Shown piece after piece: positions 1 to 64,000 of a stretch of 64,000 nucleotides of DNA (positions are counted from its first letter, which is position 1; each line of letters starts with the position of its first letter). The stretch spans positions 32,001 to 96,000 of the IMG/VR virus record IMGVR_UViG_3300024346_000014; one strand, 5' to 3'. This DNA comes from a virus (lineage: Duplodnaviria > Caudoviricetes). Made by a program: the position numbers and the translations under genes. The notes under the pieces are model-generated. The model was not told where the DNA came from. It ran no database searches and saw only the letters and a list, made by a program, of their open reading frames with translations.

Positions 1-2
1 AT

Positions 3-332
3 TATGGTTCATCATTAAATAAATTCATAGCTGAACGTTGTAGAAAGGATATGACAGTTATGAATATAGACTTAATAACATATGATAGAGATAAAAAACA
101 TATAAGAATAATAGAAAGTAAACATGAAAACGAAAGAACTGGATATGGTCAAAGTGTGTTATTAAAATTATTATGTACATTGTTTAAGCAAATATCTGGA
201 TATAGAGTAACTGTCTTTATAATAAGAGGAAACCCTCCATACGAGCATGCTTATCTTGAAAATGTGATAACGAGAGAAAAAACAAAAGTAGACCAACAAT
301 CTCTTATACGCTTTTTAAATTACCGTATTTAA
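3..332 (+). CDS. 5'-truncated ORF, possible PD-(D/E)xK nuclease-fold protein
   Basis: Frame is open from position 3 to the window edge; NIDLI...IIESKH has D...ExK spacing. Confidence 0.35.
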   Translation, partial: YGSSLNKFIAERCRKDMTVMNIDLITYDRDKKHIRIIESKHENERTGYGQSVLLKLLCTLFKQISGYRVTVFIIRGNPPYEHAYLENVITREKTKVDQQSLIRFLNYRI

Positions 333-347
333 ATAAATAATATAGTA

Positions 348-665
348 ATGGAAGATGATAAAAAGTGTTGCAAATTATGCGGAAAACGCATGGGTCTTAC
401 TGAAGACACAGATCATATATGGTGTGCAGAATGTACAAATGGAATTGGATTAATTAGCTTTTTAAAAGATAAAATGCTACCTATCGATGAAAAAACTATA
501 TTAGATAACATAGATAGTTTTATAACAAGCGGTTCTATTGAAGATTTTTTATTCAATCCAACTAGCCTGGATAAATATATAGACTTAAACTACTCTTTAG
601 AGCAATATGAAAAAATAAAAAGTAGATCTCAAACTATTCGTAAGAAGCTAAAAATAAAAAAATAA
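348..665 (+). CDS. hypothetical protein with CxxC...CxxC zinc ribbon
   Basis: CKLCG...WCAEC; AATAAATA box upstream at about 332. Confidence 0.6.
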   Translation: MEDDKKCCKLCGKRMGLTEDTDHIWCAECTNGIGLISFLKDKMLPIDEKTILDNIDSFITSGSIEDFLFNPTSLDKYIDLNYSLEQYEKIKSRSQTIRKKLKIKK

Positions 666-674
666 TTTTACATT

Positions 675-1175
675 TTGAAAAGAAACACTCAAAAAAGATT
701 AATCGTAAACAAATATGTAAATCGTTACATAGCACCTGAACTAAGAGGCACTGTTGCCGCCGCTAATGGTAATATGTGGGTAAAAATAGATGATAATAAT
801 TTTCCAGATGGAAGTTATTTTAGTAGAAAAATCTCTAAAAAACTAAAGATTGATACCGTACAATACCGTATACTTAAACGTATATGGGAATCCGGAAACA
901 CAGGTTTGACTTTTACCGACATACAGATGTTTATATTAGGAGGAGAGGATCAACTTCAAAAAGGGCCTTCTAATCTTCCTCGTGTAGATGATCAACAATG
1001 GGATCACGATAATGGAGGGTTTACAGGTAGAGTACATAAAGTAAGAGCTAGTCGAGGTCACTATTCAACATGGTTAAGTTACACTATGCCAGCTTTTTGT
1101 ACAAAAGGAGATGACGGTAGATGGAGACTCACACAAAAAGACCTACTAGTTCACTTTAAGAACAGATTCGAATAA
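675..1175 (+). CDS. hypothetical protein
   Basis: 166-aa ORF continuing the operon; start uncertain (TTG). Confidence 0.6.
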   Translation: MKRNTQKRLIVNKYVNRYIAPELRGTVAAANGNMWVKIDDNNFPDGSYFSRKISKKLKIDTVQYRILKRIWESGNTGLTFTDIQMFILGGEDQLQKGPSNLPRVDDQQWDHDNGGFTGRVHKVRASRGHYSTWLSYTMPAFCTKGDDGRWRLTQKDLLVHFKNRFE

Positions 1176-1223
1176 ACTTTTAATATTAAAATTAGTATAA
1201 TATTAAAGACTTAAACATAAACT

Positions 1224-1643
1224 ATGACTTCAAAAGCTACACAGACCGTAAATGTATTTAATTATTATGAAAATAAGTTTAATAGAAAATTTACTTTAAA
1301 AGTTCCTAATAATATGATTATTCATCATTATGCACTGATTGTAATCGCATCTATATTTGAAGTATACTATAATTCTCGTTTTATAATTCCATTAGCAGTT
1401 ATGACTTTTACGCAATTTTTGACAATACGATCTTTATTTAAGTCTAGGGTAATATCAAGATGTATTATCTTAGAAATGGATAATCAAGGCAACATATCCA
1501 ATGAAGAAAAAGAAGATATATTTAAAATATGTTGTGATGAAACAAATGATATAGGATTTCTATATACTAGAGGTGCTCTTATTGCTAAGTCTTTAGTTTT
1601 AATGTTCTTAATACATTACGCAACCATAGGTCTAAGTATATAA
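1224..1643 (+). CDS. hypothetical membrane protein
   Basis: Hydrophobic segments; TAAAC-N18-TATAAT upstream (about 1173-1201). Confidence 0.6.
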   Translation: MTSKATQTVNVFNYYENKFNRKFTLKVPNNMIIHHYALIVIASIFEVYYNSRFIIPLAVMTFTQFLTIRSLFKSRVISRCIILEMDNQGNISNEEKEDIFKICCDETNDIGFLYTRGALIAKSLVLMFLIHYATIGLSI

Positions 1644-2497
1644 TCAGATATTTTCATTTCACGTTGTCTGAGCCATTTAGCATAAGCATCGTACATTCTA
1701 CTTTTACTTAATCCTGGGTAATCTTTTGATAATAAACTGAATATAATTTTACTATACATGTTAGGAGATACTTGTTTAGCCTGAAAGGCTTTTACTAATT
1801 CATGTATAGCCACTCCTATTTTTTCATTCTCTTTCTTAATGTCTGATCTTCGTTGCGCTGACTTTTCTGAAGCAACTGATTTTCTAGAATCAGCGGCATC
1901 TCTATTTTTAGTGTAACTTATATCCTGTATAGATGATGATGCTATATTTGCTATACTAACGTCATTCATTTCAGAAAGAGCTGAATACGCTGTTATTAAT
2001 TTTTGACTTAGAGACTGTGAAGAGGTTTCACCTACTCCATCTATTAAATTTTCAAACTTCTTTAATGTATAACTAAGTGTTCGGTCAGAATCCATTCCTA
2101 TTGCATCGGCGAGAGCAGGTACTGTTATATTAAAAGTTCCATCTGTTTCATCAGTGTATCCAAAAGCCTGTATTCCATCTATCATTTTTACGTAATCTGC
2201 TCCTACTTCTTCACACCTTCCTTTTGCTAATAAATATATAGCAGCCATTTGAGGTTTTGTCATTATTTGTAGTCCTCTTGAATAAGCTCGCATTTCACCT
2301 GAAGAATATTCTACGTCTGTGTCTTCCCACGATTCACCTTCTTCATTGCTAAAATCAATGTCTTCGTTTAACCTACATCCTGATATAAAATCTAAGGATA
2401 TTCCTCTGTTTAATAAATCATTCATTGTAGATTCATAGATAGCTTCGAGTATGCTATCATTTTCAAAATTTTCAAATATTTTAATGTATGTTTTCAT
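1616..2497 (-). CDS. hypothetical protein with capsid-targeting-like leader
   Basis: N-terminus MKTYIKIFENFEND; 293 aa. Confidence 0.7.
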   Translation of the reverse strand: MKTYIKIFENFENDSILEAIYESTMNDLLNRGISLDFISGCRLNEDIDFSNEEGESWEDTDVEYSSGEMRAYSRGLQIMTKPQMAAIYLLAKGRCEEVGADYVKMIDGIQAFGYTDETDGTFNITVPALADAIGMDSDRTLSYTLKKFENLIDGVGETSSQSLSQKLITAYSALSEMNDVSIANIASSSIQDISYTKNRDAADSRKSVASEKSAQRRSDIKKENEKIGVAIHELVKAFQAKQVSPNMYSKIIFSLLSKDYPGLSKSRMYDAYAKWLRQREMKISDYILRPMVA

Positions 2498-2509
2498 GGC
2501 TTTATTTTT

Positions 2510-2914
2510 TTAAAAATCTATTTCCCAGTCGTCTTCGCTTGATTCGAAATCTTCTAATTCAGATTCACTGTCGTCTGTTGGGATATCCTTATCAAATTCG
2601 CTATCTATTGCTCCTGTATCTGATACATAGTTTATTTCTTGCATATCTAGTTTTTCATGATATTTGTCGTACCATTTTTCTAAAACATTATAAAAGGATT
2701 TTATAAAAGCAGGATCTCCCATTTTTTCTTTCAGGTCTCCCATGTTTTCTTTTATAAAATATTTTATTTCTTCAGTTGCTTCAATGGCATCCATATCAGA
2801 AGAGACAACTTCTCTTACTTTTTTATCTAAAAGAGCTATAGTATTATCTGTAGTTAAAGAATTATCGTTTTCTAAAACTAAAAATGATTTATATGACACT
2901 ATATGTTTTCCCAT
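2510..2914 (-). CDS. acidic-tailed protein, paralogue of 46932..47306
   Basis: Leader KHIVSYKSFLVLE; DTG...DIPTDD...EIDF tail; TATAAATA upstream. Confidence 0.75.
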   Translation of the reverse strand: MGKHIVSYKSFLVLENDNSLTTDNTIALLDKKVREVVSSDMDAIEATEEIKYFIKENMGDLKEKMGDPAFIKSFYNVLEKWYDKYHEKLDMQEINYVSDTGAIDSEFDKDIPTDDSESELEDFESSEDDWEIDF

Positions 2915-3016
2915 AATAAACTTAAATCTTTTTATTATTTATAAGAGAACTTAGTTTAATAAAATGGTTTAATACTTTAAATAAATTTTAGTATAATAAT
3001 TAAAAATTACAGATAT

Positions 3017-3736
3017 ATGTTTACAAAAAACGAAATTACAAAAATGATTTTCTTTGATGTTGAAACGGCTACTACGTTTAAAGACCATAGTGAATTATCA
3101 GAAAGAATGAAAAAGCTATGGTCAAAGAGATGCGAATGGCTTAGAAAAAATTACGAAGACAACGAAGGTAAAACCGATAGCGAACTTTATAGTTACAAAG
3201 GCGCTCTTCATCCTGAATTTAATAAAGTACTTTGCGTATCCTTTGGTAGAGTTGAAATAGATTCAACGGGGGAAGTAACTAGTAATGTTCATACATGCAG
3301 TGGCCATGATGAAAAGGAAGTATTACAAAATACATTAAAGGTATTTGAAAAATTTTACACGAGTGGATTTAAATTTGTTGGACATAACATAAAAGGTTTT
3401 GATATTCCTGTTATTTTAAAAAGAGCTATTATAAATGGGATAAGTATACCTAGTTTCTTGCATTTGCATAATCTTAAACCTTGGGAAATGCCTTTTGTAG
3501 ATACATCTGACGTTTGGAATTTCGGAGCATGGGGAGGAACAAAAGTTTCATTAGACCTAATGTCAGCTAGCTTAAACGTGCCTACTCCTAAAGATGCAAT
3601 GGATGGTAGCATGGTATCAGGAGCATACTGGTTCGAAGACAAGCTGGATGATATCGTAACATATTGTGAAAAAGATGTAGTTGCAACTGCAAACGTTGTT
3701 CTAAGATTAGGGAATCATAACATAATTGAAATATAA
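3017..3736 (+). CDS. DEDD 3'-5' exonuclease (PolB-exonuclease-like)
   Basis: FFDVETA (ExoI), GHNIKGFDIP (ExoII), YCEKDV (ExoIII). Confidence 0.9.
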   Translation: MFTKNEITKMIFFDVETATTFKDHSELSERMKKLWSKRCEWLRKNYEDNEGKTDSELYSYKGALHPEFNKVLCVSFGRVEIDSTGEVTSNVHTCSGHDEKEVLQNTLKVFEKFYTSGFKFVGHNIKGFDIPVILKRAIINGISIPSFLHLHNLKPWEMPFVDTSDVWNFGAWGGTKVSLDLMSASLNVPTPKDAMDGSMVSGAYWFEDKLDDIVTYCEKDVVATANVVLRLGNHNIIEI

Positions 3737-3922
3737 AATGACAAAAGAAAACCTAATTGCAATCATAGAAAATAGGAATAGCTGGACTTTGGCTAAGCAT
3801 AGAAGTGCTTTAATGCTCTTAGATAACTTTAAAGATAATAAGGTTATTGAATACCTATGGTATAAATTTAAATCCACAGGGGATTATTATTATGCATCTA
3901 TAGTCAAATCTTATAAAGTAAA

Positions 3923-5029
3923 ATGAATATAGAACATCAATATCTAATTCTACTTAAGGATATCCTAGACAGTGGATTAGAAAAAGAAGACCGTACTGGT
4001 ACAGGTACTATCTCCATGTTTGGTAGACAAATCAGACACAAAATGAATCAAGGATTTCCTCTACTAACAACCAAGAAAATGTATTGGAAAGGAATTGTAA
4101 TAGAATTGTTATGGTTCTTACGTGGTGATACAAACATTAAATATTTAGTCGATAATGGTTGTAATATCTGGAATGGAGACTGTTATAAGAAATATTGTAA
4201 AATAGCAGGGGCTATGGAGGAACCTGATTATGATATTCATGTTGATGATCCAGGTCAAAATTGTACCAGACTCATGACTCAACAAGAGTTTATTGAACAA
4301 ATCAAAACCAATGATGAGTTTGCTCGAAAATGGGGTGATTTAGGTCCAGTGTATGGTAAACAATGGGTTGAGTGGGAATGTCCACCTATGACACCCGATG
4401 AAGTTGATTATCCAAGAACAGTCAATCAAATTCAAAACCTAATAGAACAACTCAAAACAAATCCAGACTCAAGACGACTAATGGTTAACGCTTGGAATGT
4501 TGGCGAATTGGACCAAATGACACTTCCACCTTGTCACTACGGATTCCAATGTTATACTACAGAGATGAGTTTTAAAGAACGAATTGAATATTGGACATCC
4601 TCTATAGGTAAGAGTCCATCTTATGGGAAGCAGTTTAATGATAGCGATTTAGATGAACGCAATGTTCCTAAACGAAAGTTATCTCTAATGTGGAGTCAAC
4701 GTTCAGTAGATACTTTCTTAGGTTTACCATTCAACATAGCATCCTATGGTTTACTACTTGAAATCATCGCTAAAGAAGTTAATATGGTTCCTGATGAATT
4801 GATTGGTAATTTAGGTGATGTTCATTTGTATAAGAATCACATTGAACAGGCGAAGGAACAACTAACTAGAGAACCTAAAAGACTACCGAAGGTATTAATT
4901 AATAATGGTGAAGTTGATAACAACGGTGTACCATTCACTAAAAGCGTGTTGGATGGGTATGATATAACCGATTTTGAATTAGTTGATTATCAATCACATC
5001 CATCTATTAAAGCATCACTTAGCAATTAG
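3923..5029 (+). CDS. thyA: thymidylate synthase
   Basis: DRTGTGT, FPLLTTKK, ELLWFLRG, LPPCH, QRSVDTFLGLPFNIASY, HLYKNH. Confidence 0.98.
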   Translation: MNIEHQYLILLKDILDSGLEKEDRTGTGTISMFGRQIRHKMNQGFPLLTTKKMYWKGIVIELLWFLRGDTNIKYLVDNGCNIWNGDCYKKYCKIAGAMEEPDYDIHVDDPGQNCTRLMTQQEFIEQIKTNDEFARKWGDLGPVYGKQWVEWECPPMTPDEVDYPRTVNQIQNLIEQLKTNPDSRRLMVNAWNVGELDQMTLPPCHYGFQCYTTEMSFKERIEYWTSSIGKSPSYGKQFNDSDLDERNVPKRKLSLMWSQRSVDTFLGLPFNIASYGLLLEIIAKEVNMVPDELIGNLGDVHLYKNHIEQAKEQLTREPKRLPKVLINNGEVDNNGVPFTKSVLDGYDITDFELVDYQSHPSIKASLSN

Positions 5030-5826
5030 GTGTTTTTAACAGAATTAGGAATAGAAGTTGCAGCTGTATTCTTTTTGTTATAGAATTCTGTTTTTCCAGC
5101 ATATCTCCAATAAAAACAATTATTAAACCCTTTAGGTTTTCTTTCAGCAATACCTGCTGCTCCTTTAGATGAAGGAGTAGCGGCTAAAAATTCTGTTCTA
5201 CTTCCTACATGTTTACTAGCTGCACTACGGAGTGAACTTGATTTTTGAGCAGATATAGCGTCATTAATTTGAACAGTAGATTCTTCTAAACTTCTTCCTT
5301 TAGATTTACGATATACTTCAATAGCCTCGTCTTTATTATTAATACTATTCCATTTTGCGCCTTTAGCTTTACCATCTTTTACAGGTTGATATTGTCCAGG
5401 TGAAAGTATTACTTTTTGCAATGTTTTTCCATAAGGTTTTCCAGGAGTGTTATATCTGTTGTATATAGCTTGAGCTACATCTGCCATTGCTTGTTTTGAA
5501 CCGCTATAATTTTTAGTGGTATAGTTTTCACAAGCCATTATAACAATTAAAGTCCAATAGTCGGTATTGCCTTGAAGTTTATCTGTTTTTGCTTTAGACA
5601 AGTTTTTTTTATATTGAGCATTTAGATTTTGTATAGAACTAGCGTTTTCTACAGTATGCCAATATTTTTCCCCTGACTTTAGTTGATACTGCCAATTAGG
5701 TGTTTTATCTTTATTTAAGCCCGATCTTCGATATACATATTTTGGTTTAGAAGATATGTAATATTTAGTATACTCGTCTTTATTTTCAAATAAGCGGTTC
5801 CAATTATTATAATTTTTTATGTACAT
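5026..5826 (-). CDS. SleB/Hydrolase_2-like cell-wall hydrolase with leader
   Basis: IMACEN...MADVAQAIYNR...LQKVILSPGQYQPV; leader MYIKNYNNWNRLFE; TATAAATA upstream. Confidence 0.75.
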   Translation of the reverse strand: MYIKNYNNWNRLFENKDEYTKYYISSKPKYVYRRSGLNKDKTPNWQYQLKSGEKYWHTVENASSIQNLNAQYKKNLSKAKTDKLQGNTDYWTLIVIMACENYTTKNYSGSKQAMADVAQAIYNRYNTPGKPYGKTLQKVILSPGQYQPVKDGKAKGAKWNSINNKDEAIEVYRKSKGRSLEESTVQINDAISAQKSSSLRSAASKHVGSRTEFLAATPSSKGAAGIAERKPKGFNNCFYWRYAGKTEFYNKKNTAATSIPNSVKNT

Positions 5827-5903
5827 TTTTAATGATATATTTCTATATTTATTTATACTGGCTTTTTTTCTTAAATAAATAATATTAGCAAAATAATATT
5901 GAT

Positions 5904-6398
5904 ATGGCAGAAATAGCTAGACTTTATCCAAAAATAGATTTTTCAAAAATCAAGTTTTCTAGAATTCCTAAAAATGGTTTTTTAATAGGTTTTAATTCTA
6001 ATAATAACAATAGACTATCTAAAATAGACAGGTCTGGTACTATTACCGTGATAGAATCATTCGAAAGTAAGTCTGATTCTTCTGGTTCTAATTTTAAATT
6101 TTTTGCACAGACGGACGTTCCAAGCGTAGAAAATGATACTGAGTTGCATCATGGTAACATATGGTACGATACAGTTAACGCTATGCCTTATATTTACACT
6201 AAAATAGATGTAGATCATTTCGTATGGCTATCGCTTCAGTCTAATGAAACTGAATCTTCTTTTGAAAGCTTATCTAAAAGTCAAATACTTAGCATAGATC
6301 ATCCGATAGATGGTGAACTTATATATAATAATACAGATCAGGAGTATGTATTCTACAATGGAAGATCTTGGAAAAAAATAATTACTGAAGACTTATAA
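5904..6398 (+). CDS. probable virion structural (fibre-associated) protein
   Basis: GNIWYDT and GELIYNNTDQEYVFYNGRSW beta motifs typical of fibre proteins. Confidence 0.5.
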   Translation: MAEIARLYPKIDFSKIKFSRIPKNGFLIGFNSNNNNRLSKIDRSGTITVIESFESKSDSSGSNFKFFAQTDVPSVENDTELHHGNIWYDTVNAMPYIYTKIDVDHFVWLSLQSNETESSFESLSKSQILSIDHPIDGELIYNNTDQEYVFYNGRSWKKIITEDL

Positions 6399-6399
6399 T

Positions 6400-7026
6400 A
6401 TGGATTTAACTTTATTTCCAAAAAATCCAAGTGTTGGCGAAATAGTAAGAGTAGACGGCAACTCATCAAGGTCTTATAGATGGGATGGCATCACGTGGAC
6501 AGCTTTAAAAAAACCATACGTAGATAGGAAACCCGATGATTATAACCCTAATCAAGGTAGAATGGGTCTTCATAAAAAAATGTCAAAGGACATATTAAAT
6601 GAGAAGCCGGTTATAGATTATTCAACTTCTGCTAATATGGCTAAACTTCAAAATTCTATAGTACGAGGAACTGAATCTATATACATGAACGGTCAACTAT
6701 TATCTGCAGATGACTATAGCATAATTGAAAAAACTATTTATTTTAATTTTGAGATATCTGAAGATTCTTCTTTAATATGTGATTATTCTACATTAACACA
6801 TGTTGAAGTATTTAATGAAATACCGGTGGGTGAAATGGACGGTGTGAATCTAACATTTACATTATTTTCAACACCTGTGCAAAACACTGAGTCGATCTAT
6901 TTTAATGGTGTAAGATTATATGAAGGAAATGATAAAGATTACATAATAATTAATAATATTTTGCAATTATTTTTAGCCCCAACTGAAAAAAGTAGCATAA
7001 AAATAGACTATCATGCTGCAATTTAA
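6400..7026 (+). CDS. probable virion structural protein with duplicated domain
   Basis: FPKNPSVGE...YRWDGITW; two TESIYxNG...DY.I repeats; EIPVGEMDGVNLTFTL. Confidence 0.55.
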   Translation: MDLTLFPKNPSVGEIVRVDGNSSRSYRWDGITWTALKKPYVDRKPDDYNPNQGRMGLHKKMSKDILNEKPVIDYSTSANMAKLQNSIVRGTESIYMNGQLLSADDYSIIEKTIYFNFEISEDSSLICDYSTLTHVEVFNEIPVGEMDGVNLTFTLFSTPVQNTESIYFNGVRLYEGNDKDYIIINNILQLFLAPTEKSSIKIDYHAAI

Positions 7027-7119
7027 AAAAACATTAAAATAATACATTTTTTTAATAAAACAGCCCCTAGAGCGCATATAAATAAACTAGAATAAAGCAA
7101 AAACAATTATAATTATACA

Positions 7120-7371
7120 ATGGAGAACACTGAAAACAATAAAGATTTAGATTTATACACGACAACCGATTTATATTTGTCAGCGTATCTTATAGTAAAA
7201 GGTCACAAGTTTTCAACAGAAAAAAAGGGTAGAAAATCCTTCTTTTCATTCAACAAGACCCCTAATTTAGATGAGCATGTAAATGAGTATTTGATGGGTG
7301 GAGGTTCAACAGAACCACTGCAGTACGCTAATTCCATCAAGAACTTAAAAAACTTGCTATTTAATAGATAA
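7120..7371 (+). CDS. small phage protein (DUF5659-like)
   Basis: YTTTDLYLSAYLIVKG; TATAAATA at about 7077. Confidence 0.55.
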   Translation: MENTENNKDLDLYTTTDLYLSAYLIVKGHKFSTEKKGRKSFFSFNKTPNLDEHVNEYLMGGGSTEPLQYANSIKNLKNLLFNR

Positions 7372-7485
7372 TAACATTTAGGGATTATTTTCTAATATTT
7401 TTTATTTACATATTTTTCAAATTAATTTTTGAAGATAGATTGCACGCATTTTAGGTTTACGTACGCTAAAAAAAACCATAATAAA

Positions 7486-9447
7486 ATGGCAGAAATAAAT
7501 AAAGTAGCTAATTTAATTAGCATAATTAAACAAACCGATCAGCAGTTTTTAGACCCAAAAGGTATAATGTTGAAGGATATTTTAGATGCATCAGGTGCAA
7601 GTGCACAGGATCTTTTTGATATCTTAAACGGAGATAAATCTGTAGAAGGTTCGGTATCTAAAGCAGTATCGGATGCAGTGATATCAATAGTAGACGGTGC
7701 TCCTGGACAATTAGATACTCTTAAAGAGATATCTGACGCACTTGCAGGAGATGAAGCTAGTACAGCAACACTTCTTCAAGCTATTGCAGATAACGCAACA
7801 GCATCTAACAGTAGACATGATAGCTATGTAGCTTCACACAACGAAGATACTGAAGCAAAAGAAGCATCAGTAGAAGCAGCTAGAATAGCAGAAAAAGCAG
7901 CAGTAGAAGCAGCTAGAGTAGCAGAAAAAGCAGCAGTAGAAGCAACTAGAGTAGCAACGGCAGCGTCAATTCTTGAAGAAGAAACTCAGTATAGAGCTAA
8001 TCTTGATCAACAAACAGATGCATTAGCTGACGCAATTCTTGAAGAAGAAACTCAGTACAGAGCTGACTTAGTAACTGATACTGAAGCAAAAGCAGCAGCA
8101 GTAGAAGCAGCTAGAATAGCTGAAAAAGCAGCAGTAGAAGCAGCTAGAGTAGCAACATCAGCGTCAATTCTTGAAGAAGAAACTCAGTATAGAGCTAATC
8201 TTGAAGCGGATAGAGATGAAAAAGAAGCAAATGTTGAAGCAGCTAGAGTAGCAGCAGCAGCAGCGATTCTTAAAGAAGAAGGTGAGTATAGAGCAATTAT
8301 TACTTCAGAACAAGCTTTACAAGATAGCAATCATTCTGCTTTAAAGACAAGTCACGAATCATTGGATACTTTTGTAAGAACCAATTTAGATCTAGATTTA
8401 GATGGAGATGGTGCTTATGATAAATTATCTGAGTTCTTAACATTTGTTAATAACGCCCAGCAAGCTGATGCAGATTCAATTGCTAAAGCTGTTAAAGACG
8501 CAAGTGACGCAAACGTATCACTTAAATCTGAAGTAGATAGTGATATCAGTGATCTTGATGCTAAAGTTGATGAACACCAAATTATTCAAAATGATGAATT
8601 CACTAGAGTTGATGGTAAAATAGACACTGGCTTAACAGCAGCAGATGATAAACTAGAATCAGCTAAAACAGAACTCTCGGCAGTTATTAAAACAACACAA
8701 GATGATTTGTCTGAATTTGTTGGAGAAACCGAAGATCAATTTAAGACGGTTAAATCAGAAACTGCTTTATACAGAGATAAGAATGATCTTGAATGGTCTA
8801 ACTTAAACGATGTACGTGAAGAAGAAGCTACTGAGTACCAAGATTATAAAGACAAAGACAGCGAATGGAAGAAGATGATGCAAAGCACTTTCGAGGACGA
8901 ACAAGCTGTGACTTCAAAAGAAAGATCAATGATGATGGAATCTATTGATCAATTGGTTGATGATAAAAATGAGGATAGTGTCAACAGTATTGCTGAGATA
9001 TTTAATCATATTACAGAAGTGGCTGATTTCAACGTCATGAACATTCGTACTAAAACTGATATTGATTTTACGGCAGACCAAGAACAAGATGGAATGATTA
9101 TTCCAGCCGAATCAATTCATCAATACACTTTAAGTGTTAAAATGAATGGCGTAGAAGTATACGAAGGAGAAGACTACACAACTACATACTTAAATGAAAG
9201 AGTAGTAGGTATATCAATGGAAAGGTCATTAAATGGCATTTACAAAGATGGTGGTAGATTATCTATTTCAGGAAGAGTAGGAGAATTAAAACAATATGAA
9301 TTTAATTTAACTAGCCCTTTTGCTGGACAAGGTAAATTCGTAAGACCTATAGAAGGTGAAAATGATTATGCTTCTGCAATCGGAGACTTCCGTAGTAAGG
9401 AGGTTGCAACATTGGATCCACTAGTAGATCCAAATTCAGAAGGTTAA
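7486..9447 (+). CDS. long coiled-coil fibre-like structural protein
   Basis: ATG at 7486 in A-rich context; DGAPGQLDTLKEISDAL fibre motif; EAARIAEKAAV and ILEEETQYRA repeats. Confidence 0.7.
   Translation: MAEINKVANLISIIKQTDQQFLDPKGIMLKDILDASGASAQDLFDILNGDKSVEGSVSKAVSDAVISIVDGAPGQLDTLKEISDALAGDEASTATLLQAIADNATASNSRHDSYVASHNEDTEAKEASVEAARIAEKAAVEAARVAEKAAVEATRVATAASILEEETQYRANLDQQTDALADAILEEETQYRADLVTDTEAKAAAVEAARIAEKAAVEAARVATSASILEEETQYRANLEADRDEKEANVEAARVAAAAAILKEEGEYRAIITSEQALQDSNHSALKTSHESLDTFVRTNLDLDLDGDGAYDKLSEFLTFVNNAQQADADSIAKAVKDASDANVSLKSEVDSDISDLDAKVDEHQIIQNDEFTRVDGKIDTGLTAADDKLESAKTELSAVIKTTQDDLSEFVGETEDQFKTVKSETALYRDKNDLEWSNLNDVREEEATEYQDYKDKDSEWKKMMQSTFEDEQAVTSKERSMMMESIDQLVDDKNEDSVNSIAEIFNHITEVADFNVMNIRTKTDIDFTADQEQDGMIIPAESIHQYTLSVKMNGVEVYEGEDYTTTYLNERVVGISMERSLNGIYKDGGRLSISGRVGELKQYEFNLTSPFAGQGKFVRPIEGENDYASAIGDFRSKEVATLDPLVDPNSEG
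7845..8300 (+). repeat. intragenic imperfect tandem repeats
   Basis: Repeated gcagtagaagcagctagagtagca and attcttgaagaagaaactcagta units. Confidence 0.9.
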
Positions 9448-9477
9448 TAAGATACTTTAAATAGTATTATTTTCTAT

Positions 9478-9508
9478 AGAGGCGTGTAGCAATACACGCC
9501 TCTTTTTT
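9478..9508 (+). terminator. intrinsic terminator
   Basis: AGAGGCGTGT-agcaat-ACACGCCTCT followed by a T-run. Confidence 0.9.
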
Positions 9509-9540
9509 ATACATAACAATTTTTAGATTTGCTAAACATT

Positions 9541-10128
9541 TTACCTATTACGTTTTAGGTTTTTTAATTTATTAGTAATAATAAACATATTAACGATGTC
9601 TTGTTTTTCTTTACTGGTCTCTGACTCATTAAATTTAAATATGTAAGTACCTGTTACATTGCTTATTTGTTTTTCAAGATCTGCAATATTTATGTCTACT
9701 ATTTTCATATTGGCTTTTGATATTTCATATTCTATTTTAAGTTCATCACATATTACAAATAATTCTAAAGCATTTAAAGTTTCATAAGCCAAGCTGGCTC
9801 TTTTAAATATATCTTCATACTTGTTGGTTTTATCCTTATCTGGATGCGTTAGTTTGCATATATTCCAGTATATTTTCTTGAGACTTTTGTTTTCAGGATC
9901 ACTGTGATTATTTTCTAAAATGCTTTCTTTATCTTCAACGTTTGGATTCTCATTAGAATCAGGTTTATCTGTTCCTAATAATTCCTGTACGTCATCTACG
10001 TTTTTAGCTACTTCATCTAAAAATTCCTGCCTGGATTCTTCTACTATTACCTTTCTCCATTCTAAATCTGATTTTAAAAATCTAAATTTCTGAATTAAAC
10101 TTTTATTTTTTCCGCTTAATGATTTCAT
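9541..10128 (-). CDS. J-domain (DnaJ-like) protein
   Basis: LKKIYWNICKLTHPDK...FKRASLAYE with the HPD motif. Confidence 0.8.
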   Translation of the reverse strand: MKSLSGKNKSLIQKFRFLKSDLEWRKVIVEESRQEFLDEVAKNVDDVQELLGTDKPDSNENPNVEDKESILENNHSDPENKSLKKIYWNICKLTHPDKDKTNKYEDIFKRASLAYETLNALELFVICDELKIEYEISKANMKIVDINIADLEKQISNVTGTYIFKFNESETSKEKQDIVNMFIITNKLKNLKRNR

Positions 10129-10129
10129 T

Positions 10130-10399
10130 CTATAAGTTTATTACGTTTAAAGCCTCTTCTATTTTTTTTAAAACCATATTTCTTTCTTCTGAAGTATTCC
10201 ATGCAAAAACAGTTGGCATTATAGAATTTGCATCAAATAAAACTATTTCATATGACACTGGCGTATCATCTGCTTTTTCTTTAAGAGACTCGTCGTATTC
10301 TGTTTCACTAGGTTTATCAGATCTTATTTCTAACCTATATACGTGTTGAATATTTATTAAATCGTAACCTTCATTGTGTCTAATTTTTAGCCATCTCAT
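10130..10399 (-). CDS. hypothetical protein
   Basis: 89-aa ORF abutting the J-domain gene. Confidence 0.6.
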   Translation of the reverse strand: MRWLKIRHNEGYDLINIQHVYRLEIRSDKPSETEYDESLKEKADDTPVSYEIVLFDANSIMPTVFAWNTSEERNMVLKKIEEALNVINL

Positions 10400-10569
10400 A
10401 TCTAATGTTTACTAATTTTTAAAATCTAAATAACATACCTTTACTTTGCAGTATTTAGATACCCCAGTTTCACCATTAATGTGATCTAAGGGCTTTTTTA
10501 TTTTTACAGATAAGATACAGTATTACGCATAACAATTACATTAGATTTAATTAAATCTCGTGAATTATA

Positions 10570-11142
10570 TTATTTTTTTATTACGTATCTTATTCTGGTT
10601 GTTCCATAAGTAGTAACCCAATCGGGTCCATTTAAACTAACTTGCCCATCAATCTCGTTACTTATAGATTTTCTATAAATAAATACACATCCAGTTTGCA
10701 ATTTATCATATATACCAAGGGTAATTTCATTTGGCATTACGGTGTTATCGCAATAAACCACAGTAGCTTCTCTTATGTCTAGCTTTAAAAAATCGCCTTT
10801 TAGAAAAACTATATTATTTAATTCTTTACAGAATCTAGCTTTGGTATCAAGCGCACCCTGTAGCCGCTTTTCAGAAAGCTCTATCCCTACTGATTTAGCA
10901 CCAGTCTTTAAACCTATATGACAAACCATTTTACCTACTCCGCAACCTAGGTCGTAAAACACAGCTTTTTCATTAAACTTGTCTGGAAATAATTCTAAAA
11001 TAGAATCAGTGGCCTCTTGTGTTATTTCTCCATAAGTGGCGTGAGAACCTGTTTCTTTGAATTTTTTCTTGTCATTCTCAGATAGTAAATATTGAGATTT
11101 ATATGCACTTTGCTTGTATATAGCATCTAGTATTGCTTTCAT
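10570..11142 (-). CDS. class I SAM methyltransferase, DOT1-like
   Basis: TYGEIT, FYDLGCGVGK, GIELSEKR, GDFL, ATVVYCDN. Confidence 0.8.
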   Translation of the reverse strand: MKAILDAIYKQSAYKSQYLLSENDKKKFKETGSHATYGEITQEATDSILELFPDKFNEKAVFYDLGCGVGKMVCHIGLKTGAKSVGIELSEKRLQGALDTKARFCKELNNIVFLKGDFLKLDIREATVVYCDNTVMPNEITLGIYDKLQTGCVFIYRKSISNEIDGQVSLNGPDWVTTYGTTRIRYVIKK

Positions 11143-11199
11143 TATTTATTTATTTGTTTTACTACGGAGTAAACCTGTTGTTGATAGCGGGCTAAACTT

Positions 11200-11508
11200 T
11201 TATTGCCCATTCAATTCCTTTGCGAGGAGCGTATATTGGCCTTGTCCTGCCTCGTTAACGGTGACTTCCAGGGTTGCGCCTTGAAAAACTAGAGTCAGAG
11301 GTTTTCCATAACCACATTGATATTTCCAGCTTGTTTTAAAAGGTGTTGCTTTGTATTCTATCATCTCTGCATGTTGATTAAAACCTGGTGCCTGTCTCAT
11401 CACGGTTAGGTTGGTTAAAGCATCAGCCTTTTGCCATCCACATGCGCTGATTGCAGTTATTAATAATATTCCAGAAATAGCGATTAACGTTTTGATTTTT
11501 CCACTCAT
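11200..11508 (-). CDS. secreted or lipoprotein-like hypothetical protein
   Basis: Hydrophobic N-terminus ending ISAC; GATAAATA upstream. Confidence 0.55.
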   Translation of the reverse strand: MSGKIKTLIAISGILLITAISACGWQKADALTNLTVMRQAPGFNQHAEMIEYKATPFKTSWKYQCGYGKPLTLVFQGATLEVTVNEAGQGQYTLLAKELNGQ

Positions 11509-11544
11509 TATAGTCTTGTTTTTAATCTTTATTTATCTAAACCA

Positions 11545-11763
11545 CTACGGGGCAAGCAACCAGAATTCCACTTGTTGAAAAAATCTATGGGTTTTAGGGT
11601 CTAGTGCATCTGATCCATAATGCTGTATTTTAGGATTAGTTACAGCAATCATTCTCACAACTAGGTCCTGGGATCTACACAGCTCAACGAGCCTAGACAT
11701 TGGGGTCTCCAGGGACTTTGCCTCCCGTATCTCTTCATCTCTTTGATTCCACTTTGAACTCAT
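11545..11763 (-). CDS. hypothetical protein
   Basis: 72 aa, abuts the ART-like gene. Confidence 0.55.
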   Translation of the reverse strand: MSSKWNQRDEEIREAKSLETPMSRLVELCRSQDLVVRMIAVTNPKIQHYGSDALDPKTHRFFQQVEFWLLAP

Positions 11764-12690
11764 CTAGTAACCCGGATATTTTTTAAGTAGCCCTTTAGCA
11801 AATTCCCACATTGCATGCTGCTTGTCACCGTGACCCTGCGTTGTCCAGAACTGCCGTCTGCCTCGGGCAAAAGTTGCGTCATCAGCCCGCTCCATACTAG
11901 CAATAGCGTGTCGGTTTAATATAGCAACTTCATCCCGCTTGTCTAAACTGTTGCCACCAAGTTTTCCATTGTATATTCCAACCACTCCGCCCTGGGTATA
12001 CTCCACTGTTTCTTCCCCTGTTATGTCTAGGTCTAGATGAGGTAGATACCTGTCGCCGGGTCTCAGCTTTACCCTGTAAAGTGATGGCCAAAAACCTCGT
12101 TTAACCCCGGCTAGCACGCTATAAAAAGGCCAGTATCTCTTGTCACCAACCCGGAGTTGATATATGTCACGCCCAGTGAATCCCCACTCCTTAGCAAAAC
12201 TCTCTACTAGGCTATAGGGTTTACCGTAACGGTTTGCTTCAACCAGTGCTGCCTCCTCCTCTAGGGAATCTCTCCGCATCCGGTCTACAATGGCTTCACC
12301 CTCCCCTAAGAGTCGTTGAGCAGATTCACCTCCACTGATCCATGTAAAACTATATTGATAGGCATTAGAGATATCGTTTGTAATATAGAATCCATATCTA
12401 GCACCAATTCCAGAATTACCAATCGCCTCCTCACCGCTAAATAGTTTAACGTTACCCCGGGTTAAATCTGGCATATGACTACCATGGTAATAGTATCCAT
12501 CCGGGCTGGCCTGCATTATCTCCGCCCCAGTAAGAGTACCTCCACGGCTACCTCTCTCTGGTTCCTCCTCTGTTGCGCTCTGTATTAACCTTTGTCTAAG
12601 ACTCTGTTTAGGTTTAGGAACAAGTAGCGTATCTACTTTCATTGTAGGCCATGATTCGTTTAGTTTAAGATATGTCTTTAGGTATTTCAT
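11764..12690 (-). CDS. ADP-ribosyltransferase-fold protein (H-Y-E type) with leader
   Basis: YYYHGS...YGFYITNDISNAYQY...DEVAIL; leader MKYLKTYLKLNES. Confidence 0.6.
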   Translation of the reverse strand: MKYLKTYLKLNESWPTMKVDTLLVPKPKQSLRQRLIQSATEEEPERGSRGGTLTGAEIMQASPDGYYYHGSHMPDLTRGNVKLFSGEEAIGNSGIGARYGFYITNDISNAYQYSFTWISGGESAQRLLGEGEAIVDRMRRDSLEEEAALVEANRYGKPYSLVESFAKEWGFTGRDIYQLRVGDKRYWPFYSVLAGVKRGFWPSLYRVKLRPGDRYLPHLDLDITGEETVEYTQGGVVGIYNGKLGGNSLDKRDEVAILNRHAIASMERADDATFARGRRQFWTTQGHGDKQHAMWEFAKGLLKKYPGY

Positions 12691-12712
12691 TACTGGATTA
12701 TTTATCTAAACT

Positions 12713-13055
12713 GCTACGGAGTAAAACAAGAGTCCGGGGCCGTGAAGACCCTGCCCTCGCCCGTTTATTATAATAATAATACTTCTATACCTAGAGAGAA
12801 ATAAAAAAAAGATCAGGATAAACCTGCTTTAATAACCTCTATAAGAAAACTTCCACTACGGAGTAATCTCTAGAACCAGAAACGGGTAGATCTAGACAGG
12901 AACCCGACCCAACCCTATAAGATAACCTCTACCCGCTGGCCACTACGGAGTAAAACCCTACCCTATACCTGCCCAATCGCGACCCCCTTGGTGTTACCCA
13001 AAATGAGGTTTCTGTGTAAGGTCAAGCCTTGGGGACTCCCAATCCACTACGGAGT
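12713..13055 (+). repeat. cluster of four (A/G)CTACGGAGT direct repeats upstream of the recombinase-like gene
   Basis: Copies at 12713 (G variant), 12855, 12942 and 13046, each followed by AA; AT-rich patch at 12765-12810. Confidence 0.95.
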
Positions 13056-13169
13056 AACCCAGGAGGGGTGTTTCCCGGGTAGGATCGGTTGCGGATACAG
13101 ATTACACTAGTACCCATAGGTTACCTAAGCACCGGTTATGGATATATAAACTTAAATAACACAATAGAT

Positions 13170-13775
13170 ATGACTAAGAGACAGGCTTTAGAAGTAATTG
13201 GGTGTCACTCAACCACTTTAAAGAGGTATATACAGAAGGGATATATCCGTGTAACCAAGTTACCTAACGGGAGATATAACTATTACGAGGATGATGTGTA
13301 TACTATGGTGGGTAAGAGGTTAAAGCGCGAGCATTGGACTGTTTTATATAGCCGGGTGGATTCAAGCAGTCAGGTTAATAAGAAGAAGATGGAGGAGCAA
13401 AAGAGGTTGGCTTACGAGTGGAGTACCAAGAGGGGGCTTACCTTTGACAAGGTTTATGAGGATTGGAGGCCCGCTTCAGATTACAATAGACCTCAGCTTC
13501 TACAGTTGATAGAGGATATATTAAAAAAGCGGGTCGATAATGTAGTAATTGAGACGAGGTGCCGCTTGAGCCGGTTTGCCTTTGGTATCTTTGATATGTT
13601 ATTTAAATATCACGGAGTGGCCCTAATAGTGATGAACCAGTGGATTACAGATCCCCATTACCAGGATGAGCAATCTGCTGACTTGGCCCGGGTCATGAAA
13701 CAATCCGGGTTGGAGAGACTCGAAGGTAATATGTCACAGGTGCCTGAACAGCCTGTTCGTAGACGCAAGGTGTAA
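13170..13775 (+). CDS. IS607-family TnpA-like protein (MerR-type HTH plus serine recombinase domain), catalytic Ser replaced by Asp
   Basis: QALEVIGCHSTTLKRY...LPNGRYNY HTH; YSRVDSSSQ instead of YARVSSxxQ; VVIETRCRLSRF; ATG at 13170 preferred; no tnpB adjacent. Confidence 0.85.
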   Translation: MTKRQALEVIGCHSTTLKRYIQKGYIRVTKLPNGRYNYYEDDVYTMVGKRLKREHWTVLYSRVDSSSQVNKKKMEEQKRLAYEWSTKRGLTFDKVYEDWRPASDYNRPQLLQLIEDILKKRVDNVVIETRCRLSRFAFGIFDMLFKYHGVALIVMNQWITDPHYQDEQSADLARVMKQSGLERLEGNMSQVPEQPVRRRKV

Positions 13776-13854
13776 TTACCTCTGTGTTTGCGATTTACCT
13801 CCGTGTTACTAGTCAACGAGATTCACACACGTGCCCGTAACTATTATCACCCCC

Positions 13855-13880
13855 AAAAACACCACTGGCCTGTGGTGTCT
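13855..13880 (-). terminator. hairpin or terminator closing the minus-strand array
   Basis: aaaaACACCAC-tggcct-GTGGTGT. Confidence 0.55.
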
Positions 13881-13920
13881 CGGGTTATTTGACTTTACCC
13901 TATAAAATCAAACTCAACGT

Positions 13921-15081
13921 TTATAATGTTTGCAAGTTAGCATACTGAAGATCTAGTCCAGTAGTAATTGCTTTATTAAGTAATCTACCACCTTGTGATT
14001 TAAGTGACTCTGGATTAACTATATCAAACTCAGACTTATTACTACCCAAGAAAGTAAGATTGTTAATCACATCCCAGACTGACATGCCTGTTTTAATATT
14101 ACTCTTTTGGCGATCATTCATTTTATATGGATCAAGACCTGTTTTAGCCAATCGCTGTGCACTAGAAGAGAACGCAGGGAAATAACTAGTAACCAGTTTT
14201 CTATAATCCTTAGCCGACTCAGCATCTGGAAACTGCTGCATAATTAAAGCTATACCTGATTCCAATTCTTTAAAGCTTGCACGGGTAGATTGACTTGAAG
14301 CTATTGCTTCTCTAAAACCCCGTGGAACAAAACCAGTTGCCTCAATGCGCTTTATCTGGTTTAAGAATTGATCAATGTTTCCTGGCTTTAAACTCTTTAG
14401 ATTAAACTTTTCACCTACATCGGCAAGGTTACCTGCAACTGCACCGTTACCTAAACCTATTCTCATACCATTAGCACATATCAACCTCTGGTTATAGAGT
14501 TCTAATCCAGTAGTAGTGGGCGTAGTTTTAATAGTAAAACCAAAGTTAAACTCCTCGTCTGCACCCAAGCCTTCCATCTTAATAGGTGATGAATTAATAA
14601 AATTAAAAGTAGTTAAGCCTCCATGACTACCGGCTGATTGTAGACCCATGTTAGGGTTATCGTTGAGTATCTTTTCAGATATATCGCAAATAGTCTCCAT
14701 TGATAACCTGCCACTACTGCTGCCTTTAATTATGTTATTAACTTCTCTCTTCTCTGGATCAGCTATCAATTGATATTGCTGTTGAGCATTATTTGACCTA
14801 ATAGATTTATACTGCTTGATTGCCTTGATGAGTGTAGCATAGATTTGCTCATCATCGTTCTTCATAAAACTAGTAGCTAGTCCACTATTTACATTTACTG
14901 TTTTGGCCAACTTTGCCCAAAAGCCTTTACTCACTGGGACCAACTGTCCCTGTACCTTAATGAAACCGTCTTTGATTCCATTTGTTGTAACATCTATTTG
15001 TTGTAGCGTTACTGTTTTAGTCATGGCATCCCTTGAGATAAGATCCCGTTTTAAAATATCAAATTCTTTTTGTTGTATCAT
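13921..15081 (-). CDS. DUF932/DUF945-like protein
   Basis: GLELYNQRLICANGM motif and C-terminal SVWDVINNLT. Confidence 0.6.
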   Translation of the reverse strand: MIQQKEFDILKRDLISRDAMTKTVTLQQIDVTTNGIKDGFIKVQGQLVPVSKGFWAKLAKTVNVNSGLATSFMKNDDEQIYATLIKAIKQYKSIRSNNAQQQYQLIADPEKREVNNIIKGSSSGRLSMETICDISEKILNDNPNMGLQSAGSHGGLTTFNFINSSPIKMEGLGADEEFNFGFTIKTTPTTTGLELYNQRLICANGMRIGLGNGAVAGNLADVGEKFNLKSLKPGNIDQFLNQIKRIEATGFVPRGFREAIASSQSTRASFKELESGIALIMQQFPDAESAKDYRKLVTSYFPAFSSSAQRLAKTGLDPYKMNDRQKSNIKTGMSVWDVINNLTFLGSNKSEFDIVNPESLKSQGGRLLNKAITTGLDLQYANLQTL

Positions 15082-15109
15082 TGCTTTTTTTTATGTTATT
15101 AATATTATA

Positions 15110-16243
15110 CTAATCCTGGTTGATAAGATTAACTATTTCAAAATCTGTCTCCTGCCCCTCTTCTTGTTCCACTACGGAGTTATCCTCAATGGTTTCATTT
15201 CCCATGCCTAAGAATACTCTATTAAAAGTTTCCTCTGCCTCACGCTTACGTTCCAACTCAGTAGACTCCATTTGTTTCACAGTTTGCGTAGATTCAAAGC
15301 GTTCCTTATCATACTTAATCTTGCCATCTTCAAGAGTATAGTAAAGTGGTTTATTAATATTACTTCCACCTCTACGGTTCTTTGAGAACTCTAAGTAACG
15401 TGCACCTTCTGTGTCAAATCTAAACTCTAACATTGCAGTGGTAGCATGCTTGAGATATGTACTACCTACATAGGTTCCTCCTTTGGTAAGGTGTTGAATT
15501 GCCAAGACTGCTATACCCATTTTATCTGCTGCGCTAATCATAATGTTAGTTAACCAGGTTTCAGCGTATGTAGCTTTCCACCCAAGTATATCTTTAAACT
15601 TTACCACCATGTCTTGAAAACTATCAAGTAGTACAACATCATAGTCTCCACTAAATGCAACTTTCTCTAACACCTGGTCCATGTTGCCTGTATGGATATA
15701 ATCCATCATTAACAGGGTTGGAATATCCCCAATGATAGGTGTCTTTTCTTTATAGAAATATATGTCATTACGGGTCATCTCTGAGCTTACATAGAGTATA
15801 TTAGCATCAGGGTTATTCTGCTTAAGATTAGCTATAACATCTAACATCACTGTACTTTTACCTACTCCGGATTCTCCAACAACCACGGTAACCGTTCCAG
15901 TATATTGGCCTCCGCCTTCTTCATGATCTGATAAAAGCTCGTCAATATAAGTATTAGACTTAAGTAATCTAAAATTAGGAAATTCCAAATCATTAATTGC
16001 CACTACGGAGTCAGCCGCATCTATTACATTTGTCTCTACTTGTTCAGGTGTTTCTTGAGATTCACTCTTTATATCTTTCATAATACCATTAAGCATTCCA
16101 TATGAAATGGTGTGTTCAGTTACATCACGCTTTAGTTTGTCATATAGGTCTACCATGCTGGTTCCCTCTGGGTAACGTGTGAAGTTGTCATTAAACCACT
16201 GACGAATGGATTGCTCTTTTTTTCCTCCTTTAATCTCTATCAT
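15110..16243 (-). CDS. RecA-superfamily ATPase, RadA/Sms-like core
   Basis: Walker A GESGVGKST, LYVSSE, Walker B VLLDSFQ, HLTKGGTYVGSTYLKH, KNRRG. Confidence 0.85.
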   Translation of the reverse strand: MIEIKGGKKEQSIRQWFNDNFTRYPEGTSMVDLYDKLKRDVTEHTISYGMLNGIMKDIKSESQETPEQVETNVIDAADSVVAINDLEFPNFRLLKSNTYIDELLSDHEEGGGQYTGTVTVVVGESGVGKSTVMLDVIANLKQNNPDANILYVSSEMTRNDIYFYKEKTPIIGDIPTLLMMDYIHTGNMDQVLEKVAFSGDYDVVLLDSFQDMVVKFKDILGWKATYAETWLTNIMISAADKMGIAVLAIQHLTKGGTYVGSTYLKHATTAMLEFRFDTEGARYLEFSKNRRGGSNINKPLYYTLEDGKIKYDKERFESTQTVKQMESTELERKREAEETFNRVFLGMGNETIEDNSVVEQEEGQETDFEIVNLINQD

Positions 16244-16289
16244 TTTTGTTTTTATTTTATAGGGTTACGGTTAATATACTAAATTATTT

Positions 16290-16781
16290 TTAAATGTTAT
16301 CAGAAAGTTCCTTGAATATTTCCTGCTCTTTACTGCTTAGTTTTTCAAAGCCTCCACCTCTCTCGTTCATTAAGTCAAGTAGATTATCTAAAGTAAAAGA
16401 ATCTGTAAATTGAGTTTTACCTTCGTCGCTTGATTCTATGTTTAAATGTTTTTTGAAAGCTTTACCCCATTCTAAAAATTGAGACATATCATTGTTATAT
16501 GCAAAACTAGTAGGATCTATTTTAAAGACCATTACTGGAAATACATTTCCATCTTTGCCTTCGCTATTTTCAATTAAGCCTATGCTAATTTCTTGAAACC
16601 TATTAGATATTTCTCGAGAGCTTAATCTAGATTTAAGTATAGTTATGATACCTGACATTCCCGGTTGATCTGGAAACACTGGTCCACCTATAGGCTCGCC
16701 TTCTGATATATCATTAACTAACTTAAACTCCTCTTCAGTAGGTATTGGGATTCCTAATCTAATTATAATATAATCTTCCAT
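16290..16781 (-). CDS. hypothetical protein, C-terminal DUF6576-like helix pair
   Basis: TLDNLLDLMNERGGGFEKLSSKEQEIF. Confidence 0.6.
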   Translation of the reverse strand: MEDYIIIRLGIPIPTEEEFKLVNDISEGEPIGGPVFPDQPGMSGIITILKSRLSSREISNRFQEISIGLIENSEGKDGNVFPVMVFKIDPTSFAYNNDMSQFLEWGKAFKKHLNIESSDEGKTQFTDSFTLDNLLDLMNERGGGFEKLSSKEQEIFKELSDNI

Positions 16782-16913
16782 AGTAAATTATTTTTATTTG
16801 TTATAATGCTAATATACTAACTATTTACATAAAATAAAACTTTTGTGTAATAAAGTTGACCTTTGTAAAATTTGCCAGTACTAACAACACAAAGGTAACA
16901 CTAGATTGTATGC

Positions 16914-16945
16914 AAAAAAAGAGCCGGCTAATTACACCGGCTCTC
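16914..16945 (-). terminator. intrinsic terminator after the tRNA cluster
   Basis: GAGAGCCGG-tgtaattag-CCGGCTCT plus T-run on minus. Confidence 0.9.
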
Positions 16946-17037
16946 ATCATAACAATCGGGACTTGCTTTCACAAGCCCCTAAACAAAAATAATTATGGTG
17001 TATCCTGGAAGATACATCATGATGTCAGATGACATCG
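16946..17037 (-). ncRNA. candidate structured RNA in the tRNA trailer, antisense to the early-gene start consensus
   Basis: Three hairpins plus CATAATTATTTTTGTTT (complement of 16981-16997). Confidence 0.35.
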
Positions 17038-17111
17038 TGGGCCCACCAGGGCTCGAACCTGGGACTTTCTGATTATGAGTCAGATACTCTAACCAACTGA
17101 GTTATAAGCCC
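17038..17111 (-). tRNA. tRNA with CAT anticodon (probably Ile2, lysidine-type)
   Basis: GGGCTTATAACTCAGTTGGTTAGAG-TATCTGA-CTCATAA-TCAG...GGTTCGAGCC; no encoded CCA. Confidence 0.9.
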
Positions 17112-17146
17112 ATACCAAAGGAGGCATTTCTCCCGGTCTGGTTTAA

Positions 17147-17223
17147 TGGTACACCCATCAGGATTCGAACCTGAGACCTACTGCTTAGAAGGCAGTTGCT
17201 CTATCCAGCTGAGCTATGGGTGC
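17147..17223 (-). tRNA. tRNA-Arg(TCT)
   Basis: GCACCCATAGCTCAGCTGGATAGAGC...CTTCTAA...GGTTCGAATCC...GGGTGTACCA. Confidence 0.95.
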
Positions 17224-17240
17224 ACATCGTAAAAGCTTAG

Positions 17241-17325
17241 TACTCGAGGCCGGGATCGAACCGGCACGGCCATAATGGCCACAGGATTTTAAGTCCGGCG
17301 CGTCTACCTATTCCGCCACTCGAGC
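17241..17325 (-). tRNA. tRNA-Leu(TAA)
   Basis: GCTCGAGTGGCGGAATAGGTAGACGC...CTTAAAA, long variable arm, GGTTCGATCCC. Confidence 0.95.
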
Positions 17326-17341
17326 TTAGGCTTTTAAATAT

Positions 17342-17719
17342 TTAATACCAAACTGCTCCATGTCTTAATACCGCTTCAGGTAATTCATATATAGGCGATT
17401 TAGTATCTTTATCTTGGAAGTATCCTGCTTTATATGGATTATAAGTACAAACCTTTTTAAAACGTGGAGTTACTCCTTTTTTATACTCTTCTGCACGTGG
17501 AGCAAATATAAAAGCATGTACGTTTTTACGTTTCTCTTTTATAACCCTTTGCCTCCCTGTTTCGTTGACTAACATCTTAGCATCCTTTACGTGCAATGCA
17601 AATGAATGTTTAAATACTCTCCAACCCGCTTTATCCTGGTCCCATGCTTGGACACTATAGCATTTCTTATGAAGATTAAAGTATATTTTAAATCCTTTAT
17701 CTAGATTCCAATTTCTCAT
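17342..17719 (-). CDS. conserved phage hypothetical protein
   Basis: YFNLHKKCYSV...GRQRVIKEKRKNVHAF...YNPYK motif set. Confidence 0.75.
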   Translation of the reverse strand: MRNWNLDKGFKIYFNLHKKCYSVQAWDQDKAGWRVFKHSFALHVKDAKMLVNETGRQRVIKEKRKNVHAFIFAPRAEEYKKGVTPRFKKVCTYNPYKAGYFQDKDTKSPIYELPEAVLRHGAVWY

Positions 17720-17721
17720 AA

Positions 17722-17931
17722 TTAAGATTTTACGATTTCCAATACTTCTTCCCTTGCTGTTTCGCCCTTTAAGCTTATGATTTCTTCAAAGCACTGTTTT
17801 GCTACTTTAAAATCTGTTGACATTGAACCTGATATCAAGTCTCCATCTACCCTTGTAAAGTAATATGTTTCTAAGTCGTTAGTGGTAATCTTAGTCTCTT
17901 TACAGAATGCATATTCTTTTTCCTTACTCAT
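17722..17931 (-). CDS. hypothetical early protein
   Basis: Directly downstream of an array promoter. Confidence 0.7.
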   Translation of the reverse strand: MSKEKEYAFCKETKITTNDLETYYFTRVDGDLISGSMSTDFKVAKQCFEEIISLKGETAREEVLEIVKS

Positions 17932-17999
17932 AATTAATTTGTTTTTTGTTATATAGCTAATATACTAAAAAATAATCAATTTTTAAACAAAATTTTAAA

Positions 18000-18629
18000 T
18001 TAAATATTGCATTGAGCTCTAACGGGTACTCTCTTTGAGATAGTATTATACCATTGTGTCCAACCTATGGTATCCACATCGGTACGCTTTCTTTTTCCAT
18101 GCTTCATAAATTTACTCAGGCTAATTTTTGAGGATTCTTTTAATAATCCATTTACTTTATCACCATCCATTTGCCATACGCCTATTATTCCTCCGTTCGA
18201 CCATTTATCTGTTGCATCGCATACTACTAAATAAAGTGGCATGTCTTCTTCATGGTATGCTCCATTTTGATATGTAGCTTTTATATAATTAAGGATAGGT
18301 GTTCTATAACCCACTGTTAAACTTCCTGCTGTGTTCATGAATATACCTTTGGTCTTGATATAACAGGTTTTTAATTCTACCTTTGTGAACTTTCCACGTT
18401 TCATCATTATGGAATCTTTTGCTGTGAGATCTGACAAAACAAGAGTGCCGCAAACTATTGCGGCATAAATATCATGGTATAATTTACCATATTCTATCGT
18501 ACTTAGTTCTTTGGGTTTTTTATCGAACAAATAATATTTACTAGGTGTAAATGTGTTTGACTTTATTTGCTTATTAAATAATTTAGTATTATGAGCAATT
18601 CTTCTGTCAAACTCAAGCTGTGTAATCAT
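18000..18629 (-). CDS. hypothetical protein, possible PD-(D/E)xK nuclease
   Basis: AKDSIM...KVELKT spacing. Confidence 0.45.
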   Translation of the reverse strand: MITQLEFDRRIAHNTKLFNKQIKSNTFTPSKYYLFDKKPKELSTIEYGKLYHDIYAAIVCGTLVLSDLTAKDSIMMKRGKFTKVELKTCYIKTKGIFMNTAGSLTVGYRTPILNYIKATYQNGAYHEEDMPLYLVVCDATDKWSNGGIIGVWQMDGDKVNGLLKESSKISLSKFMKHGKRKRTDVDTIGWTQWYNTISKRVPVRAQCNI

Positions 18630-18632
18630 GTA

Positions 18633-19434
18633 TTATTTAACCACAGAATCCTTATCAAGTTTTAAATATTCTTCAATACAATTACCCATCTGTTCAATTG
18701 AGGACTCTATGTTTCGTAACTCTTCTATAAGCCATTCTAGATTCCACATTTCTTGAGCCACTTTATAAGTCTTTTCTGATTTTTCAAGAAGCTTAAGGGC
18801 TTCACTATATTCTTTCCAACCATTATCTCTTAGTGGAATGTCATAGTATTCATGAAGCCTTGCTTGAAATCTCCTTAATTCTAATATCTTATCCTTAACT
18901 GATTTAGGAGTACTGGCTTTAGCAATTGTTTCAAATGTATGCATCTTTATTTAGTTTTAGTTGTGTCTGAAAATCCTTCTTTAAGGTCTTGCCATTGCTG
19001 ACTTTCTTTTACTTTACCAGGTAACTTACTAGTTTCCTTGAAAGTTTTACCAATACCTTTTCCTATATGCTTATAATGATTTGTTTCTTGCAACTCCCCT
19101 TTTTGATATATCCCGAGGTATCCAAAGCATATAACAGCTACGCATGCTACTATGAAAATTTTAAATATTCCCTTTATCATTTTACTAGAGTTTCATCGAT
19201 TTTAAAATTATTTAAATCTAAACCGGGTCTTGGTGATATGACTACCATTACAGATGAATCATTGTTGAATCCTATTCTTCCATCATCATATGCTTCTTGA
19301 TGCCAGTGTGTCCATTTAGGAGGAACCCCTTCTGGTATATCACTTGGCCTTTTTAAATCATTGCTAGTGCTATTGCTACATGCAACAATTGTAGTTAATA
19401 ATAATATCGATAATATGTTTTTTAAATACTTCAT
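18633..19434 (-). CDS. three short ORFs (18633-18944; 18947-19180 membrane; 19177-19434 lipoprotein-like)
   Basis: Tightly coupled ORFs behind an array promoter; IVAC lipobox. Confidence 0.65.
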
Positions 19435-19490
19435 AACTGGTGTTTTATTAATACTAATATACTAAATTTAATTGGCAAGTAAAAACTTAT

Positions 19491-20007
19491 CTAAAACCGT
19501 TTAACCTTTGTGATGATTATTCTGGATTCTTCCGGATTATTCTTTTCTCCTATGAAAACTATACCCTCGTCTCTAACGGTGTCAGCTGTTTTTCTGTAAG
19601 TATGGGTGGACTCCTTTATTCCGGCCATCCATAGCCCTATGTTATATGCTTTTTTTACTGTTCCACATACCGCAGTCGTATCCCAAAAAGTGTTTACTAC
19701 GGAGTGATCTTCCCCTGGCACTATGTCTTTACTTATTGTTACTAAGTATAATATCTTCTTTGATTCCATCTATTATAATTTTTATTTTACTACATTTTTC
19801 ATACTCCTCTAAGATTGTAAAATGATCTTTCATTTTTTCTAATGCATCTATCTTTTCAGAAACACTATACTTTTCACTTAACATTTCATCAGGACATCTT
19901 ATTAATATTTTATATATTACTTTATAAAAAACATCTTTATTATGGTCCTTTAAAAAAGAAAGCAATTTTAAAGTATCAGTATTTTGTATTAATTTTTTCC
20001 AATCCAT
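19491..20007 (-). CDS. two short ORFs (19491-19769; 19729-20007 with UVR-like EEYEKC motif)
   Basis: Overlapping ORFs; EEYEKC also occurs in 27597..27917. Confidence 0.65.
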
Positions 20008-20525
20008 TAGCTAGCTTCTTTACATTTTTGTAAATACCTAGGTAATAATTGAGTCCAATTCTGGGCATAATATCCATTATCTTCTTTTATATAAGTTGAC
20101 ATTATATCACCTGTACCTTCATGGTCTAATTTAAATACATAGTGTCCAAGCTCATGATATATTAAAGCTTTAAGTTGATCTCTTTCCATAGGCCTGTTTA
20201 GAATCCATATTGTTCTAGTACTTAAATCGGATCTGCCCATTATATCTGTAGTGGATTCGCTGTTTAAGAAACCGTATGGTATACTATCTACTATCAATAT
20301 TCGGTCTACTGTTTTAATCTCTGTATCAGCATCTATTCCTGCATTATTAATATCCTGTTTCCATTCAGAAACAATTGACTCTACTTTACTAGAATTATAT
20401 ACTGGATCCTGTTCATTATTGATAACAGCCCATACAGAATATCCTATCAATATTCCTATAGTAATCAGTGTACCCAATGTTTTGAGTACGTTTGGTTTAT
20501 CTTGTATGTATATTCCTTTTGCCAT
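20007..20525 (-). CDS. membrane-anchored zinc metallopeptidase-like protein
   Basis: N-terminal TM; HELGHYVFKLDH plus Met-turn DIMS. Confidence 0.75.
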   Translation of the reverse strand: MAKGIYIQDKPNVLKTLGTLITIGILIGYSVWAVINNEQDPVYNSSKVESIVSEWKQDINNAGIDADTEIKTVDRILIVDSIPYGFLNSESTTDIMGRSDLSTRTIWILNRPMERDQLKALIYHELGHYVFKLDHEGTGDIMSTYIKEDNGYYAQNWTQLLPRYLQKCKEAS

Positions 20526-20891
20526 CTTTATTATTATACTAATTTATTCCCAGTTAAAAAAGGTTTTTCCTAGTTCTTCTACAAAAAGAAGACCACTTTC
20601 AGCCATTTGTAGATATATTAAATTTACCTCGTCCTGACTCGTTGATCTATAATGTCTAATATCTCTTAAATAATCCTTTTTTCTTTGAGCAATAAAGTCT
20701 TCTATGTCCTGTAACTTTGCTTTATGTTGCATATTTAAATTTAAATGGATATACAGAGGATCTCTGTTTTAAGGTTTCAGATCACTAGCGCCTGTGTTGT
20801 CCCCTCCTCTGTATATCGCCTGCTTTGTTATTTTAAAACCTTTCTATATTATATATTATACTAAAATATTACACAAAAGTATAATTATATG

Positions 20892-21257
20892 TTATGATAT
20901 TACGTTTTCAACTAGGTCATCTATAGAACCATATGCACTCTTGACATGCCAGTTGTTGTTTTTAGTAAATAGGTATCCATACTCTTCAATGTCACTGCTA
21001 TAGTAATCATCTACTGATGCATGAACATTTGGTTCCTCTAATTCCTCTCCTCTTGATTCACCGTATTTTTCATAATAGGATTCATCTACTGTAGATCTGC
21101 TACCTTCGTCTATAAAGTCTTCCACTTCTCTCGTTGAATTAAAACTTCGATTTAATAAGTCTTGTCCTACTCCATCTGGATATCCATCCCAATGACAGTA
21201 TACTGATTTAACTGTTCCGTTGTCTAATTCCACTGCAATTCTTGATCTTGTTGCCAT
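20892..21257 (-). CDS. conserved phage hypothetical protein
   Basis: MATRSRIAV...SVYCHWDGYPDGVG...EYGYLF. Confidence 0.8.
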   Translation of the reverse strand: MATRSRIAVELDNGTVKSVYCHWDGYPDGVGQDLLNRSFNSTREVEDFIDEGSRSTVDESYYEKYGESRGEELEEPNVHASVDDYYSSDIEEYGYLFTKNNNWHVKSAYGSIDDLVENVIS

Positions 21258-21326
21258 AATTATTTTGTTTTTGTTATTAATTGTTATATAGCTAATATAC
21301 TAAATTACTTACACAAAATAAAACTT

Positions 21327-22504
21327 TTATGCAATTAGTTTGCCTTGCTCTTGAACCTGTTGGTTAAAATAGATTTCCATAGATTCCTCTTCTTTTAACT
21401 TAGTTGCAACCCATATTATTTGAGCTTTAGCTCTCTGACGTTTTTTACGTGTTTCAGCTGCGCTGCCTCCTTTAATACAGTTTGATACTGAGTTAAGAGT
21501 ATTTAAGTATGACCTAAGATACCTTACATTACCTATAGTTATTCTTCTTAAATCTATAAGATCTGCTAGTTTTTCCCTATTAACTTGTTGAGCCAATATC
21601 TCCTTCGCCAAGACATCAAGCCTTTCCTGTTCCTGTTTAGATTCTATTATATTGTTTATCCACTTTAACATATCTATATTATACTAAAAATTTACTACGG
21701 AGTAGTTTCCTGTAGAGCCTCTTCCCTCTCTTTTATTATCTGATATACTACTTCATCTACTACTTTATCATATATGGCCATTTGGTCTTTGGTAAAGTCA
21801 GGGTACTTAGCGCCATGGTCGCATTTAATAAACTGTTCTAGTTTTTCAAAAGAATCCCTATCATCCATATATAGGTCTAATTCATCGAGCATTTCTTCAT
21901 AGAATGGATTTATACTCTGTTCTCCCCATGATTCTTGAAATACATTACCGTTTCCGTTATTGCAGAAATCATAGTATAACCTGCATATTGCCCTTAGCAT
22001 TTTACCATGGTCTGTTTCTGCTTCGCCTGATGCAGGTACTAGTTCCTTTTCTAATTTATCAAATTCTTTTTGATATGCACCATCCTCTTTCCAATAACTT
22101 TTACCTTTGCGTGTGTTCTTTTTCTTCATTCCTTTTTTTTTAAACTCTATTTGCAATATAACCTACTGGATCCTTGATTCCTTTGGATTCCAAGTATTCT
22201 TTTAAACCTTCTTCTTCGTATACTATTGAGTCAGCTATGTCATATGCTTCGTCATCTGGTATACCGCTGCTGAATCCTAGATCCTTTAGCAATTTCTGTA
22301 ACCTTTCTTCTGTGTACTTTGCCATGTCTATCCTTTTAATATATTAGTTAATCTTGCTGGTATTACTTTGGTGTAATTACAAGTGTCACAGCACCTTCCG
22401 TCTTCAACCAGGGGATCTGCATTATGACCCTGGTCCCAGAATACTTTACCCGTTGATGAGTCTACTTGTTTCTCGATTTCTTCTTTACAAATTGAACATT
22501 CCAT
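21327..22504 (-). CDS. four short ORFs (21327-21671, 21695-22156, 22140-22325, and 22328-22504, a Cys-rich ORF missing from the track)
   Basis: 22328-22504 reads MECSICK...GHNADP...GRCCDTCN...VIPAR behind an array promoter. Confidence 0.7.
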
Positions 22505-22582
22505 AATTATTTTGTTTTTGTTATAATACTAATATACTAAATTAATTACACAGAATATAATTTTTATGTAAATAGTTTACCT

Positions 22583-23312
22583 TTATCCTATGCTACTTCT
22601 TTTAGGTGAATATTCCCATGGACCATTTACAATAGTGTTAACGTACCTCGTTGTTGGTACCGCTTCCACAAATCGCCAATGCATTTCTCCATGCTCGTCT
22701 TCTATTCTTACCCAACCTATGTCGGTATCTTCACCAATGTAAATGCTATTTGCAAAGTCTTTGGCATCTTGTTTATTCTTAAAGAACTTTATCATCTTTG
22801 AAGAAACTGATTCTTCGCTCTTTTCAAAAGGGATGAGGTCGTCATTATCCATTTGTACTACTCCATTTCCAATTGAAACAAAATATCCATAGTCTATGCC
22901 GCTACCTACATGTTGCCTTGCTAACTCTTCTACTTCTGGGTCGTGTTTAAATTCTGTGTAATTTTTCATATCTATTTTTTAAATCTGCTATTTGTTTTTT
23001 CATACTTATCTAAGAACGTTGCAAAGTTCATCTGCTCATTTGGATTCTCGCGGTTCCACTTGGCTTGAGCCTTCTTTATCCTATTGTATTGGGATACTGT
23101 TTCGTTCTTCATAATTAATTTAATGTTTCAGTTCTAACTTCTGCATATATTTCTCCCCCATCTGCTTCACTATCTCCTTCATGATATTCCATATCATTTT
23201 CTTCTGCTACTTCCTTTAACGCTAAAATAGCCTCATCTCTTTCTTTGTAAACCAGTGTTGATATATAATCAGGCGTGGTTTCTAATAATACATATACTTC
23301 TTTGTTATTCAT
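22583..23312 (-). CDS. short acidic ORFs (22583-22969, 23115-23312)
   Basis: Behind the array promoter at about 23326. Confidence 0.65.
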
Positions 23313-23431
23313 AATTAATTTGTTTTTGTTATATAGCTAATATACTAAATATATACACAAAATAAAACTATTGTGCTAACTAGTTTACCTTTATGTTTGT
23401 GAATAATAGTAGTTGACAAACCTCTGTTCAT

Positions 23432-23513
23432 AAAAAAATACCCAGCTATATGCTAACCGGGTATCAATAAACAAAAAAATACCCAGCTATATGCTAACCG
23501 GGTATCAATAAAC
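23432..23513 (-). repeat. perfect 41-bp tandem duplication of a terminator
   Basis: aaaaaaatacccagctatatgctaaccgggtatcaataaac x2. Confidence 0.95.
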
Positions 23514-23589
23514 AAAATCTACAATAGTAGCTCTTGAATAGTTATTATACTAAATGTTTACTACGGAGTAGCCTTTATCTAAATATTTT

Positions 23590-24475
23590 CTACCACCAAC
23601 TATCATAGAATACAGTATACCCTTCTTTAATAGCTCCGCTTGCCTGTTTGCAAAATTCCAGGTCATGTCTCTCCTGTTCCTCGTCTCTAATAGATTCTCC
23701 AAAAAAGAACCCACTGGTTTGAGGAAGATTATTATCTAGTATATCTTGTGCTAGATTATCAATGTCTTCTTGGGTTAATGCAACAGGTGCACAATTAAAA
23801 TCAGGATTCTGCCCACCTTTCTTTTCATATAACCTTTGCATCCAACCTTGTAAGTTAGGGTGCTTACGCCAATAGTTGATTTCATCATAGGCGTTTTTGT
23901 TTGATTCAACTGCCTTGTTTAACTCTTCTCCAAAGTCTACTGCTTTGCTAAGTTTTACCTTTGTCATGTATGCATACTGGTCTAGTCCCATTGTTATTGT
24001 TTTTAAGTTTAATATTGTTCTCCATAAAGACCATTCTTATGGTCCTTTTCTAATTGTACCTTTGCGTCTTCCAACTCCCGTTTCCAGTCGTAGTATTTAC
24101 TATCTAAATCCGGGTTTGAATAATGTCTAGCATCGATGGGTAACCATTCTAAGAAGTCTTCTACATCATCTTCTTCATATAATATTGGTCCAAATGCTTG
24201 CATTGTTGTGGTGCAGTATAATGCTTTCTCACCATCTTTGTTTTCTATGTATCCTACTGCCATTACTTCTTGATTATATGGTATCTATTAGCTAATGTAT
24301 TCCATATCACCTGAATCGCTGTGGTGCCATATACGGCCATCTCTGGACTGGTGCTACTTTCAATTACTTGCTTAGCATAGTTAAATGCCTCCATTATATC
24401 TTCGCGGTCTGCGAACATTGCGGTTTCTTGCAATCCAATTGGGGTACCTGTTACTGTTTCTGTTTCTTCTGTCAT
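23590..24475 (-). CDS. three ORFs (23590-23991 conserved phage MGLD...YWRK family; 24009-24263; 24263-24475)
   Basis: MGLDQYAY...YWRKHPNLQGWM...GFFFG...YDSWW. Confidence 0.75.
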
Positions 24476-24546
24476 AATTATTTGTTTTTGTTATATAGCT
24501 AATATACTAATAATCTACACAATAAAAAAATCCTGTGTAATAAAGT

Positions 24547-24771
24547 TTACCTTTGTCTCCTACTGATTTGACTTGCGTATGCCCAGTGTCCATTGTCTAA
24601 TGTAACTACTACATTTCTATCATATACTTGTGACCACTCTATTTCATTAACTGGGTCTCCATACTTTCCACCCTTTGTTAAATCAATACCTTCAACGATT
24701 GCTTGTTGAGGTGCATCGCTTCCCCAACTTCCTTTCCAAATTACCTTGTCTCCAATTTTTAATTTACTCAT
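24547..24771 (-). CDS. small beta-barrel-like hypothetical protein
   Basis: LKIGDKVIWKGSWG...LDNGHWAYASQI; has its own promoter. Confidence 0.7.
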   Translation of the reverse strand: MSKLKIGDKVIWKGSWGSDAPQQAIVEGIDLTKGGKYGDPVNEIEWSQVYDRNVVVTLDNGHWAYASQISRRQR

Positions 24772-24884
24772 AATTATTTTGTTTTTGTTATAGTATAAAT
24801 ATAATAATAATTCTTCACAAATAAAAACTTTTGTGCAATTAGTTTACCTCCATGTTCTGTGGATTCAGGATTCAAGTAAACCCT

Positions 24885-24909
24885 AAAAAACCCGGTATAA
24901 AACCGGGTT
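24885..24909 (-). terminator. intrinsic terminator
   Basis: aaaaAACCCGG-tataaaa-CCGGGTT. Confidence 0.85.
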
Positions 24910-24918
24910 GATATTATT

Positions 24919-25335
24919 TTAATAACATATGTATGGTTCATTATAAAAAATCCATCTATCCCAATTTTCTACTTTATATCCCTTTTCATAATTGAACGTT
25001 TTATATATAATTTTTCCTTCAGTTACATCTTCTATTAAATCGCTTATGAATTTATCGTTTTTATTTGGGTGTTTATTATATCTTTTAATCACCTCTTTGA
25101 TATCTTCCTCTTCCATCCATGCAAAGTCTCTACAAAGACAGGTTAAGAACTTTACATCATCTTCTGGATATGACTCTTCTGAAAGTTGCCAATCTTCTAA
25201 GCTATACATAGTTATTGATTTGGTCAACTTATTACGTAACTTTTTTAAATCATCTATTAGCTTTTCTATGGAATCAACTTTACTCCATTTGCTCTCAACT
25301 AAATTTAGTATTTCTTTTCTTACTTCATTTGCCAT
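24919..25335 (-). CDS. hypothetical cassette cargo
   Basis: Own promoter and terminator; flanks match those of 30107..30439. Confidence 0.75.
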   Translation of the reverse strand: MANEVRKEILNLVESKWSKVDSIEKLIDDLKKLRNKLTKSITMYSLEDWQLSEESYPEDDVKFLTCLCRDFAWMEEEDIKEVIKRYNKHPNKNDKFISDLIEDVTEGKIIYKTFNYEKGYKVENWDRWIFYNEPYICY

Positions 25336-25471
25336 CCTTTCTTTTTTTAATTATTATTATTAATTTGTTATACTATAAATATAACTATTACTTTACACAA
25401 ATAAAAACTTTTGTGTAAGTATTATACCTTTGTCTATATTGTACTGGCTGTGATTTACCAAACCTGTATGC

Positions 25472-25498
25472 AAAAAAAACCCGCAATAAATGCGGGTT
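25472..25498 (-). terminator. intrinsic terminator after the sigma gene
   Basis: aaaaaaAACCCGCA-ataaa-TGCGGGTT. Confidence 0.85.
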
Positions 25499-25572
25499 AA
25501 AAATACCTACGTCCTCGATTCACTACTTTCAAGTGGAGCCCGGTTCACGGCGGTCACTACGGAGTAACCTTT

Positions 25573-26292
25573 TTATACAGCTACTCTTAATTCAGAGAGT
25601 GTCTTATTAACTATTCTACTTACTCCAACTTTAGACATACCAAACTCATCTGAAAGTAACTGGCCTGTTAATGGATAGTCTCTACCTATTCCAAAGTAAG
25701 CTTTAACGATTTCCCTGTCTTTATCTCTATTGATTTTATTCAAGTACTTATTTACTAGATCGTTTATAAACTCATCTTGGTATTTTGTTTCTATACTAGG
25801 TTGACATTGATTAAACATATCTCCATATGTAGCATTACCTTCATCGCTTATCTTCTGGTCTAAGCTAAGTGTGTTTAAGTTAGCTACTTCTTTACCCGCT
25901 TTTTTAGCTTTAAAGATATCAAACTCATGGTTCATTGGTAATCTTACGATTCTCCCAACGGTTGCCACTGAGTCATTGATATACTTTTTAATCCAGAGTT
26001 GAGCGTAACTTGAAAATTTGGATTTTCCAGGCGTAAACCTTTTTAAAGCTTCCATGGTTCCAATGTTTCCTTCCTGAACCAGATCCATTACCGGAACTCC
26101 TTGTCCCATGTATTTGTTAGCTGCTTTAACTACCATCTTACTGCAACTATTAACCACACGATTAATTGCTTTAGAGTTGCCCGATTGAGCTAATGGGATT
26201 AATTCTAATTCCTCCTCTTTAGTTAAAGATTTACTTGTTGATTCTACTTCTCTAAAATATAGAGCTAATTCTCTTGATGCTTCAAATTTCAT
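25573..26292 (-). CDS. sigma70-family RNA polymerase sigma factor
   Basis: LTKEEELEL, DLVQEGNIGTMEALKRF...KFSSYAQLWIK, RIVRLP, LSLD, region-4 HTH. Confidence 0.92.
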   Translation of the reverse strand: MKFEASRELALYFREVESTSKSLTKEEELELIPLAQSGNSKAINRVVNSCSKMVVKAANKYMGQGVPVMDLVQEGNIGTMEALKRFTPGKSKFSSYAQLWIKKYINDSVATVGRIVRLPMNHEFDIFKAKKAGKEVANLNTLSLDQKISDEGNATYGDMFNQCQPSIETKYQDEFINDLVNKYLNKINRDKDREIVKAYFGIGRDYPLTGQLLSDEFGMSKVGVSRIVNKTLSELRVAV

Positions 26293-26394
26293 AATGATTA
26301 TTTTTGTTTTGTTATTAATTGTTATACTGTAAATATAATAAAAGTTTACACAAATAAAAATTCCTGTGTAAAAAGTTTACCTCTAAGTTAATTT

Positions 26395-26872
26395 TTAGTC
26401 TACTACGCCACTACGGAGTGATTCTAATCTAGTGATTCTTCTTCTAAGTTTCGCTCTTAGTTTTCTCTTCTCTAATTTTCTAAAATATGGACCGTGGTTA
26501 TAAGGCGTATACCCCTGTGGTCCAGCCCATGCTGATTCTATTCGAGTTCGGTCTGTTTCTAGGAAAAGGATACGGGACTCGATACCCCGTATCTCTTCTT
26601 TAACCTTTTCTACTTGTGTCATCTTAGCCTTCCCAAACTTCTGATGAATGTGAAACAGATCTCCATGATTGATTCTGAATACAAAAGAACGGTGTTACTC
26701 CAGTAGGCCTACGACCTGTTCCACTGGGACGTTTATCAAAAGGAATTTCCTCTAGATTAGTTGTTCCATATGCTTCGCGTAATTCGCCGCCTACTTTCTT
26801 GAAATAGAATTTAACAATCCCTGTTGTTAATAGTTCTCTTAAACCTGTGTGTGTTACTGATGATTTTGCCAT
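26395..26872 (-). CDS. 26395-26622 hypothetical; 26624-26872 WYL_2/DUF2693-like SH3 beta-barrel
   Basis: IVKFYFKKVGGELREAYGTTN...QSWRS. Confidence 0.7.
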
Positions 26873-27305
26873 AATTATTTTGTTTTTGTTATAGTATAAA
26901 TATAATCATTTATTACATAAAATAAAAATCCTGTGTAAAAAGTTTACCTCTGTGAATATATTAAATTACTTTAATTAAATCTTTAAGTTTACTTCTTATT
27001 TCCTGATTCATTTTTATATTACCACTTTGTGTAAGCACTACCGATGGACCTTGTAATGATAATATATAATCAGCATAAGTAAAGCCTTCTTTTTTTAAGA
27101 TATCTTCTACTATTTTTATTGTATTCATAAGTATTTTGTTTTTAAGTTATAAGTAAATATAAGAATAATTATACACAATAAAAAACTATTGTGTAAGTAT
27201 TATACCTTCAAGAAAAAGGATACAGGATCATTGGTGTAAACCTGTTACTAAACCCTAAAAAAGGCGAACCTAATAGATTCACCTTTTAGTAGTTTAGTTT
27301 AGTTA

Positions 27306-27566
27306 TTAAGAATTAACTAGAGTTTCGTTTCTTTTTGCAGAGAAATCTTTAATTACTTGAAAGTTTTTCTTTCTTCCTCTTGTAAGGTCATATGCTGCGT
27401 TAAGAACTCTTCCGTTTTCAGTCTTGCCTTCGATAACATTCTTTACCGTTGTTGGACTAAATTCTGTTTTTCTTGCTACTTTTGACATATCACCATGTCT
27501 AAGTCTTTGATTAACCACTACTAATTTTTGAACAGTAGATAGTTTTTTGTAGGTTGTGTTACTCAT
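27306..27566 (-). CDS. small HTH-like DNA-binding protein
   Basis: GDMSKVARKTEFSPTTVKNVIEG; terminator at 27256-27287. Confidence 0.55.
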   Translation of the reverse strand: MSNTTYKKLSTVQKLVVVNQRLRHGDMSKVARKTEFSPTTVKNVIEGKTENGRVLNAAYDLTRGRKKNFQVIKDFSAKRNETLVNS

Positions 27567-27596
27567 ATAAATATTATTTTTTTGTATAATCTTATA

Positions 27597-28330
27597 CTAG
27601 GATTGAGTTACGGGTTTTACTTTGATGTTAAATTTTTCAATTAACTGATTTCTTACAGATAATATAACTTGACATTTTTCGTATTCTTCCTTTTCTTTGT
27701 ATTCTTCCTCCATAACATGAAGGTCTTCTAAAACCGCTAAATGACAATGCTTTAACATTATCGGCGCTTCACTGTAATACTCTAAATCTTTGGTTAATTG
27801 ATGAGAGTATACATCAAGTAATGCATACTCCATTATTTCTTTATCTTCTTCTGCTATTACTAATTCCTCTTTCATACTATCGAGAAACCATTTATCTTCT
27901 TTATCTAAAAATGACATTAAAACATTGGGTAATTTTTATTGCTTAATGATTGACCATTCAGCATTATTTTTTAGAACAGCTTTAAACCTATTACCTTTAC
28001 CTTCTAAAGTATACATGATACCGGGTTCTGCATGTTTAATATTTAGTTCGCAATCTATTTTATATTTTTTAAAAATAGCCTTGCTTATATTAAAATAGTC
28101 TTGTTCTATATTTCTCATTTACTATTGTTATTTTTAAAAGTGATACCATTATGTAAACAGTAAAGAACTACTACTCCATTTAAAGTTCCTATAAAAAACT
28201 TCCATATACCTGAATCTATTGCTGTTGCAAAACACCACATTAGGTATGATATCGCTAATATTCCTATAGTTAAAAACAATAGAAATGCATAATATATTAT
28301 ACTGCGTAATATGTTTTTGGTTTTTTCCAT
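27597..28330 (-). CDS. three short ORFs (27597-27917, 27936-28118, 28115-28330 membrane)
   Basis: Coupled ORFs behind the array promoter at 28343. Confidence 0.65.
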
Positions 28331-28519
28331 AATTATTTGTTTTTGTTATAGTATAAATATAATAATAACTATACACAAAAGGAAATATTTGTGCAACTAT
28401 TATACCTTCACAACTTTACTACAGATACTGCAACCTAAAGGTACGTTTACTACTGTACCTCCACATGTTAGCACCGATCTAACTTCATAAGGGTATTGCA
28501 CCTGCCAGACCGGTCCTCA

Positions 28520-28543
28520 TAAAAAAACCCGCCGAAGCGGGTT
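28520..28543 (-). terminator. intrinsic terminator
   Basis: AACCCGC-TTCG-GCGGGTTTTTTT on minus. Confidence 0.92.
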
Positions 28544-28564
28544 CATAACAAAAAAACAACACTA

Positions 28565-28804
28565 CTATGTAGTAGCCCTATTGAAAATATTAATCAATTT
28601 ATCTTTATCTCCAGGTCTCCATACAGGTTCTCCTATCTCCATCTCGATTCCTTCTTCCTCCATCATAGCTTCCTTCATTCTGGATTGCCATTGTTTTACA
28701 TCGCCTCCTGGCATAAACTGGTCGCAGTAAGCATAGTCTGCTAGTAAACCAAACTCTTTATTAGTTAAGTTTAATGCTTGGGTTAATTCTTGTTTTGTCT
28801 TCAT
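28565..28804 (-). CDS. hypothetical protein (true start MKTKQEL)
   Basis: The track's longer N-terminus is the translated promoter element. Confidence 0.7.
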   Translation of the reverse strand: MKTKQELTQALNLTNKEFGLLADYAYCDQFMPGGDVKQWQSRMKEAMMEEEGIEMEIGEPVWRPGDKDKLINIFNRATT

Positions 28805-28872
28805 ATTTTTATTATTAATTGTTATACTATAAATATAATAATAATTCTTCACAAATAAAAACTTCTGTGCAA

Positions 28873-29941
28873 TTAGCTTACCTCTATGAATACGTGCTTT
28901 GGTGGATTCTTTACAAAGTTATAGTTTGTAAACCATGCTTGGTATTCTGCTTCAAACTGGGTCTTACATGGTTGACAAAGATGTCTAACTCCTAAGTTAC
29001 CTTGCTTGTATTCTATTATACCTCCAGGTTGAAAGTATTGGGATAAGCTAGCAATGTCTTTTCTTTCGTGAATACTTCCACATTTGTCACATTGGTATTC
29101 TGTTGTTTTTCCTGATAGTCTCATATTGCTTAGATTTAATTAAGTTAATTTGTTCTCTAATATATTGTGCCCAATCATTAAAACTTTGAGCCGGTTCTTT
29201 TGGATATACTGTCTTCATGTTACTACGGAGTGATTATTAATGAAACTCTTTTTACTTCTTCTTCAGAGAAGGTTAATACTAAATCACCTCGATACTCATG
29301 TAACTTAGGTAACTTATGACTATACTTACCTTCAACACCAAACCTGTTTCTCAAGTAGAGAGATATGTCTAACATATCATCGCAGTTTAAACCATCCCTG
29401 AAAACCAAACGTTTCCAACCTGGGAGATGCCTCTCCTCCATTGAAGATACCTGAACGCCAGGACAATGTTGTTTAAAATCTTTTTTTAATGCTGTTAGTT
29501 CCTTGCTCATGTTATTATGTATATTATACTATAAATATTAAAGATTATTATCTAGATCCAAATCTAATGATTCTTCAACTAGCATTACGGTAATTTTACA
29601 AAATGCTTTATCATCGAGTTGAGCTTTTTCATACCTCCGTGCTAAGATGGTTAAGCCTAAGTAATCCATTACTTCATTGTTATGTTGCTCAACTATTTTA
29701 GCATACGTTTCGTCTGCATTACCTTCACTTGCGAATTTAAATATTTCTTGAATCATTACTTAGAGATTTTAGTTACTGACTTATCTAATACCATCATTGT
29801 CGCCACCGTCACCGCAGACACTGCGAGAAGAAGAGTTAATCCACTTAATAGGAAACTTAATACTGCGAAAGAAAGTCTCGCTGCGATCACCATTACTATT
29901 ACTAGAAATAGAAACTTAAAGAAAAATTTAATTGTTGTCAT
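28873..29941 (-). CDS. four short ORFs (28873-29124 zinc ribbon; 29223-29510; 29538-29756; 29756-29941 membrane)
   Basis: CDKC...CQPC; 29223 ends TP* on the 10-mer motif. Confidence 0.65.
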
Positions 29942-30106
29942 AATTGTTTTGTTTTAATTGTTATAAGTAAATATAACTATTACTTTACACAAATAAAAAC
30001 TTTTGTGTAATTATTTTACCTCTATGTTATGTGGATTCAGGATCCATGTAGACCCTAAAAAACCCGGTAGGAAACCGGGTTAATCTATCTTTTCTTTTTT
30101 TAATTA

Positions 30107-30439
30107 TTATTCCCCTATTACATAATTGTCCCAGGCTGTGTATAAATATAATTCATCGCGGTACATAGCACATCCGTCAACCATATAACTATCATACCCT
30201 ATTTCTTCACCTGTTATTTTTCCTATGTAACTATCTAATTGAGCATTAGGTCTTTCTTCTAGTATTTTATTCCACTCTTTTTTCCAACTGCTAGCCTTTT
30301 TGTGATTTTCTAGATTAAAGAACTCTAATGTTTCTTCGAGGAAATCAACCTTGTCTTTACTAAATGTTTTGATTTCAGTGTGACCGTCGTATTCGCGACA
30401 AAACAATTCTACCGTGGTTTCTACTACTTCGTCTTTCAT
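30107..30439 (-). CDS. hypothetical acidic cassette cargo
   Basis: Own promoter; terminator at 30057-30081. Confidence 0.75.
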   Translation of the reverse strand: MKDEVVETTVELFCREYDGHTEIKTFSKDKVDFLEETLEFFNLENHKKASSWKKEWNKILEERPNAQLDSYIGKITGEEIGYDSYMVDGCAMYRDELYLYTAWDNYVIGE

Positions 30440-30864
30440 CCTTTCCTTTTTAATTATTATTATTAATTTGTTATACAGTAAATATAACTATAATATTACA
30501 TATAATAATTGTTTTGTGTAATAAAGTTAACCTTCTTAAATAGGGATCGGGCTACTAACGCAGAGGTAGTGTAGTAAAGATACCTTCGTATCTAGAGCAC
30601 GTAGTAAAGTCACAGAGGTATTGCACCTGCTAATTGGGAAAAATCTTTGGGTTAATATCAAAACCGTGTTTTTCTTGGATTTCTTCTAACATTTTAATTG
30701 CTTCCTCTATGTTACCATCTTTTATGGAAAGTATAGCAATCTCTATGTCTTCTATTAAATCTATATTCATAGCTTTGTTTTTATTATATATCCCTACAAC
30801 CCCCGAAAAGCCTACGGTTAAGTAGACTAAACAGGTAACATAAAAACAAGTCTTAAATACTTTA

Positions 30865-31638
30865 CTACGGAGTGGCTGTTTGTTTCTCTGGAAACGCAAC
30901 CTTTAATTTAATATCATTTACTAATTCTTTTGCAAGTTCTAAAGTATTATTAACCTCATCAATAACTACATACTCATCTTTGGTATGATAACTATGATAC
31001 CCTGCTGCAAGATTCAAGCAAGGAAATCCAAACTTAATCATTAATTGATACACATCTGTATAAGGGTGACGTTGCCATTTAGTAATTCCTCTTTCTTTTA
31101 AGATAGGTTCTACTGTTCTTCCAAACGGGCTATCAATTTCAAAGAGAGCCTTGTTCATTAGAGTCATACTCATAGTGTCACCTTCTGGACTATCAAATTG
31201 TATTGCGTAATCTACATTACTGAAAAATTCAGGATCTGCTTCTTTACTTCCAATCATTCCAAACTCTTCGCCTACAAAGAATGCTACCTTCACGTTATCT
31301 AGCTGGTCTAGCATTTCAAGACAAAGATAAACTCCACATTTATCATCGCCTCCAATTCCAAGTTTAGAATGATCAACGCAATCTCTACCTTGAAGATGTC
31401 CTGCTGGGTTTATGTAAACTTCTAATCTTTCGTTTACTTTATGTACAGTGTCAGTATGACTAATAAAGCAGGGATACTGTTCAGCATCACCCTTAGTGAC
31501 ATAGATGCTCCCTAATTTATCTACTGTATAATTTAGCTTGGCTTCTTTTAAATACTCCTCTAGGAAGTTTATCATTTTGTCTTCTTCACCAAAATATGTG
31601 GGAATAGATAATACTTTTGTTAGTAATTCTTGATTCAT
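30865..31638 (-). CDS. M20/M28-family metallopeptidase
   Basis: SHTDTVH, GGDDKCG, GEEFGMIGS, QFD, YHSYHT. Confidence 0.88.
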   Translation of the reverse strand: MNQELLTKVLSIPTYFGEEDKMINFLEEYLKEAKLNYTVDKLGSIYVTKGDAEQYPCFISHTDTVHKVNERLEVYINPAGHLQGRDCVDHSKLGIGGDDKCGVYLCLEMLDQLDNVKVAFFVGEEFGMIGSKEADPEFFSNVDYAIQFDSPEGDTMSMTLMNKALFEIDSPFGRTVEPILKERGITKWQRHPYTDVYQLMIKFGFPCLNLAAGYHSYHTKDEYVVIDEVNNTLELAKELVNDIKLKVAFPEKQTATP

Positions 31639-31704
31639 TGTTTTTGTTTTTAATGTTATACTATAAATATAATACTAAAACCTGCTCTAAAAAAATAAAA
31701 CAGG

Positions 31705-32196
31705 TTAAAGTTGACCTCTAAGATAAGATAATATTACCTCTTTTTCCTGGTTCCAAACCTTAGCGAAATCTGGATTTAAACCAATAGAATCCTGATTATC
31801 TTTTATATCAGCAAACTTAATCTGCTTTGCCTCTTTGCTGATACCGCCTAGTCTTCTGGCTTCAAGTAATTTTCTTGCTTTACGATTTAACAAAGGAAAA
31901 TCCTGTTTTACAAAAACATCTGTTAATTCTATAACCATCTTTAAGATATACTCTGCATCTTGACTAGTCCATATTTTATGTAAAGCAACTCTTAATTGCT
32001 CAATTGTTACCTCCGTATCTTCAATGACATCATGTAACAATGCAGCTGCAATTTGACATTCACTCCCACCTTCTTCTTCAATACGTTTAGCTACTCTAAT
32101 AGGATGAGTAATATATAAGTCATTTGAATACTTACGGGTCTGTTCTCCATGAGCAGCCGTTGCTAATTCTAAAGTTTTTTGTAATGGTTGAGTCAT
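31705..32196 (-). CDS. HD-domain small alarmone hydrolase (SpoT/Mesh1-like)
   Basis: AHGEQTRK...YITHPIRVA...AALLHDVIEDT...IKFADIKDN. Confidence 0.85.
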   Translation of the reverse strand: MTQPLQKTLELATAAHGEQTRKYSNDLYITHPIRVAKRIEEEGGSECQIAAALLHDVIEDTEVTIEQLRVALHKIWTSQDAEYILKMVIELTDVFVKQDFPLLNRKARKLLEARRLGGISKEAKQIKFADIKDNQDSIGLNPDFAKVWNQEKEVILSYLRGQL

Positions 32197-32788
32197 TATT
32201 TCTTTTTGTTATATAGTAAATATAATAATAAATTACACAATATAAAAATCTTGTGTAATAAAAAAAGGAGAAAGTTACCCTCCTCCTTTTAGATCTAATA
32301 CGGTAGTCTGTTTATCTTGGCGTGCCGTTCCAGTCTAAATCCACTGTTGCTATTAATAAGTATAAGGTAAGTGTCCAATAAGGGTCTTCTTCCGAAGGTT
32401 TAATTGTTTGGAACCCTAAACAGAATCTATCGTGTGGCCAATGAAAACTAATCATTAACCTCCAACCATTTTCTAACATATGTTTATTGGTAATTTTATA
32501 TCTTATACTGAAATGTTTCCTGCTGGTTCTATTAAATAAACCCCCAACAACCAGACCTGAGTCTGGTTGCTACTACGGAGTAAACCTTTTATTACTTTAA
32601 GAATTCATATATCTTTTCATCCATCTCTTCGTCATGTTTCATCCAATTCCAAAAGTAATCTACTTTATCTTTTTCATACCTCTGTCTTGCTTCTTCTAAA
32701 TCTCTAGTTTCTTTTAGGAAACTTAATATGTGATAATGAAATGCCCAGTACTGTGTTGTTAATTCGCTCATAATTATTTTATTTTATT

Positions 32789-32992
32789 TTAATTGTTATT
32801 ACCTTTTGGAAAACCTATACCTTTAAAATTAAAGTTTCCTTTTAAACATTCTTCTAGCTCTACCTCTTTCGCATGCTTTAGCTCCTTCATCTGTGATTCT
32901 TTATAATCACAATCTTTACATATCATTTCAGTATCAAACCAAGACATTGTAAATACACGTGTTTCTTTATTACATCTTTCGCAATTAGTCAT
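32789..32992 (-). CDS. small Cys-rich conserved phage protein
   Basis: CERC...MSWFDTEMICKDC...GNFNFKGIG. Confidence 0.7.
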   Translation of the reverse strand: MTNCERCNKETRVFTMSWFDTEMICKDCDYKESQMKELKHAKEVELEECLKGNFNFKGIGFPKGNNN

Positions 32993-33076
32993 AATTATTT
33001 TGTTTTTGTTATACTATAAATATAATAATAATTCTTCACAAATAAAAACTTCTGTGTAACTAATATACCCTTGTCA

Positions 33077-33445
33077 TTATTTAATCCAAGCTGCTGTGAT
33101 AATACCAGTTACTGATTTTTCCTGAACCTCTTTTATTTTATAGAAATCTTTTTCTAAATAATAATTACTCTGCTTTGCGGCAACGCCGTCTGCAGTTGAA
33201 AGGGTAATGTGAGGATACTTGTTTTTACTCCATGGATTATTAACCAGGAGAACATCTACTTTATCATTAGTTAATCTTCCAAGTATAGTTAAGTTTACCT
33301 CTTTCCCCAGTGGAACTGTTAATTCCTCTGGTTTCCATTCAATAGTTGAGTGGTGAGTAAATACATTTACATGGATAGGAGGAAAAAGTTTTAGTAACCT
33401 TTCCTTATCTATCTTAACCATTGTGTATAGTATATCCTTTTTCAT
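33077..33445 (-). CDS. 2H phosphoesterase-like protein
   Basis: Two HxT motifs, THHSTI and YPHITLS. Confidence 0.7.
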   Translation of the reverse strand: MKKDILYTMVKIDKERLLKLFPPIHVNVFTHHSTIEWKPEELTVPLGKEVNLTILGRLTNDKVDVLLVNNPWSKNKYPHITLSTADGVAAKQSNYYLEKDFYKIKEVQEKSVTGIITAAWIK

Positions 33446-33454
33446 TTTTTTAAT

Positions 33455-33616
33455 TTAAGCCTGTGGTCCAATTAAATCCCACGCAGTTTCGCCAGTTCCA
33501 TTTCCGTTTCGAGTTACCTCGTAGTTCGGGTCCATTCCTGATTCAAGAATATTATTTAATAATTCATCGAGCGAGTCGAATTCTTTTTCGTAATAATTAC
33601 ATTTTAAACTATACAT
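33455..33616 (-). CDS. 53-aa acidic ORF missing from the track
   Basis: MYSLKCNYYEKEFDSLDELL...GMDPNYEVTRNG behind an array promoter. Confidence 0.7.
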   Translation of the reverse strand: MYSLKCNYYEKEFDSLDELLNNILESGMDPNYEVTRNGNGTGETAWDLIGPQA

Positions 33617-33970
33617 ATATTTTTGTTTTTTGTTATACTATAAATATAATACTTTATTACATAAAATAAAAACTCTGTGTAAAAAGTTTCGATTTAAATA
33701 ACCTTTAACAATTCTTTAGATCCACGGTGTACGGAAAAACTTATAATGAGACCTGAATTTTCATACAAACCATGGAGGTATTTTTAGTATATTGATAATC
33801 AATAAGTTGTGTTATATAATATAATCCAATTTCTGGCACGTGTCCATTTGTTAAATCCATACATCACAGAGGTAACAACGGTATTACTATTACTTAATCC
33901 ATTTCTACTTATTAAACCCTAAAAAACCCGTTACATCTTAATTGTAACGGGTACTCATCTTCTTTGTTTT

Positions 33971-34706
33971 TTAAATTAAATTATAAAATACTATACCCCA
34001 TAATAAGATGCTAAACGTCATAACTAAATTAGTTCTTAATATACGTGCTTTTGTAAATTCTATTCTACAATTGTGAGGTGCAATCTTATACACCATCCAT
34101 GACATTAAATGTCCTAAAAAATAAACACTTGTAGCAAGTGCCAACATAAAAATTGTTGTTAATAATCCTTCATTCATTATCTTTGTTTTTTAAATAAATA
34201 ATATTATCATTTTCAATAGTGCTGAAATAGCCCATAGTATTAATGTAATAAACTTTAGTATACCGAGACCTATAAAAAGCCAAGCCCATATACCATGGAG
34301 ATTTACTTTATTTCTACTTATATGAATTTCGTGCTTTTTCATTTCTAAACTTTTTTCGATGGTAGACCATTTCGTGCTCGGTCTAAAAAGTGTAACCATA
34401 CTGCCCCATTAATTCCTATCCAAATGTTGTTTTCAAGGCTGTAAGGTTCGATCCATTTTGCGTATATAATTACTGGAAGACTGAATAAAGCGATTATTTG
34501 TACTAGTATAGATAATTTGTATTTTAAAATGTTTTTCATTTTTATTTTGTTTTTAGTTCTTTAATCTTTTTTCTTACTTGGTATTCTTTTTCAAGTAAAC
34601 TATCAGACATAGTACCATCCAACCAAGGATTGTTTTGTAACTCTATGATAGACTCTAATACTTTTTCAAAATCTTCTAATGTTTTTGGTGGTTCTATTAT
34701 ACTCAT
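33971..34706 (-). CDS. short, mostly membrane ORFs (33971-34177, 34190-34399, 34345-34539, 34542-34706)
   Basis: Hydrophobic ORFs behind promoter 34719; terminator at 33920-33953. Confidence 0.6.
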
Positions 34707-34791
34707 CTTAGTTTTAATTTGTTATAGTATAAATATAATCATAACTATACACAATAGGAAATATTTATGTAGCGAGTATACCTTTATCCGG

Positions 34792-34920
34792 TTACCCGTT
34801 CCGGTGCTTGGTTTTTCTGGTATATTTTTTACGGTTACGTTGCACTTGCTGGCGTGTAGCCTGCCACCATTCTTGTAAGGTAAGTGTTACCCGTTCCAGT
34901 TTTTTAGATTCTTTTTTCAT
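34792..34920 (-). CDS. 42-aa basic peptide
   Basis: MKKESKKLERVTLTLQEWWQATRQQVQRNRKKYTRKTKHRNG. Confidence 0.6.
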   Translation of the reverse strand: MKKESKKLERVTLTLQEWWQATRQQVQRNRKKYTRKTKHRNG

Positions 34921-34936
34921 CTCTAGTTATTTATTA

Positions 34937-35318
34937 AAACAAAAGGCCAACTGTTTAAGTGGCCTCTCGTTAACTTAATTAATTCTTGGTTATTATCCAA
35001 ACCGTTATCTACAATTAAACGCTTCTTAGTTGTTCTATCTCGCTTTCAAGATATTCTGTAGCTTGGTAGTTTATTTCTTCATCGTGTAGTTGTAAATTCA
35101 TTCCGTTTTCAAGTTCTATAAATAAACCTTGTTCGCTTTGAAATACTCTTTTTATTTCTCCCATTTCAGATCTAAGAAATTCCATTCTTTTTTCTGCGTA
35201 TTTTAAATTTTTCATAATCTTCCTTTTTTTTGATTAAATTGTTTTCTTCCCTCGTTAATAAACAAAAGGCCAACTGTTTAGGTGGCCTCTCGTTAACTTA
35301 ATTAATTCTTGGTTATTA
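34937..35318. repeat. 59-bp direct repeats (34937-34995, 35260-35318) flanking ORF 35015..35215
   Basis: aaacaaaaggccaactgtttaRgtggcctctcgttaacttaattaattcttggttatta, one mismatch; contains a minus-strand terminator. Confidence 0.95.
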
Positions 35319-35715
35319 ACTAACTATAGTTTCTATAAGTTTAAATACCATAAATCCTATAGCATAACTCAATACTACACCTTGTAATACTAATACTGAT
35401 TTTCCAATTGCAGCGATTCTGCTGTTTCTTTTTCTTGCTCTTGCGTTCATAATTATTTTGTTTTAATTGTTATAAGTAAATATAACTATTTATTACATAA
35501 AATAAAAATTCTGTGTAATTATTCTTGATAAAGTTTACCCTTCTGTTCTGGATACCAACACAGTCTAGACCGGGCCTGTTGTACTTATTTAACAGCTAAC
35601 CTTTTTAAAGCGGGTCAGTGCTACATGGGAGAGGGTATTTTTTCACTCGTCTAGACACAGAGCCCCTTCCCCCAAAAAGCCGGCATAGAAGCCGGCTTTC
35701 TGTCCGTCTCTCCTG

Positions 35716-36219
35716 TTAAAGGTTATTGGCCATAATAGCAGCAAGCGTGAACGTCCATATTAAACCCAATACAAGTACAATCCCGGTCATTACACTACTC
35801 CAACCCTGTAGATGAGGTTTAACTATCTGCTGCTTAATCACATGACCAGTATTGTAATTTAAATAATTCTGCTGGCTACAGTGGATCCATAAACAGGAAT
35901 CTTGTTTTACCCATTGATTATCCTGTTCCACATAACCGGTTTCAACCTGAATAAAACAAGAGTTATATACCTTGCCTTTGCTTCCCTCCTCCTGTAGCAT
36001 CTTCTTTGCAACAACTTGCTGTTCCACTTCTACATACCAGAAAGCTGGCTTAACATGAAAACACCAAGCCCCAATTACAAGTACAGTTACTATAAGTAAT
36101 AATTTTCCTAAACCCTTAGGTTTATCATCCTGTTCCTGAGGTCCGGATCCTCCGCCCTTCATCATATTAGTATTGTTTCTCATTAAAATTGCTGCTGCAC
36201 CCATTGTTCCTATATTCAT
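35716..36219 (-). CDS. two-TM membrane protein, first gene of the array
   Basis: Two hydrophobic helices; promoter at 36232; terminator at 35674-35699. Confidence 0.7.
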   Translation of the reverse strand: MNIGTMGAAAILMRNNTNMMKGGGSGPQEQDDKPKGLGKLLLIVTVLVIGAWCFHVKPAFWYVEVEQQVVAKKMLQEEGSKGKVYNSCFIQVETGYVEQDNQWVKQDSCLWIHCSQQNYLNYNTGHVIKQQIVKPHLQGWSSVMTGIVLVLGLIWTFTLAAIMANNL

Positions 36220-36299
36220 TATTTTTGTTTTTTGTTATACTATAAATATAAGCATTTTATCTGGGTCTATAAAATAAAGTTAACCTTCCTTAATCGCGC

Positions 36300-36960
36300 T
36301 CAACCCCAGTCAGCCATGCAGCAGTATGCTCTATCTGACTCTGGAACCTGGCGGTAAAACGGGTTTATACTACCGTTGCTAAATGGTACAAAAAGGTTAC
36401 ACGTGCCGGATATGGATTAAATCATATTATGTAACTGGTTGACATGCAATACAGTAGCTTTACCTCCCTAGGATCTTTAGCCATTTGCAGGAAAAAACCC
36501 ACTTTCTGCTACTTTTTCCAATAGCCCCTCGGCTAACCCTGGTGATTATTGCCAGTAGACTAGATACAAAGGTACTGATATAACCGGCTAAACGCACAAC
36601 CAGCTGAGACATAGGTACTCTATAGAATACAAAGGTACTGATATAACCGGCTAAAACAGGCTGTTTCACGTCTAGCCAGTATAAACTACACAGAGGTATT
36701 ATAGCTATATAGCGGAATAACAGCTAAATAACTGCCCCTCGAGGGGGCCTCTCGTGGTAGCATGACCAGCCTGTCCTGGGGCGTCTCGGGGGCCTCTCGA
36801 GGGGGCCCTGGGCGTCTAGTAGTATATAGCCCTGGATAGGTATATATAGACTATATAGGAAAAATGGAGTAAAATAAATTAAGACTATCCCCCTCGAGCC
36901 AGGAATTCACCTGGCCCAAAAAAATGTAAATCTCCTCAGGGAAAAAACACGGGAAAATTT
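36300..36960. other. GC-rich non-coding boundary with direct and inverted repeats
   Basis: 29-bp direct repeat at 36564-36592 and 36627-36655; palindrome CCCCTCGAGGGG at 36735-36746; GGGGGCCTCTCG x2; CCCCCTCGAG at 36889. Confidence 0.8.
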
Positions 36961-38241
36961 CTAAGTGGTCTCAGGGTCACGCGACTCTTGTATCAGCCAG
37001 CCCTCTGCCCGTGCCGCCAGGAGTATCTTTACTAGTCTAGGCCAGTTCTCACCAAGTTCTAACCGGGTATATTCAACTTGGCGCCTACGTTCTGGGTCAA
37101 TATCCTGAGTAGGGGCTGCCAAGCAATCTAGAATAAACCTTTGATTATCCCATATTTCTCTGCCAGCCGGGTCCATTCCACCTCTTGGGTACCATTCTAC
37201 TACCTGGGTCCCTGGCCAAACTTGGCCTTCCGGGTTTAACAGTACAAAAAACCGGAAATAACCATGATCACATTCTATGGCATAGAATCTGGTATACTCT
37301 GGATCCTGCCCGTCTATTAGGTCATTATTACTTATATTTAAACTGGCTGTTTCTAAACATTCCAATCGGGTATATTCTGGACTATTACATTTCACTTCAA
37401 AGGCTAGGCTAAACAGTCTTTCCCTCTCCTCTGGGGTTTGGTACTGTTCTATTAAGATTTGGGCTATTTCTTCTTGCTGGTATGTTTCCATAATTAATTA
37501 TTTAAGTTTTAAGTTTTTGTTGTCTTGGGTTTTTGCAACCACTCTTTTACCAGTTCCCTGCCACTGTAATCCTGTCTACTGCATGCTTCTTTTAAGGTTT
37601 TGCCTGGTACATATCCAGCTAGATATTCCATTATTTCCCAGTCTTTGCCGGCTAGATCATTCCAGAAAACATATATGTCGCTCCCTGTGATATCTAAATG
37701 GTCAAGTGTTTGGATTATCTTTATAGAACCTATTAGCTCCTCTGGCGGTCTGCTTATCATTTCAATCAGGCACTTCATTGCACCCGGGTTTCCTTTTGAT
37801 CTCTGCGTTATGTCTGCTATTGCTTCAATCATGTTAGTCTCTATTAATAAAGTATTTTTTACCACTCTTACGGATAAACCCGTTTGTTCTAAGAGAACTT
37901 AGGTAATTCAGTATAGTTATTTGTTTATATTGCTTTATAGACTCTCTAATAGGTTGGGTACGATTATGTATCTGTTTAAAGGTACACCCGGTTCCAGCAC
38001 TAGCTTGTAACACAGGTATGATAGAGTCAAAAGCTGCATTTAGGTTTGGGTCTTTTGTAACCGGCCTCTGTATAGCCTGCTCTGTGATTACGGAGTTTTC
38101 CCCTGTTGTGGGTTTTATTGTTACCTGACTGGCTGCTGGTCCCAGTACCCTTTCAATAGTTATACGGGCTCCTCTTAGTTCTTCTAACTGTTGTGTCAAT
38201 TCTGTTTCTTTTTGCATTAACTGCTGTAGTACTTCTTTCAT
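36961..38241 (-). CDS. three hypothetical ORFs (36961-37491, 37509-37865, 37834-38241)
   Basis: Coupled ORFs of higher GC; SKGNPGAM...LDHLDITGSDIY; last one has a coiled coil and possible wHTH. Confidence 0.7.
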
Positions 38242-38635
38242 CTTTTTTAAATTTTAATGATTATACAGATATAATACTAAAAATACTCAGGGAGTTAACC
38301 CTAATAAGTCAAAAATGTGCAATGAGAAATTTTTTTTCGGCGCAAGGCGCGTGTGGATTCAGAGAGTAGTCATATCAATAGTACCGAGGTATACCCTAAA
38401 CCCCGCTGTAGAAAACCCAAAAATGACAATCTGAATCGCGCAAAACCGGCTTTATTCTGCCTCAGCTCCAGTTAACGCTTCTATTTGATCTGCTATACGA
38501 AGTGCCTCTGCGTATTTTGCATCGCTGGCCGTTCTGTTTACTTTCGAAAGCGTAAACGCTTCATGAAGAGTTTTCTTGTACTTTTCATCTAGTTTTTCTC
38601 GAAGTGACTTGGATCTAAATAGCCTTTTTATTAAA

Positions 38636-39136
38636 TTAATCATATTTTTCTTTGTATTGTTGAAAGTCTTTGCTGTTAACTAAATAACCCCAATGTAATA
38701 GACTTTGTTGTATTCTAGGAGATATATCCCAATCGCCGGTTTGGTGTATCATTTTATATATTCTTCTTCTCCACCTGCCGTTTTCTCCACAAAAATCATT
38801 CCACCTCTTTATTTGCCTACTGTCGTCTGGGTGACGCCTTCCGTTGTAATATTTTATATACCATTCAAACCAGCCATACGGGTCATCATCGTGTATCCAT
38901 TTCATTTCTCTCCAATATTCATATGAAGTTCCGCTTTTAACCTTGAATTTATTAAGTTTAGTAATATAGGTTTTATTTAGGTATAAATCTATAGGCACAT
39001 CCGGCAAGGCTCTCTTAAATAGAGTAGAATAGTCGCTGTCCCCTTCTAGAGCCTCTATACCAAAATAAGAACCTCCAAAAACACCTTCTTTAAGCATTTG
39101 TATAGGACTTAGTGCTGGGCAAAAATCTTTAATCAT
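38636..39136 (-). CDS. conserved protein of unknown function
   Basis: SPIQMLKEGVFGGSYF...DPYGWFEWY..YYNGRR..DD.RQIKRW...RQSLLHW-like family motif. Confidence 0.75.
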   Translation of the reverse strand: MIKDFCPALSPIQMLKEGVFGGSYFGIEALEGDSDYSTLFKRALPDVPIDLYLNKTYITKLNKFKVKSGTSYEYWREMKWIHDDDPYGWFEWYIKYYNGRRHPDDSRQIKRWNDFCGENGRWRRRIYKMIHQTGDWDISPRIQQSLLHWGYLVNSKDFQQYKEKYD

Positions 39137-41068
39137 TGCATTAATTGTGTTAATAAAAAAGCCAACTTATATCCCATAAATGCACCAAGTGCAGTTGGTA
39201 CCGGAAACACTATGAACTTTCCTAAACTTGTTACATACTTGGGTCGGTTAACAACTCGCCCTAGAAAAAAGTAATAGACCATGTAACCTAATAATACTAA
39301 AATGTCTACTCGCTCTGCTATAAACACTACTAAAACTGCCCCAAGTAGTCCAAATAAAAAGTTGTCAACTACAGCTGAAATTAACTCCTTACTACTAGTT
39401 TGTCTAAACTCTTTTTGTATTTTTTTAAGACTCATCTTTGTTTTGGTATTTTAATCTCAAACGTATCAACAATAATAGTTTCAATGTCATTAAAGTAAGA
39501 ACAAATATGTTCTTCTTCAATATGAACGTGTTGAGATTCTATACAAATAGTATCTCGCTCTATAAATTGAATTACAGAATATGAATCACACATACTATCT
39601 TTAGTTTTACAACTAAACAATATAATTATAAATGCGGTGAATATTGTATTTCTAAGTAACATATTGTTACGCTTATTTATTTTTAGCATTTTGGTAACTA
39701 AAATCATTTTTTTTAATGGTTCTTTGGTATGCTAGTTCATAGATATCCAACAGTAACATATTAGGTTTTTCAATTCTAATTAATGAAACATTGTTAAATA
39801 ATTCTTTGTGTTTATTTAAATCATAAGCACTGTATACTAAATCTTCTATTCTACTCATTTTTATTTTGATCTATATTATTCATCCAATCCCATTCCCTTT
39901 TCCTGTATGCAAGGGTATCCATTTCATAAGTCTTTTCAAAAAATAATATAGCTAATTTAATAAACTTTTTTAATAATTTCATATTTACTAGTATCGTCTG
40001 AATTTAAATTTAAAAATCTTTAATTTTGTCTATCTTCTTTTTTAAGTCTTCTATTTCCATAGCTCTTAATTTAAGAGGTCCAATAATTGCTACATAACAA
40101 TTATTTTCTTTAATGATCTCATATCCTCTATGTGATATATCAAATTTTTTAAAAATTTTATTTTTCATATTTTATATTTTTTTATTTATCATATGCCAAG
40201 TACTGACTACATCTAAAAAAAGGTCAGTGTGACTATGAACGGTATTTGGAAAAATAGATTTGGTTCTTTTTGACCATTCCCATGCCCATTTGTGAGCGCT
40301 GTTTTTTTGTTCTTTAGTTTTACAGCTCATCACTATTTTATTTACATATTTAAATTGATCTGTTAAATTCATTTTAATCTAATAATATCATATATGCTTT
40401 CGCGTTATTATTTCTAAACCAAGATATTCCTTTTGCCATTTCACCTTGAAACTTAACAGTTCTAGGATCCATTACTCCTCCCATTTCTTGTATAATAGTA
40501 TTTAACCCTAATACGTAGTCGTAAATGCTAAGTTCTAATGCGTTTAGTTCAAATTGCATTCCACTATATGGGTTTTTTACAATACTGCCTTTTTCGTATA
40601 ACTCTCCTGTAAACCAACTCGGTGTTTTCATGATTTTATTTTTTTCCAGAGGACTCCATTTTCTGAAGCACCTATATAATAATATATTCCATACCCTAAA
40701 TAATGAGGCTCTTTTTCTTCTTTAACAAATAATCTAATTATTAAACCTTTTTTACTCTTTTTCCATTGAAGTATTTCTTCTTTTTTTGAAATATCTTTCC
40801 ATGTCTCTATAAATTTATCATCTACAAATATATTACTCCATTTTCCATCATCTTTAGCTAAATCTATAAATTGGTTGTATATTTCATTTTTACATACAAA
40901 ACCTGCTTTAGAACCTCTTCCCATATATGTTTTATCTTTGTCTTTCATATTAGAAGTATATTCAGTAGTCTTTTCTATAATATTACGACCTTGGGCTATG
41001 GTTTTAAATTTTTTATTTTCAAAGGACTCATATTCATTTTTAGATATCTTTTCAAGTAAAGTTTTCAT
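39133..41068 (-). CDS. run of short hypothetical ORFs (39133-39435 membrane, 39432-39707 lipoprotein-like, 39673-39858, 40172-40372, 40374-40631, 40628-41068)
   Basis: Overlapping stop/start coupling; GTATAAT at about 41102. Confidence 0.6.
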
Positions 41069-41189
41069 ATATTAATTTTTTAGTTTTTCAATATTAAATA
41101 TATTATACTAAATAATATCGATAACATTACATATTACTACGTTTACATAATATTAATTGGTAAATTTTTATAAATAAAAATAAAAAGCT

Positions 41190-42247
41190 ATGATACAAGA
41201 AATAACCCTTTATAGATCGGAAGTTACTGGAGAATTATTTGAATCACAAAGTGCTGCCACTAATAGAGATAATATGCTTCTTAAAGAATATAACGGCGTT
41301 TTACTTGAAGAAAACTGGGGATATGCCAATTCATATATAAGAAAAGTATTATTAAGCGAAATCAAGGATCCTAAAAGCGATAATGCTAAATTAGCAAAAG
41401 ATCTTTATGATGCTCTATATAGTAAAGCAGATGTAAATAATAGATTTTACAATGTAAATCCTTTTGAAATAATTTGGCAAATGGAATATGTCTATTCATT
41501 TAATTCAGAAATTTCTCAAGGAACTAATAAATCTTACTTTGACTATAAACACGCAGCACAAGCATGGGCAAAAGATAATGCAGGCGGTGGCTTTGATCAG
41601 CCAGTGAACTGGTTGGTAGAAAAAGGATTTGAATGGACAGCTACATCCATAACTGGCGGACCGGCTCAGTCTTTTAAAAATAGCATGGATGGTGATATTC
41701 TAATAGCACTTGATGGAGTAGAAGTAGTAGGTAAAGCTAACGCAACTGATGAGTTTATCATAGATGAAGAGGATACAGCAGAAATACGATGGGATTCAGC
41801 AGAAACTGCAGTATTTTCATTCCAAAATTCAAAAGGAGGTATAGTAACTTTTAATCTAGCTTATCAAGCAGCATTATTTGGAACAAAGTAGCTTTTGCAA
41901 TAAGAGGTAATGTGTTATTTAATTAACGTTAAAAGATAAAAAATAATATTATAAAAATGGCAGAAAAAATAAAAGGATTTAAAACAGAAGATGGAACATT
42001 GTTTTCATCACTAGAAGCGGCTAAAAAACACGAAAAAGAACGAGAAAACAGCGAGGCTTTTCTAAAAGAAATTTTTCTTAAAGAAATGTCAGGTGTACCT
42101 AAATATGGAAAATATGTTAATGCGTCTAACTCATCTTTTCGCAGAAATGTTGGCAATGCAGGCGCTTTGGATATATTAAAAGATTTAAGCATTAATTATC
42201 CAACTCAATATATAAATTCTTCTGGAGAAGGTGATAGAGAGCGATAA
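41190..42247 (+). CDS. two hypothetical ORFs (41190-41891, 41957-42247) with similar N-termini
   Basis: YRSEVTGELFESQSAA versus FKTEDGTLFSSLEAA; TATAAATA at 41169. Confidence 0.7.
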
Positions 42248-42964
42248 ATGATTTTTTATACAAAAAACATATTACTTTTCTTCATATGCATATGCCTCTT
42301 GAGTTGTCAAAAAGAGGAATTACTGCCTATTGAACCAGCTGCTGCTGTTGTTGCTCAGTCTCCACCATGTTATACATCAACTGATCTCAATAGCTTTTTG
42401 ACTCAGTATGGAACACATGCAGCTGATATAGTTCCATTAGTACCAAGCGACTATTTTCAAGACGCTAATTGCGGTGTAGCTAAGTGGAAGGCAGATGTGC
42501 GAATACTTGATACTAGCGGTACACTTATTGCAACCGACCTTCAACCTATTTCTATTAATTGGACGTTAGATGATGACATTCCTATTGTAACTGAAGACTG
42601 GACGCTTCCTTTCTATACATACGTAAACGAGGAAATTAATACCGATTGTCCTGGAATCTTTCAACCTACATGTAACGGTTTTCATGAACTACAAATTACG
42701 ATGGAATTTGCAGACGGCACTATTTATAGTAGAAATGGAACGGCGTACGGACAAGTAAACAATGCACCAGTCTCTCTTTGCGAATTAGGTTCAGAAAGCT
42801 ACGAAGCCTCTGACTTGAATATATTTGACTTTGATTGCTTATGTCCTATTGAATTCGAATCTTACGAGTTTTTGGTACAGGGTTTAGAATGGGACTTAAA
42901 TAACGATGGATCCGTTAATGTGTCAGATTTAAATATATTTCTAGCAGGGTTTGGTGATTGCTAG
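42248..42964 (+). CDS. lipoprotein with C-terminal dockerin/EF-hand-like loop
   Basis: LLSC lipobox; DLNNDGSVNVSDLNIFLAGFG. Confidence 0.7.
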   Translation: MIFYTKNILLFFICICLLSCQKEELLPIEPAAAVVAQSPPCYTSTDLNSFLTQYGTHAADIVPLVPSDYFQDANCGVAKWKADVRILDTSGTLIATDLQPISINWTLDDDIPIVTEDWTLPFYTYVNEEINTDCPGIFQPTCNGFHELQITMEFADGTIYSRNGTAYGQVNNAPVSLCELGSESYEASDLNIFDFDCLCPIEFESYEFLVQGLEWDLNNDGSVNVSDLNIFLAGFGDC

Positions 42965-43239
42965 TTTGAGTTGTATTTTGCAAGACGATTAGCTCTCCAT
43001 TTATGTATGAGCTTTTCTTTCTTACCTCTGGATAATTTTTTTATACTTAATTCTTCTTTAGTTGCTAATGATCTATTTTCAAAGTATGTATATTCTTCTA
43101 ATCTAACAGGAGTTCTGCTTCTAGTATATTTAGCACCTTTTCCACTATTATGTTCATTTAATCTTCTTTCAATATCAGTGGTTATTCCAGTGTAATATGT
43201 TCCATCTGAACAAGACAATATGTATACTTTCCAATCCAT
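42961..43239 (-). CDS. GIY-YIG nuclease (YhbQ-like)
   Basis: VYILSCSDGTYYTGITTDIERRLNEHNSGKGAKYTR. Confidence 0.92.
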   Translation of the reverse strand: MDWKVYILSCSDGTYYTGITTDIERRLNEHNSGKGAKYTRSRTPVRLEEYTYFENRSLATKEELSIKKLSRGKKEKLIHKWRANRLAKYNSN

Positions 43240-43251
43240 TGTTTTATGTAA

Positions 43252-44145
43252 TTAAACTAACATGTTTTTTGTTTTGCGTATTGATTCTATCCACTCTTCT
43301 AGGCTCTCTTGGGGTTCCCATTGAAGTACTTCATTAGTATCAGATGGAAACTCCTCAGATGTAAACCTTTCACCTCTGCGTTCAGGTATTAAGTGCCAAT
43401 CTCCTTTATTATATAAGTTTGCAACATCTATTATAGATACGTTTTTACCAGACCTTAGGTGCCATTCTTTATTCATTCCTATACATGCGGCTTTACTTAC
43501 TCCTCTAACTACATCACGTACATGAGTAAAATCTCTAGTCTGAGTACCTGGGCTTACTACGGTCATGGTTTCTCCATTTAAATACTGATTTTGAAATATT
43601 CCAATAACCGTTGCGTAATCTCCGGATGTTATTTGACCTGGTCCATATACATTAAAAAAGTAACATATTTCATATTGTAGATCATACCAACTATTGTAGT
43701 TTTTAATTAATTCTACTATTTTTGATTTGGCCCATGAATATGGGCTTAGATTTTCATCTTTTCCTTCGTTTCCAAATTTTGAACTACTTGCTGAGTATAT
43801 TAATTTAGCTCCCCATAATCTACACATTTCTAATATTCTAGTTGTTCCATGTAAATTTGTTTTCATTACATAATTAACATCATCAAACGATTTAACTATC
43901 CTGGAGTATTCACCAAAATGAAAAACTGTATCGAAATCTTCTTTATCTGAAAATATTTCTTCTACGTCCCATGTAGAACCCGTGATGTACTTTACTTTAA
44001 AATTATCTATTTCGTTTTCTTTTTTACCTGTAAAGTAATTATCTAACACTACAATCTTTTCTATTTCAAGATGATCTTTTAGTAATTGGTTAATTAAATT
44101 AGAGCCAACGAAACCTGCTCCGCCTGTTATTAGTACACTTTTCAT
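43252..44145 (-). CDS. NAD-dependent nucleotide-sugar epimerase/dehydratase
   Basis: ITGGAGFVGS, SPYSWAK, FFNVYGP, GTQTRDFTHV. Confidence 0.93.
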   Translation of the reverse strand: MKSVLITGGAGFVGSNLINQLLKDHLEIEKIVVLDNYFTGKKENEIDNFKVKYITGSTWDVEEIFSDKEDFDTVFHFGEYSRIVKSFDDVNYVMKTNLHGTTRILEMCRLWGAKLIYSASSSKFGNEGKDENLSPYSWAKSKIVELIKNYNSWYDLQYEICYFFNVYGPGQITSGDYATVIGIFQNQYLNGETMTVVSPGTQTRDFTHVRDVVRGVSKAACIGMNKEWHLRSGKNVSIIDVANLYNKGDWHLIPERRGERFTSEEFPSDTNEVLQWEPQESLEEWIESIRKTKNMLV

Positions 44146-44221
44146 ATATGTTAACTATTTTAACTATTATACGAAATAAACAAAATAGGGTTTTAAATAA
44201 ATAATTAAAATATCATACGCT

Positions 44222-45883
44222 ATGCTTAAGAGGCTAACTTTATTATCGAAAATATCAATAGTTTTACTTTTTTTATTAATGACATTTATATTTGTACTAA
44301 ATATCACTTTGATATTTGAATTAATAGAAGTTACTTATATGACTTCTTCAATGTGTTTTATATGCATGCTATTATCAATACCGTTTATACTTATTATAAT
44401 CAAGGATGCTTTAAAAAACCAAAGACTAGAAGCGGTTAAAAGAAATACAATTGAAAACATATTAAACGAGTCATCTTTGATTTCAAAAACAGATAAAGAA
44501 GGAACGATAACTCACGTCAATAAATTGTTCTGTGATTCATCTGGATATAAACCCCATGAGTTACTAGGTAAGAATCATTCTATGTTAAGTTCAGGTAAGC
44601 ACGACATTAACTTTTGGAAAAAAATGTATAATGCCACGGTTGACCACAAAACAATATGGAATGAAATAGTGACAAATAAAAGAAAAAATGGAAAAACTTA
44701 TACAGTAGATTCATGGATAATGGCAGAATTTGATAACAAGGGAAATCATATAGGCTTTATGGCAGTCAGGCATAATTTAACTGGATTGTACGAGTCTTTA
44801 GAAAAACTAAAGAATAAAGAAGATGAAATGACAGGTATCATGAATGCAATAAATCAATCTAGCGCTACTGTAGAATTTTGCACAAATGGATTTGTTATAG
44901 ATGCAAATAACAAGTTTTTAGAAATGACAGGTTATCCTACTCTTCATGAAATACAGGGAAAGCATCATACTATATTCATGGATGAGAGAGAATATGATAA
45001 TAATAACGAGTATGAAATGTTTTGGAAAAGCATAAAAGAAGGAGTCATTAAATATGGAGAATATATGAGAATACGAAAAGATGGCTCTATTATTTGGGTA
45101 GCAGGTACGTATACGCCTATAATAGATTCTAAAGGTAAAACTGTTAAAATTCTTAAGATAGCGAACGACATTACAGGCTCAATAAATCAAAAAATAGAAT
45201 TAGAAAGAAAAAATTCATATTTAGAACATGCATCTAAAATATTAAGACATGATATGCATAGTGGTATAAATACATATATTCCTCGAGGCATATCTTCATT
45301 TGAAAGAAGGCTTATCAAGTTTTCTGAAGAAAACGATATACACCCTGAGGCTTTAGAAAAAATGTTTGAAGGACCTATGAAATTACTTAAAGGTGGTTTA
45401 GCTCATTCTCAAAAAGTATACAACGGAGTTAAAGAATTTACTAACTTAGTAAAAAAAGAATCTACTATGGAAATAGAAAAGGCAGATTTAACACATATAC
45501 TTAAAATTTATTTAAAAAACACTGCATATTCAAGCAGTGTTTCAATATCTGAATTAGGAAACGAAATTGTAAATGTTTCATTATTCTGCACGGCAGTAGA
45601 TAACTTAATAAGAAATGGATTAAAATATAACGATAGTAATACTAAATTAGTTAAAGTGTATAGAAAAAAAGAAAATATAATAGTAGAAGATAATGGAAGA
45701 GGAATGACGAAATCAGAATTTGAAGAATATTCAAAGCCATATACTAGAAAGCGCAATAATACTGAATCTGGAAGTGGACTGGGATTAAATATATGTATAG
45801 CTATTATGAAAGAACATGGATGGAAATTAAACCTCTTAAAAGCGCGAAAAGGAACTAAACTGGAAATATCTCTAGATAAATAA
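44222..45883 (+). CDS. membrane PAS-PAS sensor histidine kinase
   Basis: 2 TM, two PAS/PAC domains, H-box LRHDMHSG, N-box NLIRNGLKY, EDNGRG, GSGLGL. Confidence 0.92.
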   Translation: MLKRLTLLSKISIVLLFLLMTFIFVLNITLIFELIEVTYMTSSMCFICMLLSIPFILIIIKDALKNQRLEAVKRNTIENILNESSLISKTDKEGTITHVNKLFCDSSGYKPHELLGKNHSMLSSGKHDINFWKKMYNATVDHKTIWNEIVTNKRKNGKTYTVDSWIMAEFDNKGNHIGFMAVRHNLTGLYESLEKLKNKEDEMTGIMNAINQSSATVEFCTNGFVIDANNKFLEMTGYPTLHEIQGKHHTIFMDEREYDNNNEYEMFWKSIKEGVIKYGEYMRIRKDGSIIWVAGTYTPIIDSKGKTVKILKIANDITGSINQKIELERKNSYLEHASKILRHDMHSGINTYIPRGISSFERRLIKFSEENDIHPEALEKMFEGPMKLLKGGLAHSQKVYNGVKEFTNLVKKESTMEIEKADLTHILKIYLKNTAYSSSVSISELGNEIVNVSLFCTAVDNLIRNGLKYNDSNTKLVKVYRKKENIIVEDNGRGMTKSEFEEYSKPYTRKRNNTESGSGLGLNICIAIMKEHGWKLNLLKARKGTKLEISLDK

Positions 45884-45922
45884 ACATAACAAACAATAAC
45901 AAACAATAATATTTAAATCCAT

Positions 45923-46360
45923 ATGATTGACTCAATAATGTTAATAGACGATGAAGATCTATTTCACCTAGTATTTGAAGATGCATGCAGTTTATTAGAT
46001 ATAACATTATCTTTACGTGCAATTAACAGTGCTGATAGTGCTGAAAAAATGTTTAAAAAATGGTTCGATGGAATAGAAAAACATGAAAAACCATCATGTG
46101 TTTTCGTAGACTTAAATATGATAGGTTCTTCTTTCGATGGAATAGAACTAATTAGAAGAATAAATTTTAATTACGGTAATCATGTGGTTATTGGAATAAT
46201 ATCATCTAGCGATGAAGAAGAAGAACAAGCAAGAGCAATAAGCGCAGGTGCACAATTCTGGATAATTAAATCAGATGAAATAGAACCTAGGCTGGAAGTT
46301 TTTCTAAAGGATTATCCAGGATATGTAGATAGATCGAATTCTTTTAAGATATACAAATGA
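45923..46360 (+). CDS. single-domain response regulator receiver
   Basis: LIDDED, VFVDLNM (phospho-Asp), ISSS, WIIKS. Confidence 0.92.
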   Translation: MIDSIMLIDDEDLFHLVFEDACSLLDITLSLRAINSADSAEKMFKKWFDGIEKHEKPSCVFVDLNMIGSSFDGIELIRRINFNYGNHVVIGIISSSDEEEEQARAISAGAQFWIIKSDEIEPRLEVFLKDYPGYVDRSNSFKIYK

Positions 46361-46935
46361 TGAAAATAACTTTTTGTAAAGAAACTAAAAATAGGCTTTT
46401 AGAAATAGGCAGTGAAAAGGGCATATATATCGAGGGAAATATCTTAAAGTTAATAGAGTTCGAAGGCGATGAGGAAGTAGAGGCGTATGTGAAAAAAGCG
46501 ACTAAGTTACAAAAGGAAAAACAACGAAAGCGCTTAGATGTAACTAAACAGGTTCAAACTCAAAATAAGCAATTGATAATTGTCAAGGAAGAAATTCAAG
46601 AAGCAAACTCTAAATTAGAAGCAGCTTTAACCAACGCTGAACATTCTAAAGAAAGCGCTTTAAAAGATTTAGATATTCTTCAGAAAAAAACTCAATTTGA
46701 ATTAGTTACAGTTATTGTAAAAATATCATTAGCTATCATAATAGGAGTTGGCGTTTTTACAACTGCTTTGTATATGTTTTCTATATACTATGGAAAAGAA
46801 ACTCAATTAATAGGAAATACCTGGAGTAACATGTTTGGTATATTATTAACTAACGCATTTAGCATAATAGGAACTATTATGGGAGTCAAATACGCTACTG
46901 GTGAAAATAGAAAGTCTTCACAGAAATACGATTAG
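46357..46935 (+). CDS. coiled-coil plus two-TM protein coupled to the receiver gene
   Basis: ATGA overlap; heptad region followed by two hydrophobic helices. Confidence 0.75.
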   Translation: MMKITFCKETKNRLLEIGSEKGIYIEGNILKLIEFEGDEEVEAYVKKATKLQKEKQRKRLDVTKQVQTQNKQLIIVKEEIQEANSKLEAALTNAEHSKESALKDLDILQKKTQFELVTVIVKISLAIIIGVGVFTTALYMFSIYYGKETQLIGNTWSNMFGILLTNAFSIIGTIMGVKYATGENRKSSQKYD

Positions 46936-47306
46936 AAATCTATTTCTAAATCATCATATTCCTGCGCGTCATCTGATGGAATATCATCAACATAGTTGTC
47001 ATTCCCTGTATCTAAATCATCCAGTGTTGAATCTAATATATCTTTACCGAACCTATTATAAAAGGGATATAGTAAATCTTCAATGTACAAAGAACGTGTA
47101 TTGTCTGTTTTTACAAGTTTCATTGAATTTACTATGTCATTATGATTTTTTTGGAGAAAATCATTTATTAACCTAGCTCCGTCTACGTAATTATCCATAG
47201 TAGCAGCTTGAATAGCTATCTTCTTAAGACTTATTAATGGAATTAGTATACTATTTGAATCTTCATTAGATTCAAATATCTCTATATGTTTATGCTTCAG
47301 ATTCAT
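46932..47306 (-). CDS. acidic-tailed protein, paralogue of 2510..2914
   Basis: Leader KHIEIFESNE; DTG...DIPSDD...EIDF. Confidence 0.75.
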   Translation of the reverse strand: MNLKHKHIEIFESNEDSNSILIPLISLKKIAIQAATMDNYVDGARLINDFLQKNHNDIVNSMKLVKTDNTRSLYIEDLLYPFYNRFGKDILDSTLDDLDTGNDNYVDDIPSDDAQEYDDLEIDF

Positions 47307-48564
47307 CTTCGTCGAATGGATTTTCTAAATCAAAATCGAAATCTAACATATCTTCAAAGTCATCTCCTAATTCTTCTTCAGGTGCTTCAATAGCTTTTTC
47401 CATTTCTTTGTTGATATCATTGACATCTCCTGTTAAGATAAATTCTGCAAAACTATATAAAGCTTTCGATTTACCGTGTATTTTAATTACATCAGCAATA
47501 GATGCATATTGGCTTAAATTTCCTCCATATATATTAAAAATATCACCTATTTCGTTTAAGTCAGCATCTTCATAATCTCCGTTAGCTTTAAGGTATGTTA
47601 AAAATGCTTTATAGTACTTATTAACAGTTTCAGCAACATCAGGGTTAGATGAGATGATATTAGACAAATCAGCTATTTCACTAGGATCTGCGTCATCTCT
47701 TATTATTAACTGGGCATATTTCTCTGCAGCTTTTTGTTTTCTTTTTCCAAAAAGTTCATTTAATATTTTAGTAAATCTATCTGAAAAATCGGCAATGAAA
47801 TTTCCACCTGTAATTTCTCTAGATTTTACTCTTTTTCTTTTAAGAGCTCTTGCTTTACCAACTCCAACTCTTCTTGGAACAGGTACCTCTCTACCTCCCA
47901 TATCTTGATAAGTAGTTTCGTAATCCTCTATTTCAGGATCTAGTATATAAACGTCTATTTTTCCATCAGCTGCTGTTGGAAAATTCTTAAAGTCATTTCT
48001 TTTTCTTCTAGGCGCATCTCTATTGTTAGGATCTACTGGATATGTCAAATCTCCTTGATAAGCTTGCCAGTCTCTCAAGATTCTTCCTTCTGCGTCCATT
48101 GTAAGTACTCTGTATTTTTTACCTCCACCTTGAGCTTTTTTACCCCATGCGCTTTCTTTACTATAAATATAATCGAAACGAGGAGCATGACCAGCATATT
48201 TACCACCTGGTTCAGGCACAGCGAGTAATATTCTGCAATCTCCCCAAGGAAGTTTTTCAAGATCTGCTAAGTAACCAGGTTGTTTATATGGATGAACTCC
48301 ATAATTGTTACCTAGTAATTCTGTTTTTTTCATTCTAAAATGATCTAGTACGTCTACAGCGTGTGTAGGTCTATTTTGTGCAATAGGAGGAAGTTCAGCT
48401 TGTCTTTGCGACCCTCCTTTAAACGTAAATGGTTTTATTTTTTCTATCGCATCTGGTAAATTATGTATTACCTTTATTAGTTTTTTAGGCACGCCTAACT
48501 TACTGAGAGTGCTTGCCATTTCGTTTATTGAAAACTCACTAAATCCTTTTAAATAGTTCTTCAT
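47290..48564 (-). CDS. hypothetical protein with leader
   Basis: MKNYLKGFSEFSINE; TATAAATA upstream; acidic C-terminus. Confidence 0.75.
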   Translation of the reverse strand: MKNYLKGFSEFSINEMASTLSKLGVPKKLIKVIHNLPDAIEKIKPFTFKGGSQRQAELPPIAQNRPTHAVDVLDHFRMKKTELLGNNYGVHPYKQPGYLADLEKLPWGDCRILLAVPEPGGKYAGHAPRFDYIYSKESAWGKKAQGGGKKYRVLTMDAEGRILRDWQAYQGDLTYPVDPNNRDAPRRKRNDFKNFPTAADGKIDVYILDPEIEDYETTYQDMGGREVPVPRRVGVGKARALKRKRVKSREITGGNFIADFSDRFTKILNELFGKRKQKAAEKYAQLIIRDDADPSEIADLSNIISSNPDVAETVNKYYKAFLTYLKANGDYEDADLNEIGDIFNIYGGNLSQYASIADVIKIHGKSKALYSFAEFILTGDVNDINKEMEKAIEAPEEELGDDFEDMLDFDFDLENPFDEDESEA

Positions 48565-48604
48565 TTGTAAAAAAATTCTTTTTATTATTTATAACCAGAA
48601 ATAG

Positions 48605-49312
48605 TTATATTTTTATAGTATACGCAGTAACCTTACCAATGCCTTTCAATTTAGTTAAAGGTTCACATGTATGTAGTTGTAATTCAGATAACATTCTTCC
48701 AGATCTCTTTCTTTTACCTGAATAACACTTATGACTATAGTCAGTTATATCTATTTTAAATTTATTATCTTCTAAATATTTTACTATTTTTTCTTCCTGA
48801 GGTTTATCTAAAGAATCTGTAAAACTAAAAGCTAGTTCACCGGCCTTTGAAACAGTTGATTCCATTCGAGAAGCAGTATTGACAGTGTTTCCAAAATAAT
48901 CCCATAATTTTTTATTTTGAATATTAACCTTCTTTTTATACAAAGGTCCCCATGATATCCCCATTCTAATAGACATGATTTGACCTTTTATTTTAATTGG
49001 ATTCTTAACTAAATCTTTTTGTATTTCAATACCTGTTAAAATAGCTTTGTATAACGAATCTGTTCCATCCCATCCAAGCATATAACTATCGCCTATTGTT
49101 TTTATTATGTCACCTCCATTTTTTGGAACTATCTTTTCCATTCTTTTTTCATGTTCTTCTAACGCGTCAAACATTCCGTCTTTGTGTAAATTCCATAATT
49201 TAGAACTAGACTTTACATCTGTAAATAGTATGGCTTGATTTTTCTGTTGTAGTTTATCTAAATCAGATACGCTTTCAAATAATTCAAACTGAGTAATTAG
49301 GCTATTATACAT
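48605..49312 (-). CDS. class III adenylate cyclase, stand-alone
   Basis: LFTDVKSS, IKTIGDSYM, IRMGISWG, DYFGNTVNTASRME. Confidence 0.9.
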   Translation of the reverse strand: MYNSLITQFELFESVSDLDKLQQKNQAILFTDVKSSSKLWNLHKDGMFDALEEHEKRMEKIVPKNGGDIIKTIGDSYMLGWDGTDSLYKAILTGIEIQKDLVKNPIKIKGQIMSIRMGISWGPLYKKKVNIQNKKLWDYFGNTVNTASRMESTVSKAGELAFSFTDSLDKPQEEKIVKYLEDNKFKIDITDYSHKCYSGKRKRSGRMLSELQLHTCEPLTKLKGIGKVTAYTIKI

Positions 49313-49436
49313 ATAAAATATAATTTATATTATTTATAAAAATACTTTTATAGTAATATGGTACTAAGTCTATATAGTCAAAAAGTACTATATGAGTATA
49401 GTACAGTGCTCCTTTTATTACATGTTTTTAGATATA

Positions 49437-50504
49437 TTATTTTAAGTACTCTCTAGAAAAAGTACCATCTTTATATAGTATTATTACTATTCCAGAAAAA
49501 TAACTAGGGTTTATTTCTTGCCCACTAATGTTTAAGTACCTAACTACTTCTTTTTCTCTTTGTCTATTATCTACGTATATTGGACCGAATATTTCAAAGT
49601 TACCGTCCCAATCTCTTTGAATTAGTCTGTAATAGTTTATTTCATGAAGTGGATTCATTTGAACACATGAATAATACTGTTGTGTATTTGAATTACCTGC
49701 GGCCGTTTGTGAATCTATTAAATTCCATTCATATGCATCTATACTCCATTCTACATCAAATGCATCACTGTTAGATTCAGACATAGTCGACCAACTTAAA
49801 ATATTATAATCATTTTTTTGTTCACCTCTAAAATATATTAATTCAACCGGTAAAGGATTGTTAACTGATCCTAACAGATATATGTCGTCTATCCACCATT
49901 CTTCGCCTGGCCTATCTACCAATGATAAAATATCAACAGCCACTTGAGTAGTTCCAAAAGGTAGAATTAATTCTAAAACGGAATATCCATCCCCCGTTAG
50001 CGTTCTATTTCCTCCTCCAGCTGGTGTAAATATATCTAAATTTCCATCTACATTTACTGAAGCAATTTGTGAATTATAATCCCAATAAGCATTGTTAAAA
50101 CCAGTGACTCTTAGTTCAGAAGAATAGTTAGAACCTCCATCGGTAGATATTTGTACTTCTACATAATCGCTAGCATCTACGCCAGACGATCCTCCCGTTG
50201 ATGTAAATCTATATGCTCCTAAATTAATTTGTATTTTATATTCCTTAAATGGATCTAATCCTGTTATGTTTGGTAAAGAATACCAATCATATTCGTCTGT
50301 ACCGCCGCCAGTTCCATAAATAACAGCTGATGTAGGTGCTGATTTTGAAGCGTTTGTAAAAAATCCAGTAGTCGGTTCTGAAAAGTACCAATTTCCATTC
50401 CAATCAAAATCTTCCATACGATCAAATTTAACAGTATCAGTATATGATTGGGAATAAAAAAATTGAGATAGTGATAAGGTTAAAAGTAAAACTAACTTAT
50501 TCAT
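49437..50504 (-). CDS. secreted protein resembling Bacteroidota T9SS cargo
   Basis: Signal peptide; NPLPVELIYF...LSWSTMSESNSDAFDVEWS...YYRLIQRDWDG. Confidence 0.75.
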   Translation of the reverse strand: MNKLVLLLTLSLSQFFYSQSYTDTVKFDRMEDFDWNGNWYFSEPTTGFFTNASKSAPTSAVIYGTGGGTDEYDWYSLPNITGLDPFKEYKIQINLGAYRFTSTGGSSGVDASDYVEVQISTDGGSNYSSELRVTGFNNAYWDYNSQIASVNVDGNLDIFTPAGGGNRTLTGDGYSVLELILPFGTTQVAVDILSLVDRPGEEWWIDDIYLLGSVNNPLPVELIYFRGEQKNDYNILSWSTMSESNSDAFDVEWSIDAYEWNLIDSQTAAGNSNTQQYYSCVQMNPLHEINYYRLIQRDWDGNFEIFGPIYVDNRQREKEVVRYLNISGQEINPSYFSGIVIILYKDGTFSREYLK

Positions 50505-50530
50505 AATATATTAAAAGTTTATTTTATATA

Positions 50531-52042
50531 TTACACTAGCTTTTCTAGTTTTATTATTAGATTAGGAGTAACTGTTTTTTCTATATTAAAATTAGTATCA
50601 ATATTTGAATTTACTATAGAAGATTGACTTTTTGAATTCATCCATCCATCTACTATTTTTCCATCTAGGCTTGATTTTACATGAGAGGCTAAGTCTGAAT
50701 TTTTCTTAACCGTTATGTTCCTGGTATATTTAATTTCTATTTCATTAGGTCCCTTCTCGTGAAATATTTTAGTTTTACCAAATTTCCAACTGTTATCATT
50801 TATAAGATTAAATAGACGTCTCCCGAGAGCCCCCTTGAATATTAATTCGTTAGGTATTTCGTTATATTCAACATATAGGGAATTTATCTTGGATAAAATA
50901 AATTTTTTAAATTGTATATTAAAAAAAATATCTTCTACTAAAGGAACTTTAACAACTTGCATATTTACTCTTTTAATATATAAGCTATTAAACTATTTGC
51001 TTTATTTTGAATGGCTATTGATTTTAAAAAAACATCCATAGAAGCACCTTCTTTACAATTGAATTGTAGTATTTCGTCTTCGTATATTGAAAATTTCCAA
51101 TTTACTTTAAGGGAATCGTGCGTTTTAAGGTTATAATTTCTAATTTCATGAGATACTACAGAATGATGATATATAAATGATTCTTTTTCATAAAAATTAG
51201 AAGAGCATTTTAGCAATTTTACAAGTACATCATATATTGCCTCTGATTTAGAAGATTTTATTTTAACTTTCTTTCCATTCATCTATTTCAGCTTGACTTG
51301 CATATCCTATAGGAGAACCGCATGTTTTACACACTTTTCTTAACCCTCCTGTATTCAGGTTAGTTGCGTTTAATAGCTTTATATCGTATCCATTTTGATG
51401 ACCACATGATGCTACTAATTCGTCTAATTCTTTTAAAAGTTCCTGTAGGGTACTTCTTATTTCGGAAACCCTTTTTGAAATTACATCTTTATCAGCCAAT
51501 TCTTTTTGATTTAGGTCAATGTCTATATTATTAATTTCGATATTGCTTATGAAATGCTGCATTAATCCACAATTCCCATTATTTTAGATTCAGATACACT
51601 TGATACTGAAAATTCAGACATACCTTCTCCAAATTTAGTGTTTAGCTTTTCTTCTACTTCAGTGACAGATTCCGCTGAAACTAGATATTCTTCCTTAGTC
51701 GTTTGTACTTTACCGTTGTTGTCGTTTATTGATTCGAATTTAACTTTTGCTACCCAATACATATTTTATATTTTTTTTTAGTTTATAATTTATATTACTT
51801 ATTATTCCTTTTACACCAAGCTCTTTGAGTCTATAGATGAATTGATTTATTTCATATATACCTAATTTATAAGGTTTTTCATTATACATTACCCAATTTA
51901 TAAAATATGAGTTAGTATAATTACCTACGAAATAAGCATCGTATGAACTATATTTTTTAACAAATTTATCGTGTCCTATTTCAAGATACTCTTTTTTTAA
52001 GTAGTTCTTTTTATTAGGTATTATCTTCTTATTAAAGCTCAC
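50531..52042 (-). CDS. short ORFs (50531-50962, 50965-51282, 51263-51562, 51562-51762 DUF4494-like, 51740-52042)
   Basis: 51562: AKVKFE...GKVQTTKEEYLVSAESVTEVE...ESKIM. Confidence 0.65.
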
Positions 52043-52991
52043 TTGAAATAGTATTTTCTGTTTTTTCTAAGTTTTCGTTTTCAGAAACTGCTCTTCCTTT
52101 CATTTCTTCCCAGTCTCTGTTTTGTCTAACAATAGCGTTCGTAGTAGACGCTCCAAATAAAGTAGGTAATGATGTACTTAATTCATCTGCAACATTTAAT
52201 ATAGCTGCCATATCTTTAGGAAAACAATGGCCTCCGTAACCAAAATCTCCATCTGGACCCGGTACCATAGTATGAGTATTTCCTATTCTAGGATCAAGTA
52301 ATGTCGCTGATACTACTGAATTAAAATCTATATCATGAGAAACTGTTTTATCTTTATTAATTGAATTAGTTAATACGTACATATCATTGAAAAAACTAAC
52401 TTTAGTAGCTAAAAATAAATTAGTCATGTATTTAGTTAATTCAGCTTCTGCTGTATTTAATACTGATATATTGGCCTTTGGAAAAACCTTTTTGAAAAGA
52501 TTAGTAATAGGTTTAATGTGTTCTGCCCAGTCTATTCCTAATATTATTCTATCTTGGTTTTCAAAATCTTCTACTGAATTGGCTTCAGTTAAAAATTCTG
52601 GACTAAAACTAATGCCAACTCGTCTATACTTTCTATTTAAGGACTCGGTTGTTCCAGGAGGAACAGTTGACTTAAGTACAGCTATTGTATTTTTATCTAA
52701 GCCTATGCTTGCGTCATCTATTTGACAAATAACATCTTCTACTATATTGAGATCGCATTTACCACTTTTAAACATGGGTGTAGGTACACATACAAATACA
52801 ATATCACATTTTTCTACTATATTAGAAATTTCTAATTTCTCAATAACGTAATTATCCTTAGTGAATAATCCACATTTAGATTCATCTAAATCACATGTGT
52901 AAACATTATGAGTTTGTTTAAATTTTTCCCTGACGGCGGTGCCAACAAAGCCTTGACCTATTATTCCTACATTCATATCCCGTAATTCCAT
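52032..52991 (-). CDS. UDP-glucose/GDP-mannose dehydrogenase family protein
   Basis: GQGFVG, FVCVPTP, KSTVPPG, SPEFL, AELTKY, GYGGHCFPKD. Confidence 0.92.
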   Translation of the reverse strand: MELRDMNVGIIGQGFVGTAVREKFKQTHNVYTCDLDESKCGLFTKDNYVIEKLEISNIVEKCDIVFVCVPTPMFKSGKCDLNIVEDVICQIDDASIGLDKNTIAVLKSTVPPGTTESLNRKYRRVGISFSPEFLTEANSVEDFENQDRIILGIDWAEHIKPITNLFKKVFPKANISVLNTAEAELTKYMTNLFLATKVSFFNDMYVLTNSINKDKTVSHDIDFNSVVSATLLDPRIGNTHTMVPGPDGDFGYGGHCFPKDMAAILNVADELSTSLPTLFGASTTNAIVRQNRDWEEMKGRAVSENENLEKTENTISSEL

Positions 52992-53065
52992 TTAAATAAA
53001 TATTTTATAATATAATTTATTATACCGGGATTCAGTTAACGGTTTTAAAAAAGAATAAAAAATAT

Positions 53066-53696
53066 TTAATTCCTTTTATCTAGTATGTTATCAAAAGAAT
53101 CAGGAAGTAAATTTATTTTACCGTTGGATTTCTTTTTGAGAAAATAAGCAAAGACAGTATACATAGTAGAGGAACCAGGTATCGGAGTAGTTAACATAAC
53201 TAAAACAAATGGTAACATCTTAGGAACATCTTTTAATTGATGTAATGCTTCGTCTAACTCCTGCTTGGTTGGCATATCACTTCTAGTTTTTAAATTCAAC
53301 TTGTTACGTAAGCGCCTATTAAATACATTTAACATATTGGAAGTTTCAGATCCTTCTTTTTTAAATGCAACAATTACATTTTTGGATATTTCCTTTACTC
53401 TGCTTGCTTTATTTAGAATAAATTTTTTAAATGTTTTGTGTTCGGATTGTTTAGAATATTCCTCTAATAATAATTCATAATAGTCATTAGTAAATGATTT
53501 ATACAATTCTATATGTTTATTATTCTTCATTTTCTTTGTGATCAATATCGTCTTCTGAAATAGAAATGGGCATTCCTTTTAGTTGATCGTTTACGCATTT
53601 CCAACAAGTAACAGCCGTTGCTTCAGAGCTAACGTTTTTTACGGTTTCTTCGCATATTTTACAATCTAAATCTTTTCTACTGTATGATTTTTTCAT
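53066..53696 (-). CDS. 53066-53530 LETM1-like hydrophobic protein; 53520-53696 small CxxC protein missing from the track
   Basis: QLKDVPK...TPIPGS...LLPDSF; CKIC...CWKC. Confidence 0.55.
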
Positions 53697-54109
53697 ATTG
53701 AAAGTTTAATACTTTTATTTCCATGCCTAGCATACCATCCTGATCTAGTCTCAACTGCGTATTGTGCAGGCTTTTTGCATGTAAAAATTTTTGGGTAACT
53801 ATCAGGAGACATTGTCATAGAATCTATTAATTCTTTATTTGAATTAAAAAAAAGTATGTCTAAGGGAAAACTAACATCTTTCATCCAAAAAGATGCCTGT
53901 ATCTCTGAAGGATACACGAATAGAATACCTTCATTATCAGAAGGCTCTTTTTCATCTTGATATCCTTTAAGTTGAGATTGAGGAGTAGACGCTATTTTTA
54001 GCTTCATTGGACATTTTCCTAAATTACAATCAATTGTCTTGTTGTCTACTGTATCCTGTTTACAGTAGTTTTCAAATAGAAGAATTGATCTTTTGTAATT
54101 AGAGTCCAT
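53693..54109 (-). CDS. DUF192-family protein
   Basis: ASTP...GILFVYP...FWMKDVSFPLDILF...YAVETRSG. Confidence 0.85.
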   Translation of the reverse strand: MDSNYKRSILLFENYCKQDTVDNKTIDCNLGKCPMKLKIASTPQSQLKGYQDEKEPSDNEGILFVYPSEIQASFWMKDVSFPLDILFFNSNKELIDSMTMSPDSYPKIFTCKKPAQYAVETRSGWYARHGNKSIKLSI

Positions 54110-54190
54110 TTAAAAGCTGAATAAGCATAGATATCTATTATTAAAATAACAGTTACCTATGCTTTAATATATTTTTAGCAAGGTTGAATT

Positions 54191-54544
54191 TTAAATTTCT
54201 TCTTCTTCCTCTTCTTCGTCTTCTTCAACTTCTTCGTCCTCGTCTTCGTCTTCTTCTTCGACTTCTTCGTCCTCGTCTTCTTCCTCTTCGTCTTCTCCAC
54301 CTTCTAATGCAGATAATCTTTCTTCGAGGTCATCAACTACAGCTTTAAGATCTTCCATGGTAAGTTCTTCTTCGTCTTCGCCTTCTTCCATATCTAGATC
54401 TGGATCTTCATCCATTTCATCCATATCTTCTTCAGGTGCTTCTGAATAATTATCCATGCTCATAGCGAATTGGTTATCAGTTTCTTCCATTTCATTCAGT
54501 CTATTCTTCATGAAGGAATTAAAGTTAGCAATTTTTCTTTTCAT
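54191..54544 (-). CDS. extremely acidic protein with a short coiled coil
   Basis: Leader IANFNSFMKNRLNE; poly-E/D; TATAAATA upstream. Confidence 0.8.
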   Translation of the reverse strand: MKRKIANFNSFMKNRLNEMEETDNQFAMSMDNYSEAPEEDMDEMDEDPDLDMEEGEDEEELTMEDLKAVVDDLEERLSALEGGEDEEEEDEDEEVEEEDEDEDEEVEEDEEEEEEEI

Positions 54545-54602
54545 TTTACTAATGTTTATTTTATTTATATATCTGCTTTAAACAAATAAAAAACTAAAAA
54601 AA

Positions 54603-55109
54603 TTATTTAGAATTATTTAATTTATTTTCTAATTCAGATATTTGACTATCTATCATTTGCAATTGTTGTATTCCATTTTGTAATACTAGAAACATTCCCA
54701 ATTGACTTTGAGCAGAATGAGAATTTTTACCATTCATTGATCCTATAAATACACTCATTGCTTCTATTGCATCATTCCTAACGCTCATTTTCTGTGATTC
54801 TGTAGATTTACTATCTAGTGAAGCTAAAGATGCTTCTAATGTAAGCATAAGGATACTTAATAAATAAGCTTGATTAGGACCAGACCAAGGAGTATCATTC
54901 TTAAAAGTATTTCTAATTCTTTTAAATACATCATATGTTGCATCTAAAGTAACACTTCCATTTTTTCTAAATTCCTTTAATTGAGTTAATCTTTCGTCAT
55001 CCGTTAGTTCCTTTTCAGGTACATCCGGTGTTTCTGTTATTGTTTCTTTCGCGGTATTTTCTTTTTCTTCTACCGTTTCAGTTTGTTGATTTGAATTTAA
55101 TTCCATCAT
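54603..55109 (-). CDS. hypothetical protein
   Basis: AAAAC-N17-TATAAT upstream. Confidence 0.7.
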   Translation of the reverse strand: MMELNSNQQTETVEEKENTAKETITETPDVPEKELTDDERLTQLKEFRKNGSVTLDATYDVFKRIRNTFKNDTPWSGPNQAYLLSILMLTLEASLASLDSKSTESQKMSVRNDAIEAMSVFIGSMNGKNSHSAQSQLGMFLVLQNGIQQLQMIDSQISELENKLNNSK

Positions 55110-55161
55110 AGCTAAAATTTTATTATTATTATACCTATTACTTTTAAGTAGTTTTAAAATT

Positions 55162-56775
55162 TTATTTCTTAGCTGCTGCTAGTTTTGTTTTAACTTGGTT
55201 TACATAAGGACCTGTTCCAGTCATGGCTGCCCAATAGCATCCTACTATTTCTTCCATTGTTGCTTCTAATTCACTCGCAATAACATCTTCGTAAAAATTA
55301 CTTCCTGCGTAAGCACTTTCATATTCTTTTTTAGTAGCAATAGCAGTTTCTTTATCCATACTTAGTATCATCAAAGCAATAGCCATTTCGTCTGAATTAT
55401 CTGTCCATCCATCCATTGCATCGTATAACATAGCTGCTAATTCAGCGGCTGCTAATTGTTTATATTGGCTCATTGCTTTTGCTGGATCAGCGTTAGTTTG
55501 ATCATAATATCCCATCAATTCAGCTGGGTTATATGGATTGAACATATCGTCCATTTGTTCATCTGATCCCGCTATACCTTCTAGATTTCCAGTTTCAGCT
55601 TTACTAATTGCTCCTGTTAATCCAGCAGCTACTGCTAGTTTAGTAGCAGTTTTCATGCTCATTCCACCTGCTTTACCTGCGTTAAGTAAAAGACTATCTA
55701 CGCCAACATTGAATACGAGTGTACCTGTTCCGGTACTGGTTACCTGTTGAAGTTTTACCATGCTTTTACCGGCTGCGTTTGTAAAGTATTTAGTAATTTT
55801 TACATTTGAAACGTTTTTAGCTTTTGATAACCATTCAACTGTTTTACCAACTGGCATAAAAGCTTTGGCTTTAGCAAGTCTACCTGCTGCGCCCAATGCT
55901 TTCCAGGCCTTTGTCATAGTTGGAGTTACTCTAGCGAAAACCTTACCTGCTTTTAAAGCTTTACCGGCAGCCTTTGCAGTATTAGCGGCTTTAGCTAATT
56001 TTTTAGACTTAGAAACAGCTTTCCCTATTTTAGTGGCAGCTTTTCCTGCTCCAATAGCAGCTCGGCCTGCAGAAGTTGCTGCTAAAGATGCTCCTAAAGT
56101 AGGAACGGCAAGGATTAATAATCCTAAATCGGTAAAAATAGTTCCCCAACTAATTCCTCTAATAATAGATTTAGGTATAGGTCTTTTAGCAAGTGCCATT
56201 GCACATGCTTCATCTCTCCCGTCAAAATCTCCATCAATCCATTCATCTAATGTATATCCTTCGTACTTAGTTCCAAAAGCATCAGCATTAAAAATATCAA
56301 AAACTCTTTGTGTACCTCTTTCTGATACATTCCTTTCACATAAATCCATATGAATAGCTGCAACGGCAGAAGCATATTGAAGTTCATCTGTTCCCATACC
56401 GTCCATTGATTTATATACATAACCGGCAATAGTCGAAAGATTTAAATCACCAACTAATGTTTTTTCATTTTCTAAAGATACCATTATTCTAGGTTCACCT
56501 GAATTAGATCTATCTATTGTTAGGGCCATTTCATCTCCGGGTTTTACTTTGAATTTAGAGCCATCGAGAATAATAGATGCTTCGGATATCGAACCATCGG
56601 CTACTTTTTGATATGCTGTATTTATTTCTTCTAATAAATTTTCGTTTGAATCTAGATATTGTTTTAATCTCTCATTAGCATCTTCTGAAAAAACAGCAAT
56701 TGTGGTATTTTGCTCAACTATCATTTTTCCATAGTTACTATACCAAGTTGGAAGTGAATTATTTTTATTTGACAT
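55162..56775 (-). CDS. protein with two annexin-like motifs around an Ala/Gly/Lys-rich hydrophobic core
   Basis: VYKSMDGMGTDE and LYDAMDGWTDNSDE. Confidence 0.6.
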   Translation of the reverse strand: MSNKNNSLPTWYSNYGKMIVEQNTTIAVFSEDANERLKQYLDSNENLLEEINTAYQKVADGSISEASIILDGSKFKVKPGDEMALTIDRSNSGEPRIMVSLENEKTLVGDLNLSTIAGYVYKSMDGMGTDELQYASAVAAIHMDLCERNVSERGTQRVFDIFNADAFGTKYEGYTLDEWIDGDFDGRDEACAMALAKRPIPKSIIRGISWGTIFTDLGLLILAVPTLGASLAATSAGRAAIGAGKAATKIGKAVSKSKKLAKAANTAKAAGKALKAGKVFARVTPTMTKAWKALGAAGRLAKAKAFMPVGKTVEWLSKAKNVSNVKITKYFTNAAGKSMVKLQQVTSTGTGTLVFNVGVDSLLLNAGKAGGMSMKTATKLAVAAGLTGAISKAETGNLEGIAGSDEQMDDMFNPYNPAELMGYYDQTNADPAKAMSQYKQLAAAELAAMLYDAMDGWTDNSDEMAIALMILSMDKETAIATKKEYESAYAGSNFYEDVIASELEATMEEIVGCYWAAMTGTGPYVNQVKTKLAAAKK

Positions 56776-56800
56776 TTTAAATAGCTTTTATTTTTTTAAA

Positions 56801-57910
56801 TTATAAACCCGCATCTACTGAGGTTCTATCTGCTGGATCTTGTTTTTCAGCTTGATATATTTGATTACCATCTGTGTAGAATAATATATCCTTTACGGTC
56901 CAATCTCCTCCATTAGGGTATTTTGCTTCATAAGCAGCAATTAATTGTTTAAGGTATTCAGTATCAGTATATATTCTTTTAAAGAATTCCCTATCCTTAG
57001 CATTAGTTATCGCAGTAGTTGAACCGTTTTTATTAATCCAAAATGGTTCTCCATCTTTTAAAGATATCCAACCTTCATTGGAACCATCTCTACTTACTGC
57101 CCAGAATTTTAATTCTCCTTTTTCTCCTTCGTCAATTGTAATCGTATATAAAAGACCGTCTGCTCCACTTTGATATTCAAATTTCTTACCTATTAAAGAA
57201 TCATCAGGTAAAGGTATATCATCCACTATCTCATCTTCAATTTCTTCTACTTCTACATCATCATCTACTACTACATCATCTACTACTTCAGTTTCATCTT
57301 CAACCTTAATAATTGTATTTGAAAGAGCTTGCTGATTTATAGCTAGTTGGTTATCGATTGCCATTATAGCTTTTATATTTATGTAATTTACTCCATCTAT
57401 TGAAACTAATTCAGTACCGTCTGTTGCGATAGCATCCTGTTTTTTCAAAAGCTCAGCCCTATTTAGTATAGTAAACTGTATTTTTTGTTTTCTGTCATTG
57501 TCTATTCTAACAGAGTAGGCTATGATTTTATTCTGAAAAAATAATTGGTCTAATTTACCATATTGATTTACGAATGAATTTTCACCATTTAAAAATTGAG
57601 TTAGAGCATTTTGCCCTTCAGCATTTAAATTTGAGTTTTTATCTAACCAGTTATAATCATTTACTAGTTTTACTATAAAATTAGAGGTATCTTGAGCTTT
57701 CCATACTACTTTATGTTTTACTCCAGTTGCATCTCTATATACTTCCTTTCCTCTTACTCCTGTTATCTTATCGCTACCTTGCCCTAACGAAGAGCCGGCT
57801 TTCTTTAAAGCCTTTTTTTCTTTTCTTTTTTCACGAGCCTTTTTAAAAAGTTGTTCGTCTACGTGATTAGATGATTTGTCAAAATCACTAAAGCTTTTAA
57901 TAGTCTTCAT
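56801..57910 (-). CDS. hypothetical protein with leader
   Basis: MKTIKSFSDF...VDE; acidic linker. Confidence 0.7.
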   Translation of the reverse strand: MKTIKSFSDFDKSSNHVDEQLFKKAREKRKEKKALKKAGSSLGQGSDKITGVRGKEVYRDATGVKHKVVWKAQDTSNFIVKLVNDYNWLDKNSNLNAEGQNALTQFLNGENSFVNQYGKLDQLFFQNKIIAYSVRIDNDRKQKIQFTILNRAELLKKQDAIATDGTELVSIDGVNYINIKAIMAIDNQLAINQQALSNTIIKVEDETEVVDDVVVDDDVEVEEIEDEIVDDIPLPDDSLIGKKFEYQSGADGLLYTITIDEGEKGELKFWAVSRDGSNEGWISLKDGEPFWINKNGSTTAITNAKDREFFKRIYTDTEYLKQLIAAYEAKYPNGGDWTVKDILFYTDGNQIYQAEKQDPADRTSVDAGL

Positions 57911-57976
57911 GTAGTGAAATGTATTTTATTTTATATATATGACAAATAAATAAAAAAAATAGCCTTTACTTGTAAA

Positions 57977-58744
57977 ATGAATATTAGATCATTTAATGAA
58001 TATGAACAATATATAAATGGAAACGACAAAGATATTGTCAATAAAATACACATTTTGAAAGAAGGAAACTTTAATTATACGTCTCCTTTTATAAAAATAA
58101 ATTCAGTACAGGAAGCAGCTGATATGCCTGTATTAATATGTAATGATTTTAAAATATCTAATTTAAACGAGTCTAATGTTTCTAATGTATATAATTCATT
58201 TAATTTTAAAAAGGGTAGTAATTACATTAAGAAACATATAGGAGAATCTTTTATACCTAAAGCAGTTAACAACAGAAATAATGTAAAAAGATTAAAATTT
58301 CCTATAGTAGCTTCTAGTAAAAGTAGATCCACTACATATAATTCATTATACAAATTCAATAAGTCGGAAAATGATTATAGTAAATTTCAAGAAAAAATAA
58401 TACCTAAAACTAAGTATGAAGCGTTGATGTTCAATAATGAACTTGTTTCAGTTTATGAAAAAATAAACGATAAGCTTTACGAAAAAAATAATTTAGGTAA
58501 TTTAAAAAAGGCTATTGAAAACATAACTAATAAAGTATCTGAAAGTCACGGTTTCAATGCCTACTATCTTAGTATATACGAGTCTACTGATGGAAGATAT
58601 TATTTAAATAAAATAAAGAAATGTAAATCTTTTAATGAAAAACAATCATATCAATTGTATGTAAAAGTATATGAACATCACTATGGATATAAGATACCTA
58701 CATGGTTTAAAAATAAAATAAAAGATATAGATGCTGATAATTAA
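57977..58744 (+). CDS. hypothetical protein, possibly degenerate ATP-grasp
   Basis: FIPK...LKFPIVA...FQEKI; leader MNIRSFNEY. Confidence 0.5.
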   Translation: MNIRSFNEYEQYINGNDKDIVNKIHILKEGNFNYTSPFIKINSVQEAADMPVLICNDFKISNLNESNVSNVYNSFNFKKGSNYIKKHIGESFIPKAVNNRNNVKRLKFPIVASSKSRSTTYNSLYKFNKSENDYSKFQEKIIPKTKYEALMFNNELVSVYEKINDKLYEKNNLGNLKKAIENITNKVSESHGFNAYYLSIYESTDGRYYLNKIKKCKSFNEKQSYQLYVKVYEHHYGYKIPTWFKNKIKDIDADN

Positions 58745-58910
58745 AGTCATTGATGGAAAAATAGAATATGCTTTAAAGAAGTATAAAAAGAAAAATAGAG
58801 ATACTCAAGTTTTAAAACAACTACGAGATAGGATGACGTATACTAAAAAGTCTGAATATAAACGAAATATTAAAAATAAAGCTATACGAAAAAACAATTA
58901 TGAAAAATAG
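58731..58910 (+). CDS. rpsU: ribosomal protein bS21 (59 aa, missing from the track)
   Basis: MLIIKVIDGKIEYALKKYKKKNRDTQVLKQLRDRMTYTKKSEYKRNIKNKAIR. Confidence 0.88.
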   Translation: MLIIKVIDGKIEYALKKYKKKNRDTQVLKQLRDRMTYTKKSEYKRNIKNKAIRKNNYEK

Positions 58911-59481
58911 AATCAAATCATTTAGTCAATATATAGGTAGCTCTTTGATATCTGAAAATCTACAATATCACATATCTAATTCAATATCTATAGTAGAGAC
59001 AGTATTTAGACCAGGCAGTGTTTCTCACATAGAACTTCTTAATGAAGCTAGATCATTATATAAATCAGGAGAATTACAACTGAGCGGAGATGATGCTTTT
59101 CTTTTTGATACAACAGATCTAGGTAGAACAGGAATCTATGAAGGAGTTGTGGTTCCACTTGACTTACCACTTGAAGATTTTATTTTAAATGAAGCAAAAT
59201 ATAAAGGACGAGAAGTTAAACTTAACTATCCTACTAGAGGAGGATCCAAAAAGTTCAAAGTATATGTTAAAAATCCTAAGACTGGAAATGTTAAGATGTT
59301 ACAAATAGGTGATACCACAGGTTTAAAAGCGAAAGTAAGTAACCCTAAAGCTAGAAAGAGTTTTGCTGCAAGACATAAATGTCACTTAAAGAAAGATAAA
59401 ACAACAGCTGGATATTGGTCCTGTAGAATTAACAAATATGCTCATCTTTGGGGAGGAAAAACGTATCCAGGATATTGGTAA
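58900..59481 (+). CDS. basic protein with leader, conserved large-virus domain (DUF6321-like)
   Basis: KKFKVYVKNPKTGNVK...ARKSFAARHKC...TAGYWSC. Confidence 0.7.
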   Translation: MKNRIKSFSQYIGSSLISENLQYHISNSISIVETVFRPGSVSHIELLNEARSLYKSGELQLSGDDAFLFDTTDLGRTGIYEGVVVPLDLPLEDFILNEAKYKGREVKLNYPTRGGSKKFKVYVKNPKTGNVKMLQIGDTTGLKAKVSNPKARKSFAARHKCHLKKDKTTAGYWSCRINKYAHLWGGKTYPGYW

Positions 59482-60312
59482 ACACTGACCCATATATTGA
59501 GCATGAAATCGACAATGACGTAGTCATTAGAACGTTTAAAGAATCTACCGATTCAGAGGATTTTATGTGGCATAGGGATTTAGAAGACAGGGAAATAGAA
59601 TCCCTTAACAAGAACAATTGGCAAATTCAATTAGAGAATGAATTACCAAAGAATATAGATCCTGGGCAAACTATCAAAATTCCAAATGGAAAGTGGCATA
59701 GGGTCATAAAAGGAACAGGAATCGCGATATATAAAATAAAAAAGAATTATAATGGGACATCATAAACAAAAAAACTATATGTTTTTTAAGAATTTGCAAC
59801 AAATAATGAGACAAGCAACTTTGCTTTATCAAATGGATCCTGATATGTTAGATGATATATTACAACAAGGCCATGATTGGGCAGATGATCATGTATCGGT
59901 AGCTAAAGAAAATATGGATCAAGTATTTGATTTTATTATGAATACAACAAAGGAGGTTCCTGTACCAAATAATGATATGCAAACTGATAGTATTTCAAAA
60001 AATTTAGATTTTGATTTTATGGCATCTGAAAGTGTAGTAGTTGGCTTTAACGATTTTATAAAAGTAAATGAGAAAAAAAAACTAGAATTTCATCATTCTG
60101 ATGCTCCGGATGCCAATGGAAAATTTAAAAAACTAGGAATAAAAGCATTAGCTGAATGGTTGATTAAAACAAGAAAAGGTGACATGAGAAAAATAACCGG
60201 AAGTCTTAATCAACAAATAAACTTTAATAAAAAGTCAGATCCAGCATATGCTAAAAAGATGGAAAAAGTTAGAGATAAAGTCTTGATTTTATTAAAAAAA
60301 GATAAAGATTAA
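59448..60312 (+). CDS. 59448-59765 cupin-like; 59752-60312 hypothetical
   Basis: WHRDLEDRE...IPNGKWHRVIKG; NYMFF...GHDWADDH. Confidence 0.65.
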
Positions 60313-60316
60313 AGAT

Positions 60317-61087
60317 ATGGAACGAATTAAAGATTATAATGAGTACTTAAAAGAAGCACACCCAACTGAATACAAGGCCCCTAAAGGAAGCTCCAGGGAT
60401 GCTAAATTAAATAAAGCTAAGAAACTATTAAAGGGATCTGAAGCCGATAAGAAAAAAGCTTATAAACTTAGAGATGAGATGGAAGCTGAAGAGAGAACAA
60501 ATGAAACAATAGACCCTAAGGTGGATTTAAAAGAATTCGCTGAAAAAAGAGGAGACGGAGCAAAAAGCACAGTGGATAGCTCTAAAGAAAAAGGAGGCCT
60601 TTCAATGCTTTCATATGATCATTTTAAAGTTAAACTTCCATATTATAAAAAAGCAGCTAGTGGAAAATTTGATATGTCAGATTTTAAAGATGAATATGAT
60701 GAATTATTGAACGAACTAATAGAAGCTACTTCTAAAGATATGAACATTACCCAAAAGAAATTTCAAGAAATAGTAGGTAAAATAGAAGTATTAGGAGAAC
60801 TTTGTATAAGAAATAAAGACACTGAACCTATTAATGAAGCTAAAAAAGCAAAGAAAAAGAAAAAGACTTTAAGTAAAGCAACTGAAGCAAAAATAAGAAA
60901 AGTCGCAAATAAAAAAGGATATACCTTTGGTAGTTTAAGAGCAGAGTACATTAAGGGCCTTGGAGCATTTTACAGTTCTGGGTCAAGACCAGGCATGACT
61001 GCACATGGATGGGCAATGGCTAGAGTAAATAAAGCAACACCTAGTAAACCATGGGCAAACGTTAAAAAAAGTAAATCTAAAAAGTGA
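60317..61087 (+). CDS. basic protein with leader, C-terminal DUF5824-like domain
   Basis: MERIKDYNEYLKEA; KGLGAFYSSGSRPGMTAHGWAMARVN. Confidence 0.7.
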   Translation: MERIKDYNEYLKEAHPTEYKAPKGSSRDAKLNKAKKLLKGSEADKKKAYKLRDEMEAEERTNETIDPKVDLKEFAEKRGDGAKSTVDSSKEKGGLSMLSYDHFKVKLPYYKKAASGKFDMSDFKDEYDELLNELIEATSKDMNITQKKFQEIVGKIEVLGELCIRNKDTEPINEAKKAKKKKKTLSKATEAKIRKVANKKGYTFGSLRAEYIKGLGAFYSSGSRPGMTAHGWAMARVNKATPSKPWANVKKSKSKK

Positions 61088-61584
61088 AAACCTTCAAAAA
61101 TTTAAAATCTATATTGAACGAAGAATGGAAAGATGTCATTGATTCATTAGAAAAAAAGGTAGCGGGCGTGTGTATAATATATGAAAATAAAATATTATTA
61201 GTTCACCCAACAAACGCGAGCTGGCAAAAAAGAACGTTAGGCATACCTAAAGGAAAAGTAGAAACTGGAGAAGATGTTTTAACAGGAGCAATTAGAGAAT
61301 TGAAAGAGGAAACTGGAATATCACTGAATCCTTCTATTCTATCTAGATCTGAGCCATATGTATGTAACACCTATAATAAAAAAGGAGATATAGAAAAGCA
61401 ACTTATTTATTTTTTACATGAAGTAACAAGTCTGTCTGAAATAGGAATGACGAGTTTAAGAATATCAAATGATAACTTACAAAAAGAAGAAATAGATTGG
61501 GCAGGTTTCTTAAGTGCAGATGAGGCCTATCCAAAAATAAGTAAGTGGCAGTTAATAGTTTTAGATCGTCACCTGAACAAATAA
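61084..61584 (+). CDS. Nudix hydrolase with leader
   Basis: PKGKVETGEDVLTGAIRELKEETG Nudix box; MKTFKNLKSILNEE. Confidence 0.9.
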   Translation: MKTFKNLKSILNEEWKDVIDSLEKKVAGVCIIYENKILLVHPTNASWQKRTLGIPKGKVETGEDVLTGAIRELKEETGISLNPSILSRSEPYVCNTYNKKGDIEKQLIYFLHEVTSLSEIGMTSLRISNDNLQKEEIDWAGFLSADEAYPKISKWQLIVLDRHLNK

Positions 61585-61598
61585 ATAACTATAATATT

Positions 61599-63575
61599 AT
61601 GAAATCTTTTAAGGACATATTAAACGAAGACTCAATTGAAGGAAAACCAGATCAAATGGCTGTTCCGTATGCAGATACTCTCGCACAAAATGTAAATGTA
61701 AGAGAAATACCGGCCGGATCAAATAGAAGCCCTGAAATAGACAGATATTTTGATTTAGTAGGATTGAACAATAGAAAAAAAGGAAAGAATGGTTATCCAT
61801 GGTGTGCTGCTTTTGTTTACGCAATGTTTGATGATTTTTGTAAAAAACTAGGATTAAAAAATCCAGTTATTAAAACAGCCGGTGTAATGAAACACTGGAA
61901 TAAGGCAGATTCTTCTTTAAAAATACCCATTGCTAAGGCTAGAAATAACCCTGGTTTAGTAAAACCTGGACAGGTTTTTATTCAAAGCAGAGATGGCGGA
62001 GGTCATACTGGTATAGTAACCGCGGTGGACTCAAAAAATAAAACTTTTACCACAATAGAAGGAAATACAAACGATAAACTTTCAGGAGAAGGTCATCGTG
62101 TAGGTAGAAATACCAGAAAACTTTCACAGGGAAGTTTAATAGGTTTCATAGATTATTTTAAAGGACATAGAAGTGAAAAATTTGAAAAGACAATATCTAC
62201 TGTTGTTGCAGATGCTCCTACTGATTATTCTAGTGAAGAATACATCGGAGGTCTTTCTAAAAACGATATTAAAAAGATACAATTAGTCTTAATAAAATTA
62301 AACTACGATTTAGGCACCTTTGGACCTAATAAGGATGGAGTCGATGGTGAGATAGGTACTAAAACAACTGATGCAGTTAATGATTGGAAATTAAAAAATA
62401 ACATGAAAGCTGATTCTATCATAGACAAAGATTTATACACTTTAATGACTAAGGATAGTAAATTTAAAGATAAGTTAACATCAGGTGGAAATAGACAAAT
62501 TGACATAGGATTAGATAATTATACAAGCCCAGTGCAAAAAATGGTTAATAAACCTATCAAAGTGATAATGCCGGGTTTATTTCCAAATAAAATAATAACA
62601 GTTGATGCTACCAATGTTTCAAAGGATCCAGACCTCGTAATAAAACGAGCTATTATAGAGAATACAGGAACGGCTAGTAAATTTTCTGATTTGATTCTTG
62701 AAAGGAACATATTTAAGAGAATACGAGATGCTAAAAGAGCAAATGATACAAAATTAGCCGATTATTACAGAGATGGTAGAGTAAAAACCAGTCCAATAGA
62801 TGGGACTGGACCATCTAACACGGCTGATATCAAGAACATAGTTAGTTCTAAACCTGAAGTTGATATAATTTATAACAAAGAATTAAACGTTTTTTATCTA
62901 AAAGCCTTTAATTCAAGCGCAATAGAGGCTTTAGGAACAGCTGATATTATTAAAATGGAGCCTAAGGATTTTAAAGAATTACAAATCGCATTTAAAGATG
63001 CGGCACCTAATAAAACGCAGACACCTAGTCCTGAAGCAAATACACTAACTGCTAATGTAAATTCTACATTATCGAGCGTTAAGTCTATTCCAATGAACGA
63101 TAGAGAAAAAACAATTAAAGGAGCGGCTATAGCCAATGCTTTAGTAAAAGACTTAAATGTTACTAAAGAAGTTGCAGCAGGTGTGGTTGGAAATTTATGG
63201 GCAGAAAGCGGACTAATACCGGATAGAATACAAGGATCCGGCGTAAAAAGAGGAACTCTTCCTCAAGCAAATAATGGAGGTTACGGATGGGCTCAATATA
63301 CTCATCCTAGTTTAAAGACTGACTTAATAGCGTTTGCTAAGAAAAAAGGAGTAGATCTAAATACCCAACCGATGACAGATGAATTAAATTATGAATATTT
63401 GAAACATTGGATATCTAAAAACAGCAGTAAATTCTCTACGCTAAAATCGCAATCTGATGTTAGAAACGCAACTAATTATTTTTTAACTAAATATGAAAGA
63501 CCTGCTGATCAATCTGAAAGAGCCTTGGATAAAAGAGCAAATTTCGCAAACACTGTCTATTCAGAAATGGCTTAG
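61599..63575 (+). CDS. modular peptidoglycan hydrolase: CHAP, PG-binding and phage tail lysozyme domains
   Basis: PWCAAFV...GHTGIV...IEGNT; GVDGEIGTKT; GNLWAESG...GYGWAQYT...YERPA; start MKSFKDILNE at 61599. Confidence 0.88.
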   Translation: MKSFKDILNEDSIEGKPDQMAVPYADTLAQNVNVREIPAGSNRSPEIDRYFDLVGLNNRKKGKNGYPWCAAFVYAMFDDFCKKLGLKNPVIKTAGVMKHWNKADSSLKIPIAKARNNPGLVKPGQVFIQSRDGGGHTGIVTAVDSKNKTFTTIEGNTNDKLSGEGHRVGRNTRKLSQGSLIGFIDYFKGHRSEKFEKTISTVVADAPTDYSSEEYIGGLSKNDIKKIQLVLIKLNYDLGTFGPNKDGVDGEIGTKTTDAVNDWKLKNNMKADSIIDKDLYTLMTKDSKFKDKLTSGGNRQIDIGLDNYTSPVQKMVNKPIKVIMPGLFPNKIITVDATNVSKDPDLVIKRAIIENTGTASKFSDLILERNIFKRIRDAKRANDTKLADYYRDGRVKTSPIDGTGPSNTADIKNIVSSKPEVDIIYNKELNVFYLKAFNSSAIEALGTADIIKMEPKDFKELQIAFKDAAPNKTQTPSPEANTLTANVNSTLSSVKSIPMNDREKTIKGAAIANALVKDLNVTKEVAAGVVGNLWAESGLIPDRIQGSGVKRGTLPQANNGGYGWAQYTHPSLKTDLIAFAKKKGVDLNTQPMTDELNYEYLKHWISKNSSKFSTLKSQSDVRNATNYFLTKYERPADQSERALDKRANFANTVYSEMA

Positions 63576-63581
63576 TAAAGC

Positions 63582-63941
63582 TTATGTATGAAAAGGCTTA
63601 ATGTACTTTAGTTTATTTGAATAAGAAATGCTTTCTAAAGCAGAAGAACCTGATCCTTGTATTCCCATTATTTCATTATACTTTTCATCTGATATTTGAT
63701 GATTAGTGTATAATTCTTGAATTTCCCTTTCATTTTCTTCTTTAGCTCTAGCATATACATATGCAGGAAAACTAGGAAGACCCATTCGTTCAGCGTTGTA
63801 ATTTAAATGTCTTTGTAAATCGTACACTAACTCGTCTTCTTTTAATTCAGTTTCAGGCCTATCCTTTAACTGTTGATCTATATAAGGTACGTCTATAACT
63901 GAACCTTTTCTTTTCCTTTCATTAGACGAATGTTCTTCCAT
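63582..63941 (-). CDS. hypothetical protein (may extend beyond the window)
   Basis: C-terminal LES...KLKYIKPF resembles the leader motif. Confidence 0.55.
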   Translation of the reverse strand: MEEHSSNERKRKGSVIDVPYIDQQLKDRPETELKEDELVYDLQRHLNYNAERMGLPSFPAYVYARAKEENEREIQELYTNHQISDEKYNEIMGIQGSGSSALESISYSNKLKYIKPFHT

Positions 63942-64000
63942 TCTGTCATTTAGTTCTTGAGTAGATATGAGATCTTCTATGCCTTCTTTTTCGAAATCCG

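What the first reader, a model, noticed from the sequence alone, without database searches (positions are those of the whole stretch)
5224..32581. Strand-polarised, quasi-periodic 10-mer ACTACGGAGT written into genes in all three frames
Seen: exact plus-strand copies at 5224, 11161, 12855, 12942, 13046, 15171, 16002, 19696, 21694, 23560, 25556, 26410, 29222, 30864 and 32572 (15), with variants at 11544, 12713 and 38087. I found none in the opposite orientation and none after 38.1 kb. A rough expectation at 30% GC is about 0.03 per strand per window. Within minus-strand genes it is read as xSVV (15171, 16002, 19696), LRS (5224, 26410) and TP-stop (21694, 29222, 30864), so selection acts on the DNA, not the protein. 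Spacings include 1998, 1866, 1996, 1642, 1708 and 2125 bp. It is an imperfect palindrome (ACT-ACGG-AGT). Inference: oriented cis sites such as programmed single-strand nicks (known in T5 and phiKMV-like phages), translocation or ejection signals, Chi/KOPS-like sites, or operators.
Basis: partly seen in the sequence, partly recalled or inferred. Interest (0 to 1): 0.85.

Follow-up and report, generated by a model that had tools for sequence, protein, structure and literature searches.

The report
Polar DNA sites around dead transposase
A ten-letter DNA word repeated in one direction through part of a giant T4-like ocean phage is a conserved protein-recognition site clustered around a disabled, domesticated transposase gene, an arrangement the literature searches run here did not find described.

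Summary
ACTACGGAGT occurs 15 times on + and 0 times on − (0.04 expected), and nowhere else in the 125.6-kb contig. The proposed ~2-kb periodicity is not supported.

It is a conserved functional site. The same word, or the sister word ACTCCCTAGT, recurs strand-specifically in over 100 related viral and metagenome contigs. At homologous positions it is 120/120 identical while flanks are 72.5% identical.

In complete ~270-kb relatives all 10-12 copies lie in one 8-11-kb module: sigma factor, RadA-like ATPase, unknown protein, and an IS607-type TnpA lacking its catalytic serine. Sites are densest around that gene: upstream of it, inside it, and in arrays with a 56-58-bp period.

The core sits in a 14-bp near-palindrome whose centre is always asymmetric. 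In one clade, sites flipped in place at homologous positions. That rules out promoter and RNA-signal readings and means the site is read as double-stranded DNA.

Best reading (about 0.5): binding sites for the dead TnpA, with a regulatory or architectural role. Programmed strand-specific nicks remain a live, untestable rival. Chi/KOPS-like signals, packaging signals and active recombination are disfavoured.

The parts
5224..5233 (-). site (reads ACTCCGTAGT on the gene-sense minus strand), inside a 266-aa cell-wall-hydrolase-like ORF
11161..11170 (-). site, 29 nt after the upstream stop and 18 nt before the ATG of a DOT1-like methyltransferase gene
12713..12722 (-). one-mismatch site (exact in the close relative L164), 22 nt before the ATG of the 308-aa ORF
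12855..12864 (-). array site 3 upstream of the TnpA-like gene
12942..12951 (-). array site 2 (87 bp from site 3)
13046..13055 (-). array site 1 (104 bp from site 2), 114 nt upstream of the TnpA-like start codon
13170..13775 (+). F1: catalytically dead IS607-type TnpA-like protein (winged HTH plus serine-recombinase fold); proposed reader of the sites
12700..13900 (.). GC-rich island (about 44% against about 32% GC) holding F1 and the array; conserved in 18 of 18 lineages examined
13921..15081 (-). F3: conserved 386-aa protein of unknown fold, syntenic with F0 and F1
15110..16243 (-). F0: RadA/Sms-like ATPase carrying two sites
15171..15180 (-). site near the 3' end of the ATPase gene (starts 71 nt before the end of its stop codon)
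16002..16011 (-). site in the unconserved N-terminal linker of the ATPase; kept in the relatives examined
19696..19705 (-). site, 23 nt after an ORF stop
21694..21703 (-). site whose TAG is the upstream stop codon; 10 nt upstream of a TATAAT (−35 position of a TAGTATAAT-type promoter-like word)
23560..23569 (-). site 10 nt upstream of a TATAAT; two terminator hairpins follow, starting about 55 and 95 nt downstream
25556..25565 (-). site 7 nt after the stop of the sigma-factor gene; a terminator hairpin starts 57 nt further downstream
25573..26292 (-). F2: 239-aa sigma-70-family factor, flanked by sites on both sides
26410..26419 (-). site 117 nt upstream of the sigma gene's start, near the 3' end of a 75-aa ORF
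29222..29231 (-). site whose TAG is the upstream stop codon; the next ATG is 3 nt downstream
30864..30873 (-). site whose TAG is the stop codon of the 257-aa M28-peptidase-like ORF
32572..32581 (-). site 10 nt after an ORF stop, followed directly by a hairpin

Best explanation
ACTACGGAGT (ACTCCGTAGT on the gene-sense strand) is the core of a recognition site read as double-stranded DNA. The full site is a 14-bp near-palindrome, KKACT-CCGT-AGTMM, with half-site centres about one helical turn apart and a centre that is always asymmetric. It belongs to one gene module of a clade of ~250-270-kb T4-like phages. The most likely reader is the module's own catalytically dead, domesticated IS607-type TnpA, which has a winged HTH and a serine-recombinase fold used as a dimer scaffold. 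By analogy with active IS607-family TnpAs, it would nucleate on the arrays beside and inside its own gene, regulating itself. It would also occupy or bridge the dispersed sites at gene boundaries across the module, which spans 27 kb here and includes the sigma-factor gene and the RadA-like ATPase. The result would be control or insulation of that module's expression or DNA transactions. Shown: the site is real, selected at the nucleotide level, read as dsDNA, confined to the module, and centred on the TnpA-like gene; the protein lacks its nucleophile. Inferred: that this protein is the binder, and what binding does.
For: (1) Selection on the word. There are 15 copies on + and 0 on − against 0.04 expected. 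At 12 homologous positions in 4 closer relatives the site is 120/120 identical and the ±40-nt flanks 696/960. The ATPase-linker copy persists in the same frame with unrelated flanking residues and shifted position. (2) Lineage-wide presence. In 34 viral loci (some redundant) there are 102 sense copies; the only 12 antisense copies are all in L116, and loci lacking the exact word carry the sister word ACTCCCTAGT. In 80 metagenome loci the counts on the ATPase-sense strand are CCGT 237 and ACGG 59. (3) dsDNA-level reading. In one clade the same homologous positions, with conserved flanks, carry either orientation: L197 3:3, L201 3:2, L203 8:1, and L204/L206/L207 all flipped. At least 11 lineages carry a site on the antisense strand inside the TnpA-like gene. 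(4) One compact site. Among 217 non-redundant sites only K-K-core-V-V is conserved, with no second block within ±60 nt; the −1 and +1 flank compositions mirror each other. The perfect-palindrome forms occur once each in 1.46 Mb. (5) Local to one module. In five complete or near-complete 253-271-kb genomes all 10-12 copies lie in one 8-11-kb block. (6) Centred on the TnpA-like gene. tblastn found the gene in 30 of the 34 viral loci, at the same syntenic place. A profile search found it in L119, one of the four without a hit; in L111, L115 and L141 the same search found none, and L112 was not searched. Of 31 distinct genes with at least 300 nt of upstream DNA and an upstream site, 26 have a site within 150 nt of the ATG. 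Nine of those have it at 22-30 nt, whichever way the site points. In-gene sites at offset 190-235 occur in 15 of 37 genes. Arrays with a 56-58-bp period lie beside the gene. (7) Family behaviour. [quoted passage not shown] (8) Dead enzyme. The nucleophile position is Ser in 1 of 50 distinct homologues; the rest are D, N, G, A, P, K or T. (9) The exact word is shared by phages of 32-54% GC. This favours a phage-encoded reader over a host-encoded one (inference).
Against: No binding was observed or modelled; the attribution rests on association, geometry and family precedent. The sigma factor, ATPase and F3 co-occur with the sites just as faithfully, so co-occurrence cannot single out the TnpA-like protein. 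IS1535 motifs are direct repeats each read by one domain, whereas this site is a hetero-palindrome: one ACTCC half plus one ACTAC or ACTAG half. A simple symmetric homodimer does not explain the obligatory asymmetry or the near-uniform polarity. No protein feature tracks the flipped clade: the wing insertion also occurs in CCGT-only lineages. No fixed distance to promoters was found, so the regulatory output is undefined. The published phage nick motifs share most of the formal properties.
Confidence: 0.5

Rival explanations
1. Programmed strand-specific nick sites in virion or replicating DNA, as in T5, phiKMV-like and tf/LUZ24-like phages. The asymmetric centre would determine which strand is cut. 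The dead TnpA could even act as the specificity subunit, so this is not exclusive of the best explanation.
For: Published nick motifs share the formal signature. Phage tf has 14 nicks, all in one strand, in 5'-TACT/RTGMC-3'; relatives carry a one-base variant at similar positions. The phiKMV-like consensus CGACxxxxxCCTA/CTCCGG shares A-CTCCG with this site (PMC3517423, passages). WACTRTGAC is strand-biased in 61 divergent phages, concentrated in one part of the genome, with enzyme and function unknown (PMC11780129, passages). Here the word is strand-exclusive, has 10-15 copies and shows single-base lineage variants. A site with one canonical and one non-canonical half is a plausible way to get single-strand cleavage (inference). 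Fill between closely spaced sites is about 20 GC points above the locus mean, which would keep short nicked segments annealed (inference).
Against: Sites occupy only 3-10% of the genome, in one module, not much of the genome as described for tf. No nuclease candidate was found: F3 has no fold match (best E 0.067) and the TnpA-like protein lacks its nucleophile. Some genomes carry mixed orientations. No read-level data were available, only assembled contigs.
Confidence: 0.2
2. Replication-origin iterons. The TnpA-like protein would act as an origin-binding initiator on the arrays beside and inside its own gene, with the neighbouring RadA-like ATPase as its motor. This is a functional sub-case of binding by the TnpA-like protein.
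For: Arrays lie next to and inside the binder's own gene. Synteny with a RecA-fold RadA/Sms-like ATPase is conserved. An AT-rich stretch abuts the window's array.
Against: Most sites are dispersed over 8-27 kb at gene boundaries, not in one origin. The 56-58-bp spacing with GC-rich fill seems unlike typical iteron arrays (my recollection). No consistent AT-rich unwinding element was seen across lineages.
Confidence: 0.1
3. Promoter element for a phage sigma factor or RNA polymerase, in the manner of a middle promoter or MotA box.
For: Sites are co-oriented with genes in most lineages, enriched at gene ends (7 of 15 within −10 to +30 nt of a stop against 1.27 expected), and sometimes directly follow terminators (14 of 199 against about 5 expected). 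T is almost never at +1 (1 of 217). The phage encodes two sigma factors.
Against: Sites flip in place at homologous positions without any change in gene order. Sites inside the opposite-strand gene keep the block's polarity. There is no second block within ±60 nt. An ATG lies 2-6 nt after the site in several cases. Other promoter-like words exist upstream of genes.
Confidence: 0.03
4. RNA-level signal on early transcripts, such as an endoribonuclease cleavage site (RegB-like logic), or a shared 5' tag or seed of small RNAs.
For: Sites lie at intergenic or 3'-end positions. Terminators start about 55-57 nt downstream of two window sites. Arrays have units of 57 nt.
Against: A flip in place changes the RNA sequence to its complement. 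The flanks do not covary, so there is no hairpin, and array units share no fold. The symmetric flanks point to duplex recognition.
Confidence: 0.03
5. Active site-specific recombination sites, giving cassette excision or shuffling by the neighbouring serine recombinase.
For: A serine-recombinase-fold gene lies next to the arrays, and the sites are directly repeated with symmetric arms and an asymmetric centre.
Against: The nucleophile Ser is present in only 1 of 50 homologues. Gene order is conserved across the 13 lineages mapped. None of the three joints listed across four independent metagenome runs lies at a site, and long contigs run through sites unchanged.
Confidence: 0.03
6. Genome-wide polar signal: Chi- or KOPS-like, or a packaging, ejection or translocation signal.
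For: Strict strand polarity.
Against: All copies lie in one 8-11-kb block of complete ~270-kb genomes. The module is not inverted relative to the terminase gene in the flipped clade. Mixed orientations exist.
Confidence: 0.01

Closest known systems
Subterminal binding motifs of IS607-family serine transposases (IS1535 TnpA)
   Same: Short motifs (9 bp there, a 10-bp core here) are repeated in one orientation and clustered beside the tnpA gene. The protein has an N-terminal winged helix followed by a serine-recombinase fold. The active enzyme binds cooperatively, spreads over about 70 bp and pairs DNA segments (PMC6188088, passages read).
   Different: The phage protein lacks the nucleophile (Ser in 1 of 50) and scores below the curated family cut-off (100.1 against 110 bits). 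There is no TnpB, no element ends and no mobility: synteny is fixed in every lineage mapped. Sites are hetero-palindromic, spaced 56-58 bp or kilobases apart, and dispersed over 8-27 kb.
Programmed nick motifs of phages tf/LUZ24-like, phiKMV-like and T5
   Same: A strand-exclusive 9-10-nt word with roughly 10-15 copies, conserved across divergent relatives with single-base variants at similar positions. It shares ACT or A-CTCCG with the published consensus sequences.
   Different: Physical nicks were not tested here. Sites are confined to one small module of a ~270-kb genome. Arrays with a 57-bp period and mixed orientations in some genomes were not mentioned in the passages I read.
T4 middle-promoter MotA boxes (recalled, not from a call)
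   Same: A ~10-bp oriented word interleaved with early promoters in the early and middle gene block, often inside or at the end of upstream genes.
   Different: There is no −10 partner at fixed spacing. Sites flip in place and occur antisense to local genes.
Clustered binding sites next to their binder's gene: lambda O iterons inside gene O, ParB-parS (recalled, not from a call)
   Same: Near-palindromic sites are concentrated in and around the binder's own gene, with further copies nearby.
   Different: The centre is obligatorily asymmetric and polarity is near-uniform. The binder here would be a dead transposase.

Membership tests
IS607-family serine transposase TnpA (for the gene at 13170-13775) | N-terminal MerR-like or winged HTH followed by a serine-recombinase catalytic domain | tested here: met
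   Pfam Resolvase 4.8e-11 plus weak MerR_1. The best solved-structure hits are IS607-family catalytic domains 3lhf, 3ilx and 6dgc. phrog_6620 'transposase' 4.5e-27.
IS607-family serine transposase TnpA | Score above the curated cut-off of NCBIfam NF033518 | tested here: not met
   100.1 bits against a cut-off of 110.
IS607-family serine transposase TnpA | Catalytic serine nucleophile in the Y-x-R-V-S-S-x-x-Q motif | tested here: not met
   Asp in the window protein when aligned to 3lhf and 3ilx. Ser in 1 of 50 distinct homologues.
IS607-family serine transposase TnpA | Part of a mobile element (variable location, often with TnpB) | tested here: not met
   Same syntenic position in all 13 lineages mapped, with no TnpB-like neighbour.
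IS607-family serine transposase TnpA | Binds short repeated motifs flanking its gene | not testable with these tools
   The arrangement is present, but binding was not assayed.
Phage programmed nick motifs (tf/LUZ24-like, phiKMV-like, T5) | Short consensus present on one strand only | tested here: met
   15:0 in the window contig and 10-12:0 in five near-complete genomes. Exceptions are the mixed loci L197, L201, L203, L208 and L210.
Phage programmed nick motifs | Physical single-strand interruptions at the motif in virion DNA | not testable with these tools
   Only assembled contigs of DNA metagenomes were available.
Phage programmed nick motifs | Sites spread over a large part of the genome | tested here: not met
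   All sites lie within 8-11 kb of 253-271-kb genomes and within 27 kb of the 125.6-kb contig.
Sigma-factor or MotA-type promoter element | Second element (−10) at fixed spacing, and orientation tied to the downstream gene | tested here: not met
   No second block in 217 sites. Sites flip in place and occur antisense.
Chi/KOPS-like genome-polar words | Genome-wide, replichore-scale skewed distribution | tested here: not met
   Confined to one module.
Site-specific recombination sites (res, attC-like cassettes) | Active recombinase, and rearrangements with junctions at the sites | tested here: not met
   Nucleophile lost, synteny conserved, and none of the three listed joints in four runs lies at a site.

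The most novel reading that the evidence does not exclude
A domesticated, catalytically dead serine transposase has become the sequence-specific core of a polar DNA-marking system in giant T4-like phages. It would bind hetero-palindromic sites whose asymmetric centre directs a strand-specific event at gene boundaries of one module. That event could be a nick made by a recruited partner, or a directional barrier or bridge. Polarity would be kept uniform by concerted evolution and has been reversed site by site in one clade. If so, this would supply the missing specificity factor and a tractable model for the long-unexplained programmed nicks of phage genomes.
Probability: 0.2. Interest if true: 0.9.

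Novelty: new variant of a known kind. Interest (0 to 1): 0.78.

Why it matters
This system offers an unusually clean case. It has an exactly conserved word, a defined module, a single strong candidate reader of known fold, natural orientation variants, and arrays with a fixed period. It would also be an example of a serine (IS607-type) transposase domesticated by a virus as a DNA-binding protein. My searches found none described (listings only). It may also show how uncultured ~270-kb marine and other environmental T4-like phages organise a gene block that contains their own sigma factor.

Tried and rejected
1. Tandem-pair scan of viral contigs. It gave 3 unrelated contigs. Whole-record counts (1+2, 4+0 and 0+2 copies) and the sequences show chance-level hits, one of them a tandem repeat that happens to contain the word.

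2. The conserved promoter-leader word was scanned in viral contigs with 0 hits. Single-protein scans with the ATPase and the TnpA-like protein found no relatives. The alignment-based and portal-based scans did.

3. INPHARED phages, near-identity mode: only the tRNAs matched.

4. Rfam. At gathering thresholds only 3 tRNAs matched. At E-value threshold on 12400-14000 there was one chance-level hit.

5. Sequencing runs. No RNA holder was listed, and all 24 runs are DNA metagenomes kept as contigs. Laying 4 of those 24 runs showed no variant inside any site and no joint at a site. Contigs cannot show nicks or RNA ends, so this tests neither.

6. Terminator coupling is weak: 14 of 199 sites lie within 40 nt after a hairpin, against about 5 expected.

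7. An ECF-like −35 or a −10 partner was looked for by eye and in the pooled profile; none was found.

8. Hairpin extension: the −1 and +1 positions do not covary.

9. Module inversion as the cause of the flipped clade is rejected. The ATPase and the terminase gene are co-oriented in G000, G014, G016 and G019.

10. The wing insertion in the TnpA-like protein as the cause of the flip is rejected. It is also present in CCGT-only lineages.

11. F3 identity: no Pfam, PHROG, PADLOC or NCBIfam hit. Atlas neighbours carry DUF932 in only 15-25% of members. The AlphaFold model (pLDDT 78) has no PDB fold match.

12. PADLOC gave only weak generic ATPase and sigma-factor hits.

Supplementary files of the nick papers, which hold their site tables and figures, were not opened.

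Full report
OBSERVATION. ACTACGGAGT occurs 15 times in the window, at exactly the coordinates given. All copies are on + and none on −, against 0.04 expected from 100 dinucleotide-preserving shuffles. The window is bases 32001-96000 of a 125,649-bp viral contig that CheckV rates 49% complete. That contig holds the same 15 copies and no others. One-mismatch copies (4536, 12713, 38087, 45420) are also all on +. Genes in the region run on the minus strand, so the gene-sense reading is ACTCCGTAGT. In three copies the internal TAG is the stop codon of the upstream ORF. Seven of 15 copies lie within −10 to +30 nt of a stop codon, against 1.27 expected (p about 2e-4). The stated spacings are correct. 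A 2-kb period is not supported: 174 spacings pooled from 23 sources are broadly distributed with a median of 832 bp.

THE GENOME. The contig is a T4-like myovirus. It encodes a gp20-type portal, a T4-type large terminase, UvsW, a family B DNA polymerase, a DNA alpha-glucosyltransferase and a thymidylate-synthase-family enzyme. Complete relatives are 253-271 kb, one of them with terminal repeats. The runs that hold this DNA are marine metagenomes.

CONSERVATION. Portal-based relatives with only 67-70% portal identity carry the identical word. G010 has 15 copies on one strand within 22 kb. G012 has 7 copies and G009 has 2, in both cases running to a contig end. An ATPase alignment (A1) retrieved 34 viral loci, some of them redundant. 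They hold 102 sense copies; the only 12 antisense copies are all in L116. Loci lacking the exact word carry ACTCCCTAGT instead, at 6-12 copies on one strand. Eighty metagenome loci add 237 CCGT and 59 ACGG copies on the ATPase-sense strand. At 12 alignable homologous positions in four closer relatives the site is 120/120 identical, while the ±40-nt flanks are 696/960 identical. The copy in the ATPase N-terminal linker is kept in the same frame in three phages, but shifted by several codons among unrelated residues. Selection therefore acts on the nucleotide word.

ANATOMY OF THE SITE. Pooling 217 non-redundant sites shows conservation only of K-K-ACTCC(G/C)TAGT-V-V. T is almost never at +1 (1 of 217), and no second block appears within ±60 nt. 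The −1 and +1 flank compositions mirror each other, so the full site is a 14-bp near-palindrome with half-site centres about 10 bp apart. The −1 and +1 bases do not covary, so the site is not an extended hairpin. The centre is always asymmetric: the two perfect-palindrome forms occur once each in 1.46 Mb of fetched loci.

WHERE THE SITES ARE. In five complete or near-complete genomes all 10-12 copies lie on one strand in a single 8-11-kb block. The block is a conserved module:
- a 239-aa sigma-70-family factor, flanked by sites;
- several small genes;
- a RadA/Sms-like ATPase with site(s) in its linker;
- a ~386-aa protein of unknown fold;
- on the opposite strand, a protein with a MerR-like winged HTH and a serine-recombinase domain.

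Sites avoid deep coding sequence (35% observed against 65% for random positions) and are enriched at stop codons. Only 14 of 199 directly follow a terminator hairpin.

THE NEIGHBOUR. The recombinase-like protein is IS607 TnpA-like. Its best solved-structure hits are IS607-family catalytic domains, and it matches the PHROG 'transposase' family. Against the NCBIfam IS607 model it scores 100.1 bits, just below the 110-bit cut-off. The nucleophile serine is Asp in the window protein, and it is Ser in only 1 of 50 distinct homologues. tblastn found the gene in 30 of the 34 viral loci, always in the same place. A profile search found it in L119, one of the four loci without a hit; in L111, L115 and L141 that search found none, and L112 was not searched. 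It is therefore a domesticated, catalytically dead TnpA and not a stray insertion sequence. Its surroundings are the hub of the sites:
- Of 31 distinct genes with enough upstream DNA and an upstream site, 26 have a site within 150 nt of the start codon. Nine have it at 22-30 nt, whichever way the site points.
- Fifteen of 37 genes carry a site inside the gene at offset 190-235, on the antisense strand. It lies over the degenerate catalytic loop and encodes T-T-E or L-G-S.
- Arrays of 2-5 sites with an exact 56-58-bp period and unrelated GC-rich fill lie beside the gene.
- The gene is 6-16 GC points richer than its locus in 18 of 18 lineages, and the region upstream of it is also richer in all 18.

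READ AS DUPLEX DNA. In one clade the same homologous positions, with conserved flanks, carry the site in either orientation. The positions include the site upstream of the TnpA-like gene, the ATPase linker and F3. Genomes range from mixed (L197 3:3, L201 3:2, L208 4:1) to uniformly flipped (L204, L206, L207). The two orientations differ at two positions, and the single-step intermediates are the palindromes that are almost never seen. The module is not inverted relative to the terminase gene in the flipped clade. A promoter or an RNA element could not flip in place and keep serving the same genes. The contig also has other promoter-like words upstream of its genes.

MECHANISM. Active IS607-family TnpA nucleates through its winged-helix domain on short (9-bp) directly repeated motifs beside its gene. 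It then spreads over about 70 bp and pairs DNA segments (PMC6188088, passages read). The most economical reading is that the dead phage TnpA binds these sites, regulates itself, and occupies or bridges the sites at gene boundaries of the module. Binding and its consequence are inferred, not shown. The obligatory asymmetry and the near-uniform polarity are not explained by a simple symmetric dimer.

RIVALS. Published phage nick motifs (tf/LUZ24-like, phiKMV-like) are formally very similar and even share part of the word. Their enzyme and function are unknown. Nicks could not be tested here, because only contigs were available. The confinement to one module, and the lack of any nuclease candidate, argue against a classical genome-wide nick system. 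A nick directed by the dead TnpA remains the boldest reading not excluded. Origin iterons are a possible functional sub-case. Active recombination is disfavoured by the lost nucleophile, the conserved synteny and the absence of joints at sites. Chi/KOPS-like and packaging signals are disfavoured by the local distribution.

NOVELTY. The word is not reported as a phage signal in the 20 of 114 full-text hits that were listed, all of them eukaryotic primer or probe sequences. Searches for a domesticated or inactive IS607 TnpA in phages, and for such motifs in T4-like jumbo phages, returned nothing relevant (listings only). I rate it a new variant of a known kind: binding-site arrays of a transposase-derived DNA-binding protein, with properties close to phage nick motifs.

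Noticed in passing
window 17943-36229 (minus-strand genes): Eleven copies of a conserved early-promoter-plus-leader cassette; the plus-strand word TTTTTGTTATA has 14 copies in the whole contig. On the gene strand it has a TTGTG..A box, a TATAyT box, then TATAACAAAAACAAATAATTATG, often with an inverted repeat. It is interleaved with the sites and resembles the promoter-early stem-loop cassettes described for T4-type phages (recalled, not read).
   Followed up: partly
L022, contig 20001-23100 (outside the window): Thirteen tandem small plus-strand genes, each preceded by AAACCAAAACAA and most starting ATGAGTAAAG: a paralogous early-gene family.
   Followed up: no
L024, contig 125018-125649 (contig end): Long in-frame 9/27-nt repeats (TCAAGGTAC, 27 copies) that look like a collagen-like Gly-X-Y repeat protein, cut by the contig end.
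   Followed up: no
window 25573-26292 (-) and L022:11075-11974 (+): Two sigma-70-family factors in one phage: 239 aa with regions 2 and 4, and 299 aa with regions 1.2 and 2. Both match RpoS/RpoD-type models well below cut-off. Their promoters are unknown. ATAAATAA-type and TAGTATAAT-type words are enriched upstream of genes.
   Followed up: partly
window 13921-15081 (-): F3 is conserved in all 17 relatives searched (29-37% identity). Its AlphaFold model has pLDDT 78, with no PDB fold match (best E 0.067). Atlas neighbours carry DUF932 in 15-25% of members.
   Followed up: partly
window 13778-13788 and 13797-13807: Two ACCTC(T/C)GTGTT words just downstream of the TnpA-like gene. They partially match the site in the opposite orientation, so ACGGAG-type words flank the gene as inverted repeats.
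   Followed up: no
window 23437-23506 (-): Two identical 29-nt terminator hairpins in tandem.
   Followed up: no
window 44222-45883 (+): A phage-encoded PAS-domain protein with a histidine-kinase-type ATPase domain.
   Followed up: no
L023:1671-3095 (-) and window 3923-5029 (+): A DNA alpha-glucosyltransferase homologue and a 368-aa thymidylate-synthase-family protein with an insertion. Together they suggest hypermodified, glucosylated DNA.
   Followed up: no
window ~12781: In run X12 one contig matches up to 12781 and then continues with unrelated sequence. This may be a strain variant at the edge of the GC-rich island.
   Followed up: no
L197:7883, L203:8833, L206:8779, L208:8832, L210:4865: The site inside F3 in the flipped clade reads Leu-Arg-Ser in both orientations, because positions 4 and 7 of the site are third codon positions. 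The flip is therefore synonymous there.
   Followed up: partly
window 17037-17325 (-): A cluster of tRNA-Met, tRNA-Arg and tRNA-Leu genes followed by two strong terminators. The tRNA-Arg is the only part of the region with DNA-level matches in known phages.
   Followed up: no

What the first reader, a model, noticed from the sequence alone, without database searches (positions are those of the whole stretch)
12700..13810. Catalytically dead IS607-type serine recombinase flanked by arrays of region-wide DNA motifs
Seen: the only credible plus-strand gene between about 9.5 and 41 kb has an intact MerR-type HTH and a serine-recombinase domain, but the nucleophile position reads Y-S-R-V-D (codon GAT) instead of Y-A-R-V-S. 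DRLxR has become CRLSR and the DxxSG loop is lost. The ORF is otherwise full length and no tnpB is adjacent. Four (A/G)CTACGGAGT copies lie upstream and two TACCTCYGTG copies follow the stop codon (13777, 13796); both motifs recur across the next 23 kb. Established: IS607 TnpA binds short repeated motifs through its HTH and bridges two DNAs with multiple dimers. Inference: a domesticated transposase kept as a non-cutting DNA-binding or bridging protein (early-region organiser or repressor, origin or packaging factor) with dispersed cognate sites.
Basis: partly seen in the sequence, partly recalled or inferred. Interest (0 to 1): 0.85.

Follow-up and report, generated by a model that had tools for sequence, protein, structure and literature searches.

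The report
Dead IS607 transposase kept by jumbo phages
An uncultured marine jumbo phage carries a transposase-derived protein that has lost its DNA-cutting serine but is strongly conserved, and it always travels with one-strand arrays of a 10-base DNA word that it probably binds.

Summary
Window 13170-13775 (+) encodes a 201-aa protein with an N-terminal winged HTH and an IS607-TnpA-type serine-recombinase fold. Asp (GAT, 13359-13361) sits where the nucleophilic Ser should be.

This is a family trait, not a broken copy. All 24 full-length relatives I fetched (37-100% identity) have D, N, K, G, A or P at that position. dN/dS is 0.05-0.07. The gene is single-copy and syntenic, has no tnpB beside it, and did not vary in four marine DNA metagenomes.

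CTACGGAGT is real: 16 exact copies in the 125.6-kb record, all on one strand, all at window 5.2-32.6 kb, four of them just upstream of the gene. All 17 gene-first loci carry it. A distant clade carries a one-base variant, CTAGGGAGT, in 57-58-bp-spaced arrays upstream of its homologue and inside the gene. In two near-complete 253-270-kb genomes every copy lies within 8-11 kb of the gene.

The second motif, TACCTCYGTG, is a different signal. The pair after the stop codon is conserved, but the 26945 copy belongs to a repeated early-promoter cassette and the 29632 copy overlaps a GGAGG just before an ATG.

Best reading (about 0.5): an exapted, non-cutting TnpA that binds this word and regulates itself and an early/middle gene block. 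Main rival: the word is a promoter for the phage's own sigma factor, encoded at 25573-26292.

The parts
13170..13775 (+). Gene for the 201-aa nucleophile-less IS607-TnpA-like protein (P0001); the stop codon is 13773-13775
13170..13319 (+). N-terminal winged helix-turn-helix (residues 1-50; helix 3-10, helix 14-23, strands 28-30 and 36-38, helix 40-47)
   Evidence: AF2 model, mean pLDDT 89; sub-threshold MerR_1/HTH_17 hits; dN/dS 0-0.035
13335..13724 (+). Serine-recombinase-type catalytic-domain fold plus a C-terminal helix (residues 56-185). Y60, R62, R107 and R132 are invariant; R135 is conserved in the close family
   Evidence: Pfam Resolvase; Foldseek TMt 0.73-0.82 to 3lhk, 6dgc, 3ilx, 3lhf, 6dgb; invariant columns; dN/dS 0.06-0.11
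13359..13361 (+). Codon GAT = Asp64 at the position of the catalytic Ser
   Evidence: the column reads D/N/K/G/A/P in relatives
12714..13055 (+). Array of four CTACGGAGT copies (12714, 12856, 12943, 13047) in the 480-bp GC-rich divergent intergenic region. On the minus strand the word reads TtACTCCGTAGTRR
   Evidence: the 36 motif columns are identical in W, L004 and L006, against 64% of all intergenic columns
12765..12815 (.). Conserved AT-rich stretch inside the intergenic region
   Evidence: alignment A2
13776..13807 (+). Two TTACCTCYGTGTT repeats 19 bp apart, directly after the stop codon. They are distinct from motif 1
   Evidence: a pair is kept in 8 of the 10 D-clade loci aligned
13859..13878 (.). 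Perfect hairpin ACACCACTGG/CCTGTGGTGT between the convergent genes, with a T-run on the minus strand; probably a two-way terminator
   Evidence: I19; the scan lists an overlapping + strand site
5225..32581 (-). Span of all 16 motif copies. The dispersed ones are at 5225, 11162, 15172, 16003, 19697, 21695, 23561, 25557, 26411, 29223, 30865 and 32573
13921..15081 (-). Syntenic 386-aa neighbour (DUF932-like by ESM Atlas features only)
15110..16243 (-). Syntenic P-loop ATPase (AAA_25; RepA/DnaB/UvsX-like) with two motif copies conserved in position across relatives
25573..26292 (-). Phage sigma-70-family factor, the rival reader of the motif. Motif copies lie 7 nt after its stop and 119 nt before its start

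Best explanation
The gene encodes an exapted IS607-family TnpA. It keeps the winged HTH, the recombinase-domain fold, the phosphate-binding arginines and the C-terminal helix, but has lost the Ser nucleophile, so it can bind DNA and not cut it. This much is shown or follows directly.

Inferred: its cognate site is the asymmetric, nearly palindromic word TtACTCC(G/C)TAGT. Several protein units load on the array beside its own gene, and in many relatives on a further copy inside the gene. That would auto-regulate the gene by occlusion or looping. They would also occupy the dispersed, same-oriented copies, which lie between a terminator and the next gene of an early/middle block. That block includes the phage sigma factor gene, so the protein would switch these units on or off during infection.
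For: FOLD AND ORIGIN
- establish the domains, the IS607-type fold and the alignment of D64 to the Ser.

LOSS OF SER IS ANCIENT AND THE POSITION IS FREE
- The column reads D, N or K in the 16 homologues that cover it.
- It reads G, A or P in L102, L128, L135 and L137-139.
- In a quick tree, 43 of the 49 rows in the group that holds the family lack Ser.

THE PROTEIN IS KEPT
- Whole-gene dN/dS is 0.044-0.072 for the pairs involving W with dS below saturation.
- By domain, the HTH gives 0-0.035 and the catalytic-like domain 0.06-0.11.
- No variant was seen in the gene in 4 metagenome runs.

LINK TO THE MOTIF
- 17 of 17 gene-first loci hold the exact 9-mer: 85 copies against about 1.3 expected. Loci with enough upstream DNA hold 2-5 copies within 600 bp upstream.
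- 7 of 9 motif-first loci with at least 3 copies hold a homologue.
- The distant clade (17 loci) has CTAGGGAGT as its top 9-mer. It forms arrays of 2-5 copies with a 57-58 bp period upstream, a copy at +150/159 inside the gene, and pairs 57 bp apart after it.
- In G007 (270 kb) and G008 (253 kb) all 10 and all 13 copies lie in 8-11 kb that begin at the array beside the gene.
- No second promoter block, no fixed -10 element and no stem covariation accompany the word.
- In L017 the word is flipped relative to the neighbouring genes, which a binding site tolerates better than a promoter does.
- IS607-family TnpA binds 9-bp direct repeats one unit per repeat, and bridges DNAs (PMC6188088, passages read).
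Against: - No binding data exist and no RNA data could be found.
- The presumed recognition helix varies (STLKRY, NTLKSW, NACRKW, NGLRKW) among phages that use the same 9-mer.
- All these phages are kin, so co-occurrence is not independent evidence. The sigma factor co-occurs just as well and lies inside the block.
- G006 (140 kb, rated 100% complete) has 9 copies and the sigma gene but no homologue. However, its block runs off the contig start.
- The strict single orientation in every genome suits a promoter. So do the -35-like TTTACT with a -10 element 17 nt on at some copies, the mode of 19-26 nt to an ATG, and terminators placed 13-90 nt upstream in 25 of 197 sites.
- The spacing differs from the roughly 10-bp phasing of IS1535 repeats.
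Confidence: 0.5

Rival explanations
1. The word is a promoter, or an extended -35 or -10 element, read by the phage-encoded sigma factor (25573-26292) or by host RNA polymerase. The dead TnpA merely sits in the same early/middle block and does something else.
For: - A sigma gene lies inside the motif block in the window and in all 7 other records tested.
- All copies in a genome share one strand, which is the coding strand of the block in every genome except L017.
- Terminators are enriched just upstream of the word: 25 of 197 sites against 2.7% of random positions.
- 12 of 76 copies lie 19-26 nt before an ATG.
- TTTACT followed 17 nt later by AATAAT or TATAAT occurs at 12714, 21695 and 23561. 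Near-TATAAT hexamers peak at +20/+21, 7 each of 155.
Against: - There is no conserved second element at any spacing, and most copies lack a -10 element.
- Arrays of 4-5 copies at a 57-58 bp period in GC-rich DNA, firing away from the gene, make no sense as promoters.
- Copies occur inside ORFs, including the gene itself.
- In L017 all 6 copies are antisense to the neighbouring genes.
- In two near-complete genomes the word is absent from the other 240+ kb, structural genes included. A phage sigma's promoters would be expected there.
- In mid-GC relatives a separate sigma-70-like cassette (TTGTCA, 17 nt, TATATT) lies about 100 nt downstream of the word.
Confidence: 0.2
2. The array, the AT-rich stretch, the DNA-binding protein and the adjacent RepA/DnaB-like ATPase form a replication origin or partition module. 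The word would act as an iteron and the dead TnpA as the origin- or centromere-binding protein that pairs DNA.
For: - Direct repeats lie at regular spacing next to the gene of a DNA-binding protein.
- A conserved AT-rich stretch lies in the same intergenic region.
- The neighbouring P-loop ATPase, with primase/helicase, DnaB-like and UvsX-like PHROG hits, is syntenic in both clades.
- TnpA's paired-end complex resembles handcuffing (PMC6188088, passages read).
Against: - The copies spread over 8-27 kb, mostly at gene boundaries. Iterons and centromeres, as I recall them, are compact.
- The ATPase hits are weak (best named family 4e-11).
- No origin evidence was obtained. GC skew simply follows gene orientation.
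Confidence: 0.12
3. It is a decaying or still-active IS607-type element. Either it is a pseudogene drifting after losing its Ser, or it is an enzyme using another nucleophile.
For: It is sequence-closest to IS607 transposases. It lies in a GC-rich island in an AT-rich genome. Short repeats lie on both sides of the gene.
Against: - dN/dS is 0.05-0.07 with saturated dS between clades.
- There is one copy per genome and the neighbours are the same in phages 25-49% identical.
- No empty-site or joint forms appeared in 4 runs.
- The ex-nucleophile column holds D, N, K, G, A or P, and the next residue holds S, T, G, E or K, so no alternative nucleophile is conserved.
- No relative was found in 185,579 species genomes by the pattern scan.
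Confidence: 0.03

Closest known systems
IS607-family TnpA serine transposases (IS607, IS1535, ISC1926; structures 6dgb, 6dgc, 3ilx, 3lhf, 3lhk)
   Same: The domain order is the same: N-terminal winged HTH, then the catalytic domain, then a C-terminal helix. It gives the best PDB sequence hits and the best fold matches, TMt 0.73-0.82. The Tyr and Arg residues of the active site are conserved. Short asymmetric direct repeats lie near the gene.
   Different: It has no Ser nucleophile. The Asp of DRLxR is Cys in the close clade, and the S-G of the DIGSG loop is lost. It scores below the NCBIfam cut-off. It has no tnpB, no multiple copies and no mobility. The repeats are 57-142 bp apart and spread over kilobases. 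In IS1535 they are four 9-bp motifs phased within 20-60 bp of an element end (PMC6188088).
Phage T4 MotA and the MotA box of middle promoters (recalled from general knowledge, not tested here)
   Same: A phage-encoded DNA-binding protein reads a roughly 9-bp oriented box around -30 of promoters that are interleaved, co-oriented, with early transcription units. At 12714, 21695 and 23561 the word occupies about -35 to -21 relative to a start inferred from the -10-like hexamer.
   Different: There is no homology to MotA. Most copies have no -10 element at the right distance. Arrays and intragenic copies have no MotA counterpart.
Iteron-binding initiators and ParR/TubR-type centromere binders (recalled)
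   Same: Arrays of same-oriented repeats at regular spacing lie next to, and upstream of, the gene for the protein presumed to bind them, which would allow auto-regulation.
   Different: The fold is unrelated. Copies are also scattered across an 8-27-kb gene block.

Membership tests
IS607-family TnpA transposase | N-terminal MerR/excisionase-type winged HTH followed by a serine-recombinase catalytic domain | tested here: met
   Pfam Resolvase 3.6e-11, with MerR_1 below its cut-off. The AF2 secondary structure fits. Foldseek matches 6dgc, 3lhk and 6dgb.
IS607-family TnpA transposase | Catalytic Ser nucleophile in the Y-x-R-V-S motif | tested here: not met
   Asp64 aligns to the Ser of 3lhf. Relatives have D, N, K, G, A or P at this position.
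IS607-family TnpA transposase | Reaches the curated family score (NCBIfam NF033518, cut-off 110 bits) | tested here: not met
   100.1 bits.
IS607-family TnpA transposase | Part of a mobile element: tnpB partner and/or several copies, variable location | tested here: not met
   There is one copy in the record and one in each of 5 relatives' records. Neighbours are the same across clades. Neighbours have no TnpB-type Pfam hit. No joints appeared in 4 runs.
IS607-family TnpA transposase | Binds short direct repeats near its gene through the HTH | not testable with these tools
   Repeats are present but binding was not measured.
Serine recombinase superfamily (Pfam PF00239) | Resolvase-type catalytic-domain fold above the Pfam gathering score | tested here: met
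   43.8 bits against a cut-off of 23.3; fold search.
Serine recombinase superfamily (Pfam PF00239) | Active-site Arg residues (R8, R68 and R71 of gamma-delta resolvase; this numbering is recalled) | tested here: met
   R62 and R132 are invariant in 48 sequences. R135 is invariant in the 17 of A1.
MerR-family transcription regulators | MerR HTH above the Pfam cut-off plus a C-terminal coiled-coil/effector domain | tested here: not met
   MerR_1 scores 17.4 bits against a cut-off of 21.6, and MerR 13.5 against 28.2. The C-terminal part is a recombinase fold.
Sigma-dependent promoter (for the motif) | Two conserved blocks at fixed spacing, or one block at a fixed distance from transcript starts | tested here: inconclusive
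   No second block was found. Only a weak -10 peak appears at +20/+21. Transcript starts are unknown because no RNA run was listed.

The most novel reading that the evidence does not exclude
A whole lineage of marine jumbo phages has turned an IS607 transposase into a non-cutting protein that loads on polar sites. It would keep TnpA's multi-dimer, DNA-pairing assembly to fold or gate an early/middle gene block. The same-oriented 10-bp words placed after terminators, together with an array at its own gene, would act as loading sites. The protein would control the phage sigma factor gene, and so the timing of infection.
Probability: 0.3. Interest if true: 0.8.

Novelty: new variant of a known kind. 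Interest (0 to 1): 0.66.

Why it matters
Transposases recruited as DNA-binding proteins are well known for DDE enzymes. I found no described case for a serine transposase. My four searches returned nothing on a nucleophile-less IS607 TnpA or on this DNA word.

The family offers a natural separation-of-function variant of TnpA: site binding and synapsis without chemistry. It comes with an obvious candidate site and a one-base site variant in a sister clade, so specificity can be tested directly.

It also exposes the regulatory layout of an uncultured group of 250-270-kb marine phages. That layout consists of early-promoter cassettes, a phage sigma factor and a second oriented signal.

Tried and rejected
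RNA HAIRPIN. The core ACT-CCGT-AGT can pair. Across 93 sites, however, the flanks pair no more often than base composition predicts. Rejected.

KNOWN RNA FAMILIES. Rfam found only three tRNAs in the window at gathering score. For 12500-14000 it found nothing credible at E up to 1.

CLASSICAL SIGMA-70 PROMOTER. There is no fixed -10 element. The scan of 12600-14000 found one promoter-like site against 2.8 expected.

INTEGRON-LIKE CASSETTE ARRAY. I considered this because the word often follows stop codons. I rejected it because gene order and site positions are conserved between relatives and the recombinase is dead.

CHI/KOPS-LIKE POLAR SIGNAL. Rejected because the copies are confined to 8-27 kb and lie at gene borders.

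NEAR RELATIVES AMONG ISOLATED PHAGES. There were none by DNA. By protein there were only canonical IS607-type hits under 30% identity.

HOMODIMER PREDICTION. No verdict: 0.37 against a mark of 0.42.

SEQUENCING RUNS. No RNA holder was listed. The 4 DNA runs I laid are contigs.

CONTEXTS OF OTHER DISTANT HOMOLOGUES. Viral scans with P0029, P0031 and P0019 found none.

CELLULAR GENOMES. The pattern scan with A1 found none. This scan is pattern-based, so distant relatives could be missed.

FLANK GC. The flanks of the motif are only modestly GC-rich, and the arrays drive that signal.

TREE. The tree is the quick version because the careful search did not finish. I left out rows outside 170-260 aa and rows lacking either domain.

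SUPPLEMENTS. Supplements of PMC6188088 were not opened. Its figure supplements on motif sequences might refine the comparison.
Full report
WHAT IS THERE

The window is bases 32001-96000 of a 125,649-bp IMG/VR virus record rated 49% complete. GC content is about 31%, with GC-richer islands at 11-14 kb and 36-38 kb.

The record encodes a DNA polymerase, helicase, ligase, portal, large terminase, baseplate wedge protein and an alpha-glucosyltransferase. It is therefore a large tailed phage. No isolated phage is close by DNA.

From about 9.5 to 41 kb almost all ORFs lie on the minus strand. The one credible plus-strand gene there is 13170-13775.

THE PROTEIN

- P0001 has 201 aa.
- It matches Pfam Resolvase (3.6e-11), the NCBIfam IS607 transposase model (100.1 bits, below the cut-off of 110) and phrog_6620 "transposase".
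- The AlphaFold2 model has a mean pLDDT of 89. It shows helix-turn-helix, a beta hairpin and a helix, followed by an alpha/beta domain and a long C-terminal helix.
- By sequence, D64 aligns to the Ser of YARVSS in 3lhf, CRLSR aligns to DRLVR, and DWRPAS aligns to DIGSGL.

A FAMILY, NOT AN ACCIDENT

The word-index search gave 16 homologues. Every one that covers the nucleophile column lacks Ser: the column reads D, N or K.

The exhaustive search gave 692 hits at E up to 1e-3. I aligned 155 proteins, namely the window's own protein and the hits that are 140-300 aa long. The column reads S in 90, N in 20, D in 13, A in 10, and other residues in the remaining 22. The non-Ser rows crowd among the closest hits.

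A quick tree places the family in a group of 49 rows, of which 43 lack Ser (SH-aLRT 93, not a bootstrap). Six homologues found through the DNA motif, at 37-45% identity, have G, A or P there.

Y60, R62, R107 and R132 stay invariant across 48 active and inactive sequences.

dN/dS is 0.044-0.072 for the pairs involving W whose dS is not saturated. By domain it is 0-0.035 for the HTH and 0.06-0.11 for the recombinase-like domain.

Four marine DNA metagenome runs show no difference in the gene and no joint across it. A pseudogene, or an enzyme with a moved nucleophile, is thus very unlikely.

NOT MOBILE

- The record holds one copy, and each of five relatives' records holds one.
- The neighbours have no TnpB-like hit.
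- The downstream neighbours are a 386-aa protein and a P-loop ATPase. They are the same in a phage whose homologue is 49% identical, and in the distant clade.
- A pattern scan of 185,579 species genomes found no relative.

THE FIRST MOTIF

CTACGGAGT occurs 16 times in the whole record. All copies are on the + strand and all lie at window 5225-32573. The expected count is 0.08.

Read on the minus strand, the 93-site logo is rrnTtACTCCGTAGTRRm. It is a 10-bp palindrome broken at one symmetric pair. There is no second conserved block and no stem covariation.

Placement in the window:
- 9 of the 16 copies lie within -16 to +30 nt of the stop codon of the upstream minus-strand gene.
- 4 form the array at 12714-13055.
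- 3 are well inside ORFs.

All 17 loci found through the protein hold the word, 85 copies in all. In 16 of them it is on the gene's strand. Where upstream DNA is available, 2-5 copies lie within 600 bp upstream. In L017 it is flipped, with one copy 24 nt before the gene's ATG, while the neighbouring genes stay on the other strand.

Searching viral contigs with a 14-mer gave 9 loci with at least 3 copies. Seven of these have a homologue in the locus or record.

G002, G003 and G004 show 14-18 one-strand copies (G003 has one further copy on the other strand) in 19-25 kb, with the gene near one end of the block.

G006 has 9 copies and no homologue, but its block is cut by the contig end.

THE SISTER CLADE

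Seventeen viral loci encode homologues of the P0078 type. Their top strand-specific 9-mer is CTAGGGAGT, one base different from the window's word.

- 2-5 copies lie at a 57-58 bp period, 180-415 bp upstream of the gene.
- One copy lies at +150/159 inside the gene, where it encodes L-G-S of the linker.
- Pairs 57 bp apart lie inside or after the gene.

In two near-complete genomes, all 10 copies (G007, 270 kb) and all 13 copies (G008, 253 kb) lie in 8-11 kb that start at this array. Regular spacing with unlike spacers, placement at the gene of a DNA-binding protein, and copies inside that gene are what protein-loading sites look like. Promoters do not look like that.

WHY THE LINK IS STILL UNPROVEN

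A sigma-70-family factor is encoded at 25573-26292. Its homologues lie inside the motif block in all 7 other records tested.

Several features of the dispersed copies suit a promoter or a promoter-proximal site:
- Terminator-like hairpins start 13-90 nt upstream of 25 of 197 sites, against 2.7% of random positions. Only 4 sites have one just downstream.
- Twelve of 76 copies lie 19-26 nt before an ATG.
- At 12714, 21695 and 23561, TTTACT is followed 17 nt later by a -10-like hexamer.

The phages are also related to one another, so co-occurrence is not independent evidence. In addition, the presumed recognition helix varies among users of the same word.

Against the promoter reading stand:
- the arrays;
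- the intragenic copies;
- the flipped orientation in L017;
- the absence of the word from the other 240+ kb of complete genomes;
- a separate sigma-70-like cassette about 100 nt downstream of the word in mid-GC relatives.

I put the protein-reads-the-word model at a little over one half. The full regulatory model is at about 0.5 of that level of detail.

THE SECOND MOTIF

TACCTCYGTG is heterogeneous. The pair after the stop codon (13777 and 13796) is a conserved feature, TTTACCTCnnnG twice about 19 bp apart, kept in 8 of 10 D-clade loci.

The 26945 copy is the 5' edge (RAGGTAAACT on the minus strand) of a roughly 95-nt cassette. That cassette precedes at least 9 minus-strand genes and ends in AACAAAAACAAAATAATT-ATG. 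The 29632 copy overlaps a GGAGG just before an ATG.

COMPARISON AND NOVELTY

The protein derives from IS607-family TnpA but fails three defining features of a transposase: the nucleophile, the curated family score and mobility. It probably works like the DNA-binding, synapsing half of TnpA as described for IS1535 (PMC6188088; I read only passages found by term search).

The four literature searches aimed at this question found no description of such a family or of the word. The search, on jumbo-phage promoter motifs, also turned up nothing relevant in its listing. I rate this a new variant of a known kind: a pseudo-enzyme or exapted transposase. It is well supported as a family, has an attractive but untested site assignment, and is ready for simple bench tests.

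Noticed in passing
window 21200-33050, minus strand (for example 26293-26390, 24772-24870, 22505-22600): A roughly 95-nt cassette, RAGGTAAACT..TTGCACA..TTTTTATTTGTG..TATATTTATACTAT-AACAAAAACAAAATAATT-ATG, precedes at least 9 small genes. Mid-GC relatives have their own version with TTGTCA, 17 nt, TATATT, repeated more than 10 times per locus. It is probably the early promoter plus leader.
   Followed up: partly
window 25573-26292 (-): A phage-encoded sigma-70-family factor (phrog_351 7e-39; Sigma70_r2 5e-14; region 4 weak). It is conserved inside the motif block in 7 relatives, and some of them carry a second paralogue.
   Followed up: partly
window 17037-17325 (-): Three tRNA genes: Met-CAT, Arg-TCT and Leu-TAA.
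   Followed up: no
window 44222-45883 (+): A PAS-domain histidine-kinase-like protein encoded by the phage.
   Followed up: no
window 10570-11142 (-): A DOT1-like, class I methyltransferase directly downstream of motif copy 11162.
   Followed up: no
L049:2523, L144 (G006) minus 8260, L071:13356, L106:1949: In mid-GC relatives the word is followed by a conserved GC-rich non-coding element (CCCCTGCCCGCC..GAGACC..GCCATGG) with no ORF. It could be a small RNA or a second protein site. Unexplained.
   Followed up: partly
L135, L137, L138, L139 and L128 homologues; L017:1333; L015:10304: An intragenic copy of the word recurs at three different places in three clades. In one it encodes G-T-T-E-S right after the former nucleophile. 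In L017 it encodes G-L-R-S-P in the linker. In L015 it encodes P-S-T-E-Y.
   Followed up: partly
window 11000-14000 and 36000-38000: Two GC-rich islands (41-45% against about 31%). The first covers the gene, its array and the unannotated 308-aa ORF 11764-12690, which is not the divergent neighbour in relatives.
   Followed up: no
window 13921-15081 (-): The syntenic 386-aa neighbour resembles DUF932-bearing viral clusters, by ESM Atlas features only (score 0.97; the family is present on 15-25% of cluster members). This is a lead, not a finding.
   Followed up: no
G000:97671-99095 (outside the window): An alpha-glucosyltransferase (phrog_2888, 7e-71), which hints at glucosylated, modified DNA.
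   Followed up: no
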